From the sequence record MH717096.1: a DNA stretch of 38,829 bases; one strand, 5' to 3'. Every line of letters begins with the position of its first letter. Positions within the stretch are counted from its first letter, which is position 1. Positions 1-38,829 of the stretch are shown here, one piece after another. Under the pieces are notes generated by a model. That model saw only the letters and a list, made by a program, of their open reading frames with translations, was not told where the DNA came from and did no database searches. The DNA is from Escherichia phage N7. The position numbers were made by a program, and so were the translations under genes.

Positions 1-423
1 TATCAAGAGGCGTATGCCGAACAGGCACGCAAACTGTGCTTGCTGGGCTACACCGATGCAGAGCTTGCTGATTTCTTCGAAGTCAGTGAGTCAACTATTA
101 ACAAGTGGAAGCTTGATTATCCTGAGTTTTCGGAGTCCATAAAAAAGGGTAAGGCCGTCGCTGATGCAGAAGTTAGTGATCGTCTTTATCAACGAGCTAT
201 GGGCTTCGTGGCTCCAGACATCGATATTCGTGTTATTGAAAACAGAATTGTCGAAACTCCGCTTGAGAAGTATTACCCGCCTGATACAACCGCCGCCATC
301 TTCTGGCTTAAGAACCGACAGAAGGATAAATGGCGCGACAAGGTTGATCACGAGCTAACAGGCAAAGACGGCGGCGCAATCCAGATTGAAACATCACCGA
401 TGAGCACTCTATTCGGAAAATGA
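1..423 (+). CDS. terminase small subunit, 3' portion (first 6 codons lie at 38812-38829)
   Basis: Frame 1 is open from nt 1; HTH-like LGYTDAELADFFEVSESTINKWK; C-terminus ...GKDGGAIQIETSPMSTLFGK matches recalled Sf6-type TerS; stop overlaps terL start (ATGA at 420-423). Confidence 0.7.
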   Translation, partial: YQEAYAEQARKLCLLGYTDAELADFFEVSESTINKWKLDYPEFSESIKKGKAVADAEVSDRLYQRAMGFVAPDIDIRVIENRIVETPLEKYYPPDTTAAIFWLKNRQKDKWRDKVDHELTGKDGGAIQIETSPMSTLFGK

Positions 424-1832
424 CCTCGATTAATCCTATCTTTGAACCGTTCATTGAGGCGCATCGCTACAAAGTCGCCAAAGGCGGTCGAGGTAGCGGT
501 AAGTCATGGGCAATTGCTAGGCTGCTTGTTGAAGCGGCGCGTCGGCAGCCTGTGCGTATTCTCTGCGCTCGTGAACTGCAAAACAGTATCAGCGATTCGG
601 TAATCCGGTTGCTTGAAGATACCATCGAGCGTGAAGGGTATTCGGCTGAGTTTGAAATTCAGCGTTCCATGATTCGTCATCTCGGAACGAATGCTGAGTT
701 CATGTTCTACGGCATCAAAAACAACCCGACGAAGATTAAATCGCTCGAAGGCATTGATATCTGCTGGGTGGAAGAAGCGGAAGCGGTAACGAAGGAATCA
801 TGGGATATCCTGATTCCAACCATCCGTAAGCCGTTCTCTGAAATATGGGTGAGCTTTAACCCGAAGAACATCCTCGACGATACTTATCAGCGATTCGTTG
901 TAAATCCTCCCGATGATATTTGCCTGCTGACGGTGAACTACACCGACAACCCGCACTTTCCTGAAGTTCTCCGTCTGGAGATGGAAGAGTGTAAACGCAG
1001 AAATCCGACACTGTATCGTCACATCTGGCTTGGTGAGCCAGTGAGCGCAAGTGATATGGCAGTCATCAAACGTGAATGGCTTGAAGCCGCAACCGATGCG
1101 CACAAGAAACTCGGATGGAAAGCGAAAGGCGCTGTTGTCTCTGCGCATGACCCATCAGATACAGGGCCAGATGCTAAAGGTTATGCATCGCGTCACGGTT
1201 CGGTTGTTAAGCGCATTGCCGAAGGTCTGCTGATGGACATCAACGAGGGTGCTGACTGGGCTACTTCGCTGGCGATTGAAGACGGCGCTGACCACTACTT
1301 GTGGGATGGTGATGGTGTTGGTGCCGGGCTACGCAGACAGACAACGGAAGCGTTCTCCGGCAAGAAAATCACCGCCACGATGTTCAAAGGCAGCGAATCG
1401 CCATTCGATGAAGATGCGCCGTATCAGGCCGGAGCATGGGCTGATGAAGTCGTACAGGGTGACAACGTTCGCACTATTGGCGATGTGTTCCGCAATAAGC
1501 GAGCGCAATTCTATTACGCGCTGGCTGACAGGTTGTATCTGACATATCGGGCGGTTGTCCACGGTGAGTATGCAGACCCCGACGACATGCTGAGCTTCGA
1601 CAAAGAAGCGATAGGCGAGAAGATGTTGGAGAAGCTGTTTGCAGAACTGACGCAGATTCAGCGCAAATTCAATAACAACGGGAAGCTGGAGCTTATGACT
1701 AAGGTCGAAATGAAGCAGAAGCTCGGTATTCCATCTCCTAACCTGGCTGATGCGCTGATGATGTGTATGCATTGCCCGGCATTGGTCCGCGAAGAAACAG
1801 AAATATACGTTCCCTCATCCTCCGGTTGGTAA
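420..1832 (+). CDS. terminase large subunit
   Basis: 470 aa ORF; N-terminal Walker A-like KVAKGGRGSGKS; sits between terS and portal; N-terminus matches recalled Sf6/P22-like TerL. Confidence 0.9.
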   Translation: MTSINPIFEPFIEAHRYKVAKGGRGSGKSWAIARLLVEAARRQPVRILCARELQNSISDSVIRLLEDTIEREGYSAEFEIQRSMIRHLGTNAEFMFYGIKNNPTKIKSLEGIDICWVEEAEAVTKESWDILIPTIRKPFSEIWVSFNPKNILDDTYQRFVVNPPDDICLLTVNYTDNPHFPEVLRLEMEECKRRNPTLYRHIWLGEPVSASDMAVIKREWLEAATDAHKKLGWKAKGAVVSAHDPSDTGPDAKGYASRHGSVVKRIAEGLLMDINEGADWATSLAIEDGADHYLWDGDGVGAGLRRQTTEAFSGKKITATMFKGSESPFDEDAPYQAGAWADEVVQGDNVRTIGDVFRNKRAQFYYALADRLYLTYRAVVHGEYADPDDMLSFDKEAIGEKMLEKLFAELTQIQRKFNNNGKLELMTKVEMKQKLGIPSPNLADALMMCMHCPALVREETEIYVPSSSGW

Positions 1833-1834
1833 AC

Positions 1835-3961
1835 ATGGCAGAGACATTAGAGAAAAAACATGAGCGGATCATGCTCAGGTTTGACCGCGCCTATTCTCCA
1901 CAGAAGGAAGTGCGCGAAAAGTGCATTGAAGCTACGAGGTTTGCTCGTGTCCCCGGAGGTCAATGGGAAGGAGCAACGGCGGCTGGAACTAAGCTTGATG
2001 AGCAGTTCGAGAAGTATCCTAAGTTTGAAATCAATAAGGTAGCAACTGAACTTAACCGCATCATTGCAGAATACCGCAATAACAGAATCACTGTTAAGTT
2101 TCGTCCTGGTGACAGAGAGGCAAGCGAAGAGTTAGCCAATAAATTAAATGGTCTGTTCCGTGCTGACTACGAAGAAACTGATGGCGGTGAGGCTTGCGAT
2201 AATGCATTTGACGACGCTGCTACTGGTGGTTTCGGTTGCTTCCGTTTGACGTCGATGCTGGTCAATGAATACGACCCCATGGACGATCGTCAGCGTATTG
2301 CTATTGAACCAATATACGACCCGTCGCGCTCTGTGTGGTTTGACCCTGACGCTAAGAAGTACGACAAATCTGACGCGTTGTGGGCGTTCTGCATGTATTC
2401 GTTGTCACCTGAAAAATATGAGGCTGAATACGGAAAGAAACCTCCTGCTTCTCTGGATGTAACGTCTATGACCAGTTGGGAATATGACTGGTTTGATGAA
2501 GATGTTATTTACATAGCGAAGTATTACGAAGTTCGTAAAGAGTCTGTTGACGTCATCAGTTATCGACATCCAATCACTGGAGAGATTGCAACATACGACA
2601 GTGATCAGGTTGAAGATATTGAAGATGAACTGGCAATAGCTGGATTTCATGAAGTGGCAAGGCGCTCAGTGAAGCGCCGTCGTGTGTATGTATCCGTAGT
2701 GGATGGTGATGGTTTCCTTGAGAAACCTCGACGTATTCCTGGTGAACATATCCCCCTCATCCCGGTTTATGGAAAACGCTGGTTCATTGATGACATTGAG
2801 CGTGTCGAAGGACATATTGCAAAAGCAATGGATCCACAGCGTTTGTATAACCTTCAGGTATCAATGCTGGCTGATACTGCAGCACAAGACCCCGGTCAGA
2901 TCCCTATAGTTGGCATGGAGCAAATTCGTGGACTTGAGAAGCACTGGGAGGCTCGCAACAAGAAACGACCAGCGTTCTTGCCGTTGCGCGAAGTGAGAGA
3001 TAAATCTGGCAACATCATCGCTGGAGCTACCCCGGCAGGATATACACAGCCCGCGATTATGAATCAGGCATTGGCTGCATTACTACAGCAAACCAGTGCT
3101 GATATTCAGGAGGTTACAGGCGGCAGTCAGGCCATGCAGCAGATGCCAAGTAATATTGCTCAGGAAACGGTTAACAACTTGATGAACAGAGCAGATATGG
3201 CTTCGTTTATCTATCTGGACAATATGGCGAAAAGTCTTAAACGCGCTGGTGAAGTATGGCTGTCAATGGCTCGTGAAGTGTACGGTTCAGAGCGTGAAGT
3301 GCGCATCGTTAACGAAGATGGAAGTGATGATATCGCTGTCCTGAGCGCACAGGTTGTTGACAGGCAAACAGGGGCTGTTGTTGCGTTAAATGACCTTTCT
3401 GTCGGTCGATACGATGTGACGGTTGATGTTGGACCAAGCTACACAGCACGACGTGATGCAACGGTTTCTGTACTGACAAATGTCCTTAGCTCTATGCTTC
3501 CAACAGACCCAATGCGTCCGGCAATTCAGGGTATTATTCTGGACAATATCGATGGCGAAGGCCTTGATGACTTCAAAGAGTACAACCGAAACCAACTGCT
3601 GATATCTGGCATTGCAAAACCACGCAATGAGAAAGAGCAGCAGATTGTTCAACAGGCGCAAATGGCAGCACAAAGCCAGCCAAATCCTGAAATGGTTCTC
3701 GCTCAGGCGCAAATGGTAGCAGCGCAGGCAGAAGCGCAAAAAGCAACTAACGAAACTGCTCAAACTCAAATCAAAGCATTTACTGCCCAGCAGGATGCGA
3801 TGGAGAGTCAGGCAAACACTGTCTATAAACTGGCTCAAGCCAGAAACATCGATGACAAAGCAGTGATGGAGGCAATACGCCTTCTGAAAGATGTCGCCGA
3901 GTCACAACAACAGCAATTCCAGTCACCACCACAGTCTCCGGCAGACTTAATGCCGAGTTAA
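1835..3961 (+). CDS. portal protein
   Basis: 708 aa from ATG 1835 just after terL stop; the ORF-track start at 1763 is an in-frame upstream extension overlapping terL; Q/A-rich C-terminal tail typical of P22-like portals. Confidence 0.85.
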   Translation: MAETLEKKHERIMLRFDRAYSPQKEVREKCIEATRFARVPGGQWEGATAAGTKLDEQFEKYPKFEINKVATELNRIIAEYRNNRITVKFRPGDREASEELANKLNGLFRADYEETDGGEACDNAFDDAATGGFGCFRLTSMLVNEYDPMDDRQRIAIEPIYDPSRSVWFDPDAKKYDKSDALWAFCMYSLSPEKYEAEYGKKPPASLDVTSMTSWEYDWFDEDVIYIAKYYEVRKESVDVISYRHPITGEIATYDSDQVEDIEDELAIAGFHEVARRSVKRRRVYVSVVDGDGFLEKPRRIPGEHIPLIPVYGKRWFIDDIERVEGHIAKAMDPQRLYNLQVSMLADTAAQDPGQIPIVGMEQIRGLEKHWEARNKKRPAFLPLREVRDKSGNIIAGATPAGYTQPAIMNQALAALLQQTSADIQEVTGGSQAMQQMPSNIAQETVNNLMNRADMASFIYLDNMAKSLKRAGEVWLSMAREVYGSEREVRIVNEDGSDDIAVLSAQVVDRQTGAVVALNDLSVGRYDVTVDVGPSYTARRDATVSVLTNVLSSMLPTDPMRPAIQGIILDNIDGEGLDDFKEYNRNQLLISGIAKPRNEKEQQIVQQAQMAAQSQPNPEMVLAQAQMVAAQAEAQKATNETAQTQIKAFTAQQDAMESQANTVYKLAQARNIDDKAVMEAIRLLKDVAESQQQQFQSPPQSPADLMPS

Positions 3962-3974
3962 CCAGGAGTAATCA

Positions 3975-4859
3975 ATGGAAAACGAACTGATCATCGACGG
4001 TCAGGTTATTGGCCTGTCTGAAACACAGGAAAATGCAGAAGAAACCATCATCCAAACAGAGTCACAGCCTGAGAATGAAAGCCAGGATGACAACGGTAAA
4101 GAGGTGGCAACTGAGCCTGAAAAAACCGAAGAGACACCAGAAGATTACGCCTTGCGTATTGGTGATGAAGAAATTCAGCTTAACGCTGACGATGATGATC
4201 ACATTGACGGGCAACCTGCACCGCAATGGGTGAAAGATCTTCGCAAAGGCTTCAAAGAAACACAGAAAGAAAACCGTGAGTTGCGCCGCCAGCTTGAGGA
4301 AGCATTAGCCAAGCCTGCGGAACATCAGCAACCACAACCAGACGCTATTCCACCAAAACCGACTCTTGAGTCGTGTGATTATGACGAACAGGCGTTTGAG
4401 CAGGCATTGACTGATTGGCATGAGAAAAAAGGCCGTGTCGAACAGCAGCAGCAACAAAAACTACGTCAGCAACAGGAATACCAACAGCGTTTCCAGCAAA
4501 GGGTAGAAGCGCATAAACAACGGGCAGCCAAACTTCCTGTGAAAGATTATCAGGAAATGGAGGCCATTGTTCTTAGTGAGCTACCACCAATTCAGCAGGA
4601 AATCATCATTCACTGTGCAGACGAAGGCTCTGAACTACTCGCCTATGGCTTAGGTAAGAGCCAGCAATTACGCCAGCGTGTAGCCGCTGAGACAGATCCA
4701 ATTCGCGCAGCATTCCTCTTGGGGCAGATTAGCAAACAGGTAAGCCTTGCTCCAAAACCAAAGAAAGCCATCAAGCCAGAGCCGGAAGTACGTGGTGGCG
4801 GTGCTGATGCGAAACAAGACGAATTCAACAAATTATGCCCCGGCGCAAAAATCGAATAA
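3975..4859 (+). CDS. scaffolding protein
   Basis: 294 aa between portal and coat; acidic N-terminus, Q/E-rich helical middle (QQQQQKLRQQQEYQQRFQQR), basic C-terminus; SD GGAG before ATG. Confidence 0.7.
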   Translation: MENELIIDGQVIGLSETQENAEETIIQTESQPENESQDDNGKEVATEPEKTEETPEDYALRIGDEEIQLNADDDDHIDGQPAPQWVKDLRKGFKETQKENRELRRQLEEALAKPAEHQQPQPDAIPPKPTLESCDYDEQAFEQALTDWHEKKGRVEQQQQQKLRQQQEYQQRFQQRVEAHKQRAAKLPVKDYQEMEAIVLSELPPIQQEIIIHCADEGSELLAYGLGKSQQLRQRVAAETDPIRAAFLLGQISKQVSLAPKPKKAIKPEPEVRGGGADAKQDEFNKLCPGAKIE

Positions 4860-4870
4860 GGAAAAGATAA

Positions 4871-6142
4871 ATGCCTAACAATCTCGACAGTAACGTCAGT
4901 CAAATCGTTCTGAAAAAATTCCTTCCTGGTTTTATGTCAGATTTAGTTCTGGCGAAAACCGTAGACCGTCAGTTGCTGGCAGGTGAAATCAACTCCAGCA
5001 CTGGCGATAGCGTTAGCTTTAAACGTCCGCATCAATTCTCATCCCTCCGTACTCCCACTGGTGATATTTCAGGGAAAAATAAAAACAACCTGATCTCAGG
5101 TAAAGCTACGGGGCGTGTAGGTAACTACATCACTGTTGCTGTTGAATATCAGCAACTGGAGGAAGCGATCAAGCTTAATCAACTGGAAGAAATTCTCGCG
5201 CCGGTTCGCCAGCGAATCGTTACCGACCTTGAAACAGAGCTTGCTCACTTCATGATGAATAACGGTGCGTTGTCACTTGGTAGCCCCAACACTCCAATCA
5301 CCAAATGGTCTGATGTTGCGCAGACGGCATCTTTCCTGAAAGACCTCGGCGTTAATGAAGGTGAAAACTATGCTGTAATGGATCCATGGTCTGCACAGCG
5401 ACTTGCTGATGCGCAGACTGGTTTGCACGCTTCAGATCAATTGGTTCGTACTGCATGGGAGAATGCGCAGATTCCAACCAATTTTGGCGGCATTCGCGCA
5501 CTGATGTCTAATGGGCTTGCCTCTCGTACGCAGGGGGCATTTGGCGGAACACTGACAGTCAAAACACAGCCAACTGTTACCTATAACGCAGTTAAAGACT
5601 CATACCAGTTCACTGTAACATTGACCGGAGCGACAGCCAGCGTTACAGGTTTTCTGAAAGCTGGTGATCAGGTTAAATTCACCAATACCTACTGGCTGCA
5701 ACAGCAGACCAAACAGGCGTTGTATAACGGAGCCACACCAATTAGCTTCACTGCAACGGTTACTGCTGATGCTGATTCAGACAGCAGTGGCGATGTGACG
5801 GTTACGCTTTCTGGTGTTCCGATTTATGACACTACAAACCCGCAGTACAACTCTGTAAGTCGTCAGGTAGCGGCAGGCGATGCCGTATCTGTAGTAGGCA
5901 CTGCTAGCCAGACAATGAAGCCAAACCTGTTCTATAACAAGTTCTTCTGTGGACTTGGCTCTATCCCACTGCCGAAACTGCACAGTATTGATTCTGCTGT
6001 TGCAACATATGAAGGTTTCTCCATCCGCGTACATAAATACGCAGATGGCGATGCCAACGTGCAAAAAATGCGCTTCGACTTACTGCCTGCATATGTGTGC
6101 TTTAACCCTCACATGGGCGGTCAGTTCTTCGGTAATCCGTAA
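4871..6142 (+). CDS. major capsid (coat) protein
   Basis: 423 aa ORF directly after scaffold; followed by a strong intrinsic terminator; size and position match P22/Sf6-like coat. Confidence 0.8.
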   Translation: MPNNLDSNVSQIVLKKFLPGFMSDLVLAKTVDRQLLAGEINSSTGDSVSFKRPHQFSSLRTPTGDISGKNKNNLISGKATGRVGNYITVAVEYQQLEEAIKLNQLEEILAPVRQRIVTDLETELAHFMMNNGALSLGSPNTPITKWSDVAQTASFLKDLGVNEGENYAVMDPWSAQRLADAQTGLHASDQLVRTAWENAQIPTNFGGIRALMSNGLASRTQGAFGGTLTVKTQPTVTYNAVKDSYQFTVTLTGATASVTGFLKAGDQVKFTNTYWLQQQTKQALYNGATPISFTATVTADADSDSSGDVTVTLSGVPIYDTTNPQYNSVSRQVAAGDAVSVVGTASQTMKPNLFYNKFFCGLGSIPLPKLHSIDSAVATYEGFSIRVHKYADGDANVQKMRFDLLPAYVCFNPHMGGQFFGNP

Positions 6143-6146
6143 TAAC

Positions 6147-6175
6147 AAGGGGCTTACGCCCCTTTTATGTTTTAA
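6147..6175 (+). terminator. rho-independent terminator after coat gene
   Basis: Hairpin AAGGGGC-TTAC-GCCCCTT followed by TTTATGTTTT. Confidence 0.6.
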
Positions 6176-6184
6176 GGAAACAAT

Positions 6185-6370
6185 ATGGATCGCATGAGTG
6201 TATTCCTTGCCGCAGATAACGAATCCGGGCATGTACAGGCCGTTATCGCAGAAAAAGACTTCCAGTTTTTCGAAAGGTTGGGCTTTGTTGCCTCAGTTGA
6301 TGAATTGAAACCGACCAGTAAGCGAGGTCGTAAGGCGGCGGACAATGGCAACAGTACTGACAAAGGGTGA
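6185..6370 (+). CDS. hypothetical small protein (61 aa)
   Basis: ATG preceded by AAGGAAA; overlaps start of next gene; no recognisable motif. Confidence 0.4.
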   Translation: MDRMSVFLAADNESGHVQAVIAEKDFQFFERLGFVASVDELKPTSKRGRKAADNGNSTDKG

Positions 6371-6827
6371 GATCGTCCTTTTTGCGCTTCGTAAGTTTGC
6401 TATTGCTTCTAATGCATCGCTTACTGATGTTGAGCCGCAATCAATTGAAGATGGTGTAAATGATCTGGAAGATATGATGTCCGAGTGGATGATTAACCCC
6501 GGCGACATTGGTTACGCTTTCGCAACTGGAGATGAGCAGCCATTACCAGATGATGAGTCAGGTCTTCCAAGAAAATACAAACACGCAGTAGGCTATCAGT
6601 TATTGCTGAGAATGCTATCTGATTACAGCCTTGAACCAAATCCGCAAGTTCTCAGTAACGCCCAACGCTCATATGATGCCTTGATGACCGACACTCTGGT
6701 TGTTCCTTCAATGAGACGACGTGGAGATTTTCCTGTGGGACAGGGTAATAAATATGACGTGTTTACATCTGACCGATATTATCCAGGCGATCTCCCTCTG
6801 ATTGATGGCGATATCCCAAACGCATAG
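6345..6827 (+). CDS. head-completion / tail accessory protein (P22 gp4-like)
   Basis: 160 aa; N-terminal ...ASLTDVEPQS... resembles recalled P22 gp4; position after coat. Confidence 0.6.
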   Translation: MATVLTKGEIVLFALRKFAIASNASLTDVEPQSIEDGVNDLEDMMSEWMINPGDIGYAFATGDEQPLPDDESGLPRKYKHAVGYQLLLRMLSDYSLEPNPQVLSNAQRSYDALMTDTLVVPSMRRRGDFPVGQGNKYDVFTSDRYYPGDLPLIDGDIPNA

Positions 6828-6835
6828 GTGAATAA

Positions 6836-8254
6836 ATGCCGATTCAGCAACTTCCGCTCATGAAAGGTGTCGGCAAAGACTTCCGAAATGCCGACTATAT
6901 AGACTATCTGCCAGTGAATATGCTGGCTACACCCAAAGAAATCCTGAACAGCAGCGGATATCTTCGCTCATTCCCGGGCATTGCCAAACGTTCTGATGTG
7001 AACGGTGTATCGCGCGGCGTCGAGTACAACATGGCGCAGAGTGCTGTTTATCGCGTGTGTGGTGGCAAGCTGTACAAAGGCGAAAGTGAAGTCGGTGATG
7101 TTGCCGGAAGTGGTCGCGTATCAATGGCACATGGTCGGACATCACAGGCGGTAGGTGTTAACGGGCAACTGGTCGAATACCGCTATGATGGCACGGTTAA
7201 AACCGTCTCAAACTGGCCTACAGATAGCGGATTCACTCAGTATGAGTTAGGTTCGGTTCGTGACATTACACGATTACGTGGGCGTTATGCGTGGTCAAAA
7301 GACGGCACTGATTCATGGTTTATCACTGACCTTGAAGACGAATCGCATCCTGACCGCTACAGCGCACAATATCGCGCAGAATCGCAGCCTGACGGCATCA
7401 TCGGCATAGGTACATGGCGAGACTTCATCGTCTGCTTTGGTTCATCGACGATTGAATATTTTTCCCTGACTGGTGCAACCACAGTTGGTGCTGCTTTGTA
7501 TGTCGCACAGCCATCGCTGATGGTGCAGAAAGGCATTGCCGGGACTTACTGCAAAACGCCGTTTGCTGATTCGTATGCGTTCATCAGCAATCCTGCAACA
7601 GGTGCGCCGTCTGTGTACATCATCGGCTCCGGTCAGGTGTCACCAATCGCCAGCGCGAGCATTGAGAAAATTCTCCGCTCCTACACTGCTGATGAACTGG
7701 CTGAGGGTGTGATGGAGTCTCTGCGATTTGATGCGCATGAGTTGCTGATTATCCACCTTCCTCGCCATGTTCTCGTGTACGACGCATCTTCAAGCGCCAA
7801 TGGTCCGCAATGGTGCGTACTGAAAACAGGACTGTATGACGATGTGTACCGCGCTATCGACTTCATTTATGAGGGCAATCAGATAACGTGCGGCGACAAA
7901 CTGGAATCGGTGACCGGGAAATTGCAGTTCGATATCAGCAGCCAGTACGACAAGCAACAGGAACACCTGCTGTTTACTCCGTTGTTCAAAGCGGATAACG
8001 CCAGATGTTTTGATCTGGAGGTGGAATCATCGACGGGTGTCGCTCAGTACGCCGACCGCCTGTTCCTCTCGGCAACCACTGATGGCATCAATTACGGTCG
8101 TGAGCAGATGATTGAGCAGAATGAACCGTTCGTTTACGACAAGCGTGTTTTGTGGAAGAGAGTAGGGCGCATCAGGAAAAATGTCGGCTTCAAATTGCGC
8201 GTTATCACGAAGTCACCTGTCACTCTGTCAGGCTGCCAGATAAGGATCGAGTAA
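6836..8254 (+). CDS. tail hub protein (P22 gp10-like)
   Basis: 472 aa, same length and position as P22 gp10; stop overlaps tail-needle start (TAATG). Confidence 0.65.
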
Positions 8255-9102
8255 TGGCTGATTCGAATCTCAATGAGCCGGTAATCATCCAGGCTACGCG
8301 GCTCGACACATCAGTCCTTCCACGCAATATCTTCTCGCAGTCGTATCTGCTTTACGTTATCGCACAGGGCACTGATGTTGGTAACGTGGCTAACAAGGCC
8401 AACGAGGCCGGACAGGGCGCTTATGATGCACAAGTCAGGAACGATGAGCAGGATGTGATTCTCGCTGACCATGAGCAGCGAATTTCTGCTGCAGAAGCAA
8501 CGCTTGTTAATCATGAGGAGCGAATCAGCCAGGCAGAATCAACTCTTCAGGAACATGAAACACGAATCACTCAGAATGAAAGCGATATTGCGTCGCTTGA
8601 TACCAGAGTTCAGTCGCTGGAGTCGCAGGTTTCAGACCATGAAACGCGCATTGATGCTCTGGAGTATGCAACCACACGCAAGAAGTCAGAGGTTGTTTAC
8701 TCTGGCGTATCAGTAACCATCCCGACAGCGCCGACCAACCTTGTTAGCCTGCTGAAAACGCTCACGCCGTCATCCGGGACGTTGGCACCATTCTTCGACA
8801 CTGTTAACAACAAGATGGTTGTGTTCAACGAGAACAAAACCTTGTTCTTCAAGCTGTCGATCGTCGGGACGTGGCCCAGCGGAACCGCCAACAGGTCAAT
8901 GCAGCTAACCTTTTCCGGCTCTGTTCCTGACACACTGGTAAGCAGTCGCAACTCGGCGACAACGACCGATAACATCCTGTTAGCTACGTTCTTCAGCGTG
9001 GATAAAGACGGCTTTCTTGCCACAAATGGCAGCACGTTAACCATTCAGTCGAATGGTGCGTCGTTTACTGCCACAACCATCAAGATAATCGCGGAGCAGT
9101 AA
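8254..9102 (+). CDS. tail needle protein (P22 gp26-like) with extended C-terminal domain
   Basis: ATG at 8254 gives [43 protein letters not shown], close to recalled gp26 N-terminus; heptad-like [18 protein letters not shown] repeats; about 50 aa longer than P22 gp26. Confidence 0.7.
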
Positions 9103-9557
9103 TGATTCAGTTCAAACCAACGCGAAACATCGACCTGATAGAAGCAGTCGGAAATCACCCTGACATTATTGCCGGGAGCAACAACGGCGATGGATACGAC
9201 TACAAACCTGATTGCCGTTACTTTGAGGTGAACGTGCACGGGCAGTTTGGCGGCATTGTTTACTATCAGGAGATTCAGCCGCTTACATTCGATTGCCACG
9301 CCATGTACCTGCCAGAGGTTCGTGGATTCAGCAAGGAAATCGGGCTGGAGTTCTGGAAATACATTCTGACTAACACCACCGTTCAGTGTGTCACATCGTT
9401 TGCTGCACGCAAATTCCGTCACGGGCAGATGTACTGCGCAATGATTGGCCTTAAGCGTGTAGGGACCATCAAGAAATACTTCAAAGGCGTGGATGACGTG
9501 ACGTTTTACAGCGCCACACGCGAAGAACTAATCGACTTCCTGAATCACGGGAGATAG
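9102..9557 (+). CDS. virion-associated protein (gp14-position)
   Basis: 151 aa ORF at the gene-14 position of the P22 order (26-14-7-20-16); assignment is positional only. Confidence 0.45.
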   Translation: MIQFKPTRNIDLIEAVGNHPDIIAGSNNGDGYDYKPDCRYFEVNVHGQFGGIVYYQEIQPLTFDCHAMYLPEVRGFSKEIGLEFWKYILTNTTVQCVTSFAARKFRHGQMYCAMIGLKRVGTIKKYFKGVDDVTFYSATREELIDFLNHGR

Positions 9558-9559
9558 CC

Positions 9560-10252
9560 ATGTTATATGCATTTAAACTGGGCAGAAAACTGCGCGGTGA
9601 GGAACCTTATTGCCCTGAAAAAGGCGGGAAAGGTGGCAGTTCTGATAAAAGCGCAAAGTATGCAGCAGAAGCTCAGAAGTATGCCGCAGACCTGCAAAAT
9701 CAGCAGTTCAACACCATCATGAATAACCTGAAGCCGTTTACTCCTCTGGCTGAGAAGTATGTCGGCAGCCTCGAAAACTTATCGTCTCTGGAGGGGCAAG
9801 GTCAGGCACTTAACCAGTATTACAACTCTCAGCAGTATAAAGACCTTGCAGGTCAGGCTCGCTATCAGAGTCTGGCGGCAGCGGAAGCAACAGGTGGATT
9901 GGGTTCCACCGCAACCAGTAATCAGTTAGCAACAATCGCACCAACGCTTGGTCAGCAATGGCTATCTGGACAAATGAACAATTACAACAACCTGGCAAAT
10001 ATCGGTCTTGGCGCTCTTCAGGGACAGGCAAACGCCGGGCAAACATATGCCAACAACATGAGTCAGATTTCGCAGCAAAGTGCGGCTCTTGCAGCGGCAA
10101 ATGCCAACAGACCATCAGCAATGCAATCTGCTATTGGCGGAGGTGCGTCTGGTGCTATTGCTGGGGCCGGACTTGCGAAATTAATTGGTTCATCAACTCC
10201 GTGGGGGGCTGCGATCGGCGGCGGTCTTGGTCTGCTTGGCTCGTTGTTTTAA
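9560..10252 (+). CDS. ejection protein (P22 gp7-like)
   Basis: 230 aa; Q/N/A/G-rich with glycine-rich hydrophobic C-terminus; size and position match gp7. Confidence 0.6.
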   Translation: MLYAFKLGRKLRGEEPYCPEKGGKGGSSDKSAKYAAEAQKYAADLQNQQFNTIMNNLKPFTPLAEKYVGSLENLSSLEGQGQALNQYYNSQQYKDLAGQARYQSLAAAEATGGLGSTATSNQLATIAPTLGQQWLSGQMNNYNNLANIGLGALQGQANAGQTYANNMSQISQQSAALAAANANRPSAMQSAIGGGASGAIAGAGLAKLIGSSTPWGAAIGGGLGLLGSLF

Positions 10253-10262
10253 GGGGTAATCA

Positions 10263-20750: not shown

Positions 20751-20969
20751 TTTTTACCCGTCATGGAGTGCGGCTGTCAACGATCTGACGCGAACCATGA
20801 CGAACTGTGAATCTACGGAAGGCTTGATATTCAGGGGATTTTGCGGACTGGCACGGATGGTGGCGAACTGATAAATGGTGTCCCCTGCAGACATCTACTT
20901 GGCGCGGCAGGGGATTGATTGGAATGGTGTTTTTTAGATGTGAAAAATATTTTACCCGCTATTTTACCC
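20715..20969. other. candidate attP (arm-type 8-mer repeats flanking a tRNA-3'-end-like core)
   Basis: Five copies of TTTTACCC/GGGTAAAA at 20715, 20730, 20752, 20950, 20962 flank a 15-nt core at 20876-20890. Confidence 0.55.
20876..20890 (-). other. attP core candidate: minus strand reads CTGCAGGGGACACCA (tRNA acceptor 3' end + CCA)
   Basis: Plus strand TGGTGTCCCCTGCAG; its reverse complement matches my recollection of the 3' terminus of E. coli tRNA-Arg(CCU) argW; same orientation as int. Confidence 0.5.
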
Positions 20970-21164
20970 ATTGGCGCGGCTTAAGAGCTTATTTTTGAAT
21001 TCGCAATGGTCACGATATAACCATCTTGCTCGCCCGTGGATAACTTTGGCTTTTGGCAGGTCGCCGGACTTAATCCGGTCATAGATGAAGGTCTTACCGA
21101 AGCCAGTATCAGCCATGATGAATTTCAAATCAACCAGTGAATCAGGTTGTAGTTCGTGTTGCAT
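20964..21164 (-). CDS. xis: excisionase / AlpA-family HTH protein
   Basis: 66 aa; ...TFIYDRIKSGDLPKAKVIHGRARWLYRD fits the AlpA/Xis HTH pattern; upstream of int in the same orientation. Confidence 0.7.
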   Translation of the reverse strand: MQHELQPDSLVDLKFIMADTGFGKTFIYDRIKSGDLPKAKVIHGRARWLYRDHCEFKNKLLSRANG

Positions 21165-21208
21165 GAGTGCTATCTCCGAATAGGGAATCGAACCTGCAAA
21201 TCAGGCAA

Positions 21209-21231
21209 TAAAAAACCGCCATCAGGCGGCT
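21209..21231 (-). terminator. rho-independent terminator (minus strand)
   Basis: Minus strand GCCGCC-TGAT-GGCGG followed by TTTTTT; downstream of the small 55-aa ORF. Confidence 0.55.
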
Positions 21232-21389
21232 TGGTGTTCTTTCAGTTCTTCAATTCGAATATTGGTTACGTCTGCATGCGCTATCTGCGCCCATATCATC
21301 CAGTGGTTATAGCAGTCGTTGATGTCCTCTGCTTCGATAACCCTGTCGAATGGCTCTCCATTCCATTCACCTGTGACTCGGAAGTGCAT
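21222..21389 (-). CDS. hypothetical small protein (55 aa; not in ORF track)
   Basis: ATG at 21389 with SD GGAGATGA; translates MHFRVTGEWNGEPFDRVIEAEDINDCYNHWMIWAQIAHADVTNIRIEELKEHQAA; ends within the terminator. Confidence 0.35.
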   Translation of the reverse strand: MHFRVTGEWNGEPFDRVIEAEDINDCYNHWMIWAQIAHADVTNIRIEELKEHQAA

Positions 21390-21465
21390 TTATCATCTCC
21401 ATAAAACAAAACTCGCCGTAGCGAGTTCAGATAAAAGAAATCCCCGCGAGTGCGAGGATTGTTAT

Positions 21466-22191
21466 TCACCTTTGACGGCAAGTTGCAGGTTTGCCACGGT
21501 TAACCTCCTGCGGCGGTTCTGGTAGCGGCATCCAGTGGGTTACGTTGCTAATCAGTCCATATTCATTAGTTTGAGGATGGCCACCGCGATCGTCTCCGTA
21601 TTTAAAACTTTCCATAAAACCATAATGCTTACCCCCATTAACGCTCACAAAGCCGTAATAAGCTGGTATAACGCCGATCTCACACGTAATCAGCAAAGGA
21701 AAACCAGTTCTCCAATTTAGCTCGCCGATTACAGGCATTCGCTCACTACAGCTTATCCAACCATCCGGAGTTACCGGAGAGTTGCCGGGTTCTTTAATGT
21801 GCAAGCGAGGCTCACCATCTTTTGGCTCAGGCCACTGGCGCTCCATGTTGATCTTCAATTTATCTTCCATAGCAGCGGTAATTTCAGCATCGCTGATGCC
21901 AGCACGGCGCTGTGCATCCCACAACAGAAACTGCATATCAGCCCACTCGCTAAGATCGTCTGGTTCGGCTGCGGCTTCCAGTGCCTCTTTTGAGAGATGT
22001 TTCAGCGGACCAATGGGGCCAACGCAGCCAAATGTGGAGTCAGACCATTTGGCATGCTCGTGGCGAATCTGTTCGCGTTCCAGTGATGCCAGTGCAATTC
22101 GTGCCAGTTCCATTTGTTCGCCACGAGTAAGTCCGTTATCAAGCGGATTTTTAATGAATAATTTGATACGTTCTTTGGTTATAGCGCTCAT
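21466..22191 (-). CDS. hypothetical early protein with DUF551-like C-terminus
   Basis: ATG at 22191 (MSAITKER...) with SD GGAGAG; C-terminal HWMPLPEPP motif recalled as typical of DUF551 prophage proteins. Confidence 0.55.
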   Translation of the reverse strand: MSAITKERIKLFIKNPLDNGLTRGEQMELARIALASLEREQIRHEHAKWSDSTFGCVGPIGPLKHLSKEALEAAAEPDDLSEWADMQFLLWDAQRRAGISDAEITAAMEDKLKINMERQWPEPKDGEPRLHIKEPGNSPVTPDGWISCSERMPVIGELNWRTGFPLLITCEIGVIPAYYGFVSVNGGKHYGFMESFKYGDDRGGHPQTNEYGLISNVTHWMPLPEPPQEVNRGKPATCRQR

Positions 22192-22192
22192 A

Positions 22193-22636
22193 TCACTCTC
22201 CTTTGATGCGAATGCCAGTAGCGCGGATTGCATCGATGACTTCAGAAACTTTGTATGCCATTACCGTTTGGTAATCATCGTGAAAATCTGTTCGATGAAG
22301 CATGCTGCTACGTTCCGGGAGCAGTATTTCCCGCGCTTTCAGTTCTGCAATGCGCTTTTTTGCTGCTTCCAGTTCATCCAGTAATTCCAGCACGGTAGCT
22401 GGATTGGCTGCGGCGATGAATTCAGCATTGGCCTGCTGTTCCATTTGGAAATCTTCATCGAAACCGCTTTCAGGATGCGCTCCTTCAATTCTGCAAATGG
22501 GAAGATATCCAACAACGTCACGATGAATTAGCGCATCATCACAATCAAATCGGCTCTCTCCATATTCGAGCGACCACACACCACACGTTGCTTTCTCTGC
22601 CTTTTCACGCAGTGCCTGATAGTCAATCTTGCTCAC
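22193..22636 (-). CDS. hypothetical early protein (Ead/Ea22-like by recollection)
   Basis: 147 aa; N-terminal ...YQALREKAEKATCGVWSL...; tightly packed in the early-left operon. Confidence 0.5.
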   Translation of the reverse strand: MSKIDYQALREKAEKATCGVWSLEYGESRFDCDDALIHRDVVGYLPICRIEGAHPESGFDEDFQMEQQANAEFIAAANPATVLELLDELEAAKKRIAELKAREILLPERSSMLHRTDFHDDYQTVMAYKVSEVIDAIRATGIRIKGE

Positions 22637-23064
22637 TGGTTGCCTCCTTTGCGAAGCTGGGCAGCAAAGTCACGGATAGTGTCATCAAGTTCTGGGCACA
22701 ACAGATGGTCAGCAAACATCTCCACGCCCTGCGCCCGTACTTCATCCAGAAAAGCATCGGTGGCTGGGGTTTCAGTAACATCATCTTCCCATTCGCTAAA
22801 CTCCTCACGACAAAAGTCATTAAATTCCTTCTCAGATTGCTTAAGCGAGGTATTTTCAGCAGCCATCTTCGCGCATTTAGCCTCAAGGTTATCAATCGTG
22901 ATTCCAGCAGAACGACACTCCCGCAACGCCGTTTCTAGTTTTGATTCAAGTTCACCGAACTTACGGGCAAGATATTCAGCGTTTGTTTCGTTAACCTTTA
23001 AATCTCGTGGGATGCATTTACCTTTCAGAAATCCATCCATCTCAATTAGTGACATTTGTTTCAT
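22633..23064 (-). CDS. hypothetical early protein (143 aa)
   Basis: Acidic helical protein; start overlaps upstream stop. Confidence 0.5.
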
Positions 23065-23243
23065 TTCTTCCCACTCCGCAACATCGCATTCAGATATTTG
23101 TTGTCATTAACAGAACCGAAACTATTTCTCTTAAGCAATTCATCTCTCGATGGCATTGGCTTTACGCGTTGGCGAATAATCATTTCTGCCGGAAGAATGC
23201 CGGGATTGTATGCAAGTCCTCTCATGGTAAATTCCTCAGTCAT
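23061..23243 (-). CDS. hypothetical small protein (60 aa)
   Basis: ATG at 23243 ([15 protein letters not shown]...) overlaps the stop of the upstream gene; the ORF-track N-terminal extension is probably not translated. Confidence 0.4.
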
Positions 23244-23529
23244 TACTGATAGCGCCATAGCGTGAGCGGTAATTACGCAGGCGCGGGTCAATTTCAGGGA
23301 AGTGGGTATATGTGGCTTTGCGGAATGGTCGGATTGATGTCTGGTAAATTCGCTCGCGTTCTTCTTTCTCTGCAAGCCATATACAATGGCGAAATTCCTT
23401 TTCCTCTTTCGTTTCCTGCGGTAGCGACATTATCCGGTTGTAGTTTTTCCTGAATTTATCCAGCACCTCCGATACGGAATTGCCGGAACAGCGGCGCGCG
23501 TCATCCGCACCATACAGAGGCGCTGGCAT
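23236..23529 (-). CDS. hypothetical early protein (97 aa)
   Basis: Position and size resemble P22 abc2, but no sequence recollection supports homology. Confidence 0.5.
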
Positions 23530-23542
23530 GATTTTCTCCTGA

Positions 23543-24022
23543 TTAAATTGCGTGAATAGCGTGACGAGGGAAGGGGAGAGTTACTGGTTCCTCGTCTGGG
23601 TAGATAGGTTTGTTATGTTTGTGCCACTCGGCATGACATGACTTGCAGAGCCACATCACATCGGTTGGTTTGCTGTAGTCGCAGTGGTGCGCCTGTGGTT
23701 TACATTCTGATCCGCAGCACTCACATTGTGGTGGTCGGATTAGCTTACCGTCGCGCAAAAAATTACCCACGATGATGTGGGCTTTTCTTTTCCATGGGTT
23801 GCTCTGAATGAACCGCTTTTTGGCTGCGTTACACCGTTCTCTGCCGCGTTCCGATGATTGATATTCTCTCCTTGCTGATACTCGATGTGGCAATCCCGCG
23901 CGCTCTTTGTCGTATTCAGCCAGGCAAGCCCGGCAAGCGGCAGTTAATCCATCTCTGGATGCTCTTCTGATTTGAAAGTCCCTTTCTTCCTTCTGTTGAT
24001 GGCATCTTGAGCAGATTTTCAT
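23543..24022 (-). CDS. HNH nuclease-domain protein
   Basis: 159 aa; CxxC...CxxC plus HHCDYSKPTDVMWLCKSCHAEWH, an HNH-type pattern. Confidence 0.55.
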   Translation of the reverse strand: MKICSRCHQQKEERDFQIRRASRDGLTAACRACLAEYDKERAGLPHRVSARREYQSSERGRERCNAAKKRFIQSNPWKRKAHIIVGNFLRDGKLIRPPQCECCGSECKPQAHHCDYSKPTDVMWLCKSCHAEWHKHNKPIYPDEEPVTLPFPRHAIHAI

Positions 24023-24031
24023 ATTCAGCTC

Positions 24032-24505
24032 CTAGAACGGAATATCCGAATCGTCGAAGTTCATAGGTGGTTCGCTGTGATTTCCATGCTGCTGAGGTTG
24101 CTGTCTTTGTTGATGACCGTTATTTCGCTGAGGTGAAGACTGTTCATTGCCTCCTTGCTTGCCACCAAGCATTTGCATGGTTCCACCAACGCCCACGATG
24201 ACTTCGGTAGTGAACCGATCCTGTCCGCTTTGATCCTGCCACTTTCTTGTCCGCAATTTTCCTTCAAGATAAACCTCAGAGCCTTTTCGCAGATATTCGC
24301 TGGCAATTTCTGCCAGTTTTCCGCTCATTACCACGCGGTGCCACTCCGTCTGCTCCTTTTGCTCTCCAGTTTGCTTATCACGCCATTGTTCTGACGTAGC
24401 AACTGTAAGGTTTGCAAATGCCGTTCCTGATGGTGAATATCTGATTTCTGGATCATGTCCAAGGCGACCAATAATGATCACCTTATTTACGCCTCTGCTT
24501 GCCAT
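24032..24505 (-). CDS. ssb: single-stranded DNA-binding protein
   Basis: 157 aa; OB-fold N-terminus ([15 protein letters not shown]...), Q/G-rich linker, acidic tail [10 protein letters not shown]. Confidence 0.9.
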
Positions 24506-25213
24506 TTATGCCGCCTGTTTTAGTTCGTTAACTCTGATGTTCATTACCTGAACGCATTTAGCCTGCGCATCCTCATTGCCAGCCATTAATTGCCAGTCAT
24601 GCTGATAACGTTCGATGAGTTTTTTCTTGTCAGTTTCTGTCGACGCATAATCGCTGAAGTCTTTCAGGATTTGCTCGCAGTCAACCGATGGAGATTTCTG
24701 GTTGGTATTTTCTGGTGATGGTTTGTTATCTGATGCTGGGATTGCCCATCCCGGCAGCGATGGAGGGAGCCAGTAAAATCCTGTTCCATCCTTGAGTTTT
24801 GCCCTGTGCCACCCCTGCTTTTTATCGAGAGATGTTTGTGCGAAACCTTCCTCAAGGTTATACAGATACCGACCGATTCCCCACTGAACGGCAGCGCGCT
24901 TCATTGCACCGGAACGACCACCTTTGACGGCTTCTACCTGCGTGTTTTCAGCAGCATCCCATTTGGTTACCCATTCGGAATCAATCTTTATTGATATGCC
25001 GCATTCAACGCCGCCGTTGTTGGGAATATCGCGGTATTCATTGCGCCATCCTGCTTTGCCGCAAACATCGTCCAGGCGTTTCATGATTGCCCGGTTCGTG
25101 ACATAAGCCAGCACCATAGCCCACACTTTGCCATCGCGTGTTTTACCGCTTTGCTGTATTCGCCATTCGATATCTTCAGGGCTGAATGGCTCATCGAATT
25201 TATTCAAATCCAT
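24506..25213 (-). CDS. erf: single-strand annealing recombinase (Erf-like C-terminus, Rad52-like N-domain)
   Basis: C-terminal ...YASTETDKKKLIERYQHDWQLMAGNEDAQAKCVQVMNIRVNELKQAA matches recalled P22 Erf C-terminus; N-domain has KRAAVQWGIGRYLYNLE-type motif. Confidence 0.75.
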   Translation of the reverse strand: MDLNKFDEPFSPEDIEWRIQQSGKTRDGKVWAMVLAYVTNRAIMKRLDDVCGKAGWRNEYRDIPNNGGVECGISIKIDSEWVTKWDAAENTQVEAVKGGRSGAMKRAAVQWGIGRYLYNLEEGFAQTSLDKKQGWHRAKLKDGTGFYWLPPSLPGWAIPASDNKPSPENTNQKSPSVDCEQILKDFSDYASTETDKKKLIERYQHDWQLMAGNEDAQAKCVQVMNIRVNELKQAA

Positions 25214-25300
25214 AATTCACCTCAGAATGGACACGGCCCAAGGAAATAACGCTGATTTAATACTTCAGTCTTTGCCGCATTTAAAAATACGCGAACACCT

Positions 25301-25471
25301 TCACGATCTCCCTTCTGGCGATACATTAACGCCTGCTGCGTGTACATGCGTCTCTGTAACTTGCTCTCCTTCACTGTGGTTGCAAGTGACATGAATATCT
25401 CCTTCGTTACCGATTAATTCTTTCATCTGACGAATAAATTCTTCGTCTGACCAGTTATCTGTAAAACTCAT
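25301..25471 (-). CDS. hypothetical small protein (56 aa, kil/arf position)
   Basis: ATG at 25471 overlaps the stop of the upstream 50-aa gene (ATGA); an alternative overlapping ORF 25222-25392 with SD AAGGAGA also exists, so the real frame is uncertain. Confidence 0.3.
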   Translation of the reverse strand: MSFTDNWSDEEFIRQMKELIGNEGDIHVTCNHSEGEQVTETHVHAAGVNVSPEGRS

Positions 25472-25620
25472 TTCCTGCGATACCACGGAAGGTTGATAGC
25501 TGATTTCATCGCTTTATTTGCTTCAAGCCACATTTTGGAATCACCAATAAATCTGGCTATTACTGCTTTGTTTTGTGCTGCACGAAGCATCTGGTGATTG
25601 ATGGCTATTTCATTGCGCAT
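25468..25620 (-). CDS. hypothetical small protein (50 aa; not in ORF track)
   Basis: MRNEIAINHQMLRAAQNKAVIARFIGDSKMWLEANKAMKSAINLPWYRRK; overlaps the cIII 3' end. Confidence 0.3.
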   Translation of the reverse strand: MRNEIAINHQMLRAAQNKAVIARFIGDSKMWLEANKAMKSAINLPWYRRK

Positions 25621-25736
25621 AATAAGACCTCAACTCTTTTCCATCCGTCACGTAATTTACGGGTGATTCGTTCAAGTAAAGATTCATTTAGTTGGAAGGC
25701 ACCCATGCGAGCGCCTCCCGCGATTGCGTAAATCAT
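25605..25736 (-). CDS. cIII: CIII-like protein (43 aa; not in ORF track)
   Basis: MIYAIAGGARMGAFQLNESLLERITRKLRDGWKRVEVLLCAMK; ESLLERITRKLRDGWKR matches recalled lambda CIII core; SD AAGGAA. Confidence 0.6.
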   Translation of the reverse strand: MIYAIAGGARMGAFQLNESLLERITRKLRDGWKRVEVLLCAMK

Positions 25737-25760
25737 GGGTGGTTCCTTATGTTGGTTTTA

Positions 25761-26729
25761 TTAGTAGGTTATTTTTGTTGCGAATACTTCGCCTTTTACG
25801 ATGGCTGTTATGATATTTTTAGCAACATCTTCTGATGCACCAACCTTGATAAGGTCAGCAAGTATTTTGTTATTTACTTCTTTCCGGTGAGCTTTATCCT
25901 TTGCTCTACGCTCTTCTTCGTCCTTGATTCTTTTTTCTTCTGCTATTCTGGCTTGCTCTTTTGCTTCAGCTTCGCGCCGGATTCGTTCAGCCTCCTCCTG
26001 TGCTTTTCGGCGTTCTGCTTCAATTGCCGCCTGCTTTTCTCTTTCAGCTCGTTCTGCTGCCTCTTTTGCTTCGCGCTGTGCTCGTTGCTCGGCTTCAATG
26101 CGTTCACGCTCTGCACGTTCCGCTGCTGCCTTAGCTTCTGCTTCTCGCCTTGCTGCTGCTTCAATTTCGGCTTTTGCCTTTGCTTCGGCTTCTGCTCTGG
26201 CTTTCTCTTCAGCTTCTCTTTTTAAGCGTTCTTCATGCTCTCGCTTTTCCTGCTCCGCTTTGAGTCTTGCCTCTTCTCTTTTGCGGTCAAATTCGCGATC
26301 CATCAAAATCGCTATTTCATGGTCAGACTCAATTTGCTTTGCGAGAGCTTCAGCTGCTGCCTTAGCTTCTTCTTCGGCTTTAATCCGTGCCTGTTCATCC
26401 TCATAATCAGTAAGAGGCTGGCGCGCCTTGGCTTTCAGTTCATCAAGGCGATCGCGCACTGTCTTGCGGTTGGCATCAATTAGCTTTGGAATTTCCTTCA
26501 GTTCAGCAACAAGGTCTTTGCCAAGACCATCGAGATATGTTTTCGTCTGCGCAACTTTATACGCCAGAGAAGCGATCTCCTTTCTGCCCTTTGCCGTTGT
26601 GATATCAGGCACAAAGGACATAACTTCACGTTCAACCTTTTGAAGGATTTCTTCAATCTGGTCGGCAGACTGAAATACAGTCATTGCATTTGCTTTTTCA
26701 ATAACAACTAAATCTGTTACTTCACTCAT
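25761..26729 (-). CDS. hypothetical charged coiled-coil protein
   Basis: ATG at 26729 with SD GGAGGA (ORF-track start at 26783 is an extension); ~150-aa E/A/K/R-rich repeat (AEEKARAEAEAKAKAEIEAAARREAEAK...). Confidence 0.6.
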   Translation of the reverse strand: MSEVTDLVVIEKANAMTVFQSADQIEEILQKVEREVMSFVPDITTAKGRKEIASLAYKVAQTKTYLDGLGKDLVAELKEIPKLIDANRKTVRDRLDELKAKARQPLTDYEDEQARIKAEEEAKAAAEALAKQIESDHEIAILMDREFDRKREEARLKAEQEKREHEERLKREAEEKARAEAEAKAKAEIEAAARREAEAKAAAERAERERIEAEQRAQREAKEAAERAEREKQAAIEAERRKAQEEAERIRREAEAKEQARIAEEKRIKDEEERRAKDKAHRKEVNNKILADLIKVGASEDVAKNIITAIVKGEVFATKITY

Positions 26730-26741
26730 ATATCCTCCATC

Positions 26742-26770
26742 AAAAAAATTGCCCTCACACTGGAGGGCAA
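26742..26770 (-). terminator. rho-independent terminator (tL-like) just upstream of the coiled-coil gene
   Basis: Minus strand TTGCCCTC-CAGTGT-GAGGGCAA followed by TTTTTTT. Confidence 0.5.
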
Positions 26771-26917
26771 AGAAGATTTCCAATAATCAGAACAAGTCGG
26801 CTCCTGTTTAGTTACGAGCGACATTGCTCCGTGTATTCACTCGTTGGAATGAATACACAGTGCAGTGTTTATTCTGTTGTTTATGCCAAAAATGAAGGTC
26901 GACTATGTGGCCTGAAA

Positions 26918-27283
26918 TTACTTAACCAATGATGCTGCATATTCGATAAGGTAAAGTTTTGGAGCAAGCCAGATTTTCAGCCAGTCGAAATAATTGAAGA
27001 AAACAACAATAGAAGTAATCGCTATTCCTGATGTTACAAGTAGCGATAAAAGAAAAATATCCGCATCATCTCCTTTATTCCATGCAAAAATCATCAGATA
27101 AACACACGCTATAATCACCAATACACAGATAGCCTGAATTCCAGCTGATGATACGGCGTGCCACATCAAAAGCTGATGGATGACATCAGGAATCTGTGCC
27201 TGGCTAAATGAAACAGCCGCGTCTATTCCATTACTGGCTTTTTGCAGTAGTTCTACGAGAATCTTGTTTGCTTGTTCTTCCAT
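26918..27283 (-). CDS. hypothetical inner-membrane protein (candidate superinfection-exclusion type)
   Basis: 121 aa with two to three hydrophobic helices; SD AAGGGGA; lies between ral and the coiled-coil gene. Confidence 0.5.
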   Translation of the reverse strand: MEEQANKILVELLQKASNGIDAAVSFSQAQIPDVIHQLLMWHAVSSAGIQAICVLVIIACVYLMIFAWNKGDDADIFLLSLLVTSGIAITSIVVFFNYFDWLKIWLAPKLYLIEYAASLVK

Positions 27284-27342
27284 ATATCCCCTTGATTGTA
27301 ATAAGCATGAAATTATTTACGGCCAAAAAATAAAGGCCACCA

Positions 27343-27543
27343 TCAGGCAGCCTTGTTGTTCTGTTTACCAAGTTCTCTGGCAATCATTGCCGTAGTTCGT
27401 ATTGCCCATTTATCGACATATTTCCCATCTTCCATTACAGGAAACATTTCTTCAGGCTTAACCATGCATTCCGATTGCAGCTTGCATCCATTGCATCGTT
27501 TGAATTGTCCACACCATTGATTTTTATCAATAGTCGTAGTCAT
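27343..27543 (-). CDS. ral: restriction alleviation protein Ral
   Basis: 66 aa MTTTIDKNQWCGQFKRCNGCKLQSECMVKPEE..., matching recalled lambda Ral. Confidence 0.7.
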   Translation of the reverse strand: MTTTIDKNQWCGQFKRCNGCKLQSECMVKPEEMFPVMEDGKYVDKWAIRTTAMIARELGKQNNKAA

Positions 27544-27813
27544 AAGGATAGTCCTGGTATTGTTCCATCACATCCTGCGGATGCTCTTCGAACTCTTCAA
27601 ATTCTTCTTCCATATATCACCTCAAATAAGTGGTTTGCTGCGAAAATAAATCCGCTTAAGTTACCTGTTATTTATCCCACCAAGTTCCGTATCTATCTAT
27701 CCAGTTACACCAATCATCGACACTCCATTTTGTTGTGTCGCATTTTGGCAACTGGCATGAATATCTACCTTCTTTGTAAAGTCGGCGTTTGACTTTCTTG
27801 AGCATGGCTCACC

Positions 27814-28119
27814 TCAATCGTAATAAGCTGGAATTGATTTTCCGCGTTGCTTCTGGCGACCAACACAAGTAACACCCATTTCACTGCGTGGCTTGCGGTA
27901 GTAAATACGGTTCTGTTTACGCTCGACTTCATCTGTCTTCTTGCAGCGAAGGCTTCCGAGTGATGCTGCTTTGTCTGCTCTGACGCAACCAGAGAGCTTT
28001 AGCGCAATTTTTCGCGCCAGTCGCTGTTCTTGCATTGCCTGTTCACGTTGAGCCTGTCTGCGTGCTCTGCGGCGATTTCTGGCGTTATCGTCAGCCAGAT
28101 ATGTAATGACTACTGTCAT
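27814..28119 (-). CDS. N: antitermination protein N (phage-21-like)
   Basis: Arginine-rich N-terminus NARNRRRARRQAQRE; C-terminal ...YYRKPRSEMGVTCVGRQKQRGKSIP resembles recalled N proteins; first gene after pL/nutL. Confidence 0.8.
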   Translation of the reverse strand: MTVVITYLADDNARNRRRARRQAQREQAMQEQRLARKIALKLSGCVRADKAASLGSLRCKKTDEVERKQNRIYYRKPRSEMGVTCVGRQKQRGKSIPAYYD

Positions 28120-28226
28120 GTTGACCTCCGATGATTGACTTTGGCGGTGACGCGCCGGGTGCTTATCTTCCGGTTGCCGTCGTGCATCTGCACTTCACGT
28201 CACCCCAAAGCCAACTACTCTTTGGT

Positions 28227-28267
28227 TCCCGCATTTCGGCGGGACAATCCCATCAATGTTAAAGAGC
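28227..28267 (-). promoter_or_regulatory. nutL (boxA + boxB)
   Basis: Minus-strand boxA GCTCTTTAACA then boxB hairpin TCCCGC-CGAAAT-GCGGGA; the identical boxB occurs in nutR. Confidence 0.55.
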
Positions 28268-28304
28268 CTGCCAATCTGTTCCGTTTGGCTACCAGCGTCC
28301 TGCT

Positions 28305-28395
28305 GATGGCTTAAATTTAAGATCTCTTTAATTAATGGTCAAGAGTATTTTTGAAGAAAACTTAAATTTTCTTTCGTAACTTAAGTTTGGCTTTG
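28305..28395. promoter_or_regulatory. OL operators and pL
   Basis: Palindromes CTTAAATTTAAG (28310-28321), GAAAACTTAAATTTTC (28356-28371), AACTTAAGTT (28378-28387); minus-strand TTGACC-N17-TAAATT promoter. Confidence 0.5.
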
Positions 28396-28410
28396 ATTTT
28401 TAAAGGAAAT

Positions 28411-28436
28411 AAAAAAAAGGGGCGAATGCCCCCTTA
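28411..28436 (-). terminator. rho-independent terminator downstream of repressor gene
   Basis: Minus-strand GC-rich hairpin (GGGGC-ATTC-GCCCC) followed by TTTTTTTT. Confidence 0.6.
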
Positions 28437-29084
28437 TGGAAGGTTTGCTAGTTTTGCATCGACAACTACGCCGATGATTTTGCAGTTTCCGTTGATCTCG
28501 ATCATCGGATATTGTGGGTTAAGTGGTTTTAGAAACTTCCTGCCTGCATCAATAACTAACTTCTTGAAAGTTGCCTCGTTTTCTCCTTCGAGCTTTGCAA
28601 CTACCAGTTTCCCGTTACGCGGCTCTACTTCAGGATCGACGAGTATTATCATTCCTTCAGGGATACTGAGACCGGCCGGAGCCGTCATTGAGTCTCCCTT
28701 CACGTCCAACCAAAACGAATCTTCTGAACAGTCTACGGTTGTATCGTACCAGTTATCTATTGCACGCTTATGATATGGTTCTACAGCTTCCATCCAGCAT
28801 CCTGCGCTCACCCAGCTAATCAGAGGGTATGACCCTCTTGGATCATGCCTACTGTGATAGGCAATGTTTGAAAGACTTTCCTCTCCTTTCATCAGATAGT
28901 CAGGGGAACACTTCAACGCATTAGCCAGGGCGAGAAGATTCTCTCCATTTGGCTCTGTCTCAGAGCGTTCCCACTGAGATATGGCAACATTAGACACGCC
29001 GACCATCTTTCCAAGTGCGGCCTGCCTGATCTTGAGTTCTTTTCTCCGAGCGCGAATGCGCTCTCCCATCAATTGAGTTTTCAT
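28434..29084 (-). CDS. c2: prophage repressor (P22 C2 / CI type)
   Basis: 216 aa; MKTQLMGERIRARRKELKIRQAALGKMVGVSNVAISQWERSETEPNGENL... closely matches recalled P22 C2; C-terminal LexA-like autocleavage domain. Confidence 0.9.
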   Translation of the reverse strand: MKTQLMGERIRARRKELKIRQAALGKMVGVSNVAISQWERSETEPNGENLLALANALKCSPDYLMKGEESLSNIAYHSRHDPRGSYPLISWVSAGCWMEAVEPYHKRAIDNWYDTTVDCSEDSFWLDVKGDSMTAPAGLSIPEGMIILVDPEVEPRNGKLVVAKLEGENEATFKKLVIDAGRKFLKPLNPQYPMIEINGNCKIIGVVVDAKLANLP

Positions 29085-29164
29085 AGTTAAGACATCTTAA
29101 ATAAACTTGACTTAAGATTCCTTTAGTGGATAATTTAAGTGTTCTTTAATTTCGGAGCGAGTCT
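29085..29164. promoter_or_regulatory. OR operators with pRM/pR
   Basis: Operator-like TTAAGACATCTTAA and AATTTAAGTGTTCTTTAATT; pR TTGACT (29107-29112) and GATAAT (29129-29134). Confidence 0.6.
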
Positions 29165-29350
29165 ATGTACAAGAAAGATGTTATCGACCACTTCGGAACC
29201 CAGCGTGCTGTAGCTAAAGCGTTAGGCATTAGCGACGCAGCAGTCTCTCAGTGGAAGGAAGTCATCCCAGAGAAAGACGCCTATCGACTGGAAGTCGTTA
29301 CAGCTGGCGCCCTGAAGTATCAAGAAAGCGCTTACCGCAAAGCGGCATAA
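29165..29350 (+). CDS. cro: Cro
   Basis: 61 aa MYKKDVIDHFGTQRAVAKALGISDAAVSQWKEVIPEKDAYRLE..., near-identical to recalled P22 Cro. Confidence 0.9.
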   Translation: MYKKDVIDHFGTQRAVAKALGISDAAVSQWKEVIPEKDAYRLEVVTAGALKYQESAYRKAA

Positions 29351-29357
29351 GCAAATT

Positions 29358-29400
29358 GCTCTTTAACAGTCATGGTCCTCATTCCCGCCGAAATGCGGGA
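29358..29400 (+). promoter_or_regulatory. nutR (boxA + boxB)
   Basis: GCTCTTTAACA followed by hairpin TCCCGC-CGAAAT-GCGGGA between cro and c1. Confidence 0.55.
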
Positions 29401-29458
29401 ATACAACGCGCATAAGTTGATGCGCATAACTTCTTATTTGTTAAGGAAATACTTACAT

Positions 29459-29737
29459 ATGGAACTTACAAGTACTCGCAAGAAAGCGAATGCAATTACA
29501 AGCAACATCCTGAATCGAATTGCTGTACGTGGTCAGCGAAAGGTTGCCGACGCGTTAGGGATTAATGAATCGCAAATTTCGCGATGGAAAGACAGCTTCA
29601 TCCCAAAAATGGGAATGCTTCTTGCTGTTCTTGAATGGGGTGTTGAAGACGAGGAGTTGGCGGAACTGGCTAAGAAAGTAGCCAGAATGCTGACAAAAGA
29701 AAAAGCCCCGAAGAACGGCGAATTCTTCGAGGCCTGA
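29459..29737 (+). CDS. c1: C1 (lambda CII analogue)
   Basis: ATG at 29459 after AAGGAAA gives 92 aa MELTSTRKKANAITSNILNRIAVRGQRKVADALGINESQISRWK..., matching recalled P22 C1. Confidence 0.8.
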   Translation: MELTSTRKKANAITSNILNRIAVRGQRKVADALGINESQISRWKDSFIPKMGMLLAVLEWGVEDEELAELAKKVARMLTKEKAPKNGEFFEA

Positions 29738-29771
29738 TGTAGAAAGACTGGATCAATCCACAGGAGTCATT

Positions 29772-30617
29772 ATGACAAATACAGCAAAAATACTCAACTT
29801 CGGCAGAGGTAACTTTGCCGAACAGGAGCTAAGAGTGGCTGATATCGATGATGGTTACACCAGATTCGCTAACGAGCTGCTGGAAGCTATCGCAAGTGCC
29901 GATTTAACCGCTCGCCAGTTGAAAGTTATGCTGGCCTACGTCCGGAAAACATATGGCTTCAATAAGAAAACAGATCGAATAGCCGATGAGCAAATTGCTC
30001 AGTTAACAGGACTGTCAAGGCAGAATGTTAACAAGGCTAAAAAAGAACTGATTTCAATGAATTGCCTGTTTATGGATGGAAATCAAATCGGTGTAAACAG
30101 GGAGGTATCTGCGTGGCAATTCAGCAAGTGTCTCCAAGTTAGCAACTTTGTCTCGAAGTTAGAGACAAAAAGTGTCTCCAAATTAGAGACACTCAATGTC
30201 TCGAAGTTAGAGACACACAAAAGACATTCTTTAAAGACAAAAGAAAATATTAATAAACCCCCTATATCCCCCAAAAAAGTTTCTCAGAAGTTCGACCCGC
30301 TAGAAACAGAGTTGCCTGATTGGTTATCAGCAGAAACATGGTTGTCGTGGGTTACCTATCGCAAGGAGATAGGTAAGTCGATCAAGTCTAAGCAAAGTGT
30401 CACTCAGGCTATCAACGTTCTATGCAGAAGTCTGGAGAAGGGATATACACCTGAAGAAATTATAAACCAGAGCATCGCCAGTGGTTGGCAGGGTATTTTT
30501 GAGCCCAAGACTCCAAAGGGGAAATCTCAACCGAGGCCGCAGCATCGAGCTATGCAGGAAAACTTTGCCACCAAAGATTACGGACAAACTGAAATGCCTT
30601 CATGGGCGCAGGAGTGA
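29772..30617 (+). CDS. O: replication initiator (lambda O / P22 gene 18 type)
   Basis: N-terminus MTNTAKILNFGRGNFAEQE... matches recalled lambda O; iterons lie inside the gene. Confidence 0.8.
   Translation: MTNTAKILNFGRGNFAEQELRVADIDDGYTRFANELLEAIASADLTARQLKVMLAYVRKTYGFNKKTDRIADEQIAQLTGLSRQNVNKAKKELISMNCLFMDGNQIGVNREVSAWQFSKCLQVSNFVSKLETKSVSKLETLNVSKLETHKRHSLKTKENINKPPISPKKVSQKFDPLETELPDWLSAETWLSWVTYRKEIGKSIKSKQSVTQAINVLCRSLEKGYTPEEIINQSIASGWQGIFEPKTPKGKSQPRPQHRAMQENFATKDYGQTEMPSWAQE
30129..30215. repeat. origin iterons (4 x ~19 bp, consensus TGTCTCSAARTTAGAGACA, 24-bp period)
   Basis: Repeats begin at 30129, 30149, 30173, 30197; followed by an AT-rich stretch 30216-30270. Confidence 0.65.
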
Positions 30618-30619
30618 AC

Positions 30620-31465
30620 ATGACGCTGGATGAAAAGATCTCCCAACTGGAGAAAAAACTTGCAGAATTGAGTTCTCCGCCAATTGCTATCGAGCATACA
30701 GCTGTAGAAATTGGCACTGGCATCTGTGAAAAACATGGTGAGTTTGAGCAGCGTAACCGTTACTCGACTGGGCCAATTAAGTTTGCCTCAAGACCTAGCG
30801 AATGCCCGGAATGCATGAGAGATGAGCTTATTCGGCTACAGGCAGAGAAGATTAAAATCGACGAGGAATCACGTAAGCGCAATGTCGAGTTTCTGTTGAA
30901 TAATCTTGATATTCCTGAACGATTCAAGGGTTGCACACTACAGAACTACGAGCCAGTCAACGACGATGCAAAGAGAGTGCTCAGGGTGTGTCAGGCATAC
31001 GCCAGCAAATGGCCTGAGAGGTTACAGAAAGGCGGTGGGCTGGTTATGTGTGGAAAGCCTGGTACTGGAAAGAATCATCTTGCACTGGCTATCGCCCGGC
31101 ACGCAATTACGGAACATCAAAGCTCAGCTATTTTCACAACGGCGCTGAAAATTGCCAGAGAATATAAATCAACATGGTCGAAAAACTCCACCCGCACAGA
31201 GGATGAAGTGATCCGACAGTTCACTAAACCTGACCTGCTAATTATCGATGAGGTTGGTGTGCAGTTCGGAAGCGAGGCGGAAAAGATGATCATGTTCGAA
31301 ATCATCAACACCCGCTACGAGCGCATGAAGCCAACAATCCTGATTAGCAACCAGAGCAAAGATGAACTGTCTGCATTCATTGGTGAGCGTGTTATTGACA
31401 GGATGAATGATGGCGGCGGATGCACTCTTGCGTTTACATGGGATAGTTACAGGAGCAGAACGTGA
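30620..31465 (+). CDS. DnaC-like helicase loader (AAA+ ATPase)
   Basis: ATG at 30620 after GGAGTGA; Walker A GKPGTGKNHLA and Walker B LLIIDEVG; immediately follows O. Confidence 0.8.
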   Translation: MTLDEKISQLEKKLAELSSPPIAIEHTAVEIGTGICEKHGEFEQRNRYSTGPIKFASRPSECPECMRDELIRLQAEKIKIDEESRKRNVEFLLNNLDIPERFKGCTLQNYEPVNDDAKRVLRVCQAYASKWPERLQKGGGLVMCGKPGTGKNHLALAIARHAITEHQSSAIFTTALKIAREYKSTWSKNSTRTEDEVIRQFTKPDLLIIDEVGVQFGSEAEKMIMFEIINTRYERMKPTILISNQSKDELSAFIGERVIDRMNDGGGCTLAFTWDSYRSRT

Positions 31466-31752
31466 CTGGAAAAGAAATCATCCTGGAATATCTGAAAACT
31501 CATGAACAATTCTCCCCACATGAATTAGCACTGATCACCGGAATACCAAATAACAGAATCGCTCAAGCAGCAAGGCATATGGTGAAACAAGGACATTTGA
31601 GTGTTGTTGAGCGTAAGTGGAAGACGGTTATTTATGCAAAACGCAAAGTGAAGAAGGAGCCAATTAAAAGAAATCCAGATGGTACGGGGTGGGGATGTGC
31701 AAATCCAATGACGGCGTTTATTAATAGGGCGCTTATGGAGGTAAGGCAATGA
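31462..31752 (+). CDS. hypothetical protein (96 aa, possible winged HTH)
   Basis: Start overlaps upstream stop; followed by a strong terminator. Confidence 0.5.
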   Translation: MTGKEIILEYLKTHEQFSPHELALITGIPNNRIAQAARHMVKQGHLSVVERKWKTVIYAKRKVKKEPIKRNPDGTGWGCANPMTAFINRALMEVRQ

Positions 31753-31777
31753 CCATCTACATCACTGAGTTAATAAC

Positions 31778-31809
31778 AGGCCTGCTGATAATCGCAGGCC
31801 TTTTTATTT
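31778..31809 (+). terminator. rho-independent terminator (tR2-like)
   Basis: Perfect 8-bp stem AGGCCTGC / GCAGGCCT, 8-nt loop, then TTTTTATTT. Confidence 0.7.
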
Positions 31810-31825
31810 GGGGGAGAGGGAAGTC

Positions 31826-32266
31826 ATGAAAAAACTAACCTTTGAAATTCGATCTCCGGCACATCAGCAAAACGCTATTCACGCAGTACAGCAAATCCTT
31901 CCAGACCCAACCAAGCCAATCGTAGTGATCATTCAGGAGCGCAACCGCAGCTTAGACCAGAATCGGAAGCTTTGGGCTTGCCTTGGTGACGTCTCTCGTC
32001 AGGTTGAATGGCATGGTCGCTGGCTGGATGCAGAAAGCTGGAAGTGTGTGTTTACCGCAGCATTAAAGCAGCAGGACGTTGTTCCTAACCTTGCCGGGAA
32101 TGGCTTTGTGGTAATAGGCCAGTCAACCAGCAGGATGCGTGTAAACGAATTTGCGGAGCTATTAGAGCTTATACAGGCATTCGGTACAGAGCGTGGCGTT
32201 AAGTGGTCAGACGAAGCGCGACTGGCTCTCGAATGGAAAGCGCGATGGGGAGATCGGGCTGCATGA
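31826..32266 (+). CDS. ninB: NinB (Orf-family recombination mediator)
   Basis: ATG at 31826 (MKKLTFEIRSPAHQQNAIHAV...), about 146 aa like lambda NinB; first nin-region gene. Confidence 0.7.
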   Translation: MKKLTFEIRSPAHQQNAIHAVQQILPDPTKPIVVIIQERNRSLDQNRKLWACLGDVSRQVEWHGRWLDAESWKCVFTAALKQQDVVPNLAGNGFVVIGQSTSRMRVNEFAELLELIQAFGTERGVKWSDEARLALEWKARWGDRAA

Positions 32267-32790
32267 CTATCAAATCAAATACGCCAGCACACGACAAGGA
32301 CTGCTGGCAAACGCCGCTTTGGCTTTTTGATGCACTGGATATTGAGTTTGGATTCTGGCTGGATTCGGCAGCGAGCGACAAAAATGCTCTGTGCGCTCAC
32401 TGGTTAACTGAGGCCGACGACGCGCTCAATTCTGAGTGGATAAGCCACGGTGCAATCTGGAATAACCCACCGTACAGCAATATCAGGCCGTGGGTGGAGA
32501 AAGCCGCTGAGCAGTGCATACAACAGCGACAGACGGTAGTGATGCTTGTGCCAGAGGATATGTCAGTCGGATGGTTCAGCAAGGCTCTGGAGAGTGTTGA
32601 CGAAGTTCGTATTATCACTGATGGACGGATTAATTTTATCGAACCATCGACAGGGCTGGAGAAAAAGGGAAACAGCAAAGGATCCATGCTGCTGATTTGG
32701 CGACCGTTCATCAGTCCTCGACGGATGTTTACTACCGTATCCAAAGTGGCATTGATGGCGATCGGGCAGGGCGTCAGGAGGGCGGCATGA
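32263..32790 (+). CDS. phage orphan N6-adenine DNA methyltransferase (Dam-like)
   Basis: ATG overlaps ninB stop; NPPY motif (IWNNPPYSN) typical of N6-adenine methyltransferases. Confidence 0.7.
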
Positions 32791-32963
32791 GGCGACAGCG
32801 ACGAAGTATCACCGACATAATCTGCGAAAACTGCAAATACCTTCCAACGAAACGCTCCAGAAATAAACGCAAGCCAATCCCAAAAGAATCTGACGTAAAA
32901 ACCTTCAACTACACGGCTCACCTGTGGGATATCCGGTGGCTAAGACATCGTGCGAGGAAATGA
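32787..32963 (+). CDS. NinE-like small protein
   Basis: ATGA overlap with dam stop; [27 protein letters not shown]... resembles recalled lambda NinE. Confidence 0.5.
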
Positions 32964-33325
32964 CAATGGATTATTCACAGTTAAGTGATTTTGAAATTAA
33001 CGTGGTGGTATTCGAAGCCATTCATAACGGATCACCGGATTACAAAGAAGGTGAGAATGGCGATATGGTGTTTGTCTCATTTGAGGGAGACATTGTAAAC
33101 GGAGACGCAGTTGAAGTAGAAGTTGAGCGCGGATCCTTTAACCCATGCGCAAACCCAGCAGACGCATGGCCGATTATTGAAAAATACAGGATTAGCATTA
33201 TCAATCTCGATGAAGACGAGTGGGGTGCACGCGGTGTGGCCTACTGTAAATCTAAGCGAGCTATACATAAAAATCCCCTTCGCGCCGCCATGATTGTCTT
33301 TCTCATGATGCAGAGAATCCAATAA
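32960..33325 (+). CDS. hypothetical nin-region protein
   Basis: ATG at 32960 overlaps previous stop; acidic about 120 aa. Confidence 0.5.
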
Positions 33326-33501
33326 TGCTTAGCCCATCCCAATCCCTTCAATACCAGAAAGAAAGCGTCGAGCGGGCTTTAACGTGCGCTAACTGCGGCC
33401 AGAAGCTGCATGTGCTGGAAGTTCACGTGTGCTCCGATTGCTGCGCAGAACTGATGAGCGATCCGAATAGCTCAATGTACGAGGAAGAAGACGATGAATG
33501 A
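33325..33501 (+). CDS. NinF-like small Cys-rich protein (58 aa; not in ORF track)
   Basis: TAATG overlap with upstream stop; [40 protein letters not shown]..., resembles recalled lambda NinF; stop overlaps next start. Confidence 0.45.
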   Translation: MLSPSQSLQYQKESVERALTCANCGQKLHVLEVHVCSDCCAELMSDPNSSMYEEEDDE

Positions 33502-34216
33502 GTTAATAAATGGCAATGCCATCAAAATGACAAGCATTGAAATCGCTGAGTTGGTGGGTAAGCGTCATGACAATGTGAAACGTACCATCGAAACGCTGGC
33601 TAAAAATGGTGTTATCCGGCTTCCTCAAATTGAGGTTTCCGAAAGAATCAATAACTTAGGGTTCAATGTTCAGTACGAGCATTACGTCTTCGAGGGCGAA
33701 CAAGGTAAGCGAGACAGTATTGTCGTTGTTGCCCAGTTGTCGCCAGAGTTCACCGCTCGCCTTGTTGACCGTTGGCGAGAGCTTGAAGAAGCTGCGGTTA
33801 ATATCCCCAAAACGCTACCGGAAGCGTTGCGCCTTGCTGCTGATCTTGCTGAGCAGAAAATGCAGCTGGAAAACCAGCTCGCAATTGCCGCACCTAAAGT
33901 TGAGTTTGCCGATCGCGTTGGCGAGGCCAGCGGAATTTTGATTGGAAACTTTGCAAAGGTTGTTGGAATTGGTCCAAACAAACTGTTTGCGTGGATGCGC
34001 GATCACAAAATCCTTATTGCTTCAGGTTCCCGGCGCAATGTGCCAATGCAGGAATATATGGATCGCGGCTATTTCACAGTGAAAGAAACAGCGGTCAACA
34101 CAAATCACGGAATACAGATATCGTTCACTACAAAAATCACCGGACGTGGCCAACAGTGGCTGACCAGAAAGCTGCTCGATAACGGAATGCTGAAAGTAAC
34201 CGGGGAGGCTGCTTAA
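33494..34216 (+). CDS. Rha-family regulatory protein with KilAC-like C-domain (antirepressor-like)
   Basis: N-terminal MTSIEIAELVGKRHDNVKRTIETL fits the Rha family; C-terminal part resembles antirepressor domains. Confidence 0.6.
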   Translation: MNELINGNAIKMTSIEIAELVGKRHDNVKRTIETLAKNGVIRLPQIEVSERINNLGFNVQYEHYVFEGEQGKRDSIVVVAQLSPEFTARLVDRWRELEEAAVNIPKTLPEALRLAADLAEQKMQLENQLAIAAPKVEFADRVGEASGILIGNFAKVVGIGPNKLFAWMRDHKILIASGSRRNVPMQEYMDRGYFTVKETAVNTNHGIQISFTTKITGRGQQWLTRKLLDNGMLKVTGEAA

Positions 34217-34506
34217 TGGCTAACCTACGCAAAGAAGCACGCGGCAGAGAATGCCAGGTACGTATTTACGGCGTATGCAATGGCAACCCTGAAACTACAG
34301 TTCTGGCACATTACCGGATGGCTGGAATTTGCGGAACGGGAATGAAGCCTGACGACCTGATCGGCGCATGGGCTTGTAGTGACTGCCACGCGGAGATCGA
34401 CCGACGCACCCATAACCTCGACAACAAAGACGCCAGACTTTACCACCTCGAAGGCGTGATCAGGACGCAGGCGATACTGCTGAAGGAGGGGAAGATTAAG
34501 CCATGA
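34216..34506 (+). CDS. hypothetical Cys/His-rich protein (96 aa)
   Basis: C..C...C..C..H pattern suggests metal binding; TAATG overlap with the Rha gene. Confidence 0.5.
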   Translation: MANLRKEARGRECQVRIYGVCNGNPETTVLAHYRMAGICGTGMKPDDLIGAWACSDCHAEIDRRTHNLDNKDARLYHLEGVIRTQAILLKEGKIKP

Positions 34507-34865
34507 ACGAATATCAGTTTGTGCTTCCATACCCACCGTCGCTGAATACCTACTGGCGAAGACGGGGAAGCCAATACTACATCAGCGATAAAGGCCAGAA
34601 ATACCGAAAAGACGTTCAGCAAATCATCCGCCAACTTAAGTTAGACATTTTCACCAAATCACGACTCCGCATCAAAGTCATCGCAGACGTTCCAGACTCC
34701 CGCCGCCGCGACCTCGACAACATCCTGAAAGGTTTACTCGACTCCCTTATCCACGCCGGATTTGCGGAAGACGACGAGCAATTCGATGACATTCGCGTAA
34801 TTCGTGGTGTGAAAGTACCAGGTGGAAGGCTTGAAATAAAAATCACCGAACTGGAGAACGCATGA
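34503..34865 (+). CDS. rusA: Holliday-junction resolvase RusA
   Basis: 120 aa; DSRRRDLDNILKGLLDSL and ...GGRLEIKITEL match recalled RusA catalytic motifs. Confidence 0.85.
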   Translation: MNEYQFVLPYPPSLNTYWRRRGSQYYISDKGQKYRKDVQQIIRQLKLDIFTKSRLRIKVIADVPDSRRRDLDNILKGLLDSLIHAGFAEDDEQFDDIRVIRGVKVPGGRLEIKITELENA

Positions 34866-35050
34866 ACGCCACAATTCAAACGATACCAGAGCTTCTTATC
34901 CAGACACGAGGCAATCAGACCGAAGTGGCGAGGATGCTTTCCTGCGCAAGAGGAACAGTGCTCAAGTACAACCGAGACAGCAAAGGCGAGCGTCACGTAA
35001 TAGTTAACGGCGTCCTGATGGTCAAACAGGGCAAGAGGGGAAGACGATGA
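34862..35050 (+). CDS. NinH-like small DNA-binding protein
   Basis: 62 aa; HTH-like QTEVARMLSCARGTVLKY; ATGA overlaps on both sides. Confidence 0.5.
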   Translation: MNATIQTIPELLIQTRGNQTEVARMLSCARGTVLKYNRDSKGERHVIVNGVLMVKQGKRGRR

Positions 35051-35670
35051 GACTCGAAAGCGTAGCTAAATTTCATTCGCCAAAAAGCCCGATGATGAGC
35101 GACTCACCACGGGCCACGGCTTCTGACTCTCTTTCAGGTACTGATGTGATGGCTGCTATGGGGATGGCGCAATCACAAGCCGGATTCGGAATGGCTGCAT
35201 TCTGCGGTAAGCATGAACTCAGCCAGAACGACAAACAAAAGGCTATCAACTATCTGATGCAATTTGCACACAAGGTATCGGGGAAATACCGTGGTGTGGC
35301 AAAGCTTGAAGGAAATACTAAGGCAAAGGTACTGCAAGTTCTCGCAACATTCGCTTATGCGGATTATTGCCGTAGTGCCGCGACGCCGGGCGCAAGATGC
35401 AGAGATTGCCACGGTACAGGTCGGGCAGTTGATATAGCCAAAACAGAGCAGCGGGGGAGAGTTGTTGAGAAAGAGTGCGGAAGATGCAAAGGTGTCGGCT
35501 ATTCAAGGATGCCAGCAAGCGCCGCATATCGCGCTGTGACGATGCTAATCCCAAATCTTACCCAACCCACCTGGTCACGCACTGTTAAGCCGCTGTATGA
35601 CGCTCTGGTGGCGCAATGCCACAAAGAAGAGTCAATCGCAGACAACATTTTGAATGCGGTCACACGTTAG
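35047..35670 (+). CDS. Q: late antiterminator Q (lambda type)
   Basis: 207 aa; MRLESVAKFHSPKSPMMSDSPRATASD... and zinc-finger CRDCHGTGR...CGRCKG match recalled lambda Q. Confidence 0.9.
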   Translation: MRLESVAKFHSPKSPMMSDSPRATASDSLSGTDVMAAMGMAQSQAGFGMAAFCGKHELSQNDKQKAINYLMQFAHKVSGKYRGVAKLEGNTKAKVLQVLATFAYADYCRSAATPGARCRDCHGTGRAVDIAKTEQRGRVVEKECGRCKGVGYSRMPASAAYRAVTMLIPNLTQPTWSRTVKPLYDALVAQCHKEESIADNILNAVTR

Positions 35671-35712
35671 CAGCATGATTGCCACGGATGGCAACATATT
35701 AACGGCATAATA

Positions 35713-35741
35713 TTGACTCTTTGAATAAAGTTGGGTAAATT
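35713..35741 (+). promoter_or_regulatory. late promoter pR' (with qut region)
   Basis: TTGACT (35713-35718), 17-bp spacer, TAAATT (35736-35741), as recalled for lambda pR'. Confidence 0.55.
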
Positions 35742-35777
35742 TGACTCAACGATGGATAAATGCACTCGTTAAATAAA

Positions 35778-35805
35778 GCCCTGAGTTAATAGCTCGGGGC
35801 TTTTT
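35778..35805 (+). terminator. tR'-like terminator
   Basis: GCCCTGAG-TTAATAG-CTCGGGGC (one mismatch) followed by TTTTT. Confidence 0.6.
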
Positions 35806-35993
35806 GCGTTTTAAGCACGGCCTTTCTGAAAGCACATCAAGCCAAATACCAGACAGACAAAAATAATCACCTTATCCGCTGTGGCTACGGTGCGGTGTGC
35901 TTTGCATAAAAGAAAACCAGCGCAATGGCTGGCTTCGTGAAAGCGGGTGGCAAGAAGTTGTTGTCGATTAAAAATAAATACAAGGAGTAGCTT

Positions 35994-36515
35994 ATGCTAA
36001 GCGAAACAGCGAAAGATATCGCAGGATATGAAGGTAAATACTCCGTAACTACTGATGGCCGCGTTTATTCTCATTCGAGAGTTGATGCTCGTGGAAGGTT
36101 ACAGAAGGGCAGATGGCTTAAGCCTGTTAATCATAGTGATGGTTACTTGTATGTAAATCTCCGCGACAAAGGAGCACTTAAAAAACATTACATTCACAGG
36201 TTAGTGGCGGCTGCATTCATTGATAATCCAAACTCGCTTCCGCAGGTAAACCACATAAATGGAATCAAGTCTGACAACAGAGTAGATAATCTTGAGTGGG
36301 TTACTGGCTGCCAGAATATGGTCCATGCAAGCAAGTCAGGATTGCTAAACCCAATCAGTGGTGAGCGTCACTATTGTGCAAAACTCACTACTGAGCAAGT
36401 GAAAGAAATACGTGCGTGCAAATCAATGTCACAGCGTGAAATGGCGAGAATGTACGGCGTATCAAAAGCAACAATTGCAGGAATTCTTAACTATAAGACA
36501 TGGGTTATTTATTAA
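35994..36515 (+). CDS. HNH homing endonuclease
   Basis: 173 aa; SD AAGGAG; N-terminal GYEGKYSVTTDGRVYS motif, HNH core (...NHINGIKSDNRVDNLEWV...), C-terminal HTH; AT-rich flanks. Confidence 0.8.
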   Translation: MLSETAKDIAGYEGKYSVTTDGRVYSHSRVDARGRLQKGRWLKPVNHSDGYLYVNLRDKGALKKHYIHRLVAAAFIDNPNSLPQVNHINGIKSDNRVDNLEWVTGCQNMVHASKSGLLNPISGERHYCAKLTTEQVKEIRACKSMSQREMARMYGVSKATIAGILNYKTWVIY

Positions 36516-36742
36516 CTAATTAATTAAGAGCTCCCATTACAGGATGCATTTATGAGTGCATCCATTAATGGTCGTTAAATGCGATTGATATGGATACTGC
36601 GCAAACAGTATCCCTAATGGTCTCCTCGCGAAAACTGTGACGAGCAAACAGCGTTACCGCAAAATGTAGCCTGGATTTGTTCTATCAGTAACCGACCATA
36701 TTCCTAATTAAATAGAGCAAATCCCCTTATTGGGGGTAAGAC

Positions 36743-37066
36743 ATGAAGATGCCAGAAAAACATGACCTGTTAGCCGCCATTCTCGCGGCAAAGGAACAAG
36801 GCATCGGGGCAATCCTTGCGTTTGCAATGGCGTACCTTCGCGGCAGATATAATGGCGGTGCGTTTACAAAAACAGTAATCGACGCAACGATGTGCGCCAT
36901 TATCGCCTGGTTCATTCGTGACCTTCTCGACTTCGCCGGACTAAGTAGCAATCTCGCTTATATAACTAGCGTGTTCATCGGCTACATCGGTACTGACTCG
37001 ATTGGTTCGCTTATCAAACGCTTCGCTGCTAAAAAAGCCGGAGTAGAAGATGGTGGAAATCAATAA
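36743..37066 (+). CDS. S: holin S (dual-start)
   Basis: 107 aa [34 protein letters not shown]... matches recalled lambda S; Met1-Lys2-Met3 dual start. Confidence 0.9.
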
Positions 37067-37526
37067 TCAACGTAAGGCGTTCCTCGATATGCTGGCGTGG
37101 TCAGAGGGGACAGATAACGGACGTCAGAAAACCAGAAATCATGGTTATGACGTCATTGTTGGCGGAGAGCTATTTACTGATTACTCCGATCACCCTCGCA
37201 AACTTGTCACGCTAAACCCAAAACTCAAATCAACAGCCGCCGGACGTTACCAGCTTCTTTCCCGTTGGTGGGATGCCTACCGCAAGCAGCTTGGCCTGAA
37301 AGACTTCTCTCCTAAAAGCCAGGATGCTGTTGCATTGCAGCAGATTAAGGAGCGTGGCGCTTTACCGATGATTGACCGCGGTGATATTCGTCAGGCTATC
37401 GACCGTTGCAGCAATATCTGGGCTTCACTGCCGGGCGCTGGTTATGGTCAGTTCGAGCATAAGGCTGACAACCTGATTGCAAAATTCAAAGAAGCTGGCG
37501 GAACGGTCAGAGAGATTGAGATATGA
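37050..37526 (+). CDS. R: endolysin R (lytic transglycosylase)
   Basis: 158 aa [34 protein letters not shown]... matches recalled lambda R; overlaps S. Confidence 0.9.
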
Positions 37527-37960
37527 GCAGAGTAACCGCGATTATCTCCGCTCTGGTTATCTGCATCATCGTCTGCCTGTCATGGGCTGTTAATCATTAC
37601 CGTGATAATGCAATCGCCTACAAAGAGCAGCGCGATAAAGCCACATCCACAATCGCTGACATGCAGAAGCGTCAACGTGATGTAGCAGAACTAGACGCCA
37701 GATATACAAAGGAGCTTGCTGATGCTAACGCGACTATCGAAAGTCTCCGTGATGATGTTTCTGCTGGGCGTAAGCGCCTGCAAGTCGCCGCCACCTGTGC
37801 AAAGTCAACGACCGGAGCCAGCGGCATGGGCGATGGAGAAAGCCCAAGACTTACAGCAGATGCTGAACTCAATTATTACCGTCTCCGAAGTGGAATCGAC
37901 AGGATAACCGCGCAGGTTAACTACCTGCAGGAGTACATCAGGACGCAATGCCTGAAATAA
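37523..37960 (+). CDS. Rz: spanin inner-membrane subunit Rz
   Basis: [30 protein letters not shown]... N-terminal TM then coiled coil, as in lambda Rz. Confidence 0.8.
37722..37907 (+). CDS. Rz1: spanin outer-membrane lipoprotein Rz1 (embedded in +1 frame of Rz)
   Basis: ATG at 37722 after AAGGAG; signal peptide with lipobox LLGVSA|C; proline-rich mature part. Confidence 0.6.
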
Positions 37961-37996
37961 TCGGGCGATGAAAAACAAAAAAAACAGGAGCAATAC

Positions 37997-38272
37997 ATGA
38001 CTAAGCTTTATCACCGCATCTCAACTTTTCTCTCTGGTTGCTGGGCGTTCATCACGTCTATTTCGTTCGCCATCTTTAGTTTCGGTAGCACAGCGTGCTC
38101 GCTTAGTCGGGGTCTGTGGCGTGCTATTTCAGCACTAGCGCCGAAATTTTTACCTGAAAAGGCTGTTTGGCGAATTGTAGAGCGAATGTGTAGTGAGAGC
38201 GTTCGCGAGAAGATTAACGTATTTGGACGTCATCCTCGAAATACAGGCGCATTGTGCAGTCCGTTACTGTAG
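37997..38272 (+). CDS. hypothetical protein (91 aa)
   Basis: SD CAGGAG 7 nt before ATG; hydrophobic N-terminal half; post-lysis moron position. Confidence 0.35.
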   Translation: MTKLYHRISTFLSGCWAFITSISFAIFSFGSTACSLSRGLWRAISALAPKFLPEKAVWRIVERMCSESVREKINVFGRHPRNTGALCSPLL

Positions 38273-38566
38273 TCATTACAAAGCCCATCTACGGGTGGGC
38301 TTGATAATGAAACCGGAATTTATTCTGGGAAACCAGTTACGGCAGTACCGCGAAACAACCCAAGCCAGTAAGTGGGGAAATAACACTGGCAGCCACTGAA
38401 AGATGAACCTCCAGCCTTATGGCAAAAAAGATTCTTTGTGGTGGCGGACTGATGGAAAGACATCGGTTATTGCAGAGGCCATTCAATGAGTGGTCTCGAC
38501 AATGGCTTATACCCTACACGGGATAACTTAACTGATATCCCTTTTAACGGATAAACGGAGCCAACA

Positions 38567-38809
38567 ATGGCAGAGATTATTCCCATGACTGAAGAACAGA
38601 AATTCAAGTTAGAAATTTACCGACTGCTATCTAAGAACAATTCAGCGGCAGAGGAAGCTTTTGCATTCATTGGTGCTGACCAACTGAAACTGGAATTGTT
38701 CAAGTTGCACTACAATGATGGCGGTGCAAATCCAGACTTCACATCTCGCACTATCGAAGCGGTGCGTAAATCGAAGGAAGCGTTAGACCTGTTCACCACC
38801 GGAGCATAA
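38567..38809 (+). CDS. hypothetical protein (80 aa) upstream of terS
   Basis: SD GGAG before ATG; stop 2 nt before the terS ATG at 38812. Confidence 0.45.
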   Translation: MAEIIPMTEEQKFKLEIYRLLSKNNSAAEEAFAFIGADQLKLELFKLHYNDGGANPDFTSRTIEAVRKSKEALDLFTTGA

Positions 38810-38811
38810 AC

Positions 38812-38829
38812 ATGGCGCGCCCAACAAAG
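38812..38829 (+). CDS. terminase small subunit, first 6 codons (MARPTK), continuing at nt 1
   Basis: ATG GCG CGC CCA ACA AAG ends exactly at the window end; frame 1 from nt 1 continues without a stop to 423. Confidence 0.5.

Follow-up and report, generated by a model that had tools for sequence, protein, structure and literature searches.

The window, the whole stretch of DNA analysed here, holds 38,829 bp (46.6% GC) and amounts to a full genome, one unit in length, of a temperate podophage. The phage is P22-like, falls in the Sf6/CUS-3/HK620 subgroup (genus Lederbergvirus) and has E. coli or Shigella as host. The reading that very probably accounts for the record as a whole is that of a complete genome whose circle was opened by numbering it in the frame of Shigella phage Sf6 (AF547987 / NC_005344); headful packaging, the mechanism of such phages, accounts for the circularity of the sequence. 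The small-terminase gene, terS, is divided between the two ends of the record, and this split is an artefact of record-keeping, that is, of linearisation.

As for the split gene, positions 38812..38829 on the plus strand (ATGGCGCGCCCAACAAAG) hold an ATG and five further codons (MARPTK), carried over to the far end of the linear record and in frame with nt 1; the remainder, 140 codons plus a stop, lies at 1..423 (+) and encodes a small terminase of the CUS-3 type. Joined in silico, the two pieces form a 441-nt ORF of 146 aa plus stop (147 codons), just as the earlier note had proposed when it read the last 18 nt and the open frame at nt 1 as a single terS of about 147 codons. The ATG has a GGAG ribosome-binding site 7 nt 5′ of it, and the stop of an hkbM-like DUF2560 gene (38567..38809, +; phrog_571, E 2e-35; Pfam DUF2560, E 5.5e-37) lies 2 nt before it; this gene precedes terS on the circle, the same position that it has in CUS-3 and Sf6. 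On the other side, terS is placed immediately upstream of terL and is translationally coupled to it through a stop/start overlap, ATGA (420-423).

Searched against TerS families, as had been suggested with the original observation, the junction protein matched phrog_309 (terminase small subunit) with an E value of 2.1e-68 over residues 1-142, the match starting at residue 1. It was identical to the annotated CUS-3 TerS (ABQ88402) at 146 of 146 positions, so that all six residues of MARPTK are those of the CUS-3 N-terminus; judged by sequence comparison, the family match and this identity are far beyond chance. No Pfam model matched the joined TerS. A genome-wide search for a second terS found none, leaving the joined gene as the only significant TerS locus and disposing of the idea of a complete copy elsewhere. 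The ORF listing of the linear record has at this locus only a TTG-initiated ORF of 127 aa (40..423).

The two ends are also continuous in related DNA. Bases 38829 and 1 align to the adjacent bases 22688 and 22687 of the CUS-3 prophage (CP000711), in which the hkbM-terS-terL junction is uninterrupted at 94% identity. The 58 nt across the join recur without a mismatch in the interior of 26 IMG/VR contigs, each of which aligns through the join in one piece (0.67-3.6 kb, 89-98% identity), and an 881-nt junction runs without interruption through seven phage records (91-94% identity). A terminal direct repeat of 8-199 nt was sought at the record ends and none was found; in place of a defined end, a terminal repeat or a cohesive end at nt 1 / 38829, the ends abut perfectly inside a gene. 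Since the ends join perfectly, a source contig continuing into unrelated DNA is disfavoured, as far as this is testable, and the earlier view of the window as a whole, circularly closed phage genome is borne out both by the join and by the adjacency of the two end bases in CUS-3.

Completeness was judged from gene content and from collinearity with relatives. For this, PHROGs was searched with 53 ORFs and Pfam with ten of the same ORFs; the working gene set comprised the scanned ORFs, two genes as annotated in Sf6 (6185-6370 and 8254-9102) and the 18-nt head of terS; it covers 89% of the window, with a largest unassigned gap of at most 547 nt. Every module was found in the PHROG scan, which bears out the claim of a complete P22-like gene content. 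The length lies within the range of the relatives (Sf6, 39,043; HK620, 38,297; CUS-3, 40,207). In the phage collection searched there was no near-full-length match, the best coverage being 58-63%; all top database matches were to Lederbergvirus.

The virion genes follow one another from 38812 across the join to 13681 as homologues of terS-terL-portal-scaffold-coat-gp4-gp10-gp26-gp14-gp7-gp20-gp16, in that order, by PHROG match. The large terminase gene terL (420..1832, +) is of the Sf6 type (Pfam Terminase_3, E 3e-41; phrog_3717, E 9e-90; 95-100% DNA identity to Sf6), and it is followed on the same strand by the genes for portal (1835-3961; E 1.5e-221), scaffolding (3975-4859; E 6e-106) and coat (4871-6142; major head, E 1e-115), with the coordinates of Sf6 genes 3, 4 and 5, respectively. 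The head-completion and tail-hub genes (homologues of P22 gp4, gp10, the gp26 needle and gp14) and three ejection genes (homologues of gp7, gp20 and gp16) occupy 6345..13681 (+), with PHROG E values from 1e-68 to 9e-230. Downstream of the ejection-protein genes come an immI-like region (14931..16429), with an Arc/Mnt-like repressor at 14931-15170 (−) and an antirepressor, Ant, within 15428-16429 (+), and the tailspike (16530..18659, +; phrog_8846, E 1e-281), which has a conserved P22-type N-terminal head-binding domain: many tailspike families match over residues 1-120, and its RefSeq homologues are annotated as "phage head-binding domain-containing protein" or as tailspike.

The rest of the genome holds a lambdoid early region (int/xis, recombination, N, cI, cro, cII, replication, nin and Q) and a holin-endolysin-Rz cassette. 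The integration module (19557..21164, −) has an IntS-type integrase (19557-20750), an attP core (20875-20890) and a TorI-like excisionase (20964-21164), with matches to phrog_1 (E 6e-81) and phrog_66; the core at 20875 equals the attP core annotated in Sf6 and the 3′ end of argW, and the match to the UTAK-15 prophage stops at this core, beside a tRNA-Arg. Recombination genes (abc2, an endonuclease-like gene, SSB and Erf) lie at 23236..25213 (−). Immunity and replication functions span 27814..31465, with N at 27814-28119 (−), cI at 28434-29084 (−), cro, cII, an O-like gene and a DnaC-like loader. The nin region (NinB, a DNA methyltransferase, NinX, Roi/Ant-like, HNH-like, RusA, NinH) and the late antiterminator Q (35047-35670) fill 31808..35670 (+), and the lysis cassette of holin, endolysin and Rz spanin is at 36743..37960 (+).

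Between 46 and 52% of the window aligns to CUS-3 and Sf6 at 83-99% identity. Sf6, with ~52% aligned overall, has the same type of TerL, portal, scaffold, coat and head-completion genes, and the same type of IntS integrase, attP core and xis (97% over window 19564-21273); it differs in the gp20 and gp16 ejection proteins, the tailspike and the immunity region, its cI being 434-like whereas that of the window is P22/CUS-3-like. The window has the immI region with ant, absent from Sf6, and lacks the oac gene, IS911 and the tRNAs of Sf6. CUS-3, a K1-specific E. coli prophage at argW, is collinear in gene order from its nt 16 (the attL end) to 40207 (the last base of its record), nearly the whole prophage record, and reaches 99.6% identity in the cI-cro region (window 28134-29462). 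CUS-3 has, however, its own type of coat, scaffold and portal, with a weak DNA match or none over window 2245-6825, and, unlike the window, an endosialidase tailspike, a replication module with a DnaB-type P, and another Q. The CUS-3 record, entered as a prophage, opens at att and is without the 293-bp xis segment. Salmonella phage P22 shares the genome architecture, with terS directly upstream of terL, and belongs to a headful family with pac in terS; its TerS (gene 3) is of a sequence type unrelated to that of the window.

Regarding the position of base 1, the first ~10.25 kb of the window and of Sf6 have the same coordinate frame and gene order. In Sf6 (AF547987), gene 1 occupies 1..423 and gene 2 occupies 420..1832; in the window, the terS stop is at 423 and terL at 420..1832; Sf6 genes 2-11 have coordinates identical to those of their window counterparts, genes 3-11 ending at 3961, 4859, 6142, 6370, 6827, 8254, 9102, 9557 and 10252, exactly where window ORFs end. 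One BLAST alignment pairs window 335-10277 with Sf6 335-10276 at 96.4% identity; compared without gaps, the two sequences are 94-100% identical over nt 401-2500, versus ~21-29%, the random level, over nt 1-300. Base 1 of the window is not a gene start (nt 1-3 are TAT, no start codon). The records of Sf6, Gally and Huey each open at the ATG of a 423-nt terS (1..423), and that of HF4s numbers terS as 14..436. For permuted phages, setting base 1 at the terminase genes is an explicit community convention (PMC5000459).

These coordinates suggest how the record probably arose. Headful packaging would yield circularly permuted, terminally redundant virion DNA, whose reads would close into a circle that has no end of its own. 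Such a circle would then have been linearised in the Sf6 frame, which counts from the A of the ATG that opens a 423-nt terS. The CUS-3-type allele, at 441 nt, is 18 nt longer at its 5′ end and has only its last ~90 nt in common with the Sf6 allele; counting 423 nt back from the shared stop places the cut after codon 6 and wraps the first six codons to the end of the record. The break lies inside terS only because the CUS-3 allele is 18 nt longer than that of Sf6. The coordinate coincidence points to Sf6 itself, or a relative numbered as Sf6 is, as the reference for the rotation: an arbitrary break would fall at exact Sf6 base 1 with a chance of ~1 in 38,829, or a few in 10,000 when several possible reference genomes are allowed for.

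Two other origins of the ends deserve weighing. Assemblers open circular contigs anywhere, and ends without overlap would also be left by an arbitrary assembler cut that happened to fall 18 nt into terS; however, such a cut, made in the right orientation and matching Sf6 numbering exactly over the first ~10.25 kb, has a chance of ~1 in 78,000, and we consider it very improbable. The window might instead be a partial or prophage-derived segment whose ends only seem to join, given that its close relatives are prophages at argW and that mosaic remnants exist, FDN-24 among them. A prophage excerpt would nevertheless end at attP (~20875-20890) and not in terS, CUS-3 and 26 other contigs have the two ends side by side, and every module is present; this origin is the least probable of those considered. 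E. coli FDN-24, whose tailspike copy is 99.3% identical, had been a candidate full-length prophage for the completeness test and was dropped as a degraded mosaic remnant beside dacD; CUS-3 and UTAK-15 were used in its place.

The earlier note had also linked the opening point to pac. A further reading would make it a physical genome end, with terminase cutting at or beside pac at terS codon 6 and the record opened at a mapped terminus. P22-like phages do have their pac sites inside terS, in P22 gene 3 (PMC8022706, PMC9611059), and headful packaging gives permuted ends without a unique terminus (PMC8402733). The one precisely mapped pac of the group, that of P22, lies ~265 bp into gene 3 (PMC8022706). 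Its 22-bp asymmetric sequence (AGAGAAGATTTATCTGAAGTCG) was sought on both strands of the window with up to 3 mismatches and gave 0 matches, as one would expect of a terS allele that has no relationship to P22 gene 3. In Sf6, pac was reportedly placed by Leavitt et al. in 2013 in the part of terS coding for the N-terminal DNA-binding domain, the segment that contains the break; the Sf6 initiation cuts are reported, in the work of Casjens in 2004 and Leavitt in 2013, to be spread over about 2 kb.

Against a physical end stand this spread, the permutation of headful ends, the window's want of terminal redundancy, the position of the P22 site, the absence of its 22-mer, and the break being Sf6 coordinate 1 exactly, for which a biological cut in a different allele would have no reason; such an end is very unlikely. 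With the break at exact Sf6 base 1 and the P22 site ~265 bp into its gene, the proposed link between opening point and pac is not supported, and the break position carries no information on where pac is. We give equally little credence to the idea that this phage, unlike Sf6, starts its packaging series with a precise cut at terS codon 6, base 1 of the record being a mapped end and its match to Sf6 numbering a coincidence; if true, this would show where pac is cleaved in phages with a CUS-3-type TerS, for which we know of no mapping.

Headful packaging in N7 itself would follow from its Sf6-type TerL (Pfam Terminase_3; 95-100% DNA identity to Sf6 gene 2), and by analogy with its relatives pac is probably somewhere in the N7 terS. 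A scan of synonymous variation for pac among 12 distinct CUS-3-type terS alleles, the first 43 nt being fixed by the search pattern, gave only 28 variable sites; the one invariant 30-nt bin beyond the search pattern was terS nt 241-270, with a chance probability of ~0.12.

The terS gene is modular. DNA homology to Sf6 starts at nt 335, so that the segment common to both, the C-terminal tail, is 335..423 (+); the C-terminal 38 aa match the solved Sf6 gp1 (PDB 3HEF, 4DYC; E 5e-11), and the last 25 of these residues are identical to Sf6. The body (residues 1 to ~119) is in Sf6 another allele, not alignable at the DNA level, and the N-terminal parts gave no significant BLASTP match to Sf6 gp1 (E 0.18). 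A single-sequence AlphaFold model of the 140-residue part predicted residues 2-54 to be helical, with a mean pLDDT of 49.7, too low for a fold search. The joint at about nt 335-342 is a recurrent site of recombination: three contigs (L013, L018 and L025) share terS only up to nt 342 and then have other tails and other TerL types, and among the other contigs compared the TerS tail changes whenever TerL changes. In Sf6 and P22 the TerS tail physically binds TerL, and the comparisons made here indicate that the C-terminal segment is one pairing with its cognate TerL.

In conclusion, the phage is a mosaic that is ordinary for its group. Gene callers run on the linear record will miss or truncate terS, and later analyses are to treat the window as a complete circular genome with its ends joined; the position of the break should be taken neither for a pac site nor for a physical end. 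N7 presumably packages by headful from a pac in its own terS, and TerS is modular, its body travelling apart from the tail that matches its TerL, as is textbook for this phage group.

The two ends of the window form one gene, terS, encoding the small terminase; it lies on the plus strand at 38812-38829 + 1-423, is 441 nt long, and encodes 146 aa followed by a TGA stop at 421-423. The final 18 nt (ATG GCG CGC CCA ACA AAG) continue in frame into the ORF open from nt 1; the ATG has a GGAG ribosome-binding site 7 nt upstream and starts 2 nt after the stop of a DUF2560/hkbM-like gene (38567-38809), and the terS stop overlaps the start of the large-terminase gene, terL, in an ATGA at 420-423. ORF finding on the linear window returned only a truncated 127-aa TTG ORF (40..423) for terS. 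Regarding its identity, the joined protein matched phrog_309 (small terminase) from residue 1 (E 2.1e-68) and is identical at 146/146 positions to the annotated TerS of CUS-3, a K1-specific E. coli prophage; no Pfam model matched it. Proteins of this CUS-3 type are labelled "HNH homing endonuclease" or "hypothetical protein" in several phage genomes (MN340231, ON470589, ON470594, LC768498).

As for the join itself, an 881-nt query across it is found uninterrupted in 7 phage records, with CUS-3 at 94.1%; the exact 58-nt join sequence is internal to 26 IMG/VR contigs, and in 26/26 one alignment of 0.67-3.6 kb spans the joining point at 89-98% identity. The CUS-3 prophage aligns at 23186..22688 with window 38332..38829 and at 22687..20436 with window 1..2244; 22688 and 22687 are adjacent, therefore the last and first bases of the window are neighbours. 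No terminal direct repeat occurs in the window. Judged from these three independent lines of sequence evidence, the join is real, and the record comprises a circular sequence exactly once. Translated searches with the window TerS and the TerS of Shigella phage Sf6 found the wrapped locus only, so that the complete second terS that would have contradicted the earlier note's single gene of about 147 codons is absent from the window.

Fifty-three ORFs were scanned against PHROGs, and 10 of these against Pfam too; by these assignments the module order is the canonical one of P22. The scan identified the packaging and head genes (terS, terL, portal, scaffold, coat), head completion and tail genes (homologues of P22 gp4, gp10, the needle gp26 and gp14, with three ejection proteins), an accessory immI region with an Arc/Mnt-like repressor and Ant, a tailspike for host recognition, its head-binding N-terminus conserved, recombination genes (abc2, SSB, Erf), and regulation and replication genes (ral, N, cI, cro, cII, an O-like initiator, a DnaC-like loader). 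Integration is represented by an IntS-type integrase, attP and a TorI-like excisionase, and late functions by nin genes (NinB, methyltransferase, NinX, Roi-like, RusA, NinH), Q, holin, endolysin and Rz. With the 18-nt terS head and two genes placed from the Sf6 annotation (6185-6370 and 8254-9102) counted in, the gene set used here covers 89% of the window; the biggest gap without an assigned gene is 547 nt, at a position occupied in Sf6 by kil, cIII and further small genes. The length, 38,829 bp, falls between HK620 (38,297) and Sf6 (39,043), with CUS-3 at 40,207. The reading of the window as a whole P22-like phage genome, complete in gene content, is thus supported. All the defining features of a P22-like phage and of a TerS that sequence can test were found, except that the N-terminal HTH fold stays putative: the N-terminal part gave E 0.18 against Sf6 gp1 in BLASTP, and a single-sequence AlphaFold model had a mean pLDDT of 49.7. 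Headful packaging and pac recognition would apply to N7 by analogy.

The position at which the record opens is best explained as a record-keeping artefact, a reference-guided rotation into Sf6 numbering. In Sf6 (AF547987), gene 1 (terS, 140 aa) lies at 1..423 and gene 2 at 420..1832, and genes 3-11 end at 3961, 4859, 6142, 6370, 6827, 8254, 9102, 9557 and 10252, the same numbers as the window ORFs; one BLAST alignment joins window 335-10277 to Sf6 at 96.4%. Ungapped identity is 21-29% (random level) over nt 1-300 and 94-100% over nt 401-2500. The window terS is of CUS-3 type, 441 nt, and its match to that of Sf6 is confined to the final ~90 nt; a count of 423 nt back from the shared stop ends after codon 6. 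Nt 1-3 read TAT and therefore could not have been chosen as a start codon. Relatives are numbered likewise (Gally and Huey, terS 1..423; HF4s, terS 14..436), and an explicit convention places the start of permuted genomes at the terminase genes (PMC5000459). The probability that an arbitrary assembler break matches the Sf6 frame is about 1/38,829; an opening in prophage form would be expected at attP, and the window opens in terS instead.

This bears on the one part of the earlier note that did not stand, namely the suggestion that the opening point marks pac, the packaging-initiation site; its whole genome, single terS and completeness stood. Headful packaging fills each head with ~104% of the genome and ends with a non-specific cut, giving permuted molecules (PMC8402733), and therefore an assembled genome without a unique end; the break is Sf6 coordinate 1. 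The P22 pac, a 22-bp sequence within gene 3 at ~bp 265 (PMC8022706; PMC9611059), has no counterpart in the window at up to three mismatches, as expected of a TerS type unrelated to that of P22. Suppression of synonymous variation as a pac locator was underpowered with 12 terS alleles. The Sf6 pac reportedly lies in the terS part encoding the DNA-binding domain, and the series-initiation cuts of Sf6 reportedly spread over ~2 kb; by analogy, the pac of N7 is probably within the 5' two-thirds of its own terS. Its predicted proximity to the break is due to the numbering convention, and the break itself is no evidence.

N7 is a new mosaic combination: the best record in the phage collection covers at most 58-63% of either of two large queries, window 1-25000 and an overlapping 20000-38829. 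Its modules were all known already, as were the TerS protein and the splitting of a gene by linearisation. A 171-aa orphan ORF (18697-19212, minus strand) between tailspike and int had no Pfam match and a marginal PHROG match, and after it comes a stretch (~19349-19423) that RefSeq labels a GtrA pseudogene fragment in a 99.3%-identical segment of E. coli FDN-24; the usual O-antigen-modification cassette (gtrABC or acyltransferase) appears lost or replaced at 18697-19556. The FDN-24 locus (NZ_CP158147 2493808-2509025) is a degraded P22-like prophage remnant adjoining dacD; it keeps a tailspike region that matches window 16400-19617 at 99.3% identity and is linked to a truncated ejection-protein gene and rearranged early-left genes. 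A 173-aa HNH endonuclease (35994-36515; phrog_59, E 6e-58) lies between Q and holin, where Sf6 instead has tRNA-Asn and tRNA-Thr; no tRNA gene occurs anywhere in the window. The nin region holds a second, small HNH-family ORF (34216-34506; phrog_131). Two accessory genes are the DNA methyltransferase of the nin region (32203-32790, plus strand; phrog_111, E 5e-88) and, in the ea region, a gene (21466-22233, minus strand) whose product fuses DUF551 to a dATP/dGTP pyrophosphohydrolase domain (PF04447, E 6e-42). Three consecutive minus-strand ORFs of 106, 170 and 115 aa (13690-14931), between the last ejection-protein gene and the Arc/Mnt-like repressor, and a 340-aa homologue of Sf6 gene 33 in the early-left operon (25761-26783, minus strand) matched PHROG families without known function and no Pfam domain.

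The 16-nt attP core annotated in Sf6 lies at 20875-20890, and the match to an argW-integrated prophage of E. coli UTAK-15 stops exactly there, followed by tRNA-Arg and yfdC. The 3' half of the argW tRNA-Arg is present in the window as two pieces 293 bp apart, the acceptor end (20876-20890, overlapping the attP core) and the T-arm (21184-21199); contiguous in tRNA-Arg, they bracket the TorI-like xis (20964-21164). In CUS-3 the T-arm piece is the annotated "att core" at both ends of the prophage record and the 293-bp xis segment is missing; either that annotation omits the true right end, or there are two alternative crossover sites.

Finally, TerS body and tail behave in sequence comparisons as separate modules. 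Sf6 TerS has the C-terminal tail of the window and an unrelated body; three contigs (L013, L018, L025) carry three further tails on the window's body (residues 1 to ~119), and the TerL proteins that follow resemble the window's at 64%, at about 38% or hardly at all; and a fourth (L010) has the window's tail with a 99.6%-identical TerL. The joint falls at window nt 335-342 (residue ~119) in every case compared. One N-terminal body is thus seen fused to at least four C-terminal tails, each with a different TerL type. Such a recurrent recombination joint inside terS fits the known modular exchange and the published model (Leavitt et al. 2013) in which the TerS body and the pac it recognises are reportedly exchanged horizontally and the tail couples TerS to TerL. 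N7 would then be predicted to have the packaging specificity of CUS-3 driving an Sf6-type motor.

Follow-up and report, generated by a model that had tools for sequence, protein, structure and literature searches.

A conserved copy of the argW T-arm ahead of xis in the TorI-attP-IntS recombination module, a candidate control site

Directly upstream of the xis gene of Escherichia phage N7 lies a short copy of the T-arm of the tRNA gene argW, and the same element precedes xis in a broad set of relatives. It is a conserved and previously uninterpreted part of a well-known recombination module, and the reading of the leader given here is new. Comparison of lineages indicates that this box is probably a small control site and not debris. 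As to its function, we tentatively propose that the T-arm copy has been kept as a selected cis-regulatory site for xis, which would be bound by the recombination proteins of the module itself.

A T-arm fragment in the recombination region

The window, by which we mean the whole stretch of 38,829 nucleotides that was analysed (MH717096.1), comes from a P22-like (Lederbergvirus) phage. Over the region considered here its nearest relatives are phages Louie, HF4s, Sf6, and HK620. Read along the minus strand, on which all features described below lie, the order is a 55-aa ORF, a terminator, TATTGCCTGATTTGCAGGTTCGATTCCCTATTCGGAGATAGCACTC, xis, two GGGTAAAA repeats, the core CTGCAGGGGACACCAT, and int. 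The 55-aa ORF (21222..21389; phrog_676, E = 5e-39), a homologue of the lambda orf55 region upstream of xis, is the last gene ahead of the xis leader, and a stretch with 94% identity to lambda 29091-29296 covers window positions 21400-21196, this ORF included (bases 1-205 when the minus strand of 21400-20700 is the query). A terminator scan placed an intrinsic terminator directly 5' of the leader (21206..21232; stem AAGCCGCC/GGCGGTTT, with the stem part at 21232-21213, plus a T-run), and terminator-like hairpins with a T-run also lie 5' of the conserved box in Citrobacter-type, Enterobacter, and other lineages. The xis gene itself (20964..21164) encodes a 66-aa TorI-type recombination directionality factor (RDF) that is 98-100% identical to proteins named TorI or excisionase, and its counterparts in K-12, HK620, and Sf6 are annotated torI, hkaC, or gene 18. 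Its Shine-Dalgarno sequence (SD), GGAG (21174..21177), is preceded by a conserved C, the alignment consensus being cGGAGAU.

Downstream, two direct GGGTAAAA repeats sit at the xis stop codon (20950..20969) and are kept in all relatives. They are probably IntS arm-type (P-arm) sites, a reading that draws on the TAAA motif common to the P' arm-type sites (Panis 2010, PMC2951348). The attP core region (20875..20898) consists of a left core arm with a degenerate T-loop remnant, GTAGATGT (20898-20891), and then the 16-nt identity segment, CTGCAGGGGACACCAT (20890-20875), which is the core published for KplE1 (Panis 2010, PMC2951348) and Kapi1 (Pick 2022, PMC8787464). An imperfect inverted repeat, GATGTC and GACACC, surrounds TGCAGGG and suggests this heptamer as the presumed 7-bp overlap region, in which case the left arm of attB ends at the last base of the fragment described below. 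Transfer of the MG1655 positions of Panis 2010 (PMC2951348) by exact sequence search located the five TorI sites of the P' arm (20780..20870), namely I1 CAGTTCGC (20870-20863), I2 CAGTCCGC (20850-20843), I3 CAGTTCGT (20807-20800), I4 TGGTTCGC (20797-20790), and I5 CAGATCGT (20787-20780). After I5 comes the -35 hexamer of PintS, TTGACA (20780-20775), and then int, which encodes an IntS-type tyrosine integrase (19557..20714, taking as start the same ATG as in K-12 intS); the mechanical int ORF reaches up to 20750.

The fragment, TTGCAGGTTCGATTCC (21184..21199), matches argW exactly over linear positions 46-61 and spans the end of the variable loop, the 5' strand of the T-stem, the T-loop, and the first two bases of the 3' strand of the T-stem. 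An earlier sequence-only reading of this DNA had pointed out the minus-strand 18-mer 21201-21184, ATTTGCAGGTTCGATTCC, as a T-stem 5' strand plus T-loop just 5' of the xis ribosome-binding site, and had read it as the piece of tRNA-Arg directly 5' of the attP core; all of this was borne out. Against the annotated E. coli argW (L007 241-315, ...GGGCTAATTGCAGGTTCGATTCCTGCAGGGGACACCA), 17 of the 18 bases agree, the mismatch being the second base (T, vs A in argW), and the exact run within the 18-mer is 16/16 (21199-21184). The same argW T-arm sequence appears as a primer in Panis 2012 (PMC3509656). The 15-nt attP core CTGCAGGGGACACCA (20890-20876) corresponds to argW linear positions 61-75, so that fragment and core tile the 3' half of the tRNA with an overlap of 1 nt and a separation of 293 bp, with xis between them; as had been claimed, removing about 290 bp would rejoin that half.

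The likeness extends past the generic T-loop consensus GGTTCGATTCC, to which the match could have been confined: five further nucleotides (TTGCA; T-stem and variable loop) agree with argW specifically. From this extension only CA is kept in other genera, and the robust tRNA-like part is 13 nt long. We considered chance likeness as an explanation: GGTTCGATTCC is a very frequent motif, and another argW match of 14 nt, located within a coding region elsewhere in the window, shows that such matches can arise. When the window was shuffled 300 times with dinucleotides preserved, however, matches to argW positions 1-61 usually reached a maximum length of 10-11 nt and at most 14 nt, against the 16 nt observed. 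The fragment moreover lies 293 bp from, and in register with, the core of the same tRNA, and is kept in distant relatives. Given the shuffles and this conservation, we rejected a chance match, the probability of which we regard as negligible. ARAGORN predicted no tRNA in the window, and an Rfam search at E <= 10 returned no tRNA match in 20700-21450 and nothing reaching the gathering score of a family; hence the element is a fragment of a tRNA and not a tRNA. Taken together, we infer that the left (T-arm) half of attB in argW is present here a second time, as a copy derived from the tRNA.

Occurrence and conservation of the box

The window carries the same TorI-attP-IntS module, associated with integration at argW, as KplE1 (CPS-53), HK620, and Sf6: a TorI-type Xis, CTGCAGGGGACACCAT between xis and int, five TorI sites, PintS, and an IntS-type integrase. 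The fragment is likewise shared, and precedes the TorI-type xis in all three. The leader containing it is base-for-base identical in HK620 and Sf6, without any sequence difference, while in K-12 KplE1 the argW-like sequence is again found before torI, the upstream gene differs, and homology starts at the T-run. Of the complete E. coli genomes, 1,399 carry at least 80% of the stretch from orf55 through box and torI to the core. In 80 loci from IMG/VR that encode an identical Xis, the upstream contexts are of three unrelated kinds, all of which converge on TTTTTATT(G/A)CCTGATTTGCAGGTTCGATTCC. Existing database records read this spot in different ways: HK620 has a "phage integration" promoter and a cII-binding site, TTGCCTGATTTGC (21196..21208 in the window, by alignment), Sf6 has pI and a "boundary sequence", and CUS-3 (CP000711) has TTGCAGGTTCGATTCC as both attL core and attR core, with the record ending on it. 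A T-arm copy before torI is not mentioned in the accessible papers on the module (PMC2951348, PMC3509656, PMC8787464, and PMC8844411), the first three of which map sites on attL and attR, although a description elsewhere is conceivable.

With an alignment of TorI proteins as the starting point, we gathered 25 loci in genomes and several hundred in viral contigs. They come from Escherichia, Citrobacter, Enterobacter, Serratia, Pantoea, Edwardsiella, and Hafnia-type sequences as well as metagenomes. Across these lineages, CAGGTTCGATT(C/T)CC stands 6-7 nt 5' of the xis SD in surroundings that have diverged. This defines a conserved 14-nt box, CAGGTTCGATTCCC in the window (21183..21196; family consensus CAGGTTCGATTYCC), which here ends 6 nt before GGAG. 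To compare conservation we used 11 lineages, no two of which share 93% or more identity in Xis; a box with at most two mismatches was the criterion for entry, which introduces an ascertainment bias. Within this set of diverged Enterobacterales lineages, GTTCGATT and the C at +10 are invariant. Mean pairwise identity is 0.86 for the 14-nt box, compared with 0.36 in the 5' flank and 0.33 in the spacer; at synonymous third positions of xis it is 0.63, and there the third base is invariant in only 10 of the 36 codons with an invariant amino acid. Within E. coli, variants of the box occur as singletons only, and the flanks have common polymorphisms. A box so much better conserved than its flanks and the synonymous sites of xis is not what a neutral remnant would look like, and these comparisons, in lineages selected to carry at most two mismatches, indicate that the box is under purifying selection and is not a neutral relic.

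Two further features of the box bear on its nature. It is present in tandem copies in some loci (L134-L136 and L131), and tandem duplication is common for protein-binding sites. In addition, a frequent C-to-T variant, GATTTCC, alters a position that is invariant in tRNAs, which implies that the box is not being recopied from argW. The box is missing in several apparently functional relatives, namely the Klebsiella-type loci L190-L207, Cronobacter (L147/148), and Dryocola (L019), in which the leader runs from ...GCCTG straight into GAG.... Covariation between the box and the target tRNA offered no contrast, as an argW-type core is found in all TorI-family relatives recovered, even at about 60% identity. 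A scan of viral contigs for GGTTCGAATCC-N5-9-GGAG-N5-10-ATG gave 120 matches; 107 of them are genuine tRNA genes, and not one of the remaining 13 precedes a xis-like ORF.

Origin of the copy and competing readings of the spot

The sequence-only reading had proposed that a longer attP identity segment was split when xis and its flanks, about 290 bp, were inserted, which would leave the fragment as a neutral remnant. Such a split would account for the exact tiling of the tRNA 3' half with its 1-nt overlap, and the box-less leaders fit a discrete indel at this place, some 25 nt long. However, the attP core has a T-loop remnant of its own: to its left, most relatives read (a/g)TTCGATGTA followed by TGCAGGGGACACCA, and the window GTAGATGTC followed by TGCAGG, so that in the relatives the left side of the core is the T-loop hexamer TTCGAT in tRNA register and then three mismatches. 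Positions 54-62 of the tRNA are thus represented twice, an arrangement that a clean split cannot produce. Conservation of the box far above neutral expectation and its tandem duplication in some phages also argue against a remnant, and among the recovered relatives none was found with the two pieces joined and xis elsewhere. We considered CUS-3 as a xis-less relative with joined pieces and rejected it, since its record is merely cut at the box: the prophage end in UTI89 is 100% identical to CUS-3, and there the "attR core" is followed by torI, the true core, and dsdC. It is thus probable that the end of the CUS-3 record was set at the box, before torI and the true attR are reached. We also rejected the idea that the whole leader is a diverged copy of the tRNA 3' half (the box, then TGCAGGGGACACCAT against spacer, SD, and ATG), as semi-global alignment of the remaining leader to the remaining tRNA in 16 lineages was no better than for shuffled sequences (p = 0.04-0.5, not significant). 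A neutral, split attP is hence quite improbable, and an origin in which xis entered a single attP is not supported. Overall, the earlier observation is confirmed and its interpretation holds in part, being right about tRNA origin and tiling. Its other suggestion, a relic secondary att site, may stand as an account of origin, in that the copy ends at the joint of arm and overlap, but not as a description of the present element, which now behaves as a selected one. The copy ends exactly at the junction of the attB left arm and the overlap, the pattern expected of a recombinase-made joint or an att duplication, and it may have arisen as an old joint of this kind (an attL-type junction or a secondary site) or by duplication of the att region. 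A box that still works as an alternative crossover site, recombining with the 16 nt of argW at attL to give the ends annotated for CUS-3, is more doubtful again, and we consider it very improbable. In a lysogen, the 16-nt direct repeat TTGCAGGTTCGATTCC would enclose everything except xis, and the CUS-3 record marks exactly these repeats as attL and attR cores. Taken as an att core, the box has a left arm that is a perfect attB arm; 7 nt on, GAGATAG agrees with GACACCA at 4/7 positions and is also the SD. Yet the core with experimental support is CTGCAGGGGACACCAT and not the box (Panis 2010; Pick 2022), recombination at the box would truncate argW and strand xis, UTI89 has torI and the true core beyond it, and outside Escherichia the repeat shared with argW is only about 13 nt. 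The in vitro excision assays used a 135-bp attR substrate starting at the 3' end of torI (Panis 2012, PMC3509656), and the box, which lies outside this substrate and is missing in several apparently functional relatives, is hence dispensable for recombination itself.

Two other explanations place the function of the spot in gene expression. According to the HK620 record, which has a "promoter, phage integration" and a "cII protein bind" feature exactly here, and to the Sf6 record with its pI, this would be a lambda-type pI promoter activated by cII, in which the first four bases of the fragment are the second TTGC, the rest is spacer, and the tRNA likeness is incidental. The position fits, as the spot is immediately upstream of xis, and the cII box of lambda pI (TTGCGTGTAATTGC) occupies the homologous place after the same orf55 terminator. 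Homology to lambda covers orf55, the terminator, and the cII box of lambda itself, and stops at the second TTGC. On the other hand, the window has TTGC-N5-TTGC where lambda has N6, TTAC or TTTC takes the place of the first TTGC in K-12 and many prophages, and in other genera the repeats are different or absent (TTGC..TTCC; none in Edwardsiella and Hafnia) while the box is invariant. A consensus scan found no -10 element, and none is conserved across lineages; more generally, a promoter scan of the leader for a sigma-70 promoter of xis itself found none. Promoter spacers are normally free of sequence constraint, and a 12-nt T-loop match that falls in register with TTGC by accident is very unlikely. 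With the wrong cII spacing, a polymorphic repeat, and no -10, the promoter reading is weak and a protein-binding site fits better; we judge pI to be improbable, and the comparative data do not support the pI/cII annotation of HK620 and Sf6. The main rival to an operator, although itself unlikely, is a role in translation, in which the box would act within the xis mRNA leader by pairing with the initiation region, sequestering the SD and limiting Xis synthesis, the tRNA likeness then reflecting origin only. The proposed pairings are UUCG with CGGA, or AUUYCC with GGAGAU plus GGUU with AACC. A constant distance of 6-7 nt between box and SD in nearly all lineages would suit this role, as would the terminator directly upstream together with the lack of a sigma-70 promoter, which make a read-through leader RNA plausible. 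Citrobacter-type leaders form an SD-sequestering hairpin (-10.5 to -11.1 kcal/mol, z = -1.4 to -2.3), a consensus alignment yields the same weak helix, the C-to-T variant GATTTCC pairs better with GGAGAU, and GGAGGU variants still pair through G-U wobble. The E. coli-type leader, that of the window included, folds no better than shuffled sequences, however (-6.8 kcal/mol, z = 0.04), and the predicted pairings vary by lineage without compensatory covariation. We thus rejected a conserved RNA structure, as minimum free energy folds differ by lineage (z from -2.3 to +0.1), the consensus reaches only -2.1 kcal/mol, and no covariation was seen. Structural constraint alone does not predict eight consecutive invariant bases either, and it leaves unexplained both the identity to the T-arm and its stop at the crossover boundary.

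Possible control of xis by IntS and TorI

The reading we tentatively prefer, a cis-regulatory site bound by recombination proteins of the module, could involve either of two proteins or both. The box may be bound by the catalytic/core-binding domain of IntS, which must recognise the same sequence as the B arm of attB, or by TorI, whose footprinted sites share GTTCG (as in I4, TGGTTCGC). Occupancy of the box, 6 nt from the SD and just past the terminator, would then feed back on xis expression, and such feedback could help to set the Int/Xis ratio and with it the choice between integration and excision. For IntS, the pertinent observation is that the box equals argW up to the base where the identity segment begins, i.e., an IntS core-type B arm if the overlap is placed correctly. 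The left core arm of attP in the family is TTCGATGT, in register with the T-loop, and TTCGAT thus recurs at three expected or proposed core-type contacts of IntS: the B arm, the C arm, and the box. The C arm varies within the family (TTCGAT, TTAGAT, or GTAGAT), and core-type Int sites are usually degenerate; recognition by Int alone therefore does not obviously explain nine invariant positions.

For TorI, the box contains the pentamer GTTCG (21193-21189), which is among the pentamers reported for TorI sites (Panis 2010, PMC2951348), and AGGTTCGA fits the core G(T/A)(T/C)CG of the 8-bp sites, with GGTTCG present in both the box and I4. TorI binds five such sites in the P' arm, with cores GTTCG, GATCG, or GTCCG, and represses PintS via I4 and I5 (Panis 2010, PMC2951348). 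The loci L132 and L133 read CAGTTCGA, a 7/8 match to I1/I3, and in several lineages a second GTTCG or GTCCG ends at the C of cGGAG and abuts the SD. The window itself has a single TorI-like site and no phased cluster, the second pentamer or tandem box being confined to some lineages. Scored with a crude weight matrix derived from the five known sites, AGGTTCGA ranks 811th among the 77,644 8-mers of the window, and this place, only within the top 1%, does not strengthen the idea of a TorI operator. The ATTYCC part of the box has no conserved equivalent in TorI sites, which leave its invariant ATT.C unexplained. The authors of the KplE1 studies concluded that excision is controlled mainly via expression of the RDF, which makes a control site in the torI leader plausible. 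A more specific form of this proposal is possible but less than probable: the box would be a decoy attB half-site, a T-arm mimic read by IntS, possibly with TorI, that throttles xis, or, in an RNA variant, a T-arm mimic that controls translation.

The TorI-attP-IntS module is a well-studied model for how a prophage stays integrated or excises, and the box, a short sequence in the excisionase leader that is strongly conserved and duplicates the integration target, offers a concrete candidate control point within it. If the decoy reading is true, recombination directionality would be regulated by mimicry of the chromosomal target site. The comparison also corrects two annotations, the pI/cII site of HK620 and Sf6 and the end of the CUS-3 prophage, which probably omits xis and the true attR. 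For genome scanning, the case cautions against taking every tRNA fragment close to attP for a piece of an att site or a relic.

Several known systems resemble the element in part. The CUS-3 att-core annotation (CP000711) concerns the same 16 nt, TTGCAGGTTCGATTCC, there read as a crossover core. Like attL (B-O-P') and the secondary att sites of lambda-type integrases, the box presents a B arm that stops at the boundary with the overlap and continues into unrelated phage DNA; unlike such joints, it is internal to the phage genome at a distance of 293 bp from the real core, lacks a convincing overlap or right arm, falls outside the in vitro attR substrate, and is conserved like a functional site. 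Lambda pI occupies the same place, after the orf55 terminator and before xis, and the annotations of HK620 and Sf6 were made by analogy with it. The lambda cII box (TTGC-N6-TTGC) overlaps the start of xis, whereas here N5 separates the two repeats, the first of them is polymorphic, other genera do not keep the repeat, and a -10 is lacking; int has its own promoter beyond attP, and the T-arm box conserved in this family is absent from lambda. RDFs that double as transcriptional regulators include P2 Cox, 186 Apl, and P4 Vis. TorI likewise represses PintS through GTTCG-type sites, and such a pentamer stands here right before the gene of TorI itself; the leader, however, has a single site instead of a phased cluster, and this site matches the known ones poorly outside the pentamer.

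Box-bearing, box-less and tandem leaders

Across xis leaders, the conserved 14-nt tRNA T-arm-like box (21183-21196, minus strand) belongs to a discrete segment that is either there or missing: box-less leaders (L019 from Dryocola, and L150-L152) read either TTTTTATTGCCTG followed by GAGGAAAGCATG or ACGCCTG followed by GAGATAATG, and they differ from box-containing ones by the absence of about 25 nt, comprising box and spacer, between GCCTG and GAG. Some IMG/VR phages instead carry the box in tandem, namely L134, L135 and L136, where it lies about 45-15 nt upstream of xis, and L131; the tandem forms are CAGGTTCGATTCCCGT-CAGGTTCGATTCCC, with a period of 16 nt, and GTTCGATTCCCGC-GTTCGATTACC, with a period of 13 nt.

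The adjoining TTGC repeat has been annotated in HK620 as the cII-binding site of the pI promoter. Its first TTGC (21205-21208, minus strand; examined also in L011, L040 and other loci) is TTAC in K-12 KplE1 and in roughly one-fifth of the sampled E. coli prophage loci, and TTTC in one, variants that count against a functional cII site.

Further matches and an ORF downstream of int

Codons 3-5 of xis contain, in inverted orientation, an 8-mer similar to a TorI site, TAGTTCGT (21150-21157, plus strand), at a distance of 37 nt from the box pentamer. Because these codons are not alike in other lineages, we consider this sequence resemblance to be probably coincidental. On the strand opposite the xis leader and start codon region, Rfam reports the enterobacterial sRNA STnc130 below threshold (21114-21241, plus strand; E = 0.3, with 24 bits where the gathering score is 55); this match is most likely noise.

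A second partial copy of the tRNA gene argW, the 14-nt GCTAATTGCAGGTT (12860-12873, minus strand; linear tRNA positions 41-54), is antisense within the DNA-transfer (ejection) protein ORF at 11675-13681 (phrog_770). A 14-nt argW match arose in just 1 of 300 shuffles, and the allele of the ejection-protein gene around GCTAATTGCAGGTT is shared, at the DNA level, with phage HZ41 alone; the match probably reflects chance.

Directly downstream of int, a 171-aa ORF with a hydrophobic N-terminus (18697-19212, minus strand) gave no more than a weak match to phrog_13688 (unknown function). This ORF occupies the spot where P22-like phages often have lysogenic-conversion genes.

The end of the CUS-3 record compared with UTI89

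In the CUS-3 GenBank record (CP000711), the attL and attR cores are both set to TTGCAGGTTCGATTCC (L004 1393-1408 and L005 1-16), and the record lacks xis because it stops at this core. The prophage end in UTI89 (L209), which is 100% identical to that of CUS-3, continues into torI, the CTGCAGGGGACACCAT core and dsdC; xis and the true attR were probably left out of the CUS-3 record.

Follow-up and report, generated by a model that had tools for sequence, protein, structure and literature searches.

The early-left region of Escherichia phage N7 as an Sf6-like operon of short, overlapping genes from catalogued families

In the early-left operon of phage Sf6 (genes 19-33; NC_005344; Casjens et al. 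2004), a gp33-like gene is followed by cIII, kil, genes 30 and 29, which overlap by 80 nt, and genes for a Rad52-type single-strand annealing protein (SSAP), Ssb, an HNH protein, Abc2 and a DUF2737 protein. The PL operon of P22 reads c3-kil-arf-erf-abc1-abc2-orf56; its 47-aa Arf gene abuts erf directly, and no counterpart of Sf6 gene 29 is present. Lambda, with cIII-kil-gam and the recombination proteins Gam, Bet and Exo, lacks counterparts of both gene 30 and gene 29, and it also overlaps its small genes out of frame, by 32 nt for cIII/kil and 46 nt for kil/gam. In HK97, a cassette of gene 30 and gene 29 counterparts (here g30 and g29) follows a Kil identical to that of N7.

The minus-strand region 21222-25736 of the window, i.e. 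the whole analysed 38,829-nt stretch of phage N7 (MH717096.1), is very probably the early-left (PL) operon of a lambdoid prophage of the Sf6/P22 type, carrying the genes as assigned in Table 1. It lies 3' of a repressor gene, a PL-like promoter, an N-like gene and ral and 5' of xis and int; N, ral, the repressor, cro and the PL-like promoter were all found as its context. Sf6 and IME10 cover 71-74% of the query at 96-97% identity, the Sf6 operon alone 71% at 96.5% nucleotide identity, and Sf6 shares both the gene order and the overlaps of N7. The two differ in that Sf6 carries gene 24 between abc2 and the DUF2737 gene while N7 does not, in their distal ea-type genes, and in the last small gene, which is gene 19 in Sf6 and a 55-aa PHROG 676 gene in N7. 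With P22, N7 has in common the operon logic and order, the homologs CIII, Abc2 and DUF2737 (orf56), and a small acidic gene beginning at the end of kil. However, the 62-aa P22 Kil looks, by eye, unlike the lambda-type Kil of N7, g30 in N7 is followed by g29, and the SSAP core is ERF in P22 but Rad52-type in N7, with only the C-terminal domain of ~55 aa being common to both proteins (66% identical, E 2e-32). N7 and lambda have identical CIII cores and homologous Kil proteins, while CIII is 54 aa long in lambda and 43 aa in N7, and Abc2, Rad52-type SSAP and SSB are found in N7 instead of Gam/Bet/Exo.

Table 1. Features assigned in and next to the early-left operon of N7, from high to low coordinates.
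Feature	Position	Strand	Basis of assignment
cIII, 43 aa	25605..25736	-	PF02061 56 bits (cutoff 25.7); PHROG 550 1.6e-20
kil, 50 aa	25468..25620	-	PF06301 72.6 bits (cutoff 27.6); PHROG 2055 1.2e-35
Arf-like g30, 56 aa	25301..25471	-	PHROG 2123 4e-40; Sf6 gene 30 / HK97 gp42.1 N-terminus
g29, 56 aa	25222..25392	-	PHROG 1723 4.5e-34; Sf6 gene 29 / HK97 gp42 family; RefSeq WP_000050554.1
Rad52-type SSAP, 235 aa, Sf6 gene 28	24506..25213	-	PF04098 5e-26
ssb, 157 aa	24032..24505	-	PF00436 1e-38
HNH-type endonuclease, 159 aa, Sf6 gene 26	23543..24022	-	PHROG 2340 3e-47; Sf6 annotation
abc2, anti-RecBCD protein, 97 aa	23236..23529	-	PF11043 2.7e-62, full length
DUF2737 protein, 54 aa, P22 orf56 homolog	23061..23225	-	PF10930 104 bits
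143-aa protein	22633..23064	-	PHROG 614; ATGA overlap with DUF2737 gene
Ead/Ea22-like protein, 147 aa	22193..22636	-	PF13935 3.7e-22; PHROG 1667 residues 1-147
dATP/dGTP pyrophosphohydrolase + DUF551 protein, 241 aa	21466..22191	-	PF04447 5.5e-42; PF04448 3e-12
Two terminator-like hairpins	21409..21460	-	In 76-nt gap 5' of 55-aa gene
55-aa protein, RefSeq WP_000545722.1-like	21222..21389	-	PHROG 676 5.4e-39, full length
Intrinsic-terminator-like hairpin	21213..21232	-	55-aa gene stop codon in loop; T run follows

The block from cIII to the 241-aa gene comprises thirteen genes, with all junctions between them being at most 13 nt long or overlapping, as expected from the original prediction of a dense early-left operon with overlapping genes. 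ATGA or GTGA overlaps connect kil with g30, the DUF2737 gene with the 143-aa gene, and the latter with the 147-aa gene, while the stop codon of the SSAP gene, at the erf position, and the start codon of ssb abut as TAAATG. Among the genes of this block no strong terminator-like hairpin (at least 7 pairs) was detected. The block may thus be read as a single antiterminated transcript, in which the stop/start overlaps would couple the translation of neighbouring genes.

All ORFs that had been listed exist at their minus-strand coordinates, and a Pfam or PHROG family match was obtained for each gene of the operon. As the short genes all belong to catalogued families (CIII, Kil, Arf-like peptide, HK97 gp42-like, DUF2737 and PHROG 676), this is a case of routine annotation and not of discovery. 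Neither can they be called missed or unassigned: in the Sf6 record, the corresponding positions carry annotated cIII, kil, genes 30 and 29 and the DUF2737 gene, the HK97 and P22 records have annotated equivalents, and in E. coli chromosomes PGAP calls CIII, Kil, the 56-aa g29, DUF2737 and the 55-aa protein. To evaluate coding, distinct variants across related loci were counted by frame, as synonymous or nonsynonymous and by codon position. This substitution analysis, which had been proposed along with the prediction, revealed, for five of the six short genes, a synonymous or third-position excess that was restricted to the claimed frame; for cIII, the variants (4 synonymous/4 nonsynonymous) were too few for a test, and its call rests on the Pfam match. 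Short ORFs often arise by chance, and NCBIfam holds no model for any of the short frames, but the view that these ones stand in intergenic or overlapping DNA by chance and give no product is barely credible in view of these frame-specific signals and of a full-length Pfam or PHROG match for every one of them. Moreover, mosaic recombination boundaries fall at the boundaries of the short genes, and g29 is conserved in other genera down to 41-50% identity, with most aligned relatives being exactly 56 aa long and reaching Serratia, Pantoea, Erwinia and Yersinia.

The assignment of the 43-aa gene as CIII-like, together with its motif, was confirmed. The core ESLLERITRKLRDGWKR matches lambda CIII at 17/17 positions, AAGGA is located 8 nt 5' of the ATG, and both the Sf6 record and PGAP name the gene CIII. 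Its product is a CIII-family protein; FtsH inhibition is known for family members and is given for CIII in the feature notes of annotated records. The kil gene overlaps cIII by 16 nt, encodes a protein that aligns with lambda Kil and is named Kil by PGAP, and shows 16 synonymous and 8 nonsynonymous variants in related loci (p=1e-6). The 50-aa gene is indeed present and is Kil (PF06301); hence the kil position, suggested to be unassigned like that of arf, is assigned, while the arf position is held by the counterpart of the annotated Sf6 gene 30. A passage of PMC9836094 citing Haeusser 2014 presents Kil as an FtsZ/cell-division inhibitor, and the N7 product is probably a cell-division inhibitor of this family. 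The descriptions of CIII and Kil are in agreement with the proposal that several genes of less than 60 aa are host-directed. With roles borrowed from the families, CIII would favour lysogeny as an FtsH inhibitor and Kil would inhibit cell division; the other small products would be DUF2737, the 55-aa protein, an Arf-like peptide that is short and acidic, and a 56-aa protein predicted to form a helical hairpin.

The two frames at 25222-25471 had been described as competing. Their out-of-frame overlap, the last 92 nt of g30 (25301-25392), is real, but by the substitution counts they do not compete; both are coding, each showing its signature in a different part, and they correspond to genes 30 and 29 of Sf6 and to gp42.1 and gp42 of HK97. 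For g29, 17 synonymous and 8 nonsynonymous variants were counted in the overlap (p=3e-7) and 7 and 0 outside, showing constraint over the full length. The gene has a strong AAGGAG 7 nt 5' of its ATG, and the C-terminal YFLGxxPF is invariant in the family. N7 carries the HK022/H-19B allele, 82% identical in protein sequence to Sf6 gp29, which is why g30 is 56 aa long in N7 and 52 aa in Sf6. PGAP labels the g29 product a hypothetical protein; AlphaFold2 predicts a helical hairpin (helices 7-27 and 30-51, pLDDT 93), for which a fold search gave no significant match.

The signal for g30 is confined to the 75 nt 5' of the overlap, with 7 synonymous and 8 nonsynonymous variants of which 10/15 are at the third position (p=0.007). 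Within the overlap, 2 synonymous and 23 nonsynonymous variants were counted in the g30 frame, with three variants creating stops, and the C-terminus depends on the phage type (HAAGVNVSPEGRS vs HAESSLVSP). These properties of the tail, a poor Shine-Dalgarno sequence (AGGA 1 nt from the ATG) and the annotation by PGAP, which calls g29 without g30 in one 100%-identical locus examined and in most sampled rows gives one hypothetical protein (in some two), would fit g29 as the only gene, with g30 (25471-25301) being a non-functional ORF that stays open. We consider this unlikely. Besides the third-position bias, a diverged Pseudocitrobacter ortholog retains SxxDxWxDxxFIRxMKxLI with 6 synonymous changes in 20 codons, conservation being limited to the first ~20 residues, and a 15-nt deletion in Klebsiella phiKp_30 keeps the frame. 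Across loci the g30 start overlaps the stop of three different, unrelated upstream genes, as ATGA with kil in N7 and as GTGA with another gene in Pseudocitrobacter, and the g30 N-terminus also begins a 35-aa gene of RecT-type modules. The motif SDEEFI is shared with P22 Arf; the similarity to PHROG 2445, the family of P22 Arf, is weak (for N7, E 0.019 in ~20 N-terminal residues only; for the Pseudocitrobacter ortholog, 8.4e-4), short and borderline, but involves the same residues in three g30-type sequences. Hence, g30 appears to be a gene constrained in the tested part 5' of the overlap, with a tail that drifts freely over the 92 nt. It may start through coupling to the kil stop codon and read on across the g29 start to a stop whose place differs between phage types.

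Natural fusions of the two genes also bear on this question. The first 43 residues of HK97 gp42.1 are 97.7% identical to N7 g30, and two single-base insertions (+2 nt) join the frame to that of the last 38 residues of g29, so that a single 83-aa ORF results, of which the annotated gp42 is a mere internal start. An E. coli lineage carries an 82-aa in-frame fusion (-1 nt; 24 contigs read, 36 index blocks listing it). Both fusions are located in otherwise intact rec modules, and their g29 C-termini can be produced only from the g30 start, which further argues against g30 being non-functional. As both are fixed with junctions within the same short stretch, CATGTACACGCAG, and many further 82-aa fusions with scattered junctions exist in databases, a programmed +1 (or -2) ribosomal frameshift might be thought to join g30 and g29 into an 82-aa protein. 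This is very improbable: a slippery or stall motif was not seen when the overlap was read by eye, +1 would be needed where phage shifts are usually -1, and g29 has its own ATG and ribosome-binding site and occurs without any g30 in four genera (Salmonella, Kluyvera, Serratia and Yersinia). Most of the scattered fusions fall into clusters with one to four members, a pattern that indel errors or mutations could explain, and in the AlphaFold2 model of the fused form the N-terminal part is not confidently packed (pLDDT 52-64).

The cassette of g30 and g29 was found in 856/5426 complete E. coli genomes. In N7 the SSAP gene begins 8 nt past the g29 stop, and in the loci examined 99 of the 102 copies of g29 are followed within 2-10 nt by an ORF of at least 100 aa (58 ERF, 38 Rad52-type, 2 Sak4-type, 1 HNH); these loci are not independent, since they were mostly picked by identity to the N7 protein. 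Behind the single HNH gene an ERF-family recombinase gene follows, and g29 precedes an annealing-protein gene also in Serratia and Pantoea. From this gene position we suggest, with moderate confidence, that the g29 product serves the recombination module of the phage as an accessory factor.

Two internal starts had been predicted further downstream. The one at 23243 is rejected, as the Pfam DUF2737 and PHROG 1117 profiles begin at residue 7 of the version starting there, corresponding to ATG 23225, which is the true, conserved start. This codon has GAGGA 8 nt 5', the N-terminus of P22 orf56 is MRGLAY, and loci with an upstream gene other than abc2 show in-frame stops or no ATG at -18; ATG 23243 itself sits within the final codons of abc2. 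DUF2737 variants in related loci were 30 synonymous and 24 nonsynonymous (p=5e-8). The start at 22191, in contrast, is supported, with a GGAG Shine-Dalgarno sequence, PHROG profiles matching from residue 1, and in-frame stops 1-4 codons 5' of the start in homologs behind other upstream genes. The 147-aa gene starts with the GTG inside its GTGA overlap, with GGAGG upstream.

The predicted 55-aa gene, the final one before xis, exists and is coding by its third-position signal (21/37 variants, p=4e-5; 18 synonymous/19 nonsynonymous); it carries a PGAP annotation in E. coli chromosomes. A mosaic module boundary lies nearby, at about 21436-21468, and with hairpins on either side the gene may constitute a separate mosaic module flanked by terminators.

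The genes surrounding the region, which encode an integrase and an excisionase, N-like, Ral, repressor and Cro proteins, together with a PL-like promoter match, identify it as the early-left (PL) operon of a lambdoid prophage. Its nearest relatives by megablast are Shigella phage Sf6 and phage IME10 (71-74% query coverage, 96-97% identity), and pieces of the operon are found in 4027 of 5426 complete E. coli genomes. All minus-strand ORFs that the original prediction listed in 21222-25736 are present, and the dense, translationally coupled operon it described is borne out by the junctions from cIII to the 241-aa pyrophosphohydrolase gene, all of which are at most 13 nt apart or overlapping. cIII and kil overlap by 16 nt, kil and g30 as well as the DUF2737 and 143-aa genes share ATGA, the 143-aa and 147-aa genes share GTGA, and TAAATG joins the genes for the single-strand annealing protein (SSAP) and Ssb. 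The two 56-aa ORFs g30 and g29 overlap by 92 nt.

Features of the early-left operon and its surroundings, with supporting profile matches
Feature	Position	Strand	Profile
cIII, 43 aa	25736-25605	minus	PF02061, 56 bits
kil, 50 aa	25620-25468	minus	PF06301, 72.6 bits
g30, 56-aa ORF (Sf6 gene 30; N-terminus of HK97 gp42.1)	25471-25301	minus	PHROG 2123
g29, 56-aa ORF (Sf6 gene 29; HK97 gp42 family)	25392-25222	minus	PHROG 1723
Rad52-type SSAP	25213-24506	minus	PF04098
ssb	24505-24032	minus	PF00436
HNH endonuclease	24022-23543	minus	PHROG 2340
abc2	23529-23236	minus	PF11043
DUF2737 protein	23225-23061	minus	PF10930
143-aa protein	23064-22633	minus	PHROG 614
Ead/Ea22-like protein, GTG start	22636-22193	minus	PF13935
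dATP/dGTP pyrophosphohydrolase + DUF551	22191-21466	minus	PF04447, PF04448
55-aa protein	21389-21222	minus	PHROG 676
Integrase	19557-20750		
TorI-type excisionase	20964-21164		
ral	27343-27543		
N-like gene	27814-28119		
Repressor	28434-29084		
cro	29165-29350		
PL-like promoter match	28342-28314		

A hairpin scan of the block from cIII to the 241-aa gene found no terminator-like hairpins of at least 7 pairs, only weak minus-strand matches of 6 pairs at 25305-25290 and 23782-23765. The former, at the g30 stop, was dismissed as a terminator: it has 6 pairs with 3 GC, lies within a coding gene and has no T run behind it in the Sf6 allele. No known RNA families were detected in 20500-29500 by an Rfam scan at gathering thresholds, and an NCBIfam scan of ten operon proteins gave no match.

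To evaluate the short frames, substitutions were collected from 80 IMG/VR loci each for g29, the 55-aa gene and DUF2737, and from named phages and genome contigs. Loci were collapsed to unique haplotypes and each distinct variant was classed in all three frames, with ~20% synonymous or third-position variants expected by chance. This codon-substitution analysis, proposed as a check in the original prediction, reveals that synonymous or third-position variants are over-represented in the claimed frame alone, cIII being not significant. The cIII gene, with too few variants otherwise, is called from its Pfam score and the identity of its core to lambda CIII. Mosaic recombination joints fall at the gene boundaries 25622, 25471, 25221, ~21468 and ~21202, as expected for functional modules. 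A 60-aa ORF cutoff thus conceals six real genes of this lambdoid early-left operon.

Variants in the short frames
Frame	Synonymous	Nonsynonymous	Third-position	p
kil	16	8		1e-6
55-aa gene	18	19	21/37	4e-5
DUF2737	30	24		5e-8
g29 within overlap	17	8		3e-7
g29 outside overlap	7	0		4e-5
g30, non-overlapping 75 nt	7	8	10/15	0.007
cIII (8 variants only)	4	4		not significant

The 60-aa-cutoff ORF list was correctly said to mis-start two genes, and of the two corrections proposed that at 22191 stands, while that at 23243 does not. ATG 22191 has GGAG upstream, PHROG profiles open at its residue 1, and where homologs of the 241-aa gene lie behind other genes, the frame is closed by a stop 1-4 codons before the equivalent ATG. 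The DUF2737 profile (104 bits, cutoff 25) and PHROG 1117 both open at the Met encoded at 23225, which has GAGGA 8 nt upstream and is equivalent to the start of P22 orf56 (MRGLAY). A stop codon interrupts the upstream extension in 13 of 80 loci, in which the gene before DUF2737 is not abc2. The predicted start of DUF2737 is 23225, and ATG 23243 simply falls within the final codons of abc2. At least two genes here are given wrong starts by first-start rules.

The CIII assignment is strong (cutoff 25.7, E 4e-15; PHROG 550, 1.6e-20), and the conserved central segment ESLLERITRKLRDGWKR is identical to the lambda CIII core at 17 of 17 positions, although ~17 C-terminal residues of lambda CIII are absent. 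CIII proteins inhibit FtsH and stabilise CII, an activity that the protein encoded here may share by family. The kil position had been regarded as unassigned, which was wrong; the 50-aa gene directly after cIII scores far above the Kil cutoff of 27.6 bits and is named Kil by PGAP, the NCBI annotation of E. coli chromosomes. According to PMC9836094, citing Haeusser 2014, Kil blocks FtsZ ring assembly, leading to filamentation; by family, the same may apply to the present protein. The general reading of an early-left operon carrying small host-directed genes holds.

The frames g30 and g29 had been thought to compete. g29 begins 79 nt after the g30 start in the +1 frame, its ATG being preceded at 7 nt by a strong AAGGAG. 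Within the overlap, the g30 frame has 2 synonymous and 23 nonsynonymous variants, plus three that create stops. Judged by the variant pattern, g29 is constrained along its full length and g30 in its 5' part only, so that there is no competition of whole frames. Such long overlaps are not unusual, as kil and gam of lambda overlap out of frame by 46 nt. The g30 tail differs between alleles (HAAGVNVSPEGRS in the window and HK022 allele, HAESSLVSP in the Sf6 allele), with stops after 56, 52 or 53 aa. In a Pseudocitrobacter ortholog ahead of a 68%-identical g29, SxxDxWxDxxFIRxMKxLI is conserved, with six of 20 codons changed synonymously, and a 15-nt deletion in Klebsiella phage phiKp_30 is in-frame. 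The g30 start overlaps the stops of three unrelated upstream genes (ATGA, ATGA, GTGA), and its 16-20 N-terminal residues also open a 35-aa gene found in the RecT-type modules of phages Louie, EC.P3 and SEN22. Hence, the 5' end of g30 looks coding, and g30 appears to be a real gene at this end only.

The g30 motif WSDEEFI is similar to the N-terminal FSDEEFI of P22 Arf. The P22 Arf profile PHROG 2445 matches the g30 N-terminus with E 0.019, the Pseudocitrobacter ortholog with 8.4e-4 and the 35-aa Louie form with 0.062, the three alignments covering profile positions 2-25 (22-24 residues), while BLASTP of g30 against P22 Arf returned a 7-residue SDEEFI match alone. From the shared motif and these three weak matches we name g30 Arf-like, its membership of the Arf family being putative. 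Like g30, the small acidic P22 arf gene starts at the kil stop, but it abuts the annealing gene, whereas g29 intervenes here. PMC12315714 (section 12) describes the molecular roles of P22 Arf, an Erf recombination cofactor, and of Abc1 as unknown. Since Salmonella, Kluyvera, Serratia and Yersinia loci contain g29 but no g30, and g30-type genes are also found in the absence of g29, the two are separate modules.

The g29 protein matches PHROG 1723 with E 4.5e-34, residues 1-56 aligning to profile positions 3-58 of 58. Its family extends over Salmonella, Enterobacter, Serratia, Pantoea, Erwinia, Kluyvera and Yersinia, with identities of 41-70%; the majority of the aligned relatives have a length of exactly 56 aa, the C-terminal YFLGxxPF is invariant, and S10, A21, R25, E43, N46, Y49, F50, L51, G52, P55 and F56 are invariant among 31 sequences. 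A profile search of genome contigs with this alignment gave 8 loci, including the Pseudocitrobacter and Kluyvera orthologs; tblastn with the Pseudocitrobacter protein found no new phage relatives, HK620 being absent among the matches listed. AlphaFold2 predicts a helical hairpin (helices 7-27 and 30-51, pLDDT 93), for which Foldseek against the PDB returned nothing beyond generic helical hairpins and designed minibinders (best E-value 1.1). Two possible relationships were rejected by hhalign: a paralog of Kil, suggested by the helix-GD-helix look of both proteins (probability 2%), and kinship to the C-terminal half of P22 Arf (0.1%). Literature searches found no studies of HK97 gp42/gp42.1 or Sf6 genes 29/30.

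In two natural lineages the frames are fused. HK97 gp42.1 (83 aa; 1090-1341 of the HK97 locus) ends at the same stop codon as gp42. Compared with the alleles of Sf6, HK022 and Klebsiella, the HK97 sequence from 2000 has two single-base insertions within 24880-24920, at CATGT(C)ACACGC(G)AG, that join the first 43 codons of g30 to the last 38 of g29; what is annotated as HK97 gp42 is just a start inside gp42.1. The same fusion arises by loss of one base, a few bases away in that short stretch, in an E. coli lineage (24 contigs read, 36 index blocks listed), whose 82-aa ORF (L268, 1501-1749) sits in an otherwise intact cIII-kil-ERF-abc2 module. In both, the g29 C-terminus is predicted to be made only from the g30 start. 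Other 82-aa fusions have scattered junctions, mostly in clusters of one to four sequences, and are probably indel errors or mutations. A programmed ribosomal frameshift would join the two frames in unfused alleles as well; it is unlikely, as no slippery motif was seen in the g30/g29 overlap and the position of the g30 stop is variable. When a natural 82-aa fusion (P0001) was modelled with AlphaFold2 as a proxy for a complex of separate g30 and g29 proteins, the N-terminal part reached a pLDDT of 52-64, with no confident packing.

The position of g29 suggests that it is accessory to the recombination module. Of 102 g29 genes, 99 are followed by an ORF of at least 100 aa starting 2-10 nt past the stop (the gap to the SSAP is 8 nt here), and the remaining three lack such an ORF nearby or are located at the end of a contig; with most loci chosen by identity to the window protein, the counts do not represent independent cases. 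The arrangement recurs in the loci of Serratia, Pantoea, Erwinia, Pseudocitrobacter and Kluyvera, which are independent. The ORFs behind the 99 genes comprise 58 ERF (PF04404), 38 Rad52-type (PF04098), 2 Sak4-type (AAA_24, PF13479) and 1 HNH, the last with an ERF-family recombinase gene next to it, and ssb lies within the next two genes in loci with downstream genes listed. Tentatively, and with some doubt, g29 may be an accessory factor, shared by enterobacterial lambdoid recombination modules in general, that works with any following SSAP, whether ERF, Rad52-type or Sak4-type, with the Arf-like g30 peptide as its partner; such a partnership would explain the fusions. Among 5426 complete E. 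coli genomes, 856 (about 16%) carry the 250-nt g30/g29 cassette at a coverage of at least 80%, and the alleles of phages HK022, Sf6 and mEp235 are identical to that of the window or nearly so. Located directly upstream of an SSAP gene in nearly all loci examined, g29 is a cheap test candidate for improving recombineering.

A C-terminal domain of ~55 aa is common to annealing proteins of three unrelated cores, Rad52-type, ERF and Sak4/AAA_24 (24506-24745 in the window, covering the C-terminal ~55-80 aa of its SSAP, with the shared domain at residues 181-235; 27254-27871 in L087; 199-804 in L003; 1380-2243 in the Erwinia locus L086). The SSAP of the window and P22 Erf, whose cores are dissimilar, share 66% identity in this part (E 2e-32), and the Erwinia Sak4-type and an ERF-type C-terminus 51% (E 7e-16). 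From these alignments the domain looks like a swappable partner-binding module, and g29 might possibly act via it.

The operon itself is already known and nothing in it is new in kind. The Sf6 annotation (2004) has cIII, kil, genes 30 and 29 and the DUF2737 gene in the corresponding positions, and equivalents are annotated in HK97 (2000) and P22. PGAP also names CIII; g29 (WP_000050554.1), DUF2737 and the 55-aa protein are called by it under hypothetical or DUF names. It leaves g30 uncalled in the one 100%-identical locus examined, and in many Sf6-allele genomes has no call for either g29 or g30. RefSeq phage records (NC_005344 genes 29 and 30; NC_002167) label both small proteins 'recombinase', as do the PHROG 1723 and 2123 descriptions, a label for which no basis was found, and phage CIII is mislabelled 'CIII anti-termination'. 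The known function of the operon is unchanged by these results and the practical outcomes are modest: a corrected DUF2737 start, a frame-by-frame answer on the overlapping frames, and the testable lead that a widespread 56-aa hairpin protein, perhaps with its Arf-like neighbour, serves the recombination module.

The 55-aa gene lies within its own mosaic module of ~265 bp (21202-21468), at whose edges the recombination boundaries of related loci fall. Two terminator-like hairpins precede the gene (21460-21439, 21428-21409) and a third, whose loop contains the stop codon, follows it (21232-21213); the module gave no promoter match.

In other genera, different small genes precede the g29 homolog. 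Pantoea (L262-L264) and Erwinia (L086, 1055-1204) have a 49-aa gene, MNAxAAV...DFDF[IFL]RALYEM..., with a 4-nt overlap with the g29 start. Its C-terminal DFDFIRALYEM is faintly like the g30/Arf motif DEEFIRQMKEL, yet the gene matches neither PHROG 2123 nor 2445, and a likeness is all that is claimed. Serratia (L259, ~2888-3004) and Yersinia (L265, ~992-1102) have ORFs of 35-38 aa between cIII and the g29 homolog, e.g. MNKSFNTAQLAARAAIRLRSPALWAMAMVQLKQAWRSK, which are absent from the stored gene calls of those contigs and are probably Kil-like. The Serratia ORF has an ATGA overlap at each end.

Follow-up and report, generated by a model that had tools for sequence, protein, structure and literature searches.

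Recombination proteins with related domains

The Erf protein of phage P22 has been described as consisting of two domains connected by a hinge (Poteete et al. 1983, cited in PMC2629481 and PMC8022706). It is accepted that cores of the ERF, Sak and Rad52 types are remotely homologous to one another (PMC2896510, PMC11783212), and the part of a 2025 survey that deals with lambdoid annealases sorts them "by their strand-annealing domain" (PMC12315714). An 'Erf domain swap' has been discussed in the genome papers of epsilon34 and phage L, which cite work on Sf6, ES18 and HK97/HK022 (PMC2629481, PMC8022706), and the N-terminal region of the phage L protein was reported to be unrelated to P22 Erf (PMC8022706). 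In single-strand annealing proteins (SSAPs) from Firmicutes a C-terminal domain common to the Sak4, RecT and Erf/Sak3/Rad52 clusters was ascribed to domain shuffling and reported to be remotely homologous to the C-terminal domain (CTD) of lambda Redbeta (PMC8093625).

The DNA analysed here, referred to as the window, comprises 38,829 nucleotides of Escherichia phage N7 (record MH717096.1). Its SSAP has orthologues in Sf6 (gene 28; 232 of 235 residues identical), mEp235 (gene 32; 99.1%, annotated as Rad52/22) and ES18 (gene 49; 93%). Sf6 gp28, mEp235 gp32, IME10 Orf252, ES18 gp49, epsilon34 gp36 and the 'Erf' proteins of ST64T and L all possess a Rad52 core, a linker and a tail of the P22/window type (tail A), and differ from the window SSAP by only a few substitutions; Sf6, epsilon34, ST64T and L have the full-length protein in common at about 87-99% identity. 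More distant is Sak of the lactococcal phages ul36 and Q33, the prototype of bacterial-virus Rad52 homologues. It belongs to the same Pfam family and has a core with 59% identity to the window protein over aa 6-159, but the similarity ends at about aa 159 and there is no likeness to the window tail.

The combination of a Rad52 core with an Erf tail is real, but papers on phages have described it since about 2004. Our additions are modest: a count of tail clusters with mixed cores, a recombinant with its crossover in the linker, carriers with a RecT core and an apparent restriction to Enterobacterales. For the locus as a whole the best explanation, to which we give a probability of roughly 80%, is a two-domain SSAP whose tail has been shuffled between cores and would serve as an adaptor for a partner.

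The SSAP gene and its surroundings

The original prediction placed a chimeric annealase at 24506-25213. This gene is real and has exactly these ends, but it is encoded on the minus strand (Table 1). The open reading frame is preceded by a GAGG Shine-Dalgarno sequence, and its TAA stop codon immediately adjoins the ATG of the downstream ssb, which encodes a classical SSB with the tip DSDIPF. On the minus strand the order is: 340-aa protein, kil, two overlapping small ORFs, SSAP, SSB, endonuclease and Abc2. The same order was found in Sf6 (genes 33 to 25), where cIII sits between gene 33 and kil, and the arrangement kil - small orfs - SSAP - ssb - endonuclease - abc2 is typical of the Sf6/mEp235/ES18 group, except that in mEp235 an exonuclease takes the place of the Cys-rich endonuclease of the window. 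Sf6 and IME10 match about 67-76% of positions 20000..30000 at about 97% identity. The window represents a lambdoid phage of the P22-like/Sf6-like kind, from E. coli or Shigella, and the gene encodes the SSAP of its early-left recombination module.

Table 1. Features of the SSAP locus; coordinates refer to the window, amino acids to the SSAP unless stated otherwise
Feature	Coordinates	Strand	Evidence or remarks
SSAP gene, complete, 235 aa	24506..25213	-	ATG..TAA ORF, from ORF list
Rad52-fold ssDNA-annealing core, aa 4-136	24806..25204	-	Pfam PF04098, AlphaFold, Foldseek
KRAAVQWGIGRYLY motif, aa 105-118	24860..24901	-	end of long core helix and following turn
Core extension, conserved, aa 137-160	24734..24805	-	beta-meander and W148-P151-L153-P154-W156 segment
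Linker, Pro/Ser/Asn/Gln-rich, aa 161-176	24686..24733	-	disordered, hypervariable
C-terminal tail, predicted three-helix bundle, aa 177-235	24509..24685	-	BLASTP, AlphaFold, profile search
Sole stretch of the SSAP gene with DNA similarity to P22	24506..24658	-	blastn, 79.7% to erf 3' end
Phage-encoded SSB, 157 aa, C-terminus ...NFDDSDIPF	24032..24505	-	Pfam SSB, E=1e-38
Putative endonuclease, Cys-rich, 159 aa, orthologue of Sf6 gene 26	23543..24022	-	phrog_2340 'endonuclease', E=3e-47; Sf6 annotation
Abc2 anti-RecBCD protein, 97 aa	23236..23529	-	phrog_656, E=3e-54; identical to HK022 Abc2 ORF
Cassette of SSAP, SSB and endonuclease genes	23533..25220	-	blastn of window against HK022
Small ORF, 56 aa	25222..25392	-	
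Small ORF, 61 aa	25301..25486	-	
kil	25468..25620	-	
340-aa protein, orthologue of Sf6 gene 33	25761..26783	-	

Comparison with HK022 revealed the borders of the module that was exchanged. By blastn, the window matched HK022 at 98% in 25221..25622 and at 97% in 22937..23532, with no match between. The cassette of SSAP, SSB and endonuclease genes stands in place of the HK022 erf gene and a short gene for an SSB-like protein of 127 aa, while the flanks are near-identical. An Erf of the HK022/HK97 type resembles the window protein in its setting (kil, the two small orfs and abc2 are near-identical) and in a tail of the same domain family (36% identity), but it has an ERF core, another tail subtype and the 127-aa SSB-like gene instead of SSB and endonuclease genes.

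This unusual SSB-like protein was found directly after the SSAP in HK022 (L004 2689-3072), PhiR12 (L009 2686-3069) and Yersinia phage 21.09 (L008 2695-3159). It comprises 127 aa in HK022 and PhiR12, where it starts with MAHSITVRLNKPAREF, and 154 aa in the Yersinia phage, where it starts with MGHTITIKLQKPAREF; the tip is DDSIPF or DDDIPF. The RefSeq record of HK022 carries no annotation of this gene.

Several other features of the neighbourhood deserve mention. The two small ORFs just upstream of the SSAP gene have 92 nt in common, which are read in different frames. Both have identical counterparts in HK022, correspond to Sf6 genes 29 and 30 and carry the label 'recombinase' in PHROGs. Each was considered as a homologue of P22 Arf, but the only match, in the 61-aa ORF, is confined to the seven residues WSDEEFI (pairwise E=0.014) and the proteins belong to different PHROGs, so that this assignment was not adopted. 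The last 15 or so residues of the endonuclease (…PVTLPFPRHAIHAI; 23543..23588, minus strand) equal a C-terminal extension located beyond the DDDIPF tip in the SSB of mEp235, and the DNA is 100% identical for 46 nt. The common C-terminus looks like a mosaic boundary sequence that has come to lie in two different genes; an SSB-like stretch in gene 26 is also mentioned in the annotation of Sf6. The 340-aa protein contains a long, highly charged stretch rich in Glu, Ala, Lys and Arg, probably a coiled coil, and had no match in Pfam; a Yersinia phage gene at the corresponding position is annotated as TolA-like.

A Rad52 core

As the original prediction had supposed, the N-terminal domain is of the Rad52/Sak type. 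Residues 1-160, searched separately, matched the Pfam family Rad52_Rad22 (PF04098) at aa 4-136, covering profile positions 7-153 of 153 with E=5.1e-26 and 91.9 bits (cut-off 20.3). Neither these residues nor the full-length SSAP matched ERF (PF04404) at E<=1, a family to which P22 Erf itself (AF217253) is assigned with E=4.6e-46 and 157 bits. An alignment of 35 homologues revealed dozens of invariant positions in an extremely conserved core. The KRAAVQWGIGRYLY motif quoted in the prediction is present, and nearly every one of its residues is invariant.

An AlphaFold model of the SSAP was obtained with the 35 homologues and had a mean pLDDT of 82. The modelled core (aa 1-160) is composed of a beta-sheet, a helix at 93-110 and a small beta-meander; pLDDT was mostly 80-94 (about 90), dropping to about 55 around aa 91-100. 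When the full model was compared with the PDB by Foldseek, the top 16 matches were all yeast Mgm101 or the N-domain of human RAD52 (probability 0.99-1.0), with TM-scores that were modest (0.3-0.5) because the query included tail and linker. The core is therefore predicted to adopt the Rad52 N-domain fold and to be Rad52/Mgm101-like. Judging from its 59% identity to lactococcal Sak, it presumably forms rings and would bind ssDNA and anneal complementary strands, as do lactococcal Sak, RAD52 and Mgm101.

Beyond the Pfam match the core continues into a conserved extension, for which the model predicts strands at 126-128, 136-139 and 145-149 with pLDDT values of 80-93. Residues W148, P151, L153, P154 and W156 are invariant in the 35 homologues. 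The extension is also present in lactococcal Sak, whose alignment runs through aa 159. A weak phmmer match (E=0.1) to the WW domain of PRP40 was observed for aa 129-164 (GWHRAKLKDGTGFYWLPPSLPGWAIP; 24722..24829, minus strand). The SSAP has no match to WW in Pfam, and with such weak support a WW domain was not adopted; AlphaFold places a confident small three-stranded meander there.

An Erf-type tail on a variable linker

Compared with P22 Erf by BLASTP, only aa 157-235 aligned, to Erf residues 134-205, with 52 of 79 positions identical (66%, E=2e-32). Over the last 56 aa the identity rises to 79% (44/56), and over the last 45 to 36/45. It had been predicted that the last 45 or so residues match P22 Erf almost exactly; the match itself is confirmed, but at about 80% identity it is less than exact. 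A collinear alignment of the two proteins over their full length, named beforehand as evidence against a chimera, was absent in the BLASTP comparison, and the separate searches proposed at that time gave Rad52_Rad22 for aa 1-160 and an alignment with P22 Erf for the tail. At the DNA level the similarity of the SSAP gene to P22 is restricted to its end (Table 1) and stops at the stop codon; the other P22 matches within 22500..26000 were located at 25638..25754 and in the abc2 region (23075..23539). Chance would not produce values anywhere near those of the Pfam and BLASTP matches. Apart from the tail, what the window protein has in common with P22 Erf is its position in the early-left operon and an organisation in two domains joined by a hinge. 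It differs in that P22 Erf has an ERF core, not Rad52_Rad22, and in that erf is followed by abc1, not ssb.

In the model the tail contains three helices (179-192, 196-209 and 214-234). [quoted passage not shown] The linker in front of it has pLDDT values below 50 at aa 162-175, and both its length and its sequence are hypervariable among the 35 homologues. In the same alignment the tail splits into several distinct subtypes. Its helix-3 arginine R227 is nevertheless invariant in the 35 homologues with a Rad52 core as well as in nine tails from mixed cores. Pfam gave nothing significant for aa 161-235. With a profile of the tail, hmmsearch against PDB sequences returned the receptor-binding coiled-coil helix of colicins E2, E3 and E9 as a weak match to tail helix 3 (24509..24601, minus strand; ERQAKAVQVYNSRKSELDAA versus QAKCVQVMNIRVNELKQAA; E=0.005-0.05). 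We discarded this candidate as probably a chance similarity of two helices.

The full-length protein also matched phrog_1097, labelled 'Erf-like ssDNA annealing protein', over aa 1-235 (profile 2-251 of 251, E=4.6e-130). Alignment to a single known family had been proposed as an argument against domain shuffling, and formally such a family exists, but phrog_1097 is this very mosaic. Database labels of this kind rest solely on the tail and the position of the gene, and the term 'Erf-type tail' is itself an accident of naming.

Exchange of cores and tails

It might be argued that the SSAP is no chimera at all and that it descended vertically from an ancestor common with P22 Erf, the N-domain having diverged faster than the tail. 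The remote homology of ERF, Sak and Rad52 cores (PMC2896510, PMC11783212) would permit this, and PHROGs places the full-length protein in one family labelled 'Erf-like'. We consider it extremely improbable. Within the same pair of proteins the tail is 79% identical to P22 Erf but the N-terminal domains, in a forced global alignment, only 16%. The reverse pattern is seen when P22 Erf is compared with HK022 Erf: their cores are near-identical and their tails only about 35% identical. Two further observations, described below, speak against vertical descent, namely that tails of one type are found on both kinds of core and that a prophage gene switches its affiliation within the linker.

The first observation comes from clustering tails at 70% identity. 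For this purpose tails were extracted by HMM from a set of 120 proteins with a Rad52 core, of which 115 matched the tail HMM, and 120 with an ERF core, of which 118 did, and combined with the named phages and additional ERF and RecT carriers. Four clusters contained both ERF and Rad52 cores: the HK022 type (112 ERF, 1 Rad52), the P22/window type or tail A (7 ERF, 35 Rad52), the GZ7 type (2 ERF, 25 Rad52) and the Erwinia-49 type (2 ERF, 4 Rad52).

The second is provided by an E. coli prophage (GCA_012349825.2; locus L013, 3001-3678) encoding the SSAP P0038. Its core is identical to the window core at 159 of 160 positions, and its tail agrees with that of HK022 Erf at 100% of positions. Within an overlap of 11 nt in the linker (SDNKPSP|TPEQVLKAF) the DNA changes over from resembling the window (95%) to resembling HK022 (93%). 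Downstream of the SSAP gene follow the HK022 short SSB and then an Abc2 gene, with about 93% DNA identity to HK022. This SSAP is a natural recombinant with its crossover inside the linker.

The domain shuffling that the original prediction had suggested is thus borne out by the four tail subtypes common to ERF and Rad52 cores and by the linker crossover in the prophage; congruent trees for core and tail are already contradicted by the same two results. The linker is the recombination junction of core and tail, and recombination in it has repeatedly re-assorted the two. Because ERF and Rad52/Sak cores are distant members of one superfamily, the domains exchanged are diverged forms of a single fold. 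In our sample the P22-type tail was five times commoner on Rad52 than on ERF cores, so that P22 Erf may have been the recipient of its tail and not the donor; with a sample biased by the way it was drawn, this is only a suggestion.

Distribution of the tail

A tblastn search with the tail against 50,697 phage records gave matches in 169, all of them phages of Enterobacterales. Pfam scans showed the tail on Rad52 cores in the window, ES18 and Yersinia phage 21.09. On ERF cores, its identity to the window tail was 75% in P22, 47% in Klebsiella phage GZ7, 44% in Erwinia phage 49, 39% in Morganella phage IME1369_01 and 36% in the HK022/HK97 type.

A profile of the tail (59 positions) was searched against 1.84 billion representative proteins and found in 45 of these cluster representatives; in every match consisting of a single stretch the tail was C-terminal. 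Other domains recognised by Pfam on the 45 proteins were ERF (13), RecT (2) and Rad52 (1). Full-length proteins with RecT and the tail occur in SPN1S-like phages (SPN1S gp38) and in Klebsiella phages, and the named distant carriers belong to Cronobacter, Arsenophonus, E. coli and Klebsiella. For Rad52-core homologues from phages of Lactococcus, Vibrio, Pseudoalteromonas and Rhodothermus the alignment ended at about aa 133-165, with no similarity to the tail. The tail thus appears to be confined to phages of Enterobacterales.

In three proteins the tail lies in frame behind an unrelated sequence: an N antiterminator peptide (P0002), a fragment of a Dam methyltransferase (P0274) and a fragment of DUF1980 (P0257). 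These are probably fusions that arose by prophage decay, either as deletion products or as assembly chimeras.

Possible function of the tail

By analogy with the CTD of lambda Redbeta, the tail would be dispensable for annealing and would tether the annealase to a partner, leading to its loading on the right ssDNA in vivo. The Redbeta CTD binds the acidic C-terminal tip of SSB. It is a three-helix bundle that interacts with lambda Exo as well as SSB and is required in vivo, although annealing does not depend on it (PMC8303780, PMC5052646), and C-terminal regions of SSAPs are more generally dispensable for annealing and serve contacts with partners (PMC11783212). The window SSAP resembles Redbeta in possessing an N-terminal annealing domain and a small C-terminal three-helix bundle. 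The tail differs from the Redbeta CTD in having no detectable sequence homology or specific structural match to it: hhalign of the tail profile against the Redbeta CTD gave a probability of 0.8% (with a single-sequence template and hence low sensitivity), and no specific structural neighbour was found, including the three-helix bundles of the Redbeta CTD and lambda Orf type. The homology to Redbeta described for the Firmicutes domain (PMC8093625) was likewise not reproduced for the window tail with this single-sequence template. An independent, tethered domain that occurs on three different cores fits an adaptor contacting SSB, and we judge the role of a partner-binding adaptor in general to be somewhat more likely than not.

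The likeliest partner would be SSB, either the phage protein encoded just downstream or that of the host, both of which end in D-x-IPF. An SSB with this ending is encoded directly downstream of the SSAP in the window, ES18, mEp235, Yersinia 21.09, HK022 and PhiR12; in Morganella phage IME1369_01 the downstream SSB ends in D-V-PF, and in Sf6 an SSB gene is likewise annotated at this place. The invariant R227 would fit a site that binds an acidic peptide. On the other hand, no SSB gene was found beside the tail-bearing SSAP in P22, Klebsiella phage GZ7 and Erwinia phage 49. Moreover, if the partner were the near-invariant tip of SSB, the strong divergence of the tail subtypes, which have about 35% identity, would have to be explained in some other way. 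SSB is proposed only tentatively, as the leading candidate but less likely than not.

The main alternative partner is the RecBCD complex modified by Abc2. The tail would dock the annealase on this complex, or on another nuclease of the module, and load it on nascent ssDNA, which corresponds to the Exo half of the Redbeta analogy and not to the SSB half; the Redbeta CTD does bind its cognate exonuclease (PMC8303780). The operon also encodes Abc2 in the window, P22, HK022, ES18, Sf6, mEp235 and the prophages at L013, L014 and L015, and P22, whose Erf bears the tail without an SSB gene, depends on Abc1/Abc2. However, the RecT protein with the tail in SPN1S lies beside an exonuclease VIII-type gene, with no Abc2 annotated in the stretch examined, and going by annotation no neighbour of the SSAP is Abc2 in GZ7 or Erwinia phage 49. 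The same Abc2 is also paired with tails of only about 35% identity, with no sign of co-variation. We regard docking on RecBCD-Abc2 or a nuclease as unlikely.

In fact no neighbouring gene (small orfs, Abc2 or SSB type) co-varied cleanly with the tail subtype. The window, which has tail A, and HK022, which has the HK022-type tail (tail B), share identical small genes upstream and an identical Abc2. Tail A is accompanied by SSB in the window and by Abc1 in P22 and in the carrier of P0216. Tail B and the short SSB were found together in two cases, HK022 and L013, and this may be simple linkage.

Alternatively the tail might need no external partner and act within the protein, influencing ring or filament assembly or the release of DNA in an auto-inhibitory or oligomer-modulating manner. 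With its flexible tether the bundle could fold back onto the ring, and C-terminal regions modulate the oligomeric state of Mgm101 (PMC3655812) and Redbeta (PMC5052646). Such a role would call for a co-adapted interface, which is hard to reconcile with one tail on three very different cores (ERF, Rad52 and RecT) and one core accepting two tails with only about 35% identity between them. We consider it quite improbable, and prefer the tail as an adaptor for a partner.

Significance

The SSAP gene of the window matters little in itself, being a near-identical copy of genes for proteins of sequenced phages, and its product is a textbook example of the mosaicism of lambdoid phages at a domain boundary. 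The re-assortment of one tail among three families of annealase cores is of modest practical value. Recombineering is limited by the portability of SSAPs between hosts, which is thought to be determined by C-terminal contacts with partners such as SSB. A broader proposal, which we offer as speculative and rather doubtful, is that the tail would be an exchangeable docking cassette specific to Enterobacterales, usable by ERF, Rad52/Sak and RecT cores and directed at one partner from the host or the module. If this were true, P22 Erf itself would be a minority recombinant that acquired a tail found mostly on Rad52 cores, the partner would explain why these recombinases work only in certain hosts, and rational swapping of tails could be used to port recombineering enzymes.

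Follow-up and report, generated by a model that had tools for sequence, protein, structure and literature searches.

The promoter-proximal region of the pL operon in Escherichia phage N7: lambdoid accessory cassettes around a conserved orf28-ral pair

The minus-strand genes next to N in Escherichia phage N7 (MH717096.1) are an already catalogued accessory stretch of a lambda/P22-like early-left operon, and the three small genes in it are real and conserved. The window that we analysed, 38.8 kb (38,829 nucleotides) in length, is a complete P22-like (Lederbergvirus-type) phage genome. Among the phages in the collection it is closest to Sf6, HF4s, and CUS-3; the genome is mosaic, and 80% coverage was reached by no record in that collection. 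We consider it probable, at roughly 0.7, that these genes make up the accessory stretch nearest the promoter in the pL operon of a temperate phage of the Sf6/P22 type, assembled from cassettes that lambdoid phages exchange independently of one another. The ORF list confirmed four minus-strand frames (26,918–27,283, 27,343–27,543, 27,527–27,613, and 27,668–27,805) where the initial annotation had placed them, each of which matched a profile family with E-values from 2.6e-12 to 1.7e-49. Strong Shine-Dalgarno (SD) sequences precede all of these frames except ral. Every gene is 98–100% identical to database entries and falls into a catalogued family; since no component is new to the databases and the genes are arranged in the usual mosaic fashion of lambdoid pL operons, we regard the region as already known. 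The initial annotation had described it as an anti-restriction and exclusion cluster, and this description is partly supported: the “anti-restriction” half holds through the identity of Ral, whereas the “exclusion” half is not supported.

The order of elements on the minus strand is pL, nutL, N, the DUF5484 gene, orf28-ral, a hairpin, the gp34-family membrane gene, a tL2-like hairpin, the gp33-like coiled-coil gene, cIII, and kil. Comparable layouts are found in Sf6, CUS-3, phage 21, lambda, and P22. The pL-like sigma-70 promoter (TTGACC-17-TAAATT, positions 28,314–28,342, minus strand) lies just downstream of a cI-like repressor gene (28,434–29,084 in the ORF list, with cro and cII beyond) and was the sole promoter-like site identified by a consensus scan of positions 26,600–28,500. 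We located in the sequence a nutL-like site (28,228–28,267, minus strand) composed of boxA GCTCTTTAAC (28,258–28,267) and a boxB hairpin CCCGCCGAAATGCGGG (28,228–28,243); this assignment is based on the lambda boxA consensus and on the equivalent annotation in Sf6 and phage 21. Terminator-like sites were enriched in the 26,600–28,500 interval, with 8 observed against 1.4 expected from shuffles, and an Rfam search of the same interval returned no real match. One terminator-like hairpin with a T-run straddles the ral stop codon (27,323–27,354, minus strand; 9-bp stem with 5 GC pairs and a TATTTTTTGG tail), and another, also with a T-run, is positioned just before the coiled-coil gene (26,739–26,770, minus strand), where it is the counterpart of the tL2A terminator annotated in Sf6. 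The membrane-protein gene is bracketed by these two intrinsic-terminator-like hairpins, whose narrower limits are 27,333–27,354 and 26,749–26,770. After infection or induction, N-antiterminated pL transcripts would pass both hairpins, and all four genes would be expressed as early genes of the lytic cycle and be silent in the lysogen.

The N-type antiterminator that opens the operon (101 aa; 27,814–28,119, minus strand) matched phrog_271 at 2.2e-36 and PF25694 at 21.9 bits, the latter score being under the gathering cut-off. Its C-terminal two-thirds match phage 21 N, the match beginning at about residue 34 (ALARKIALKLSGCVRADKAASLGSLRCK...), whereas the Arg-rich, RNA-binding N-terminal part is different. 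This mosaic structure implies that a recombination joint separates the nut-binding from the host-factor-binding part within N. At the other end of the region, the next gene in the operon after that of the membrane protein encodes a coiled-coil protein of 322 aa, rich in Ala, Glu, Lys, and Arg, that belongs to the Sf6 gp33 family (25,761–26,729, minus strand; phrog_1376 at 8.9e-110). In the ORF list this frame can be extended to a TTG at 26,783; the homologues begin at the ATG at 26,729. Members of the gp33 family carry conflicting annotations: PGAP uses “TolA”, the HF4s entry has “Agt-like Gam antitoxin”, and others give “hypothetical”.

Comparison of lambdoid genomes showed that orf28-ral is a fixed two-gene unit between two variable slots. 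The first slot, from N to orf28, is empty or contains sieB, a DUF5484 gene, or a gene for a 74-aa ORF, and in the window it is occupied by DUF5484. The second, after ral, holds ea10 in lambda, orf78/orf87/17 in P22, and gp34-family alleles or other genes elsewhere. Both proteins of the lambda orf28-ral pair are identical to those of the window, with the same 17-nt overlap, the same SD sequence, and the same place after N in the pL operon. However, the lambda pair is preceded by sieB, which occupies the interval from N to orf28 on the other strand, and is followed by ea10, whereas in the window the DUF5484 gene precedes orf28-ral and the gp34-family membrane gene follows it. Genes 37–33 of Sf6 (N, gp36, ral, gp34, and gp33) have the same order as the window, with an identical gp36, a tL2A-like terminator, and a gp33-like coiled coil in common. 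Sf6 differs in its gp34, a 140-aa long-loop allele that is about 55% identical and divergent across the transmembrane (TM) hairpin, and in its N, which is lambda-like whereas the window N is phage-21-like in its C-terminal part. In addition, orf28 is unannotated in Sf6. The paper on Sf6 evolution treats the nin region only.

The anti-restriction component of the region is ral, the gene for the 66-aa restriction alleviation protein (27,343–27,543, minus strand). The protein matched PF11058 at 1.6e-48 over its full length (162.5 bits against a cut-off of 25, with residues 1–66 of 66 covered). It is 100% identical to lambda Ral (66 aa; ral of NC_001416) and 98.5% identical to Sf6 Ral, and P22 Ral is 74% identical, in agreement with the identification made in the initial annotation. 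We found no solved structure for Ral. [quoted passage not shown] Knock-down of ral lowers lambda plating only when the host's type I system is active (PMC10695390). Because the two sequences are identical, the function of lambda Ral transfers to the window protein; it would act in the same way on type IA (EcoKI/EcoB) restriction-modification, through the HsdM N-terminal domain.

Two groups of loci illustrate how ral varies. Two IMG/VR loci (L235 and L248, positions ~3,770–4,000) share a frameshifting internal deletion that makes ral a pseudogene and leaves orf28 and the downstream gp34-family gene intact. Two others, of the phage vB_EcoS_GZMU_E2010 type (L092 and L185, positions 1,340–1,510), encode a divergent Ral, 64% identical, in a non-lambdoid context, where ral has its own TTGACA-N17-TATAGT promoter, a GAGAGGA SD, and a GTG start, with no orf28.

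Directly upstream of ral, orf28 (27,527–27,613, minus strand) encodes an acidic, Tyr-rich peptide behind a GAGGTGA SD and matched phrog_16060 at 7.1e-19, with residues 1–28 of 28 covered. The peptide contains 12 Asp/Glu residues and no Lys or Arg, and its pI is 4.05. This is the single frame of the four for which the initial annotation needed correction in length, as it has 28 rather than 30 aa; the proposed overlap of its stop with the ral start was accurate, since the TGA lies 14 nt inside ral and the overlap spans 17 nt (27,527–27,543). Nor is the frame unannotated, as had been thought: it corresponds to lambda orf28 (lambdap47).

Lambda, P22, phage 21, and the window encode the same orf28 peptide, and every nucleotide difference among their orf28 genes is synonymous in this frame. 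We extended this comparison to a sample of 160 IMG/VR loci, identified with lambda-type and BTP1-type Ral as queries, together with reference phages, which yielded 163 usable loci. An intact acidic ORF lies directly upstream of ral and ends inside it in ~159 of these, with 29 nucleotide haplotypes and 19 peptide variants of orf28. Over the 66 nt outside the ral overlap, pN/pS across the 29 haplotypes was 0.15 in the orf28 frame versus 2.26 and 1.63 in the other two frames, these values being pairwise sums that are not phylogenetically independent. Variable sites were distributed 6:5:18 over the three codon positions (chi-square ~10.8, 2 df, p ~0.005), and the amino-acid replacements are mostly Glu/Asp swaps. 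In two distant loci, L184 (MDSDEFEEHPDDEMSQYQDYPYDF) and L186 (MEEFDQHPDDDMSQYEDYRYEY), the ral start is overlapped by a shorter acidic ORF with the core HPxDxMSQYxDYxY conserved. The frame is truncated in L108 and L181 and interrupted by a nonsense codon in L116. Judged from these substitution patterns, orf28 is a real protein-coding gene.

The arrangement of the two genes suggests that their translation is linked. A ral AGGA with 8-nt spacing lies inside orf28 and is predicted to pair with UCCU, and a 9-bp hairpin is predicted over ral codons 3–10; the predicted fold of the ral start site is modestly better than that of shuffles (z = -2.1). Ribosomes loaded at the strong orf28 SD would end 14 nt inside ral and thereby open this weakly structured start. 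Translation of ral is thus probably coupled to that of orf28, judging from geometry only, and the ral AGGA could also work alone. If coupling were the whole role of orf28, it would be merely a leader ORF whose translation couples or regulates ral and whose peptide has no function of its own, an account that we regard as possible but rather unlikely. It draws on the 17-nt overlap with the ral start and on the location of the ral SD within orf28. It also agrees with a deletion in L108 and L181 (IMG/VR; positions ~1,400–1,500, upstream of ral), in which the first two-thirds of orf28 are lost and its SD is joined to an internal ATG; the remaining mini-ORF of 13 aa (MNKYQEY..) still has its stop within ral. 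A Ral lineage that lacks orf28 exists as well: in the GZMU_E2010-type locus L185, Ral has its own promoter and SD, which indicates that Ral is not strictly dependent on orf28. Finally, orf28 is non-essential in lambda, its knock-down causing no plaque defect, although the host used was one without type I restriction (PMC10695390). The literature on orf28 that we found consists only of strain lists and its listing as non-essential in the CRISPRi screen.

The conservation of the peptide, however, argues against a pure leader, for which the peptide sequence would be unneeded. The pN/pS of 0.15 and the third-position bias were both measured in nucleotides that do not overlap ral, the replacements preserve acidic side chains in most cases by exchanging Glu and Asp, and the HPxDxMxQYxDYxY core is kept even where Ral is just ~60–80% identical. 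From this purifying selection on its sequence, we infer that the peptide probably acts as such, most plausibly with Ral or on Ral’s target. We suggest, as a tentative and still doubtful proposal, that the orf28 peptide serves alongside Ral as a second functional part of the anti-restriction module and has been overlooked since the annotation of lambda. In that capacity it would be a partner that binds the basic Ral protein, or a DNA-backbone-like polyanionic peptide that acts on the type I enzyme.

The slot between N and orf28 is occupied in the window by the gene for a 45-aa DUF5484 protein of the Sf6 gp36/T4 gp55.4 family (27,668–27,805, minus strand), whose GAGGTGA SD overlaps the N stop codon. 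The protein matched PF17583 (DUF5484) at 46.7 bits (cut-off 27; 2.6e-12) and phrog_1871 at 1.4e-22. The initial annotation had listed this frame too as unannotated, but it corresponds to Sf6 gene 36, described as “similar to T4 Orf55.4”, and its sequence is identical to that of Sf6 gp36 and 48–50% identical to T4 gp55.4 and relatives. By tblastn, the family was found in 1054 phage records, T4 included; nearly all of these belong to T4-like phages, which infect Escherichia, Klebsiella, and related hosts, and temperate phages account for only ~10. The similarity to T4 gp55.4 (~50% identity) extends over the full length and includes the same conserved Lys, Gly, Tyr, Pro, Asp-Thr, and Trp positions. 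The T4 gene differs in that it belongs to an early/middle cluster beside nrdH and gene 55 of a virulent myovirus rather than following an antiterminator, and its product has no Cys. We found no mention of DUF5484 or of the three PHROG identifiers in the literature, and for gp55.4 only its transcript, listed among T2 RNA-seq data. In Klebsiella phage vB_Kpn_AM_K6 (L103, positions 1–420), the annotation makes DUF5484 the C-terminal part of a CDS of 394 aa, which represents either a gene fusion or a stop or frameshift that was missed in annotation.

Frames of only 28 and 45 aa are often skipped by gene callers, and neither is annotated in CUS-3 or in PGAP E. coli records, as might be expected if both were chance ORFs in intergenic DNA. 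We give this explanation practically no credence: both frames have a profile-family match and a strong SD, and the distribution of DUF5484 over its 1054 phage records together with the frame-specific substitutions of orf28 refutes it. Both short ORFs therefore passed the conservation check that had been proposed for them, orf28 by its presence before ral in ~159 of 163 loci and DUF5484 by its breadth among phages.

The initial annotation had also characterised the 45-aa ORF as rich in Cys and Trp. This is accurate for the window allele, which has three Cys (C17, C22, and C33) and five Trp, and Trp is conserved across the family, but Cys is not: the T4-like homologues have Thr/Glu/Ile, Gly, and Ile at the three positions. 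In an alignment of 25 sequences the invariant residues are K6, D23, T24, and W27, and R7, L9, G13, Y15, P20, K21, and W32 are near-invariant; all of these are present in the window protein. The Cys and Trp content of the window allele could be taken to indicate a Cys-based, zinc-ribbon-like metal-binding mini-protein. This reading is very improbable, given that the invariant residues lie elsewhere and that the confident AF2 model (pLDDT 90) forms a small helix-strand-helix-strand unit; with Cys not conserved, a zinc-binding role of these residues is refuted at the family level. The DUF5484 model returned nothing in the PDB at an E-value below 4.9 by Foldseek, and a sequence search of the PDB gave no match. 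Based on the model, the protein may be described as a small soluble alpha/beta protein common to T4-like phages. In lambdoid phages the gene is always found directly after N, behind three N types and with ral present or absent. This constant place, with or without ral, indicates that DUF5484 is an independent cassette and is not part of the anti-restriction unit.

The slot after ral contains the gene for the 121-aa membrane protein (26,918–27,283, minus strand; SD AAGGGGA). The homology check proposed for this protein placed it in the Sf6 gp34 family, with a match to phrog_3054 at 7.1e-47 that covers residues 1–121, and was negative for SieB and GP17. The protein shares 98% identity with a common E. 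coli prophage protein that PGAP names “hypothetical protein” and ~55% identity with 140-aa homologues of the gp34 type. We identified 574 homologues of the 121-aa protein, and a search with the gp34-family profile retrieved 4496 cluster representatives at E≤1e-3, of which 1897 reached E≤1e-10. Neither the protein nor ten distant family members gave anything significant in Pfam, NCBIfam, or PADLOC, a PDB sequence search with its profile gave no match, and Foldseek against BFVD returned only uncharacterised phage homologues, such as one from Pseudomonas phage Bjorn that is related in sequence as well as in structure. Hydropathy and the AF2 model place hydrophobic TM segments at approximately residues 45–68 and 75–98, with amphipathic N- and C-terminal helices. 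The initial annotation was therefore correct in calling this a membrane protein, but its multi-helix description needs correction to two TM segments, and the protein is not polytopic.

The alignment of the family shows that the N-terminal ~46 aa and the C-terminal ~23 aa are near-invariant, whereas the TM helices and the loop between them, 8 to ~35 aa in length, are barely alignable. Within three allele classes, pN/pS was 0.02–0.13 for the N-terminus, 0–0.08 for the C-terminus, and 0.28–0.44 for the TM segments and loop (pairwise sums, not phylogenetically independent). The last range identifies the TM hairpin as a loosely constrained anchor and not as a target of diversifying selection, and the hypothesis of diversifying selection on the TM loop was rejected because these values correspond to relaxed constraint. 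A positive-inside count based on a crude TM segmentation, which did not work for most family members, gave five Lys and Arg residues in the termini versus one in the loop for this allele and was ambiguous in long-loop alleles. The protein would be an early one, anchored in the inner membrane, and its conserved terminal helices are most likely the parts through which it acts.

The initial annotation had proposed that this protein has an exclusion role. One reading of the region would make it a superinfection-exclusion protein, hindering other phages at entry or during their development, in a cluster for anti-restriction and exclusion; we consider this unlikely. DNA injection is blocked by small proteins of the inner membrane, T4 Imm and HK97 gp15 among them, which we counted toward this reading, as we did the great variation of the TM hairpin and loop in sequence and length among alleles. 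The position of the gene is likewise suggestive to a degree: the accessory region of lambdoid phages does carry exclusion-related genes, with sieB located on the opposite strand between N and orf28 in lambda, P22, and HK140 and homologues of gene 17 located after ral in relatives. The slot used by sieB, however, is the one between N and orf28 and not the one after ral. SieB/Esc of lambda and P22 (PF14163) is a membrane protein from the same N-to-cIII accessory region, but it is encoded on the opposite strand from its own promoter PsieB, has 184–192 aa, and has no sequence or profile similarity to the 121-aa protein. In our searches the latter gave no Pfam hit to SieB (PF14163) at E≤1, whereas the P22 and lambda SieB controls matched PF14163 at about 1e-29, and hhalign against P22 and lambda SieB returned a probability of 0.2% each.

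Gene 17 of P22 (PF17420, “superinfection exclusion gene product 17”) occupies the post-ral slot in P22, ST64T, and some E. coli prophages, but it encodes a soluble 103-aa protein that is unrelated in sequence to the membrane protein. None of the four ORFs of the region matched PF17420, against 195.7 bits for the P22 gene 17 control. According to the P22-pbi GenBank record, gene 17 allows growth on a Fels2 lysogen, which amounts to escape from exclusion rather than exclusion itself. In the closest E. coli prophage, that of MS6192 (L007, positions 1,069–1,380), a gene-17 homologue that PGAP names “superinfection exclusion protein” lies between the membrane gene and the coiled-coil gene; it is absent in the window. 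The best matches of the membrane protein in PADLOC-DB were generic “2TM effector” models at E = 0.058–0.11, which we attribute to the similar composition of TM segments.

Regulatory and selection evidence in the sequence also points away from exclusion expressed by a prophage. A consensus scan identified no promoter for the membrane gene itself, unlike the case of SieB. With no promoter-like site upstream and terminator-like hairpins on both sides, the gene is expected to be expressed only from N-antiterminated pL transcripts, and in a repressed pL operon expression from the prophage is not expected; an exclusion effect during lytic growth would still be possible. The TM segments and loop are under relaxed constraint while the soluble termini are conserved. 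The usual context of the gp34 family is the pL operon, after N, ral, sieB, or DUF5484, but relatives in other phages also lie within late-gene regions: in a Serratia prophage the neighbours are a KilA-N gene on one side and terminase on the other, and in another phage the gene is next to that for the portal. Taken with the lack of similarity to SieB, GP17, or any PADLOC model, these features mean that the proposed exclusion role was not borne out.

The significance of this region lies in its individual cassettes. The gp34-type family is very large among phages yet has no Pfam model and no assigned function, and it is a possibility that it defines a large class of early phage membrane effectors. 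The 45-aa gene is common to T4-like virulent and lambdoid temperate phages. What we find most interesting in the region is orf28, a gene under coding selection that is universally linked to ral (~159/163 loci): it is listed as “hypothetical” in the lambda reference and yet is nearly always attached to ral with clear coding selection. Given this linkage and selection, studies that clone ral alone may miss part of the module.

Follow-up and report, generated by a model that had tools for sequence, protein, structure and literature searches.

A gene between ninB and ninE of Escherichia phage N7 most likely encodes an orphan GATC adenine methyltransferase of the minimal PF05869 type

Orphan methyltransferases in general serve in restriction protection or in the control of gene expression. 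The window analysed here (the whole stretch of 38,829 nucleotides of Escherichia phage N7, MH717096.1) contains a small gene, tightly packed between ninB and ninE, that the original prediction read as an orphan, Dam-like N6-adenine methyltransferase with an NPPY motif. This raises the questions of which family the enzyme belongs to, which site it methylates, whether it acts alone, and what a phage would gain from it. The gene, called dam below, is found at 32263–32790 on the plus strand, runs from ATG to TGA, and encodes 175 amino acids (about 19.8 kDa). The features at its borders are the following:

31826–32266, plus strand: ninB (Orf-family recombination mediator), the upstream neighbour (PF05772, E 7.5e-54)
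32247–32252, plus strand: GGGGAG, a Shine-Dalgarno-like sequence inside ninB, 10 nt 5' of the dam ATG (sequence inspection)
32263–32266, plus strand: ATGA overlap of the dam start ATG and the ninB stop TGA (translational coupling)
32263–32790, plus strand: dam, phage N-6-adenine DNA methyltransferase (PF05869, TIGR01712, phrog_111; near-identical to VT2-Sakai orf32)
32776–32781, plus strand: AGGAGG, the Shine-Dalgarno sequence for ninE, within the 3' end of dam (sequence inspection)
32787–32790, plus strand: ATGA overlap of the ninE start ATG and the dam stop TGA
32787–32963, plus strand: ninE, the downstream neighbour (PF05322, E 7e-44)

The predicted gene is thus present at these coordinates and belongs to PF05869 and TIGR01712, and the coupling between ninB and ninE that had been proposed for it is borne out by the ATGA overlaps at both ends and by the Pfam assignment of both neighbours. 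In a mechanical list of open reading frames the dam frame opens further upstream, with a GTG at 32203. The family profiles (PF05869 and TIGR01712) begin at residue 2–4 of the ATG form, and the same ATGA start overlap is common to 52 of 77 dam orthologues, so 32263 is the true start. That dam is not a chance open frame follows from profile E-values of 1e-64 to 1e-87 together with a dN/dS of about 0.1. One GATC, at 32252, overlaps the end of the GGGGAG sequence. On the opposite strand there is also an open frame of 174 amino acids with a GTG start (32397–32921, minus strand), which spans most of dam and extends into ninE; nothing supports it as a gene, and it most likely arose by chance.

The family assignment is clear. 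Against Pfam PF05869 ('Dam') the product scores 217.1 bits (E 1.6e-64, cut-off 28.1) over profile positions 1–167 of 169, and against the NCBIfam equivalog TIGR01712 ('phage N-6-adenine-methyltransferase') 262.6 bits (cut-off 97.05) over positions 1–165 of 165. Both are full-length matches above the curated cut-offs, and the 175-residue protein is almost wholly covered by the PF05869 profile. PHROG 111 (phrog_111, 'DNA methyltransferase') is matched with an E-value of 4.2e-87, and the top PADLOC models are those named 'orphan methyltransferase'. PF05869 is the sole Pfam family matched; the product does not belong to the alpha-class family of E. coli and T4 Dam (PF02086), nor to the families of non-specific adenine methyltransferases (Hia5; phiP27 L24 / M.EcoGII type). 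It has no match to an MT-A70 profile either, and its motif is NPPY, not the DPPW of M.EcoGV-type enzymes. The term 'Dam-like' can be kept for the GATC specificity that is reported for near-identical and related enzymes, but has to be dropped as a statement of membership in the E. coli or T4 Dam family: judged by profile matches, it fits the reported activity and not the descent, and the protein is not a family-level relative of E. coli Dam. Judged by the reported specificity of its near-identical VT2-Sakai counterpart, the window enzyme would nevertheless make the same product as E. coli Dam and T4 Dam (alpha-class, PF02086), m6A at GATC. By the same sequence comparisons, the product is a minimal phage 'mini-Dam' enzyme (PF05869/TIGR01712), grouped with T1 Dam, HP1 Dam, M.EcoVT2Dam, and PamA of Staphylococcus aureus. 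As such the gene is ordinary and already catalogued, with curated Pfam and NCBIfam models and annotations in hundreds of phage records.

For the target site, the closest comparison is with the Stx2 phage VT2-Sakai. Its orf32 (NP_050531.1) is of equal length and identical to the window protein at 173 of 175 residues, with two conservative substitutions, I60V and V163A. It occupies the same slot between ninB and ninE, and the VT2-Sakai annotation shows the genes overlapping at their borders in the same way; the carriers differ, the window phage being a P22/Sf6/IME10-like lambdoid podovirus and the other an Stx phage. A methyltransferase of the Stx2 phage, M.EcoVT2Dam, was reportedly cloned and characterised by Radlinska and Bujnicki in 2001. 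No DNA methyltransferase other than orf32 is annotated anywhere in the VT2-Sakai genome, and among the open frames of at least 90 amino acids it is the only one to bear a (D/N/S)PP(Y/F/W/H) motif. As the only methyltransferase-like ORF in that phage, orf32 must be M.EcoVT2Dam. A 299-amino-acid VT2-Sakai ORF near int is a DUF551 protein and not a methyltransferase. Forde et al. (PMC6602927) describe M.EcoVT2Dam as an orphan enzyme whose known target is GATC, and VT-2 has been listed among the phages with Dam-like genes (PMC7556043). It is therefore highly probable, in our judgement, that dam encodes an orphan GATC m6A DNA methyltransferase, with the GATC specificity taken from the literature; the window enzyme most likely makes this mark, given its 99% identity to M.EcoVT2Dam and the reports for M.EcoVT2Dam and PamA.

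More distant members of the family can be compared in the same way. Phage T1 Dam, which is specific for GATC, and Haemophilus phage HP1 Dam both belong to PF05869 (E 1.7e-70 and 7.1e-75) and are 32% and 35% identical to the window protein, respectively. Unlike the window protein, T1 Dam has 237 amino acids, with a 35-residue N-terminal extension and internal insertions, and both the T1 and the HP1 genes lie outside any nin region. HP1 Dam has been counted among the phage Dam-like enzymes (PMC7556043). The Dam protein of S. aureus phage 80 is a PF05869 member of 141 amino acids (final residue Q141) with NPPY at residues 64–67 and about 34% identity to the window protein, and its matching features suggest that it is the same protein as PamA. 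Expression of PamA renders S. aureus DNA DpnI-sensitive, and point mutations in NPPY abolish GATC methylation (bioRxiv 10.1101/2024.04.17.589803). PamA / phage 80 Dam shares the NPPY active site with the window protein, and its gene follows replication genes, as dam does in the window. PamA is also reported to alter host virulence gene expression from the prophage; the E. coli gene is not known to do anything of the kind. Across the breadth of PF05869, several members are thus on record as GATC-specific and dependent on NPPY.

The residues that such an enzyme would need can be located in the window protein:

32299–32316, plus strand: D13-C-W15-Q-T17-P18, resembling motif X of gamma-class amino-methyltransferases (putative AdoMet pocket)
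32359–32373, plus strand: L33-D34-S-A36-A37, a putative motif I-like AdoMet-binding loop
32464–32475, plus strand: N68-P-P-Y71, catalytic motif IV

The NPPY motif of the original prediction is found at residues 68–71, and it is kept in all 77 reconstructed dam orthologues. L33, D34, A36 and A37 are invariant across 73 dam orthologues. In an alignment with T1 and HP1 Dam the invariant positions comprise D13-x-W15-x-T17-P18, L33-D34-x-x-A37, W66-x-N68-P-P-Y-S72, D99-x-S101-x-x-W104-F105 and R122-x-x-F125-I126, among other residues. When aligned with its relatives the protein therefore shows intact catalytic motifs, both NPPY and those near the N-terminus, where a disruption would have spoken against activity. 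The NPPY loop would form the catalytic site, while the N-terminal DxWxTP and LDxAA motifs would hold AdoMet. The order of these elements, DxWxTP and LDxxA followed by motif IV, is gamma-like, and there is no separate target-recognition domain; the succession of TP motif, acidic AdoMet loop, and NPPY would fit a gamma-like arrangement that dispenses with such a domain. An AlphaFold2 model based on 26 homologues reaches a pTM of 0.78 and a mean pLDDT of 74.7, and is weak over residues 31–60 (pLDDT below 50 at 33–38); the nearest folds are gamma-class enzymes, e.g. M.TaqI. Searches of PDB sequences, whether with the protein alone or with a profile of 26 sequences, returned nothing meaningful, i.e. 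no structure of the family is detectable by sequence. A 175-residue enzyme of this kind may conceivably read its 4-bp site in an unusual mode, e.g. as an obligate dimer.

When such an enzyme would be made can be judged from the position of the gene. A pR-like promoter is found upstream of dam at 29107–29134, and dam sits between Q and an intrinsic terminator (31778–31801) that resembles tR2; with its T-run the latter is:

31778–31809, plus strand: terminator-like hairpin and T-run just 5' of ninB, in the position of lambda tR2 (8-pair stem with 6 GC pairs, then TTTTTATTT)

By analogy with lambda, dam would be part of the delayed-early rightward operon; the tR2-like terminator would imply that it is read only after N antitermination, and translation would come about through coupling to ninB. 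Because of this delayed-early position and the coupling to ninB and ninE, the enzyme would be made in lytic growth or after induction, and not in a repressed prophage. Most likely it methylates the adenine of GATC, leaving the same mark as host Dam, and it acts alone, without a restriction partner or a constant neighbour. On replicating phage DNA, m6A would be added at GATC, and the likely gain is that the sites stay fully methylated when replication outpaces host Dam. To our knowledge, P22 and lambda are without this dam gene. In both phages the virion DNA is under-methylated by host Dam (PMC8022706), a gap that a phage-borne methyltransferase might close. With GATC fully methylated, the DNA would be safe from MutH and from MboI/DpnII-type restriction enzymes, whose targets are unmethylated or hemimethylated GATC, but would become open to cleavage by DpnI-type enzymes. 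This proposed benefit is much less certain than the enzymatic identity. In the window as a whole, no palindromic tetramer is depleted more strongly than GATC, with 97 observed vs 189 ± 14 expected under a second-order Markov model (ratio 0.51); GGCC (0.52) and CTAG (0.54) follow closely. The depletion fits selection on GATC sites, and is no proof of the mechanism proposed here. One may also imagine, although we think it rather unlikely, that the real job of the enzyme is to switch off GATC-dependent host surveillance and not to block restriction, with full GATC methylation blinding MutH-directed mismatch repair and perhaps SeqA binding. If true, this would favour recombination between diverged lambdoid genomes, leading to more phage mosaicism, and dam would act in concert with the adjacent recombination genes (ninB/orf upstream; rusA and ybcO downstream).

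The identity of the enzyme as an orphan GATC methyltransferase has its own competitors. One of them is that the product has relaxed specificity or none, modifies most adenines, and gives broad protection against many restriction enzymes, like Hia5, M.EcoGI/GII, or the phiP27/OS31 type. Phage and prophage enzymes of this sort are indeed known from E. coli prophages and their relatives (PMC3299994; PMC6602927 Table 3; PMC7556043), and the lack of a separate target-recognition domain in the window protein could go with low specificity. However, the known non-specific enzymes belong to other families. By their authors' fold-recognition, Hia5, Hin1523, and Nma1821 are related to E. coli/T4 Dam and carry DPPY and FxGxG, and the kinship of Hia5 extends to DpnM (PMC3299994); the enzymes of Drozdz et al. 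were rejected as members of the window family on these grounds. The relaxed-specificity enzymes of Serratia phage OS31 and phiP27 were likewise rejected, as they belong to PF01555 (phiP27 L24 has 352 amino acids). Moreover, the near-identical M.EcoVT2Dam is listed as GATC-specific (PMC6602927) and PamA gives a GATC-type DpnI phenotype (bioRxiv 10.1101/2024.04.17.589803), which makes a non-specific enzyme quite improbable.

Whether the GATC methyltransferase acts without partners depends on its surroundings. Downstream of dam follow NinE, NinX (PF10765), NinF, a Rha/KilAC antirepressor-like protein, YbcO, RusA, NinH, and Q. Among the 60 window ORFs searched, none matched a restriction-endonuclease model and no second methyltransferase was found; the only endonuclease models matched are homing-endonuclease ones, from a NUMOD4/HNH ORF 3.2 kb downstream of dam. 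Together with neighbours that vary among 68 related loci, this agrees with the earlier claim of an orphan enzyme that has no cognate restriction gene. PADLOC matches to RmrA, capH, DrmD, AbiO, and Nhi were rejected as defence genes, as they trace back to the HTH domain of the repressor cI and to an ATPase domain in the DnaC-like loader. The NUMOD4 ORF (NUMOD4, HNH_3, HTH_3; 173 amino acids; 35994–36512, plus strand) lies between Q with a pR'-like promoter-terminator and the lysis genes, and probably encodes a homing endonuclease of the free-standing type that has entered the late leader region. A 'NUMOD4 domain-containing protein' takes the place of NinB immediately 5' of dam in some E. coli prophages.

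In 80 genome loci, with flanking ORFs compared in 68, no constant partner gene was found beside dam. NinB is directly upstream in a minority of the 68 related loci, those of close relatives and a handful more. Near-identical (98%) copies of dam-ninE adjoin NinB alleles that are either 95–100% or just 44–45% identical to NinB of the window (loci L008 and L009 vs L006 and L007, with dam at about 949–1473 and 2461–2985), and because two allele classes occur beside nearly the same dam, a mosaic recombination boundary must lie at or very near the ninB-dam ATGA junction. The varying neighbours argue for a self-contained dam module that recombines at tightly packed junctions, and against an obligate partner protein.

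Such a partner is part of another alternative, in which the product is not primarily a DNA enzyme and, with a partner protein, methylates RNA, e.g. rRNA. There is a precedent in M.EcoPA8orf6770P, an MT-A70 enzyme of an Stx prophage that was once annotated as a GATC DNA methyltransferase (PMC10810198); it has DPPW, is encoded next to int, and methylates 16S rRNA with its partner PNB-2 (PMC10810198). M.EcoGV / M.EcoPA8orf6770P resembles the window gene in being prophage-borne, in related lambdoid prophages, and a 'GATC adenine methyltransferase' by annotation. As an MT-A70 protein with DPPW that requires PNB-2 and prefers 16S rRNA, it nevertheless belongs to a different family than the window protein, and the rRNA-methylating enzyme of Gong et al. 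was rejected as this gene for its family and its position near int. The inconstant upstream gene, with two very different NinB alleles, also speaks against it, and members of PF05869 methylate DNA at GATC in vivo (PMC6602927; bioRxiv 10.1101/2024.04.17.589803). We regard an RNA enzyme as very unlikely.

Some other neighbours were seen in the course of the comparison. In prophages of some Rosenbergiella, Yersinia, and Raoultella, a dam-adjacent gene resembles a DNA cytosine-5 methyltransferase, with a PCQPFS-type motif seen by sequence inspection alone (downstream of dam in L018, upstream in L030 and L036). In L025 and L054 the neighbour is another conserved ORF of 236–256 amino acids. Such loci would carry pairs of orphan methyltransferases. 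In phage HP1, dam comes directly after a MazG-like pyrophosphatase, and the window has a 255-amino-acid ORF (21469–22233, minus strand) that fuses a dATP/dGTP pyrophosphohydrolase domain (PF04447) to DUF551; a link between the two is probably coincidental. For a 340-amino-acid early-left ORF of the window (25764–26783, minus strand), neither Pfam nor PADLOC gave a match at E-values up to 0.001.

The gene is widespread. With tblastn, relatives of dam were found in 1900 phage records, 243 of which encode a product with at least 95% identity; among these are phage 434, HK phages, IME10, Sf101, and a large number of Stx1 and Stx2 phages. Of 5426 complete E. coli genomes, 1566 (about 29%) carry dam at 95–99% nucleotide identity, at 2193 places in all, where it is usually annotated as 'phage N-6-adenine-methyltransferase' between NinB and NinE. 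The orthologue set comprised 80 loci, one genome per species, from which 77 genes were reconstructed; 72 of these are full length (166–191 amino acids). The dN/dS ratio is 0.08–0.13 against close relatives, with a median of 0.127 over 171 pairs with unsaturated dS, and dam is under purifying selection (dN/dS about 0.1). That dam has decayed or lost its activity and is a mere passenger of the nin region, which is dispensable in lambda, is hardly credible: five of the 77 orthologues are truncated, but the window frame is intact with all family-invariant residues present, dN/dS speaks against it, and 1540 E. coli genomes hold a copy that covers at least 80% of dam at 95–99% nucleotide identity. 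The locus carries little weight as a discovery, and the questions of what a second GATC methyltransferase does in a Dam-positive host and how the site is recognised concern the family and not the window. Three of the compared loci (L007, L008, and L010) are 98–99% identical to the phage segment and come from public metagenome-assembled genomes that bear the names Cellvibrionaceae, Bacillota, and Segatella copri; mis-binning of phage or E. coli contigs is the most likely cause.

Follow-up and report, generated by a model that had tools for sequence, protein, structure and literature searches.

Most work on homing endonucleases has dealt with virulent phages such as T4, SPO1 and the lactococcal phages. 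I-HmuI of Bacillus phage SPO1 (174 aa; 1U3E), an HNH enzyme that nicks DNA, is encoded within a group I intron of a polymerase gene and is built, in this order, from a NUMOD4 beta-sheet region, an HNH(N) beta-beta-alpha-metal motif and a C-terminal helix-turn-helix. In the lactococcal Skunavirus, I-HmuI-like HNH genes are optional and intergenic, form clusters that match their insertion locations and are commonly truncated; homing has been proposed for them, and when marker exclusion was tested they were found to cause it (PMC12724721). The free-standing endonucleases of T4, among them the HNH enzymes encoded by mob genes and the GIY-YIG enzymes encoded by seg genes, are often promoter-less cassettes associated with 'intronless homing', in which target sequences that differ from those of the recipient are proposed to shield the carrier and in which flanking DNA is co-converted (PMC2988022).

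We analysed an HNH gene in Escherichia phage N7 (sequence record MH717096.1), taking as our window the whole stretch of 38,829 nucleotides. The gene is free-standing, not intron-borne, and occupies the late operon's untranslated leader, between the antiterminator gene Q and the holin gene S. We consider it probable that it is a promoter-less, free-standing homing endonuclease gene (HEG) of the I-HmuI type, expressed from Q-antiterminated late transcripts. Its 173-aa product is close to I-HmuI in length and has the same order of domains, but the two proteins are only 26% identical, the I-HmuI residue D74 is Asn in the N7 protein, and the setting is a late leader rather than an intron of a polymerase gene, in a host that is of the temperate lambdoid type found in enterobacteria. 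The correspondence between clade and site described for Skunavirus is also seen in the family of the N7 protein, although Skunavirus are virulent phages of Gram-positive hosts with sites mostly in the replication module, whereas the N7 gene occupies the Q-dependent late leader of a temperate lambdoid phage. As with mob and seg, the N7 cassette appears promoter-less, lies between conserved genes and would ride an existing transcript; the T4 enzymes, however, usually cut a nearby conserved coding gene, often hundreds of bp away, whereas the target of the N7-type enzyme would lie in the non-coding leader.

This leader is also a place where other cargo is found. The stx genes of Stx phages are located in the Q-S late leader. 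Another locus in our survey (L010) carries tRNA-Asn and tRNA-Thr genes there, and tRNA genes in that leader have been noted for Salmonella prophages (PMC2629481). Such cargo shares with the N7 cassette a landing zone past pR' and tR' and, as predicted for N7, an expression that needs Q read-through, but it affects the host or supports translation, whereas the N7 cassette consists of a nuclease gene that is predicted to mobilise itself.

By sequence similarity, the window represents the complete genome of an Sf6/HK620-like (P22-like) podophage, and the features of its Q-S region are collected in Table 1. The original prediction described Q, pR' and the sequence just ahead of S as lambda-like, and the Pfam match of Q, the promoter elements and the pre-S identity to lambda listed there agree with that description. 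The Q gene of Salmonella phage ST-35 is 96% identical to that of N7 at the nucleotide level. The N7 promoter has a form identical to lambda pR' and was aligned with the annotated pR'/qut of HK544 and P22, and the tR'-like terminator aligns with the annotated P22 tR' terminator and is, in a consensus scan, the sole terminator-like site on the + strand between pR' and S. The pre-S leader folds into a long-range stem, with a hairpin where S begins, and the lambda-type lysis genes R and Rz accompany S at the right end of the window.

Table 1. Features of the Q-S region of phage N7, in positions of the window.
Feature	Position	Strand	Basis
Q antiterminator gene, lambda type	35047-35670	+	Pfam PF03589 Antiterm 2e-57
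Late promoter pR' (TTGACT-17-TAAATT), overlaps qut region	35713-35741	+	consensus scan
tR'-like intrinsic terminator	35775-35803 plus T tail (to 35813)	+	13-bp stem + T-run
Resident late leader, left flank of cassette	35811-35960	+	97.5% identical to HK544
HEG cassette: 5'UTR with Shine-Dalgarno, ORF, structured 3' region	35961-36644	+	
Shine-Dalgarno AAGGAG, 6 nt ahead of ATG	35982-35987	+	sequence
I-HmuI-like HNH endonuclease gene, 173 aa	35994-36515	+	Pfam, PHROG, PDB, AF2 model
Hairpin hp1, just past HNH stop codon	36534-36571	+	-20.4 kcal/mol, z = -5.0
HEG-linked divergent segment, aligns with replaced 49-66 bp	36579-36644	+	allele comparison
Hairpin hp2 GGATACTG-CGCAAA-CAGTATCC	36592-36613	+	folding, allele comparison
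P22-like patch in HK544-like flank	36645-36665	+	21 nt, sequence comparison
Resident pre-S leader	36666-36742	+	98.5% identical to HK544, 97.8% to lambda
Holin gene S, lambda family	36743-37066	+	Pfam PF05106 Phage_holin_3_1, 2e-30

Between tR' and S, the 173-aa HNH reading frame, its strong Shine-Dalgarno sequence and its AT-rich flanks (TTGTCGATTAAAAATAAATAC upstream and TAACTAATTAATTAAG downstream) are all present as had been predicted, and GC content is 0.37-0.45 over the insert as against 0.47-0.53 in Q, S and R. The Shine-Dalgarno sequence is kept as (A/T)(A/G)GGAG in all insert-bearing alleles. Folding gave no significant structure around it (z = -0.77), and because the ribosome-binding region is unstructured we infer that the gene would be freely translated. 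On the + strand, a sigma-70 consensus scan found no promoter between tR' and the reading frame, and a consensus scan found no terminator after it. With no promoter of its own and a position downstream of tR', the gene would be transcribed only from pR', with the help of Q. Within the window no paralogue of the HNH gene was found, and no Rfam family matched across 35600-36800, even at E <= 1.

The protein contains a NUMOD4 domain at residues 7-57 (Pfam PF07463; E = 9.1e-12, 45.5 bits, cut-off 23.4), an HNH_3 domain at 65-109 (Pfam, 1e-8) and a helix-turn-helix at about 133-165, where the Pfam HTH_3 match, at 21.5 bits, lies slightly below the cut-off of 23. It also matched phrog_59, 'HNH endonuclease', in PHROGs (6e-58) and the PADLOC model 'HEase' (2.5e-21), and its sole sequence match in the PDB was I-HmuI (1U3E, 7e-11). 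An AF2 model, built on 38 homologues, reached a pLDDT of 89 and contained C-terminal helices at 133-141, 147-154 and 158-165. When this model was searched with Foldseek, 1U3E was the sole significant match (185 columns, probability 1.00, E = 5.8e-9), with a TM of 0.53; so low a value is expected when a protein of several domains in an extended arrangement is modelled in the absence of its DNA. Residues H87, N99 and N108 align with I-HmuI H75, N87 and N96, and the I-HmuI metal ligand D74 aligns with Asn, N86; N86, H87, N99, N108 and H111 are invariant in the 38 homologues, down to 39% identity. With its catalytic residues invariant in this set, the HNH motif reads on alignment as intact and not dead, and dN/dS values of 0.2-0.4 among seven alleles at the Q-holin site indicate that the gene is under purifying selection. 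Sequence and model together identify the protein as an I-HmuI-like HNH endonuclease with the full I-HmuI domain layout, for which nuclease activity is predicted.

To set the boundaries of the insert, the Q-S interval was compared by BLAST with HK544, HK022 and lambda, the kind of comparison that the original prediction had proposed. These phages match N7 at 95-98% up to 35960 and then again from 36666, and N7 35961-36665 (705 bp) stands in place of 66 bp. The cassette is missing from all three and from P22; in ST-35, an insert of 704 bp stands in place of 69 bp of P22. The feature had been placed at 35671-36742, a span that does cover the whole Q-S interval, but the inserted segment takes up only 35961-36665 of it and the cassette about 35961-36644. 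The claim that a homing endonuclease gene had been inserted in the leader between tR' and S is supported by comparison with relatives that have and that lack the insert; it was not a clean insertion, however, since 705 bp displaces 66 bp, and the event is better described as the replacement of 49-66 bp of resident leader.

The displaced 66 bp includes a conserved leader hairpin, GGCAGGAGGTTG-CGCTAA-CAACCTCATGCC, followed by GTTTTG. The left junction of the insert falls exactly after the 5' arm of this resident hairpin, and the orphan arm is left behind in N7 at 35943-35960 (GCGGGTGGCAAGAAGTTG); in phages that lack the gene, the arm pairs with CAACCTCATGCC over the loop CGCTAA. A paper by Luk and Szybalski reportedly deals with tandem late terminators, and the resident hairpin together with its GTTTTG was considered as a second late terminator. 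On folding it gave a two-tier stem, and because the U-run sits in an internal loop we do not call it a terminator.

The extent of the travelling unit is shown most clearly by three Salmonella-type IMG/VR loci (L034-L036) whose cassettes are 98% identical to that of N7 in the coding sequence and 94-96% identical in the UTRs. The sequence on either side of these cassettes matches P22 at 97.5-98.7%, but the N7 leader and pre-S sequence at only 39-65%. Because the cassette matches while the flanks are P22-type, the HEG-linked unit is placed at about 35957/35961 to 36644, or about 685 bp. Neither terminal repeats nor a target-site duplication was found at the cassette ends, and a transposable element was rejected for lack of a duplication and of terminal inverted repeats at these ends. 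Just beyond the unit, N7 reads GTTACCGCAAAATGTA at 36645-36665, as does P22, whereas HK544, HK022 and lambda read ATTACTAAACACAGTA; this patch is possibly a co-conversion tract from a Salmonella-type donor.

The part of the insert that follows the reading frame is structured. Between the HNH stop codon and S, predicted folding is much more stable than that of shuffled sequence (z = -4.2), and compensatory changes were seen across ten alleles in 7 of the 52 predicted pairs, including pairs of hp1, two of which covary among the 10 alleles, and pairs of hp2. Both hairpins lack a T-run. Compared with the resident leader hairpin of phages without the gene, hp2 has the same loop on a different, internally complementary stem, the loop being inverted in ST-35 and in one further allele (L009), and downstream of hp2 the following ~30 nt of the replaced segment recur in diverged form. 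That hp2 mimics the resident hairpin suggests that the leader requires a hairpin of this type. In a column comparison of nine distinct insert-bearing alleles with four insert-free alleles, 19 columns had no base common to the two groups, and 19 of the 19 lie within 36579-36644; from 36645 to the S start, the same nine and four alleles show no fixed difference. The segment 36579-36644 is a candidate for an altered recognition site that would give the carrier self-immunity.

Further searches showed that occupancy of the site is sporadic. The leader is matched by 307 of 5,426 complete E. coli genomes, and the insert is present in 6 of the 307, at >=99% identity; where an E. coli row matches on both sides, the two flanks together cover 182 bp, the length of the empty site. 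All six carriers are prophages, and they differ from one another in their immunity, nin, post-lysis and terminase modules. The flanks are matched by 166 phage records, and an HNH homologue lies at the site in two of these, ST-35 (70% identical at the amino acid level, in flanks that are 97% P22) and phage 29485 (63% identical, with a P22-like left leader and unrelated Q and holin). The gene is thus not conserved at this site in all relatives, and about 98% of the close relatives are without it. A scan of IMG/VR with the protein returned 34 loci, and a scan of GTDB genome contigs with the same query returned no confirmed locus. Damaged and recombined copies also occur: two loci have a nonsense codon at the invariant E101, one copy is truncated by an IS-like sequence, and one chimeric allele joins an N-terminal half of the window type to a C-terminal half of the ST-35 type.

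Placement within the family follows relatedness. All placed relatives of >=62% identity, comprising seven loci and 28 IMG/VR loci, lie between a Q antiterminator gene and a holin gene, whereas relatives of 54-56% identity are found between terS and the lysis genes, and those of 45-49% identity between the replication gene O and a primase-helicase gene. Alleles that are 63-90% identical at the amino acid level share the leader position although the neighboring genes come from at least three families of Q (PF03589 in several lengths, PF06530/DUF1133, or an unassigned 203-aa type) and two of holin (Phage_holin_3_1 or Phage_holin_2_3), and in carriers the holin gene always starts 223-227 bp past the HNH stop. 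The homology common to all carriers runs from just past their own tR'-type terminator to the holin start. Because of this extent, and because the flanking Q and holin are not conserved between carriers, a common target would be expected in the non-coding leader itself. At the level of sequence, these comparisons show the cassette to be an optional, sporadic, discrete and site-faithful unit of lambdoid/P22-like phages, and one that looks mobile.

Nucleotide diversity among ten carriers is low over the insert (pi 0.11%, vs 0.9-3% in the flanks), and the trough spans the insert and S. We rejected this trough as discriminating evidence for homing, as a young, rare haplotype would look alike and S is conserved in three controls without the gene too. 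Population structure could also explain the trough.

If the gene is a homing endonuclease gene of the kind we favor, it would be transcribed only once Q-modified RNA polymerase passes tR', that is, in late lytic growth, a time that would coincide with the presence of many phage genome copies and of phage recombination functions. A phage without the gene, resident in the same cell or infecting it at the same time, would then have its cognate leader site nicked or cut by the enzyme, and recombinational repair with the carrier genome as template would transfer the cassette and a short flank to the broken molecule. The ~65 bp beside the gene (36579-36644), which is the diverged resident hairpin region, would shield the carrier's own DNA. 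The nicking or cutting, repair and protection steps proposed here are modelled on those of established I-HmuI-like and T4 free-standing enzymes. A bolder version, which we think unlikely, holds that the late leader is a dedicated landing pad for homing endonuclease genes, that the breaks made there drive exchange of Q and lysis genes, and that the cassette brings along a replacement for a required hairpin. Were this so, the well-known mosaic joint at the Q-lysis boundary would arise directly from a selfish nuclease, and the cassette would destroy the resident hairpin without harm to late gene expression.

Lambdoid phages constantly exchange modules by ordinary recombination at conserved linker sequences. 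Because the leader is such a linker, the same cassette in different backgrounds is by itself no proof of nuclease-driven spread, and the nuclease gene could be a passenger moved solely by general homologous recombination in the leader. The leader on both sides of the cassette, common to phages with unrelated Q and holin genes, would provide ready homology; Q types do swap upstream of an otherwise identical block of cassette and holin, so that 12 loci with one common downstream sequence carry at least nine different upstream sequences; and the diversity trough fits either model. Yet random shuffling would not be expected to leave each sub-clade holding one site (Q-holin, lysis-terS or O-primase), purifying selection and invariant catalytic residues mark a gene that most relatives live without, and HEG-linked fixed differences lie directly beside the gene, and we regard a mere passenger as quite improbable. 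The original prediction spoke of a moron or homing insertion. The homing part is favored by presence and absence of the gene between relatives and by its occurrence in diverged flanks, whereas the moron part is not supported, as consensus scans, which give a weak negative, found neither promoter nor terminator. A nuclease that damages competing phages or benefits the lysogen, but does not copy itself, would agree with the GC content below that of the neighboring genes and with the marker exclusion caused by I-HmuI-type enzymes (PMC12724721; PMC2988022), which is compatible with homing too. Since the scans revealed neither a promoter nor a terminator belonging to the gene, however, expression from a repressed prophage is unlikely, and an occupancy of ~2% together with decayed copies speaks against a strong selective benefit; we hold such a role to be decidedly unlikely.

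The Asn found at the position of a metal ligand raises the question of whether the reading frame is intact but the enzyme no longer cuts, and decayed alleles are indeed present in the family. This we judge very unlikely for N7: N86 is invariant across the 38 homologues, down to 39% identity, and is therefore the normal state of the family, while dN/dS is 0.2-0.4 and the high-confidence model resembles I-HmuI from end to end. Phage HNH proteins with roles in packaging also exist, as is generally known (PMC12724721), and a domesticated protein needed by the phage, for instance a terminase cofactor like HK97 gp74 or GVE2-like, might be imagined. The N7 gene sits between Q and S, however, not beside the terminase genes, it is missing from ~98% of the close relatives that share its late genes, and its NUMOD4/HNH_3/HTH architecture is that of I-HmuI. 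P22/Sf6-like podophages, to which the window belongs, package by a headful mechanism. A packaging cofactor is contradicted by position, distribution and family, and we consider it extremely improbable.

The N7 protein is already in databases as WP_000947860.1, 'NUMOD4 domain-containing protein', and the phage 29485 homologue has been named 'HNH homing endonuclease' by automatic annotation. In the openly searchable literature we found no published HNH gene or HEG clade between Q and holin of lambdoid/P22-like phages. I-HmuI-like clades that map to insertion sites have already been described for lactococcal phages (PMC12724721), and the N7 cassette is an ordinary, expected example of a known element type. 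In practical terms, it offers a small, predicted late-expressed and probably sequence-specific nicking enzyme whose natural target may be narrowed to ~65 bp. For the biology of these phages, it points to an HNH clade specialised for a non-coding, Q-controlled leader that is common to many temperate phages and prophages of enterobacteria. An active enzyme would skew how the Q-lysis region is inherited in mixed infections, and the same bias could arise when several resident prophages are induced together; such activity could help explain why the Q-lysis junction is a frequent mosaic boundary and cargo site.

The late leader, the untranslated stretch between Q and the holin gene S, carries cargo besides the NUMOD4-HNH endonuclease cassette in related loci (listed with other features in the table). 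Directly upstream of the cassette in three of these (L008, L035 and L036) lies an HNH gene unrelated to the cassette's own, and since the two adjoin, the late leader can hold tandem endonuclease genes. A further locus, L010, has two tRNA genes in the leader, and the ORF upstream of them, with its HNH_3 and DUF1133/antitermQ matches, looks like an HNH domain fused to Q.

Features of the window and of compared loci (L numbers: prophages, phage records and IMG/VR sequences)
Feature	Locus	Position	Strand	Remark
sar RNA	window	15426-15493	-	Rfam match, 94 bits
Promoter-like site TTTACA-16-TATGAT, 10/12	window	36130-36157	-	inside endonuclease gene, antisense strand
Hairpin CCAGCGCAATGGCTGG	window	35913-35936		kept in every leader variant examined
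Decayed Q-holin endonuclease	L057	2009-2311		
Decayed Q-holin endonuclease	L058	2501-2803		
Decayed Q-holin endonuclease	L059	1-512		
Chimeric endonuclease allele P0004	L009	3001-3519		
Second HNH gene	L008	2241-2732		late leader; HNH_3 + AP2-like, 162-163 aa
Second HNH gene	L035	1930-2418		as L008
Second HNH gene	L036			as L008
tRNA-Asn(GTT) gene	L010	2666-2740		late leader, upstream of endonuclease cassette
tRNA-Thr(TGT) gene	L010	2746-2820		late leader, upstream of endonuclease cassette
ORF upstream of tRNA genes	L010	1407-2534		375 aa
GIY-YIG nuclease gene	L006, E. coli SWYH.B349aT prophage	22402-22887		between Rz and DUF2560 gene
Second NUMOD4-HNH gene, WP_001286130.1	L019	6830-7339		nin region of one carrier prophage

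The endonuclease gene itself has decayed in some Q-holin intervals. A GAG-to-TAG change at the codon for E101, a residue invariant among the homologues, is common to two loci with different Q genes, while another decayed copy is without residues 1-81, its break adjoining what appears to be the end of an IS. P0004 matches two types exactly, P0002 (the window type) over its N-terminal half and P0006 (the type of Salmonella phage ST-35) over its C-terminal half, which implies recombination between alleles within the gene.

The 6-nt loop of the cassette hairpin hp2 reads CGCAAA in the window (36592-36613) and, as its reverse complement, TTTGCG in ST-35 (L002, 3992-4019) and in L009. The stem is the same in all three, and the loop has been inverted through it. 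On the minus strand, a T-run follows the hairpin at 35913-35936, which in that reading was flagged as terminator-like. Promoter-like sites in the region do not exceed chance (2 found against 2.6 expected, the antisense site included). Elsewhere in the window, the match to sar RNA, the P22 antisense regulator of ant, is expected for a P22-like immI region.

Endonuclease genes also occupy other sites in related prophages. The nin-region position of WP_001286130.1 in L019 corresponds to a KilAC antirepressor-like gene in the window (33494-34216). The L006 prophage is closely related to the window (97.6% over Q-Rz), and as its GIY-YIG gene is absent from the window counterpart (~37960-38330), the Rz-DUF2560 interval is another optional endonuclease site.
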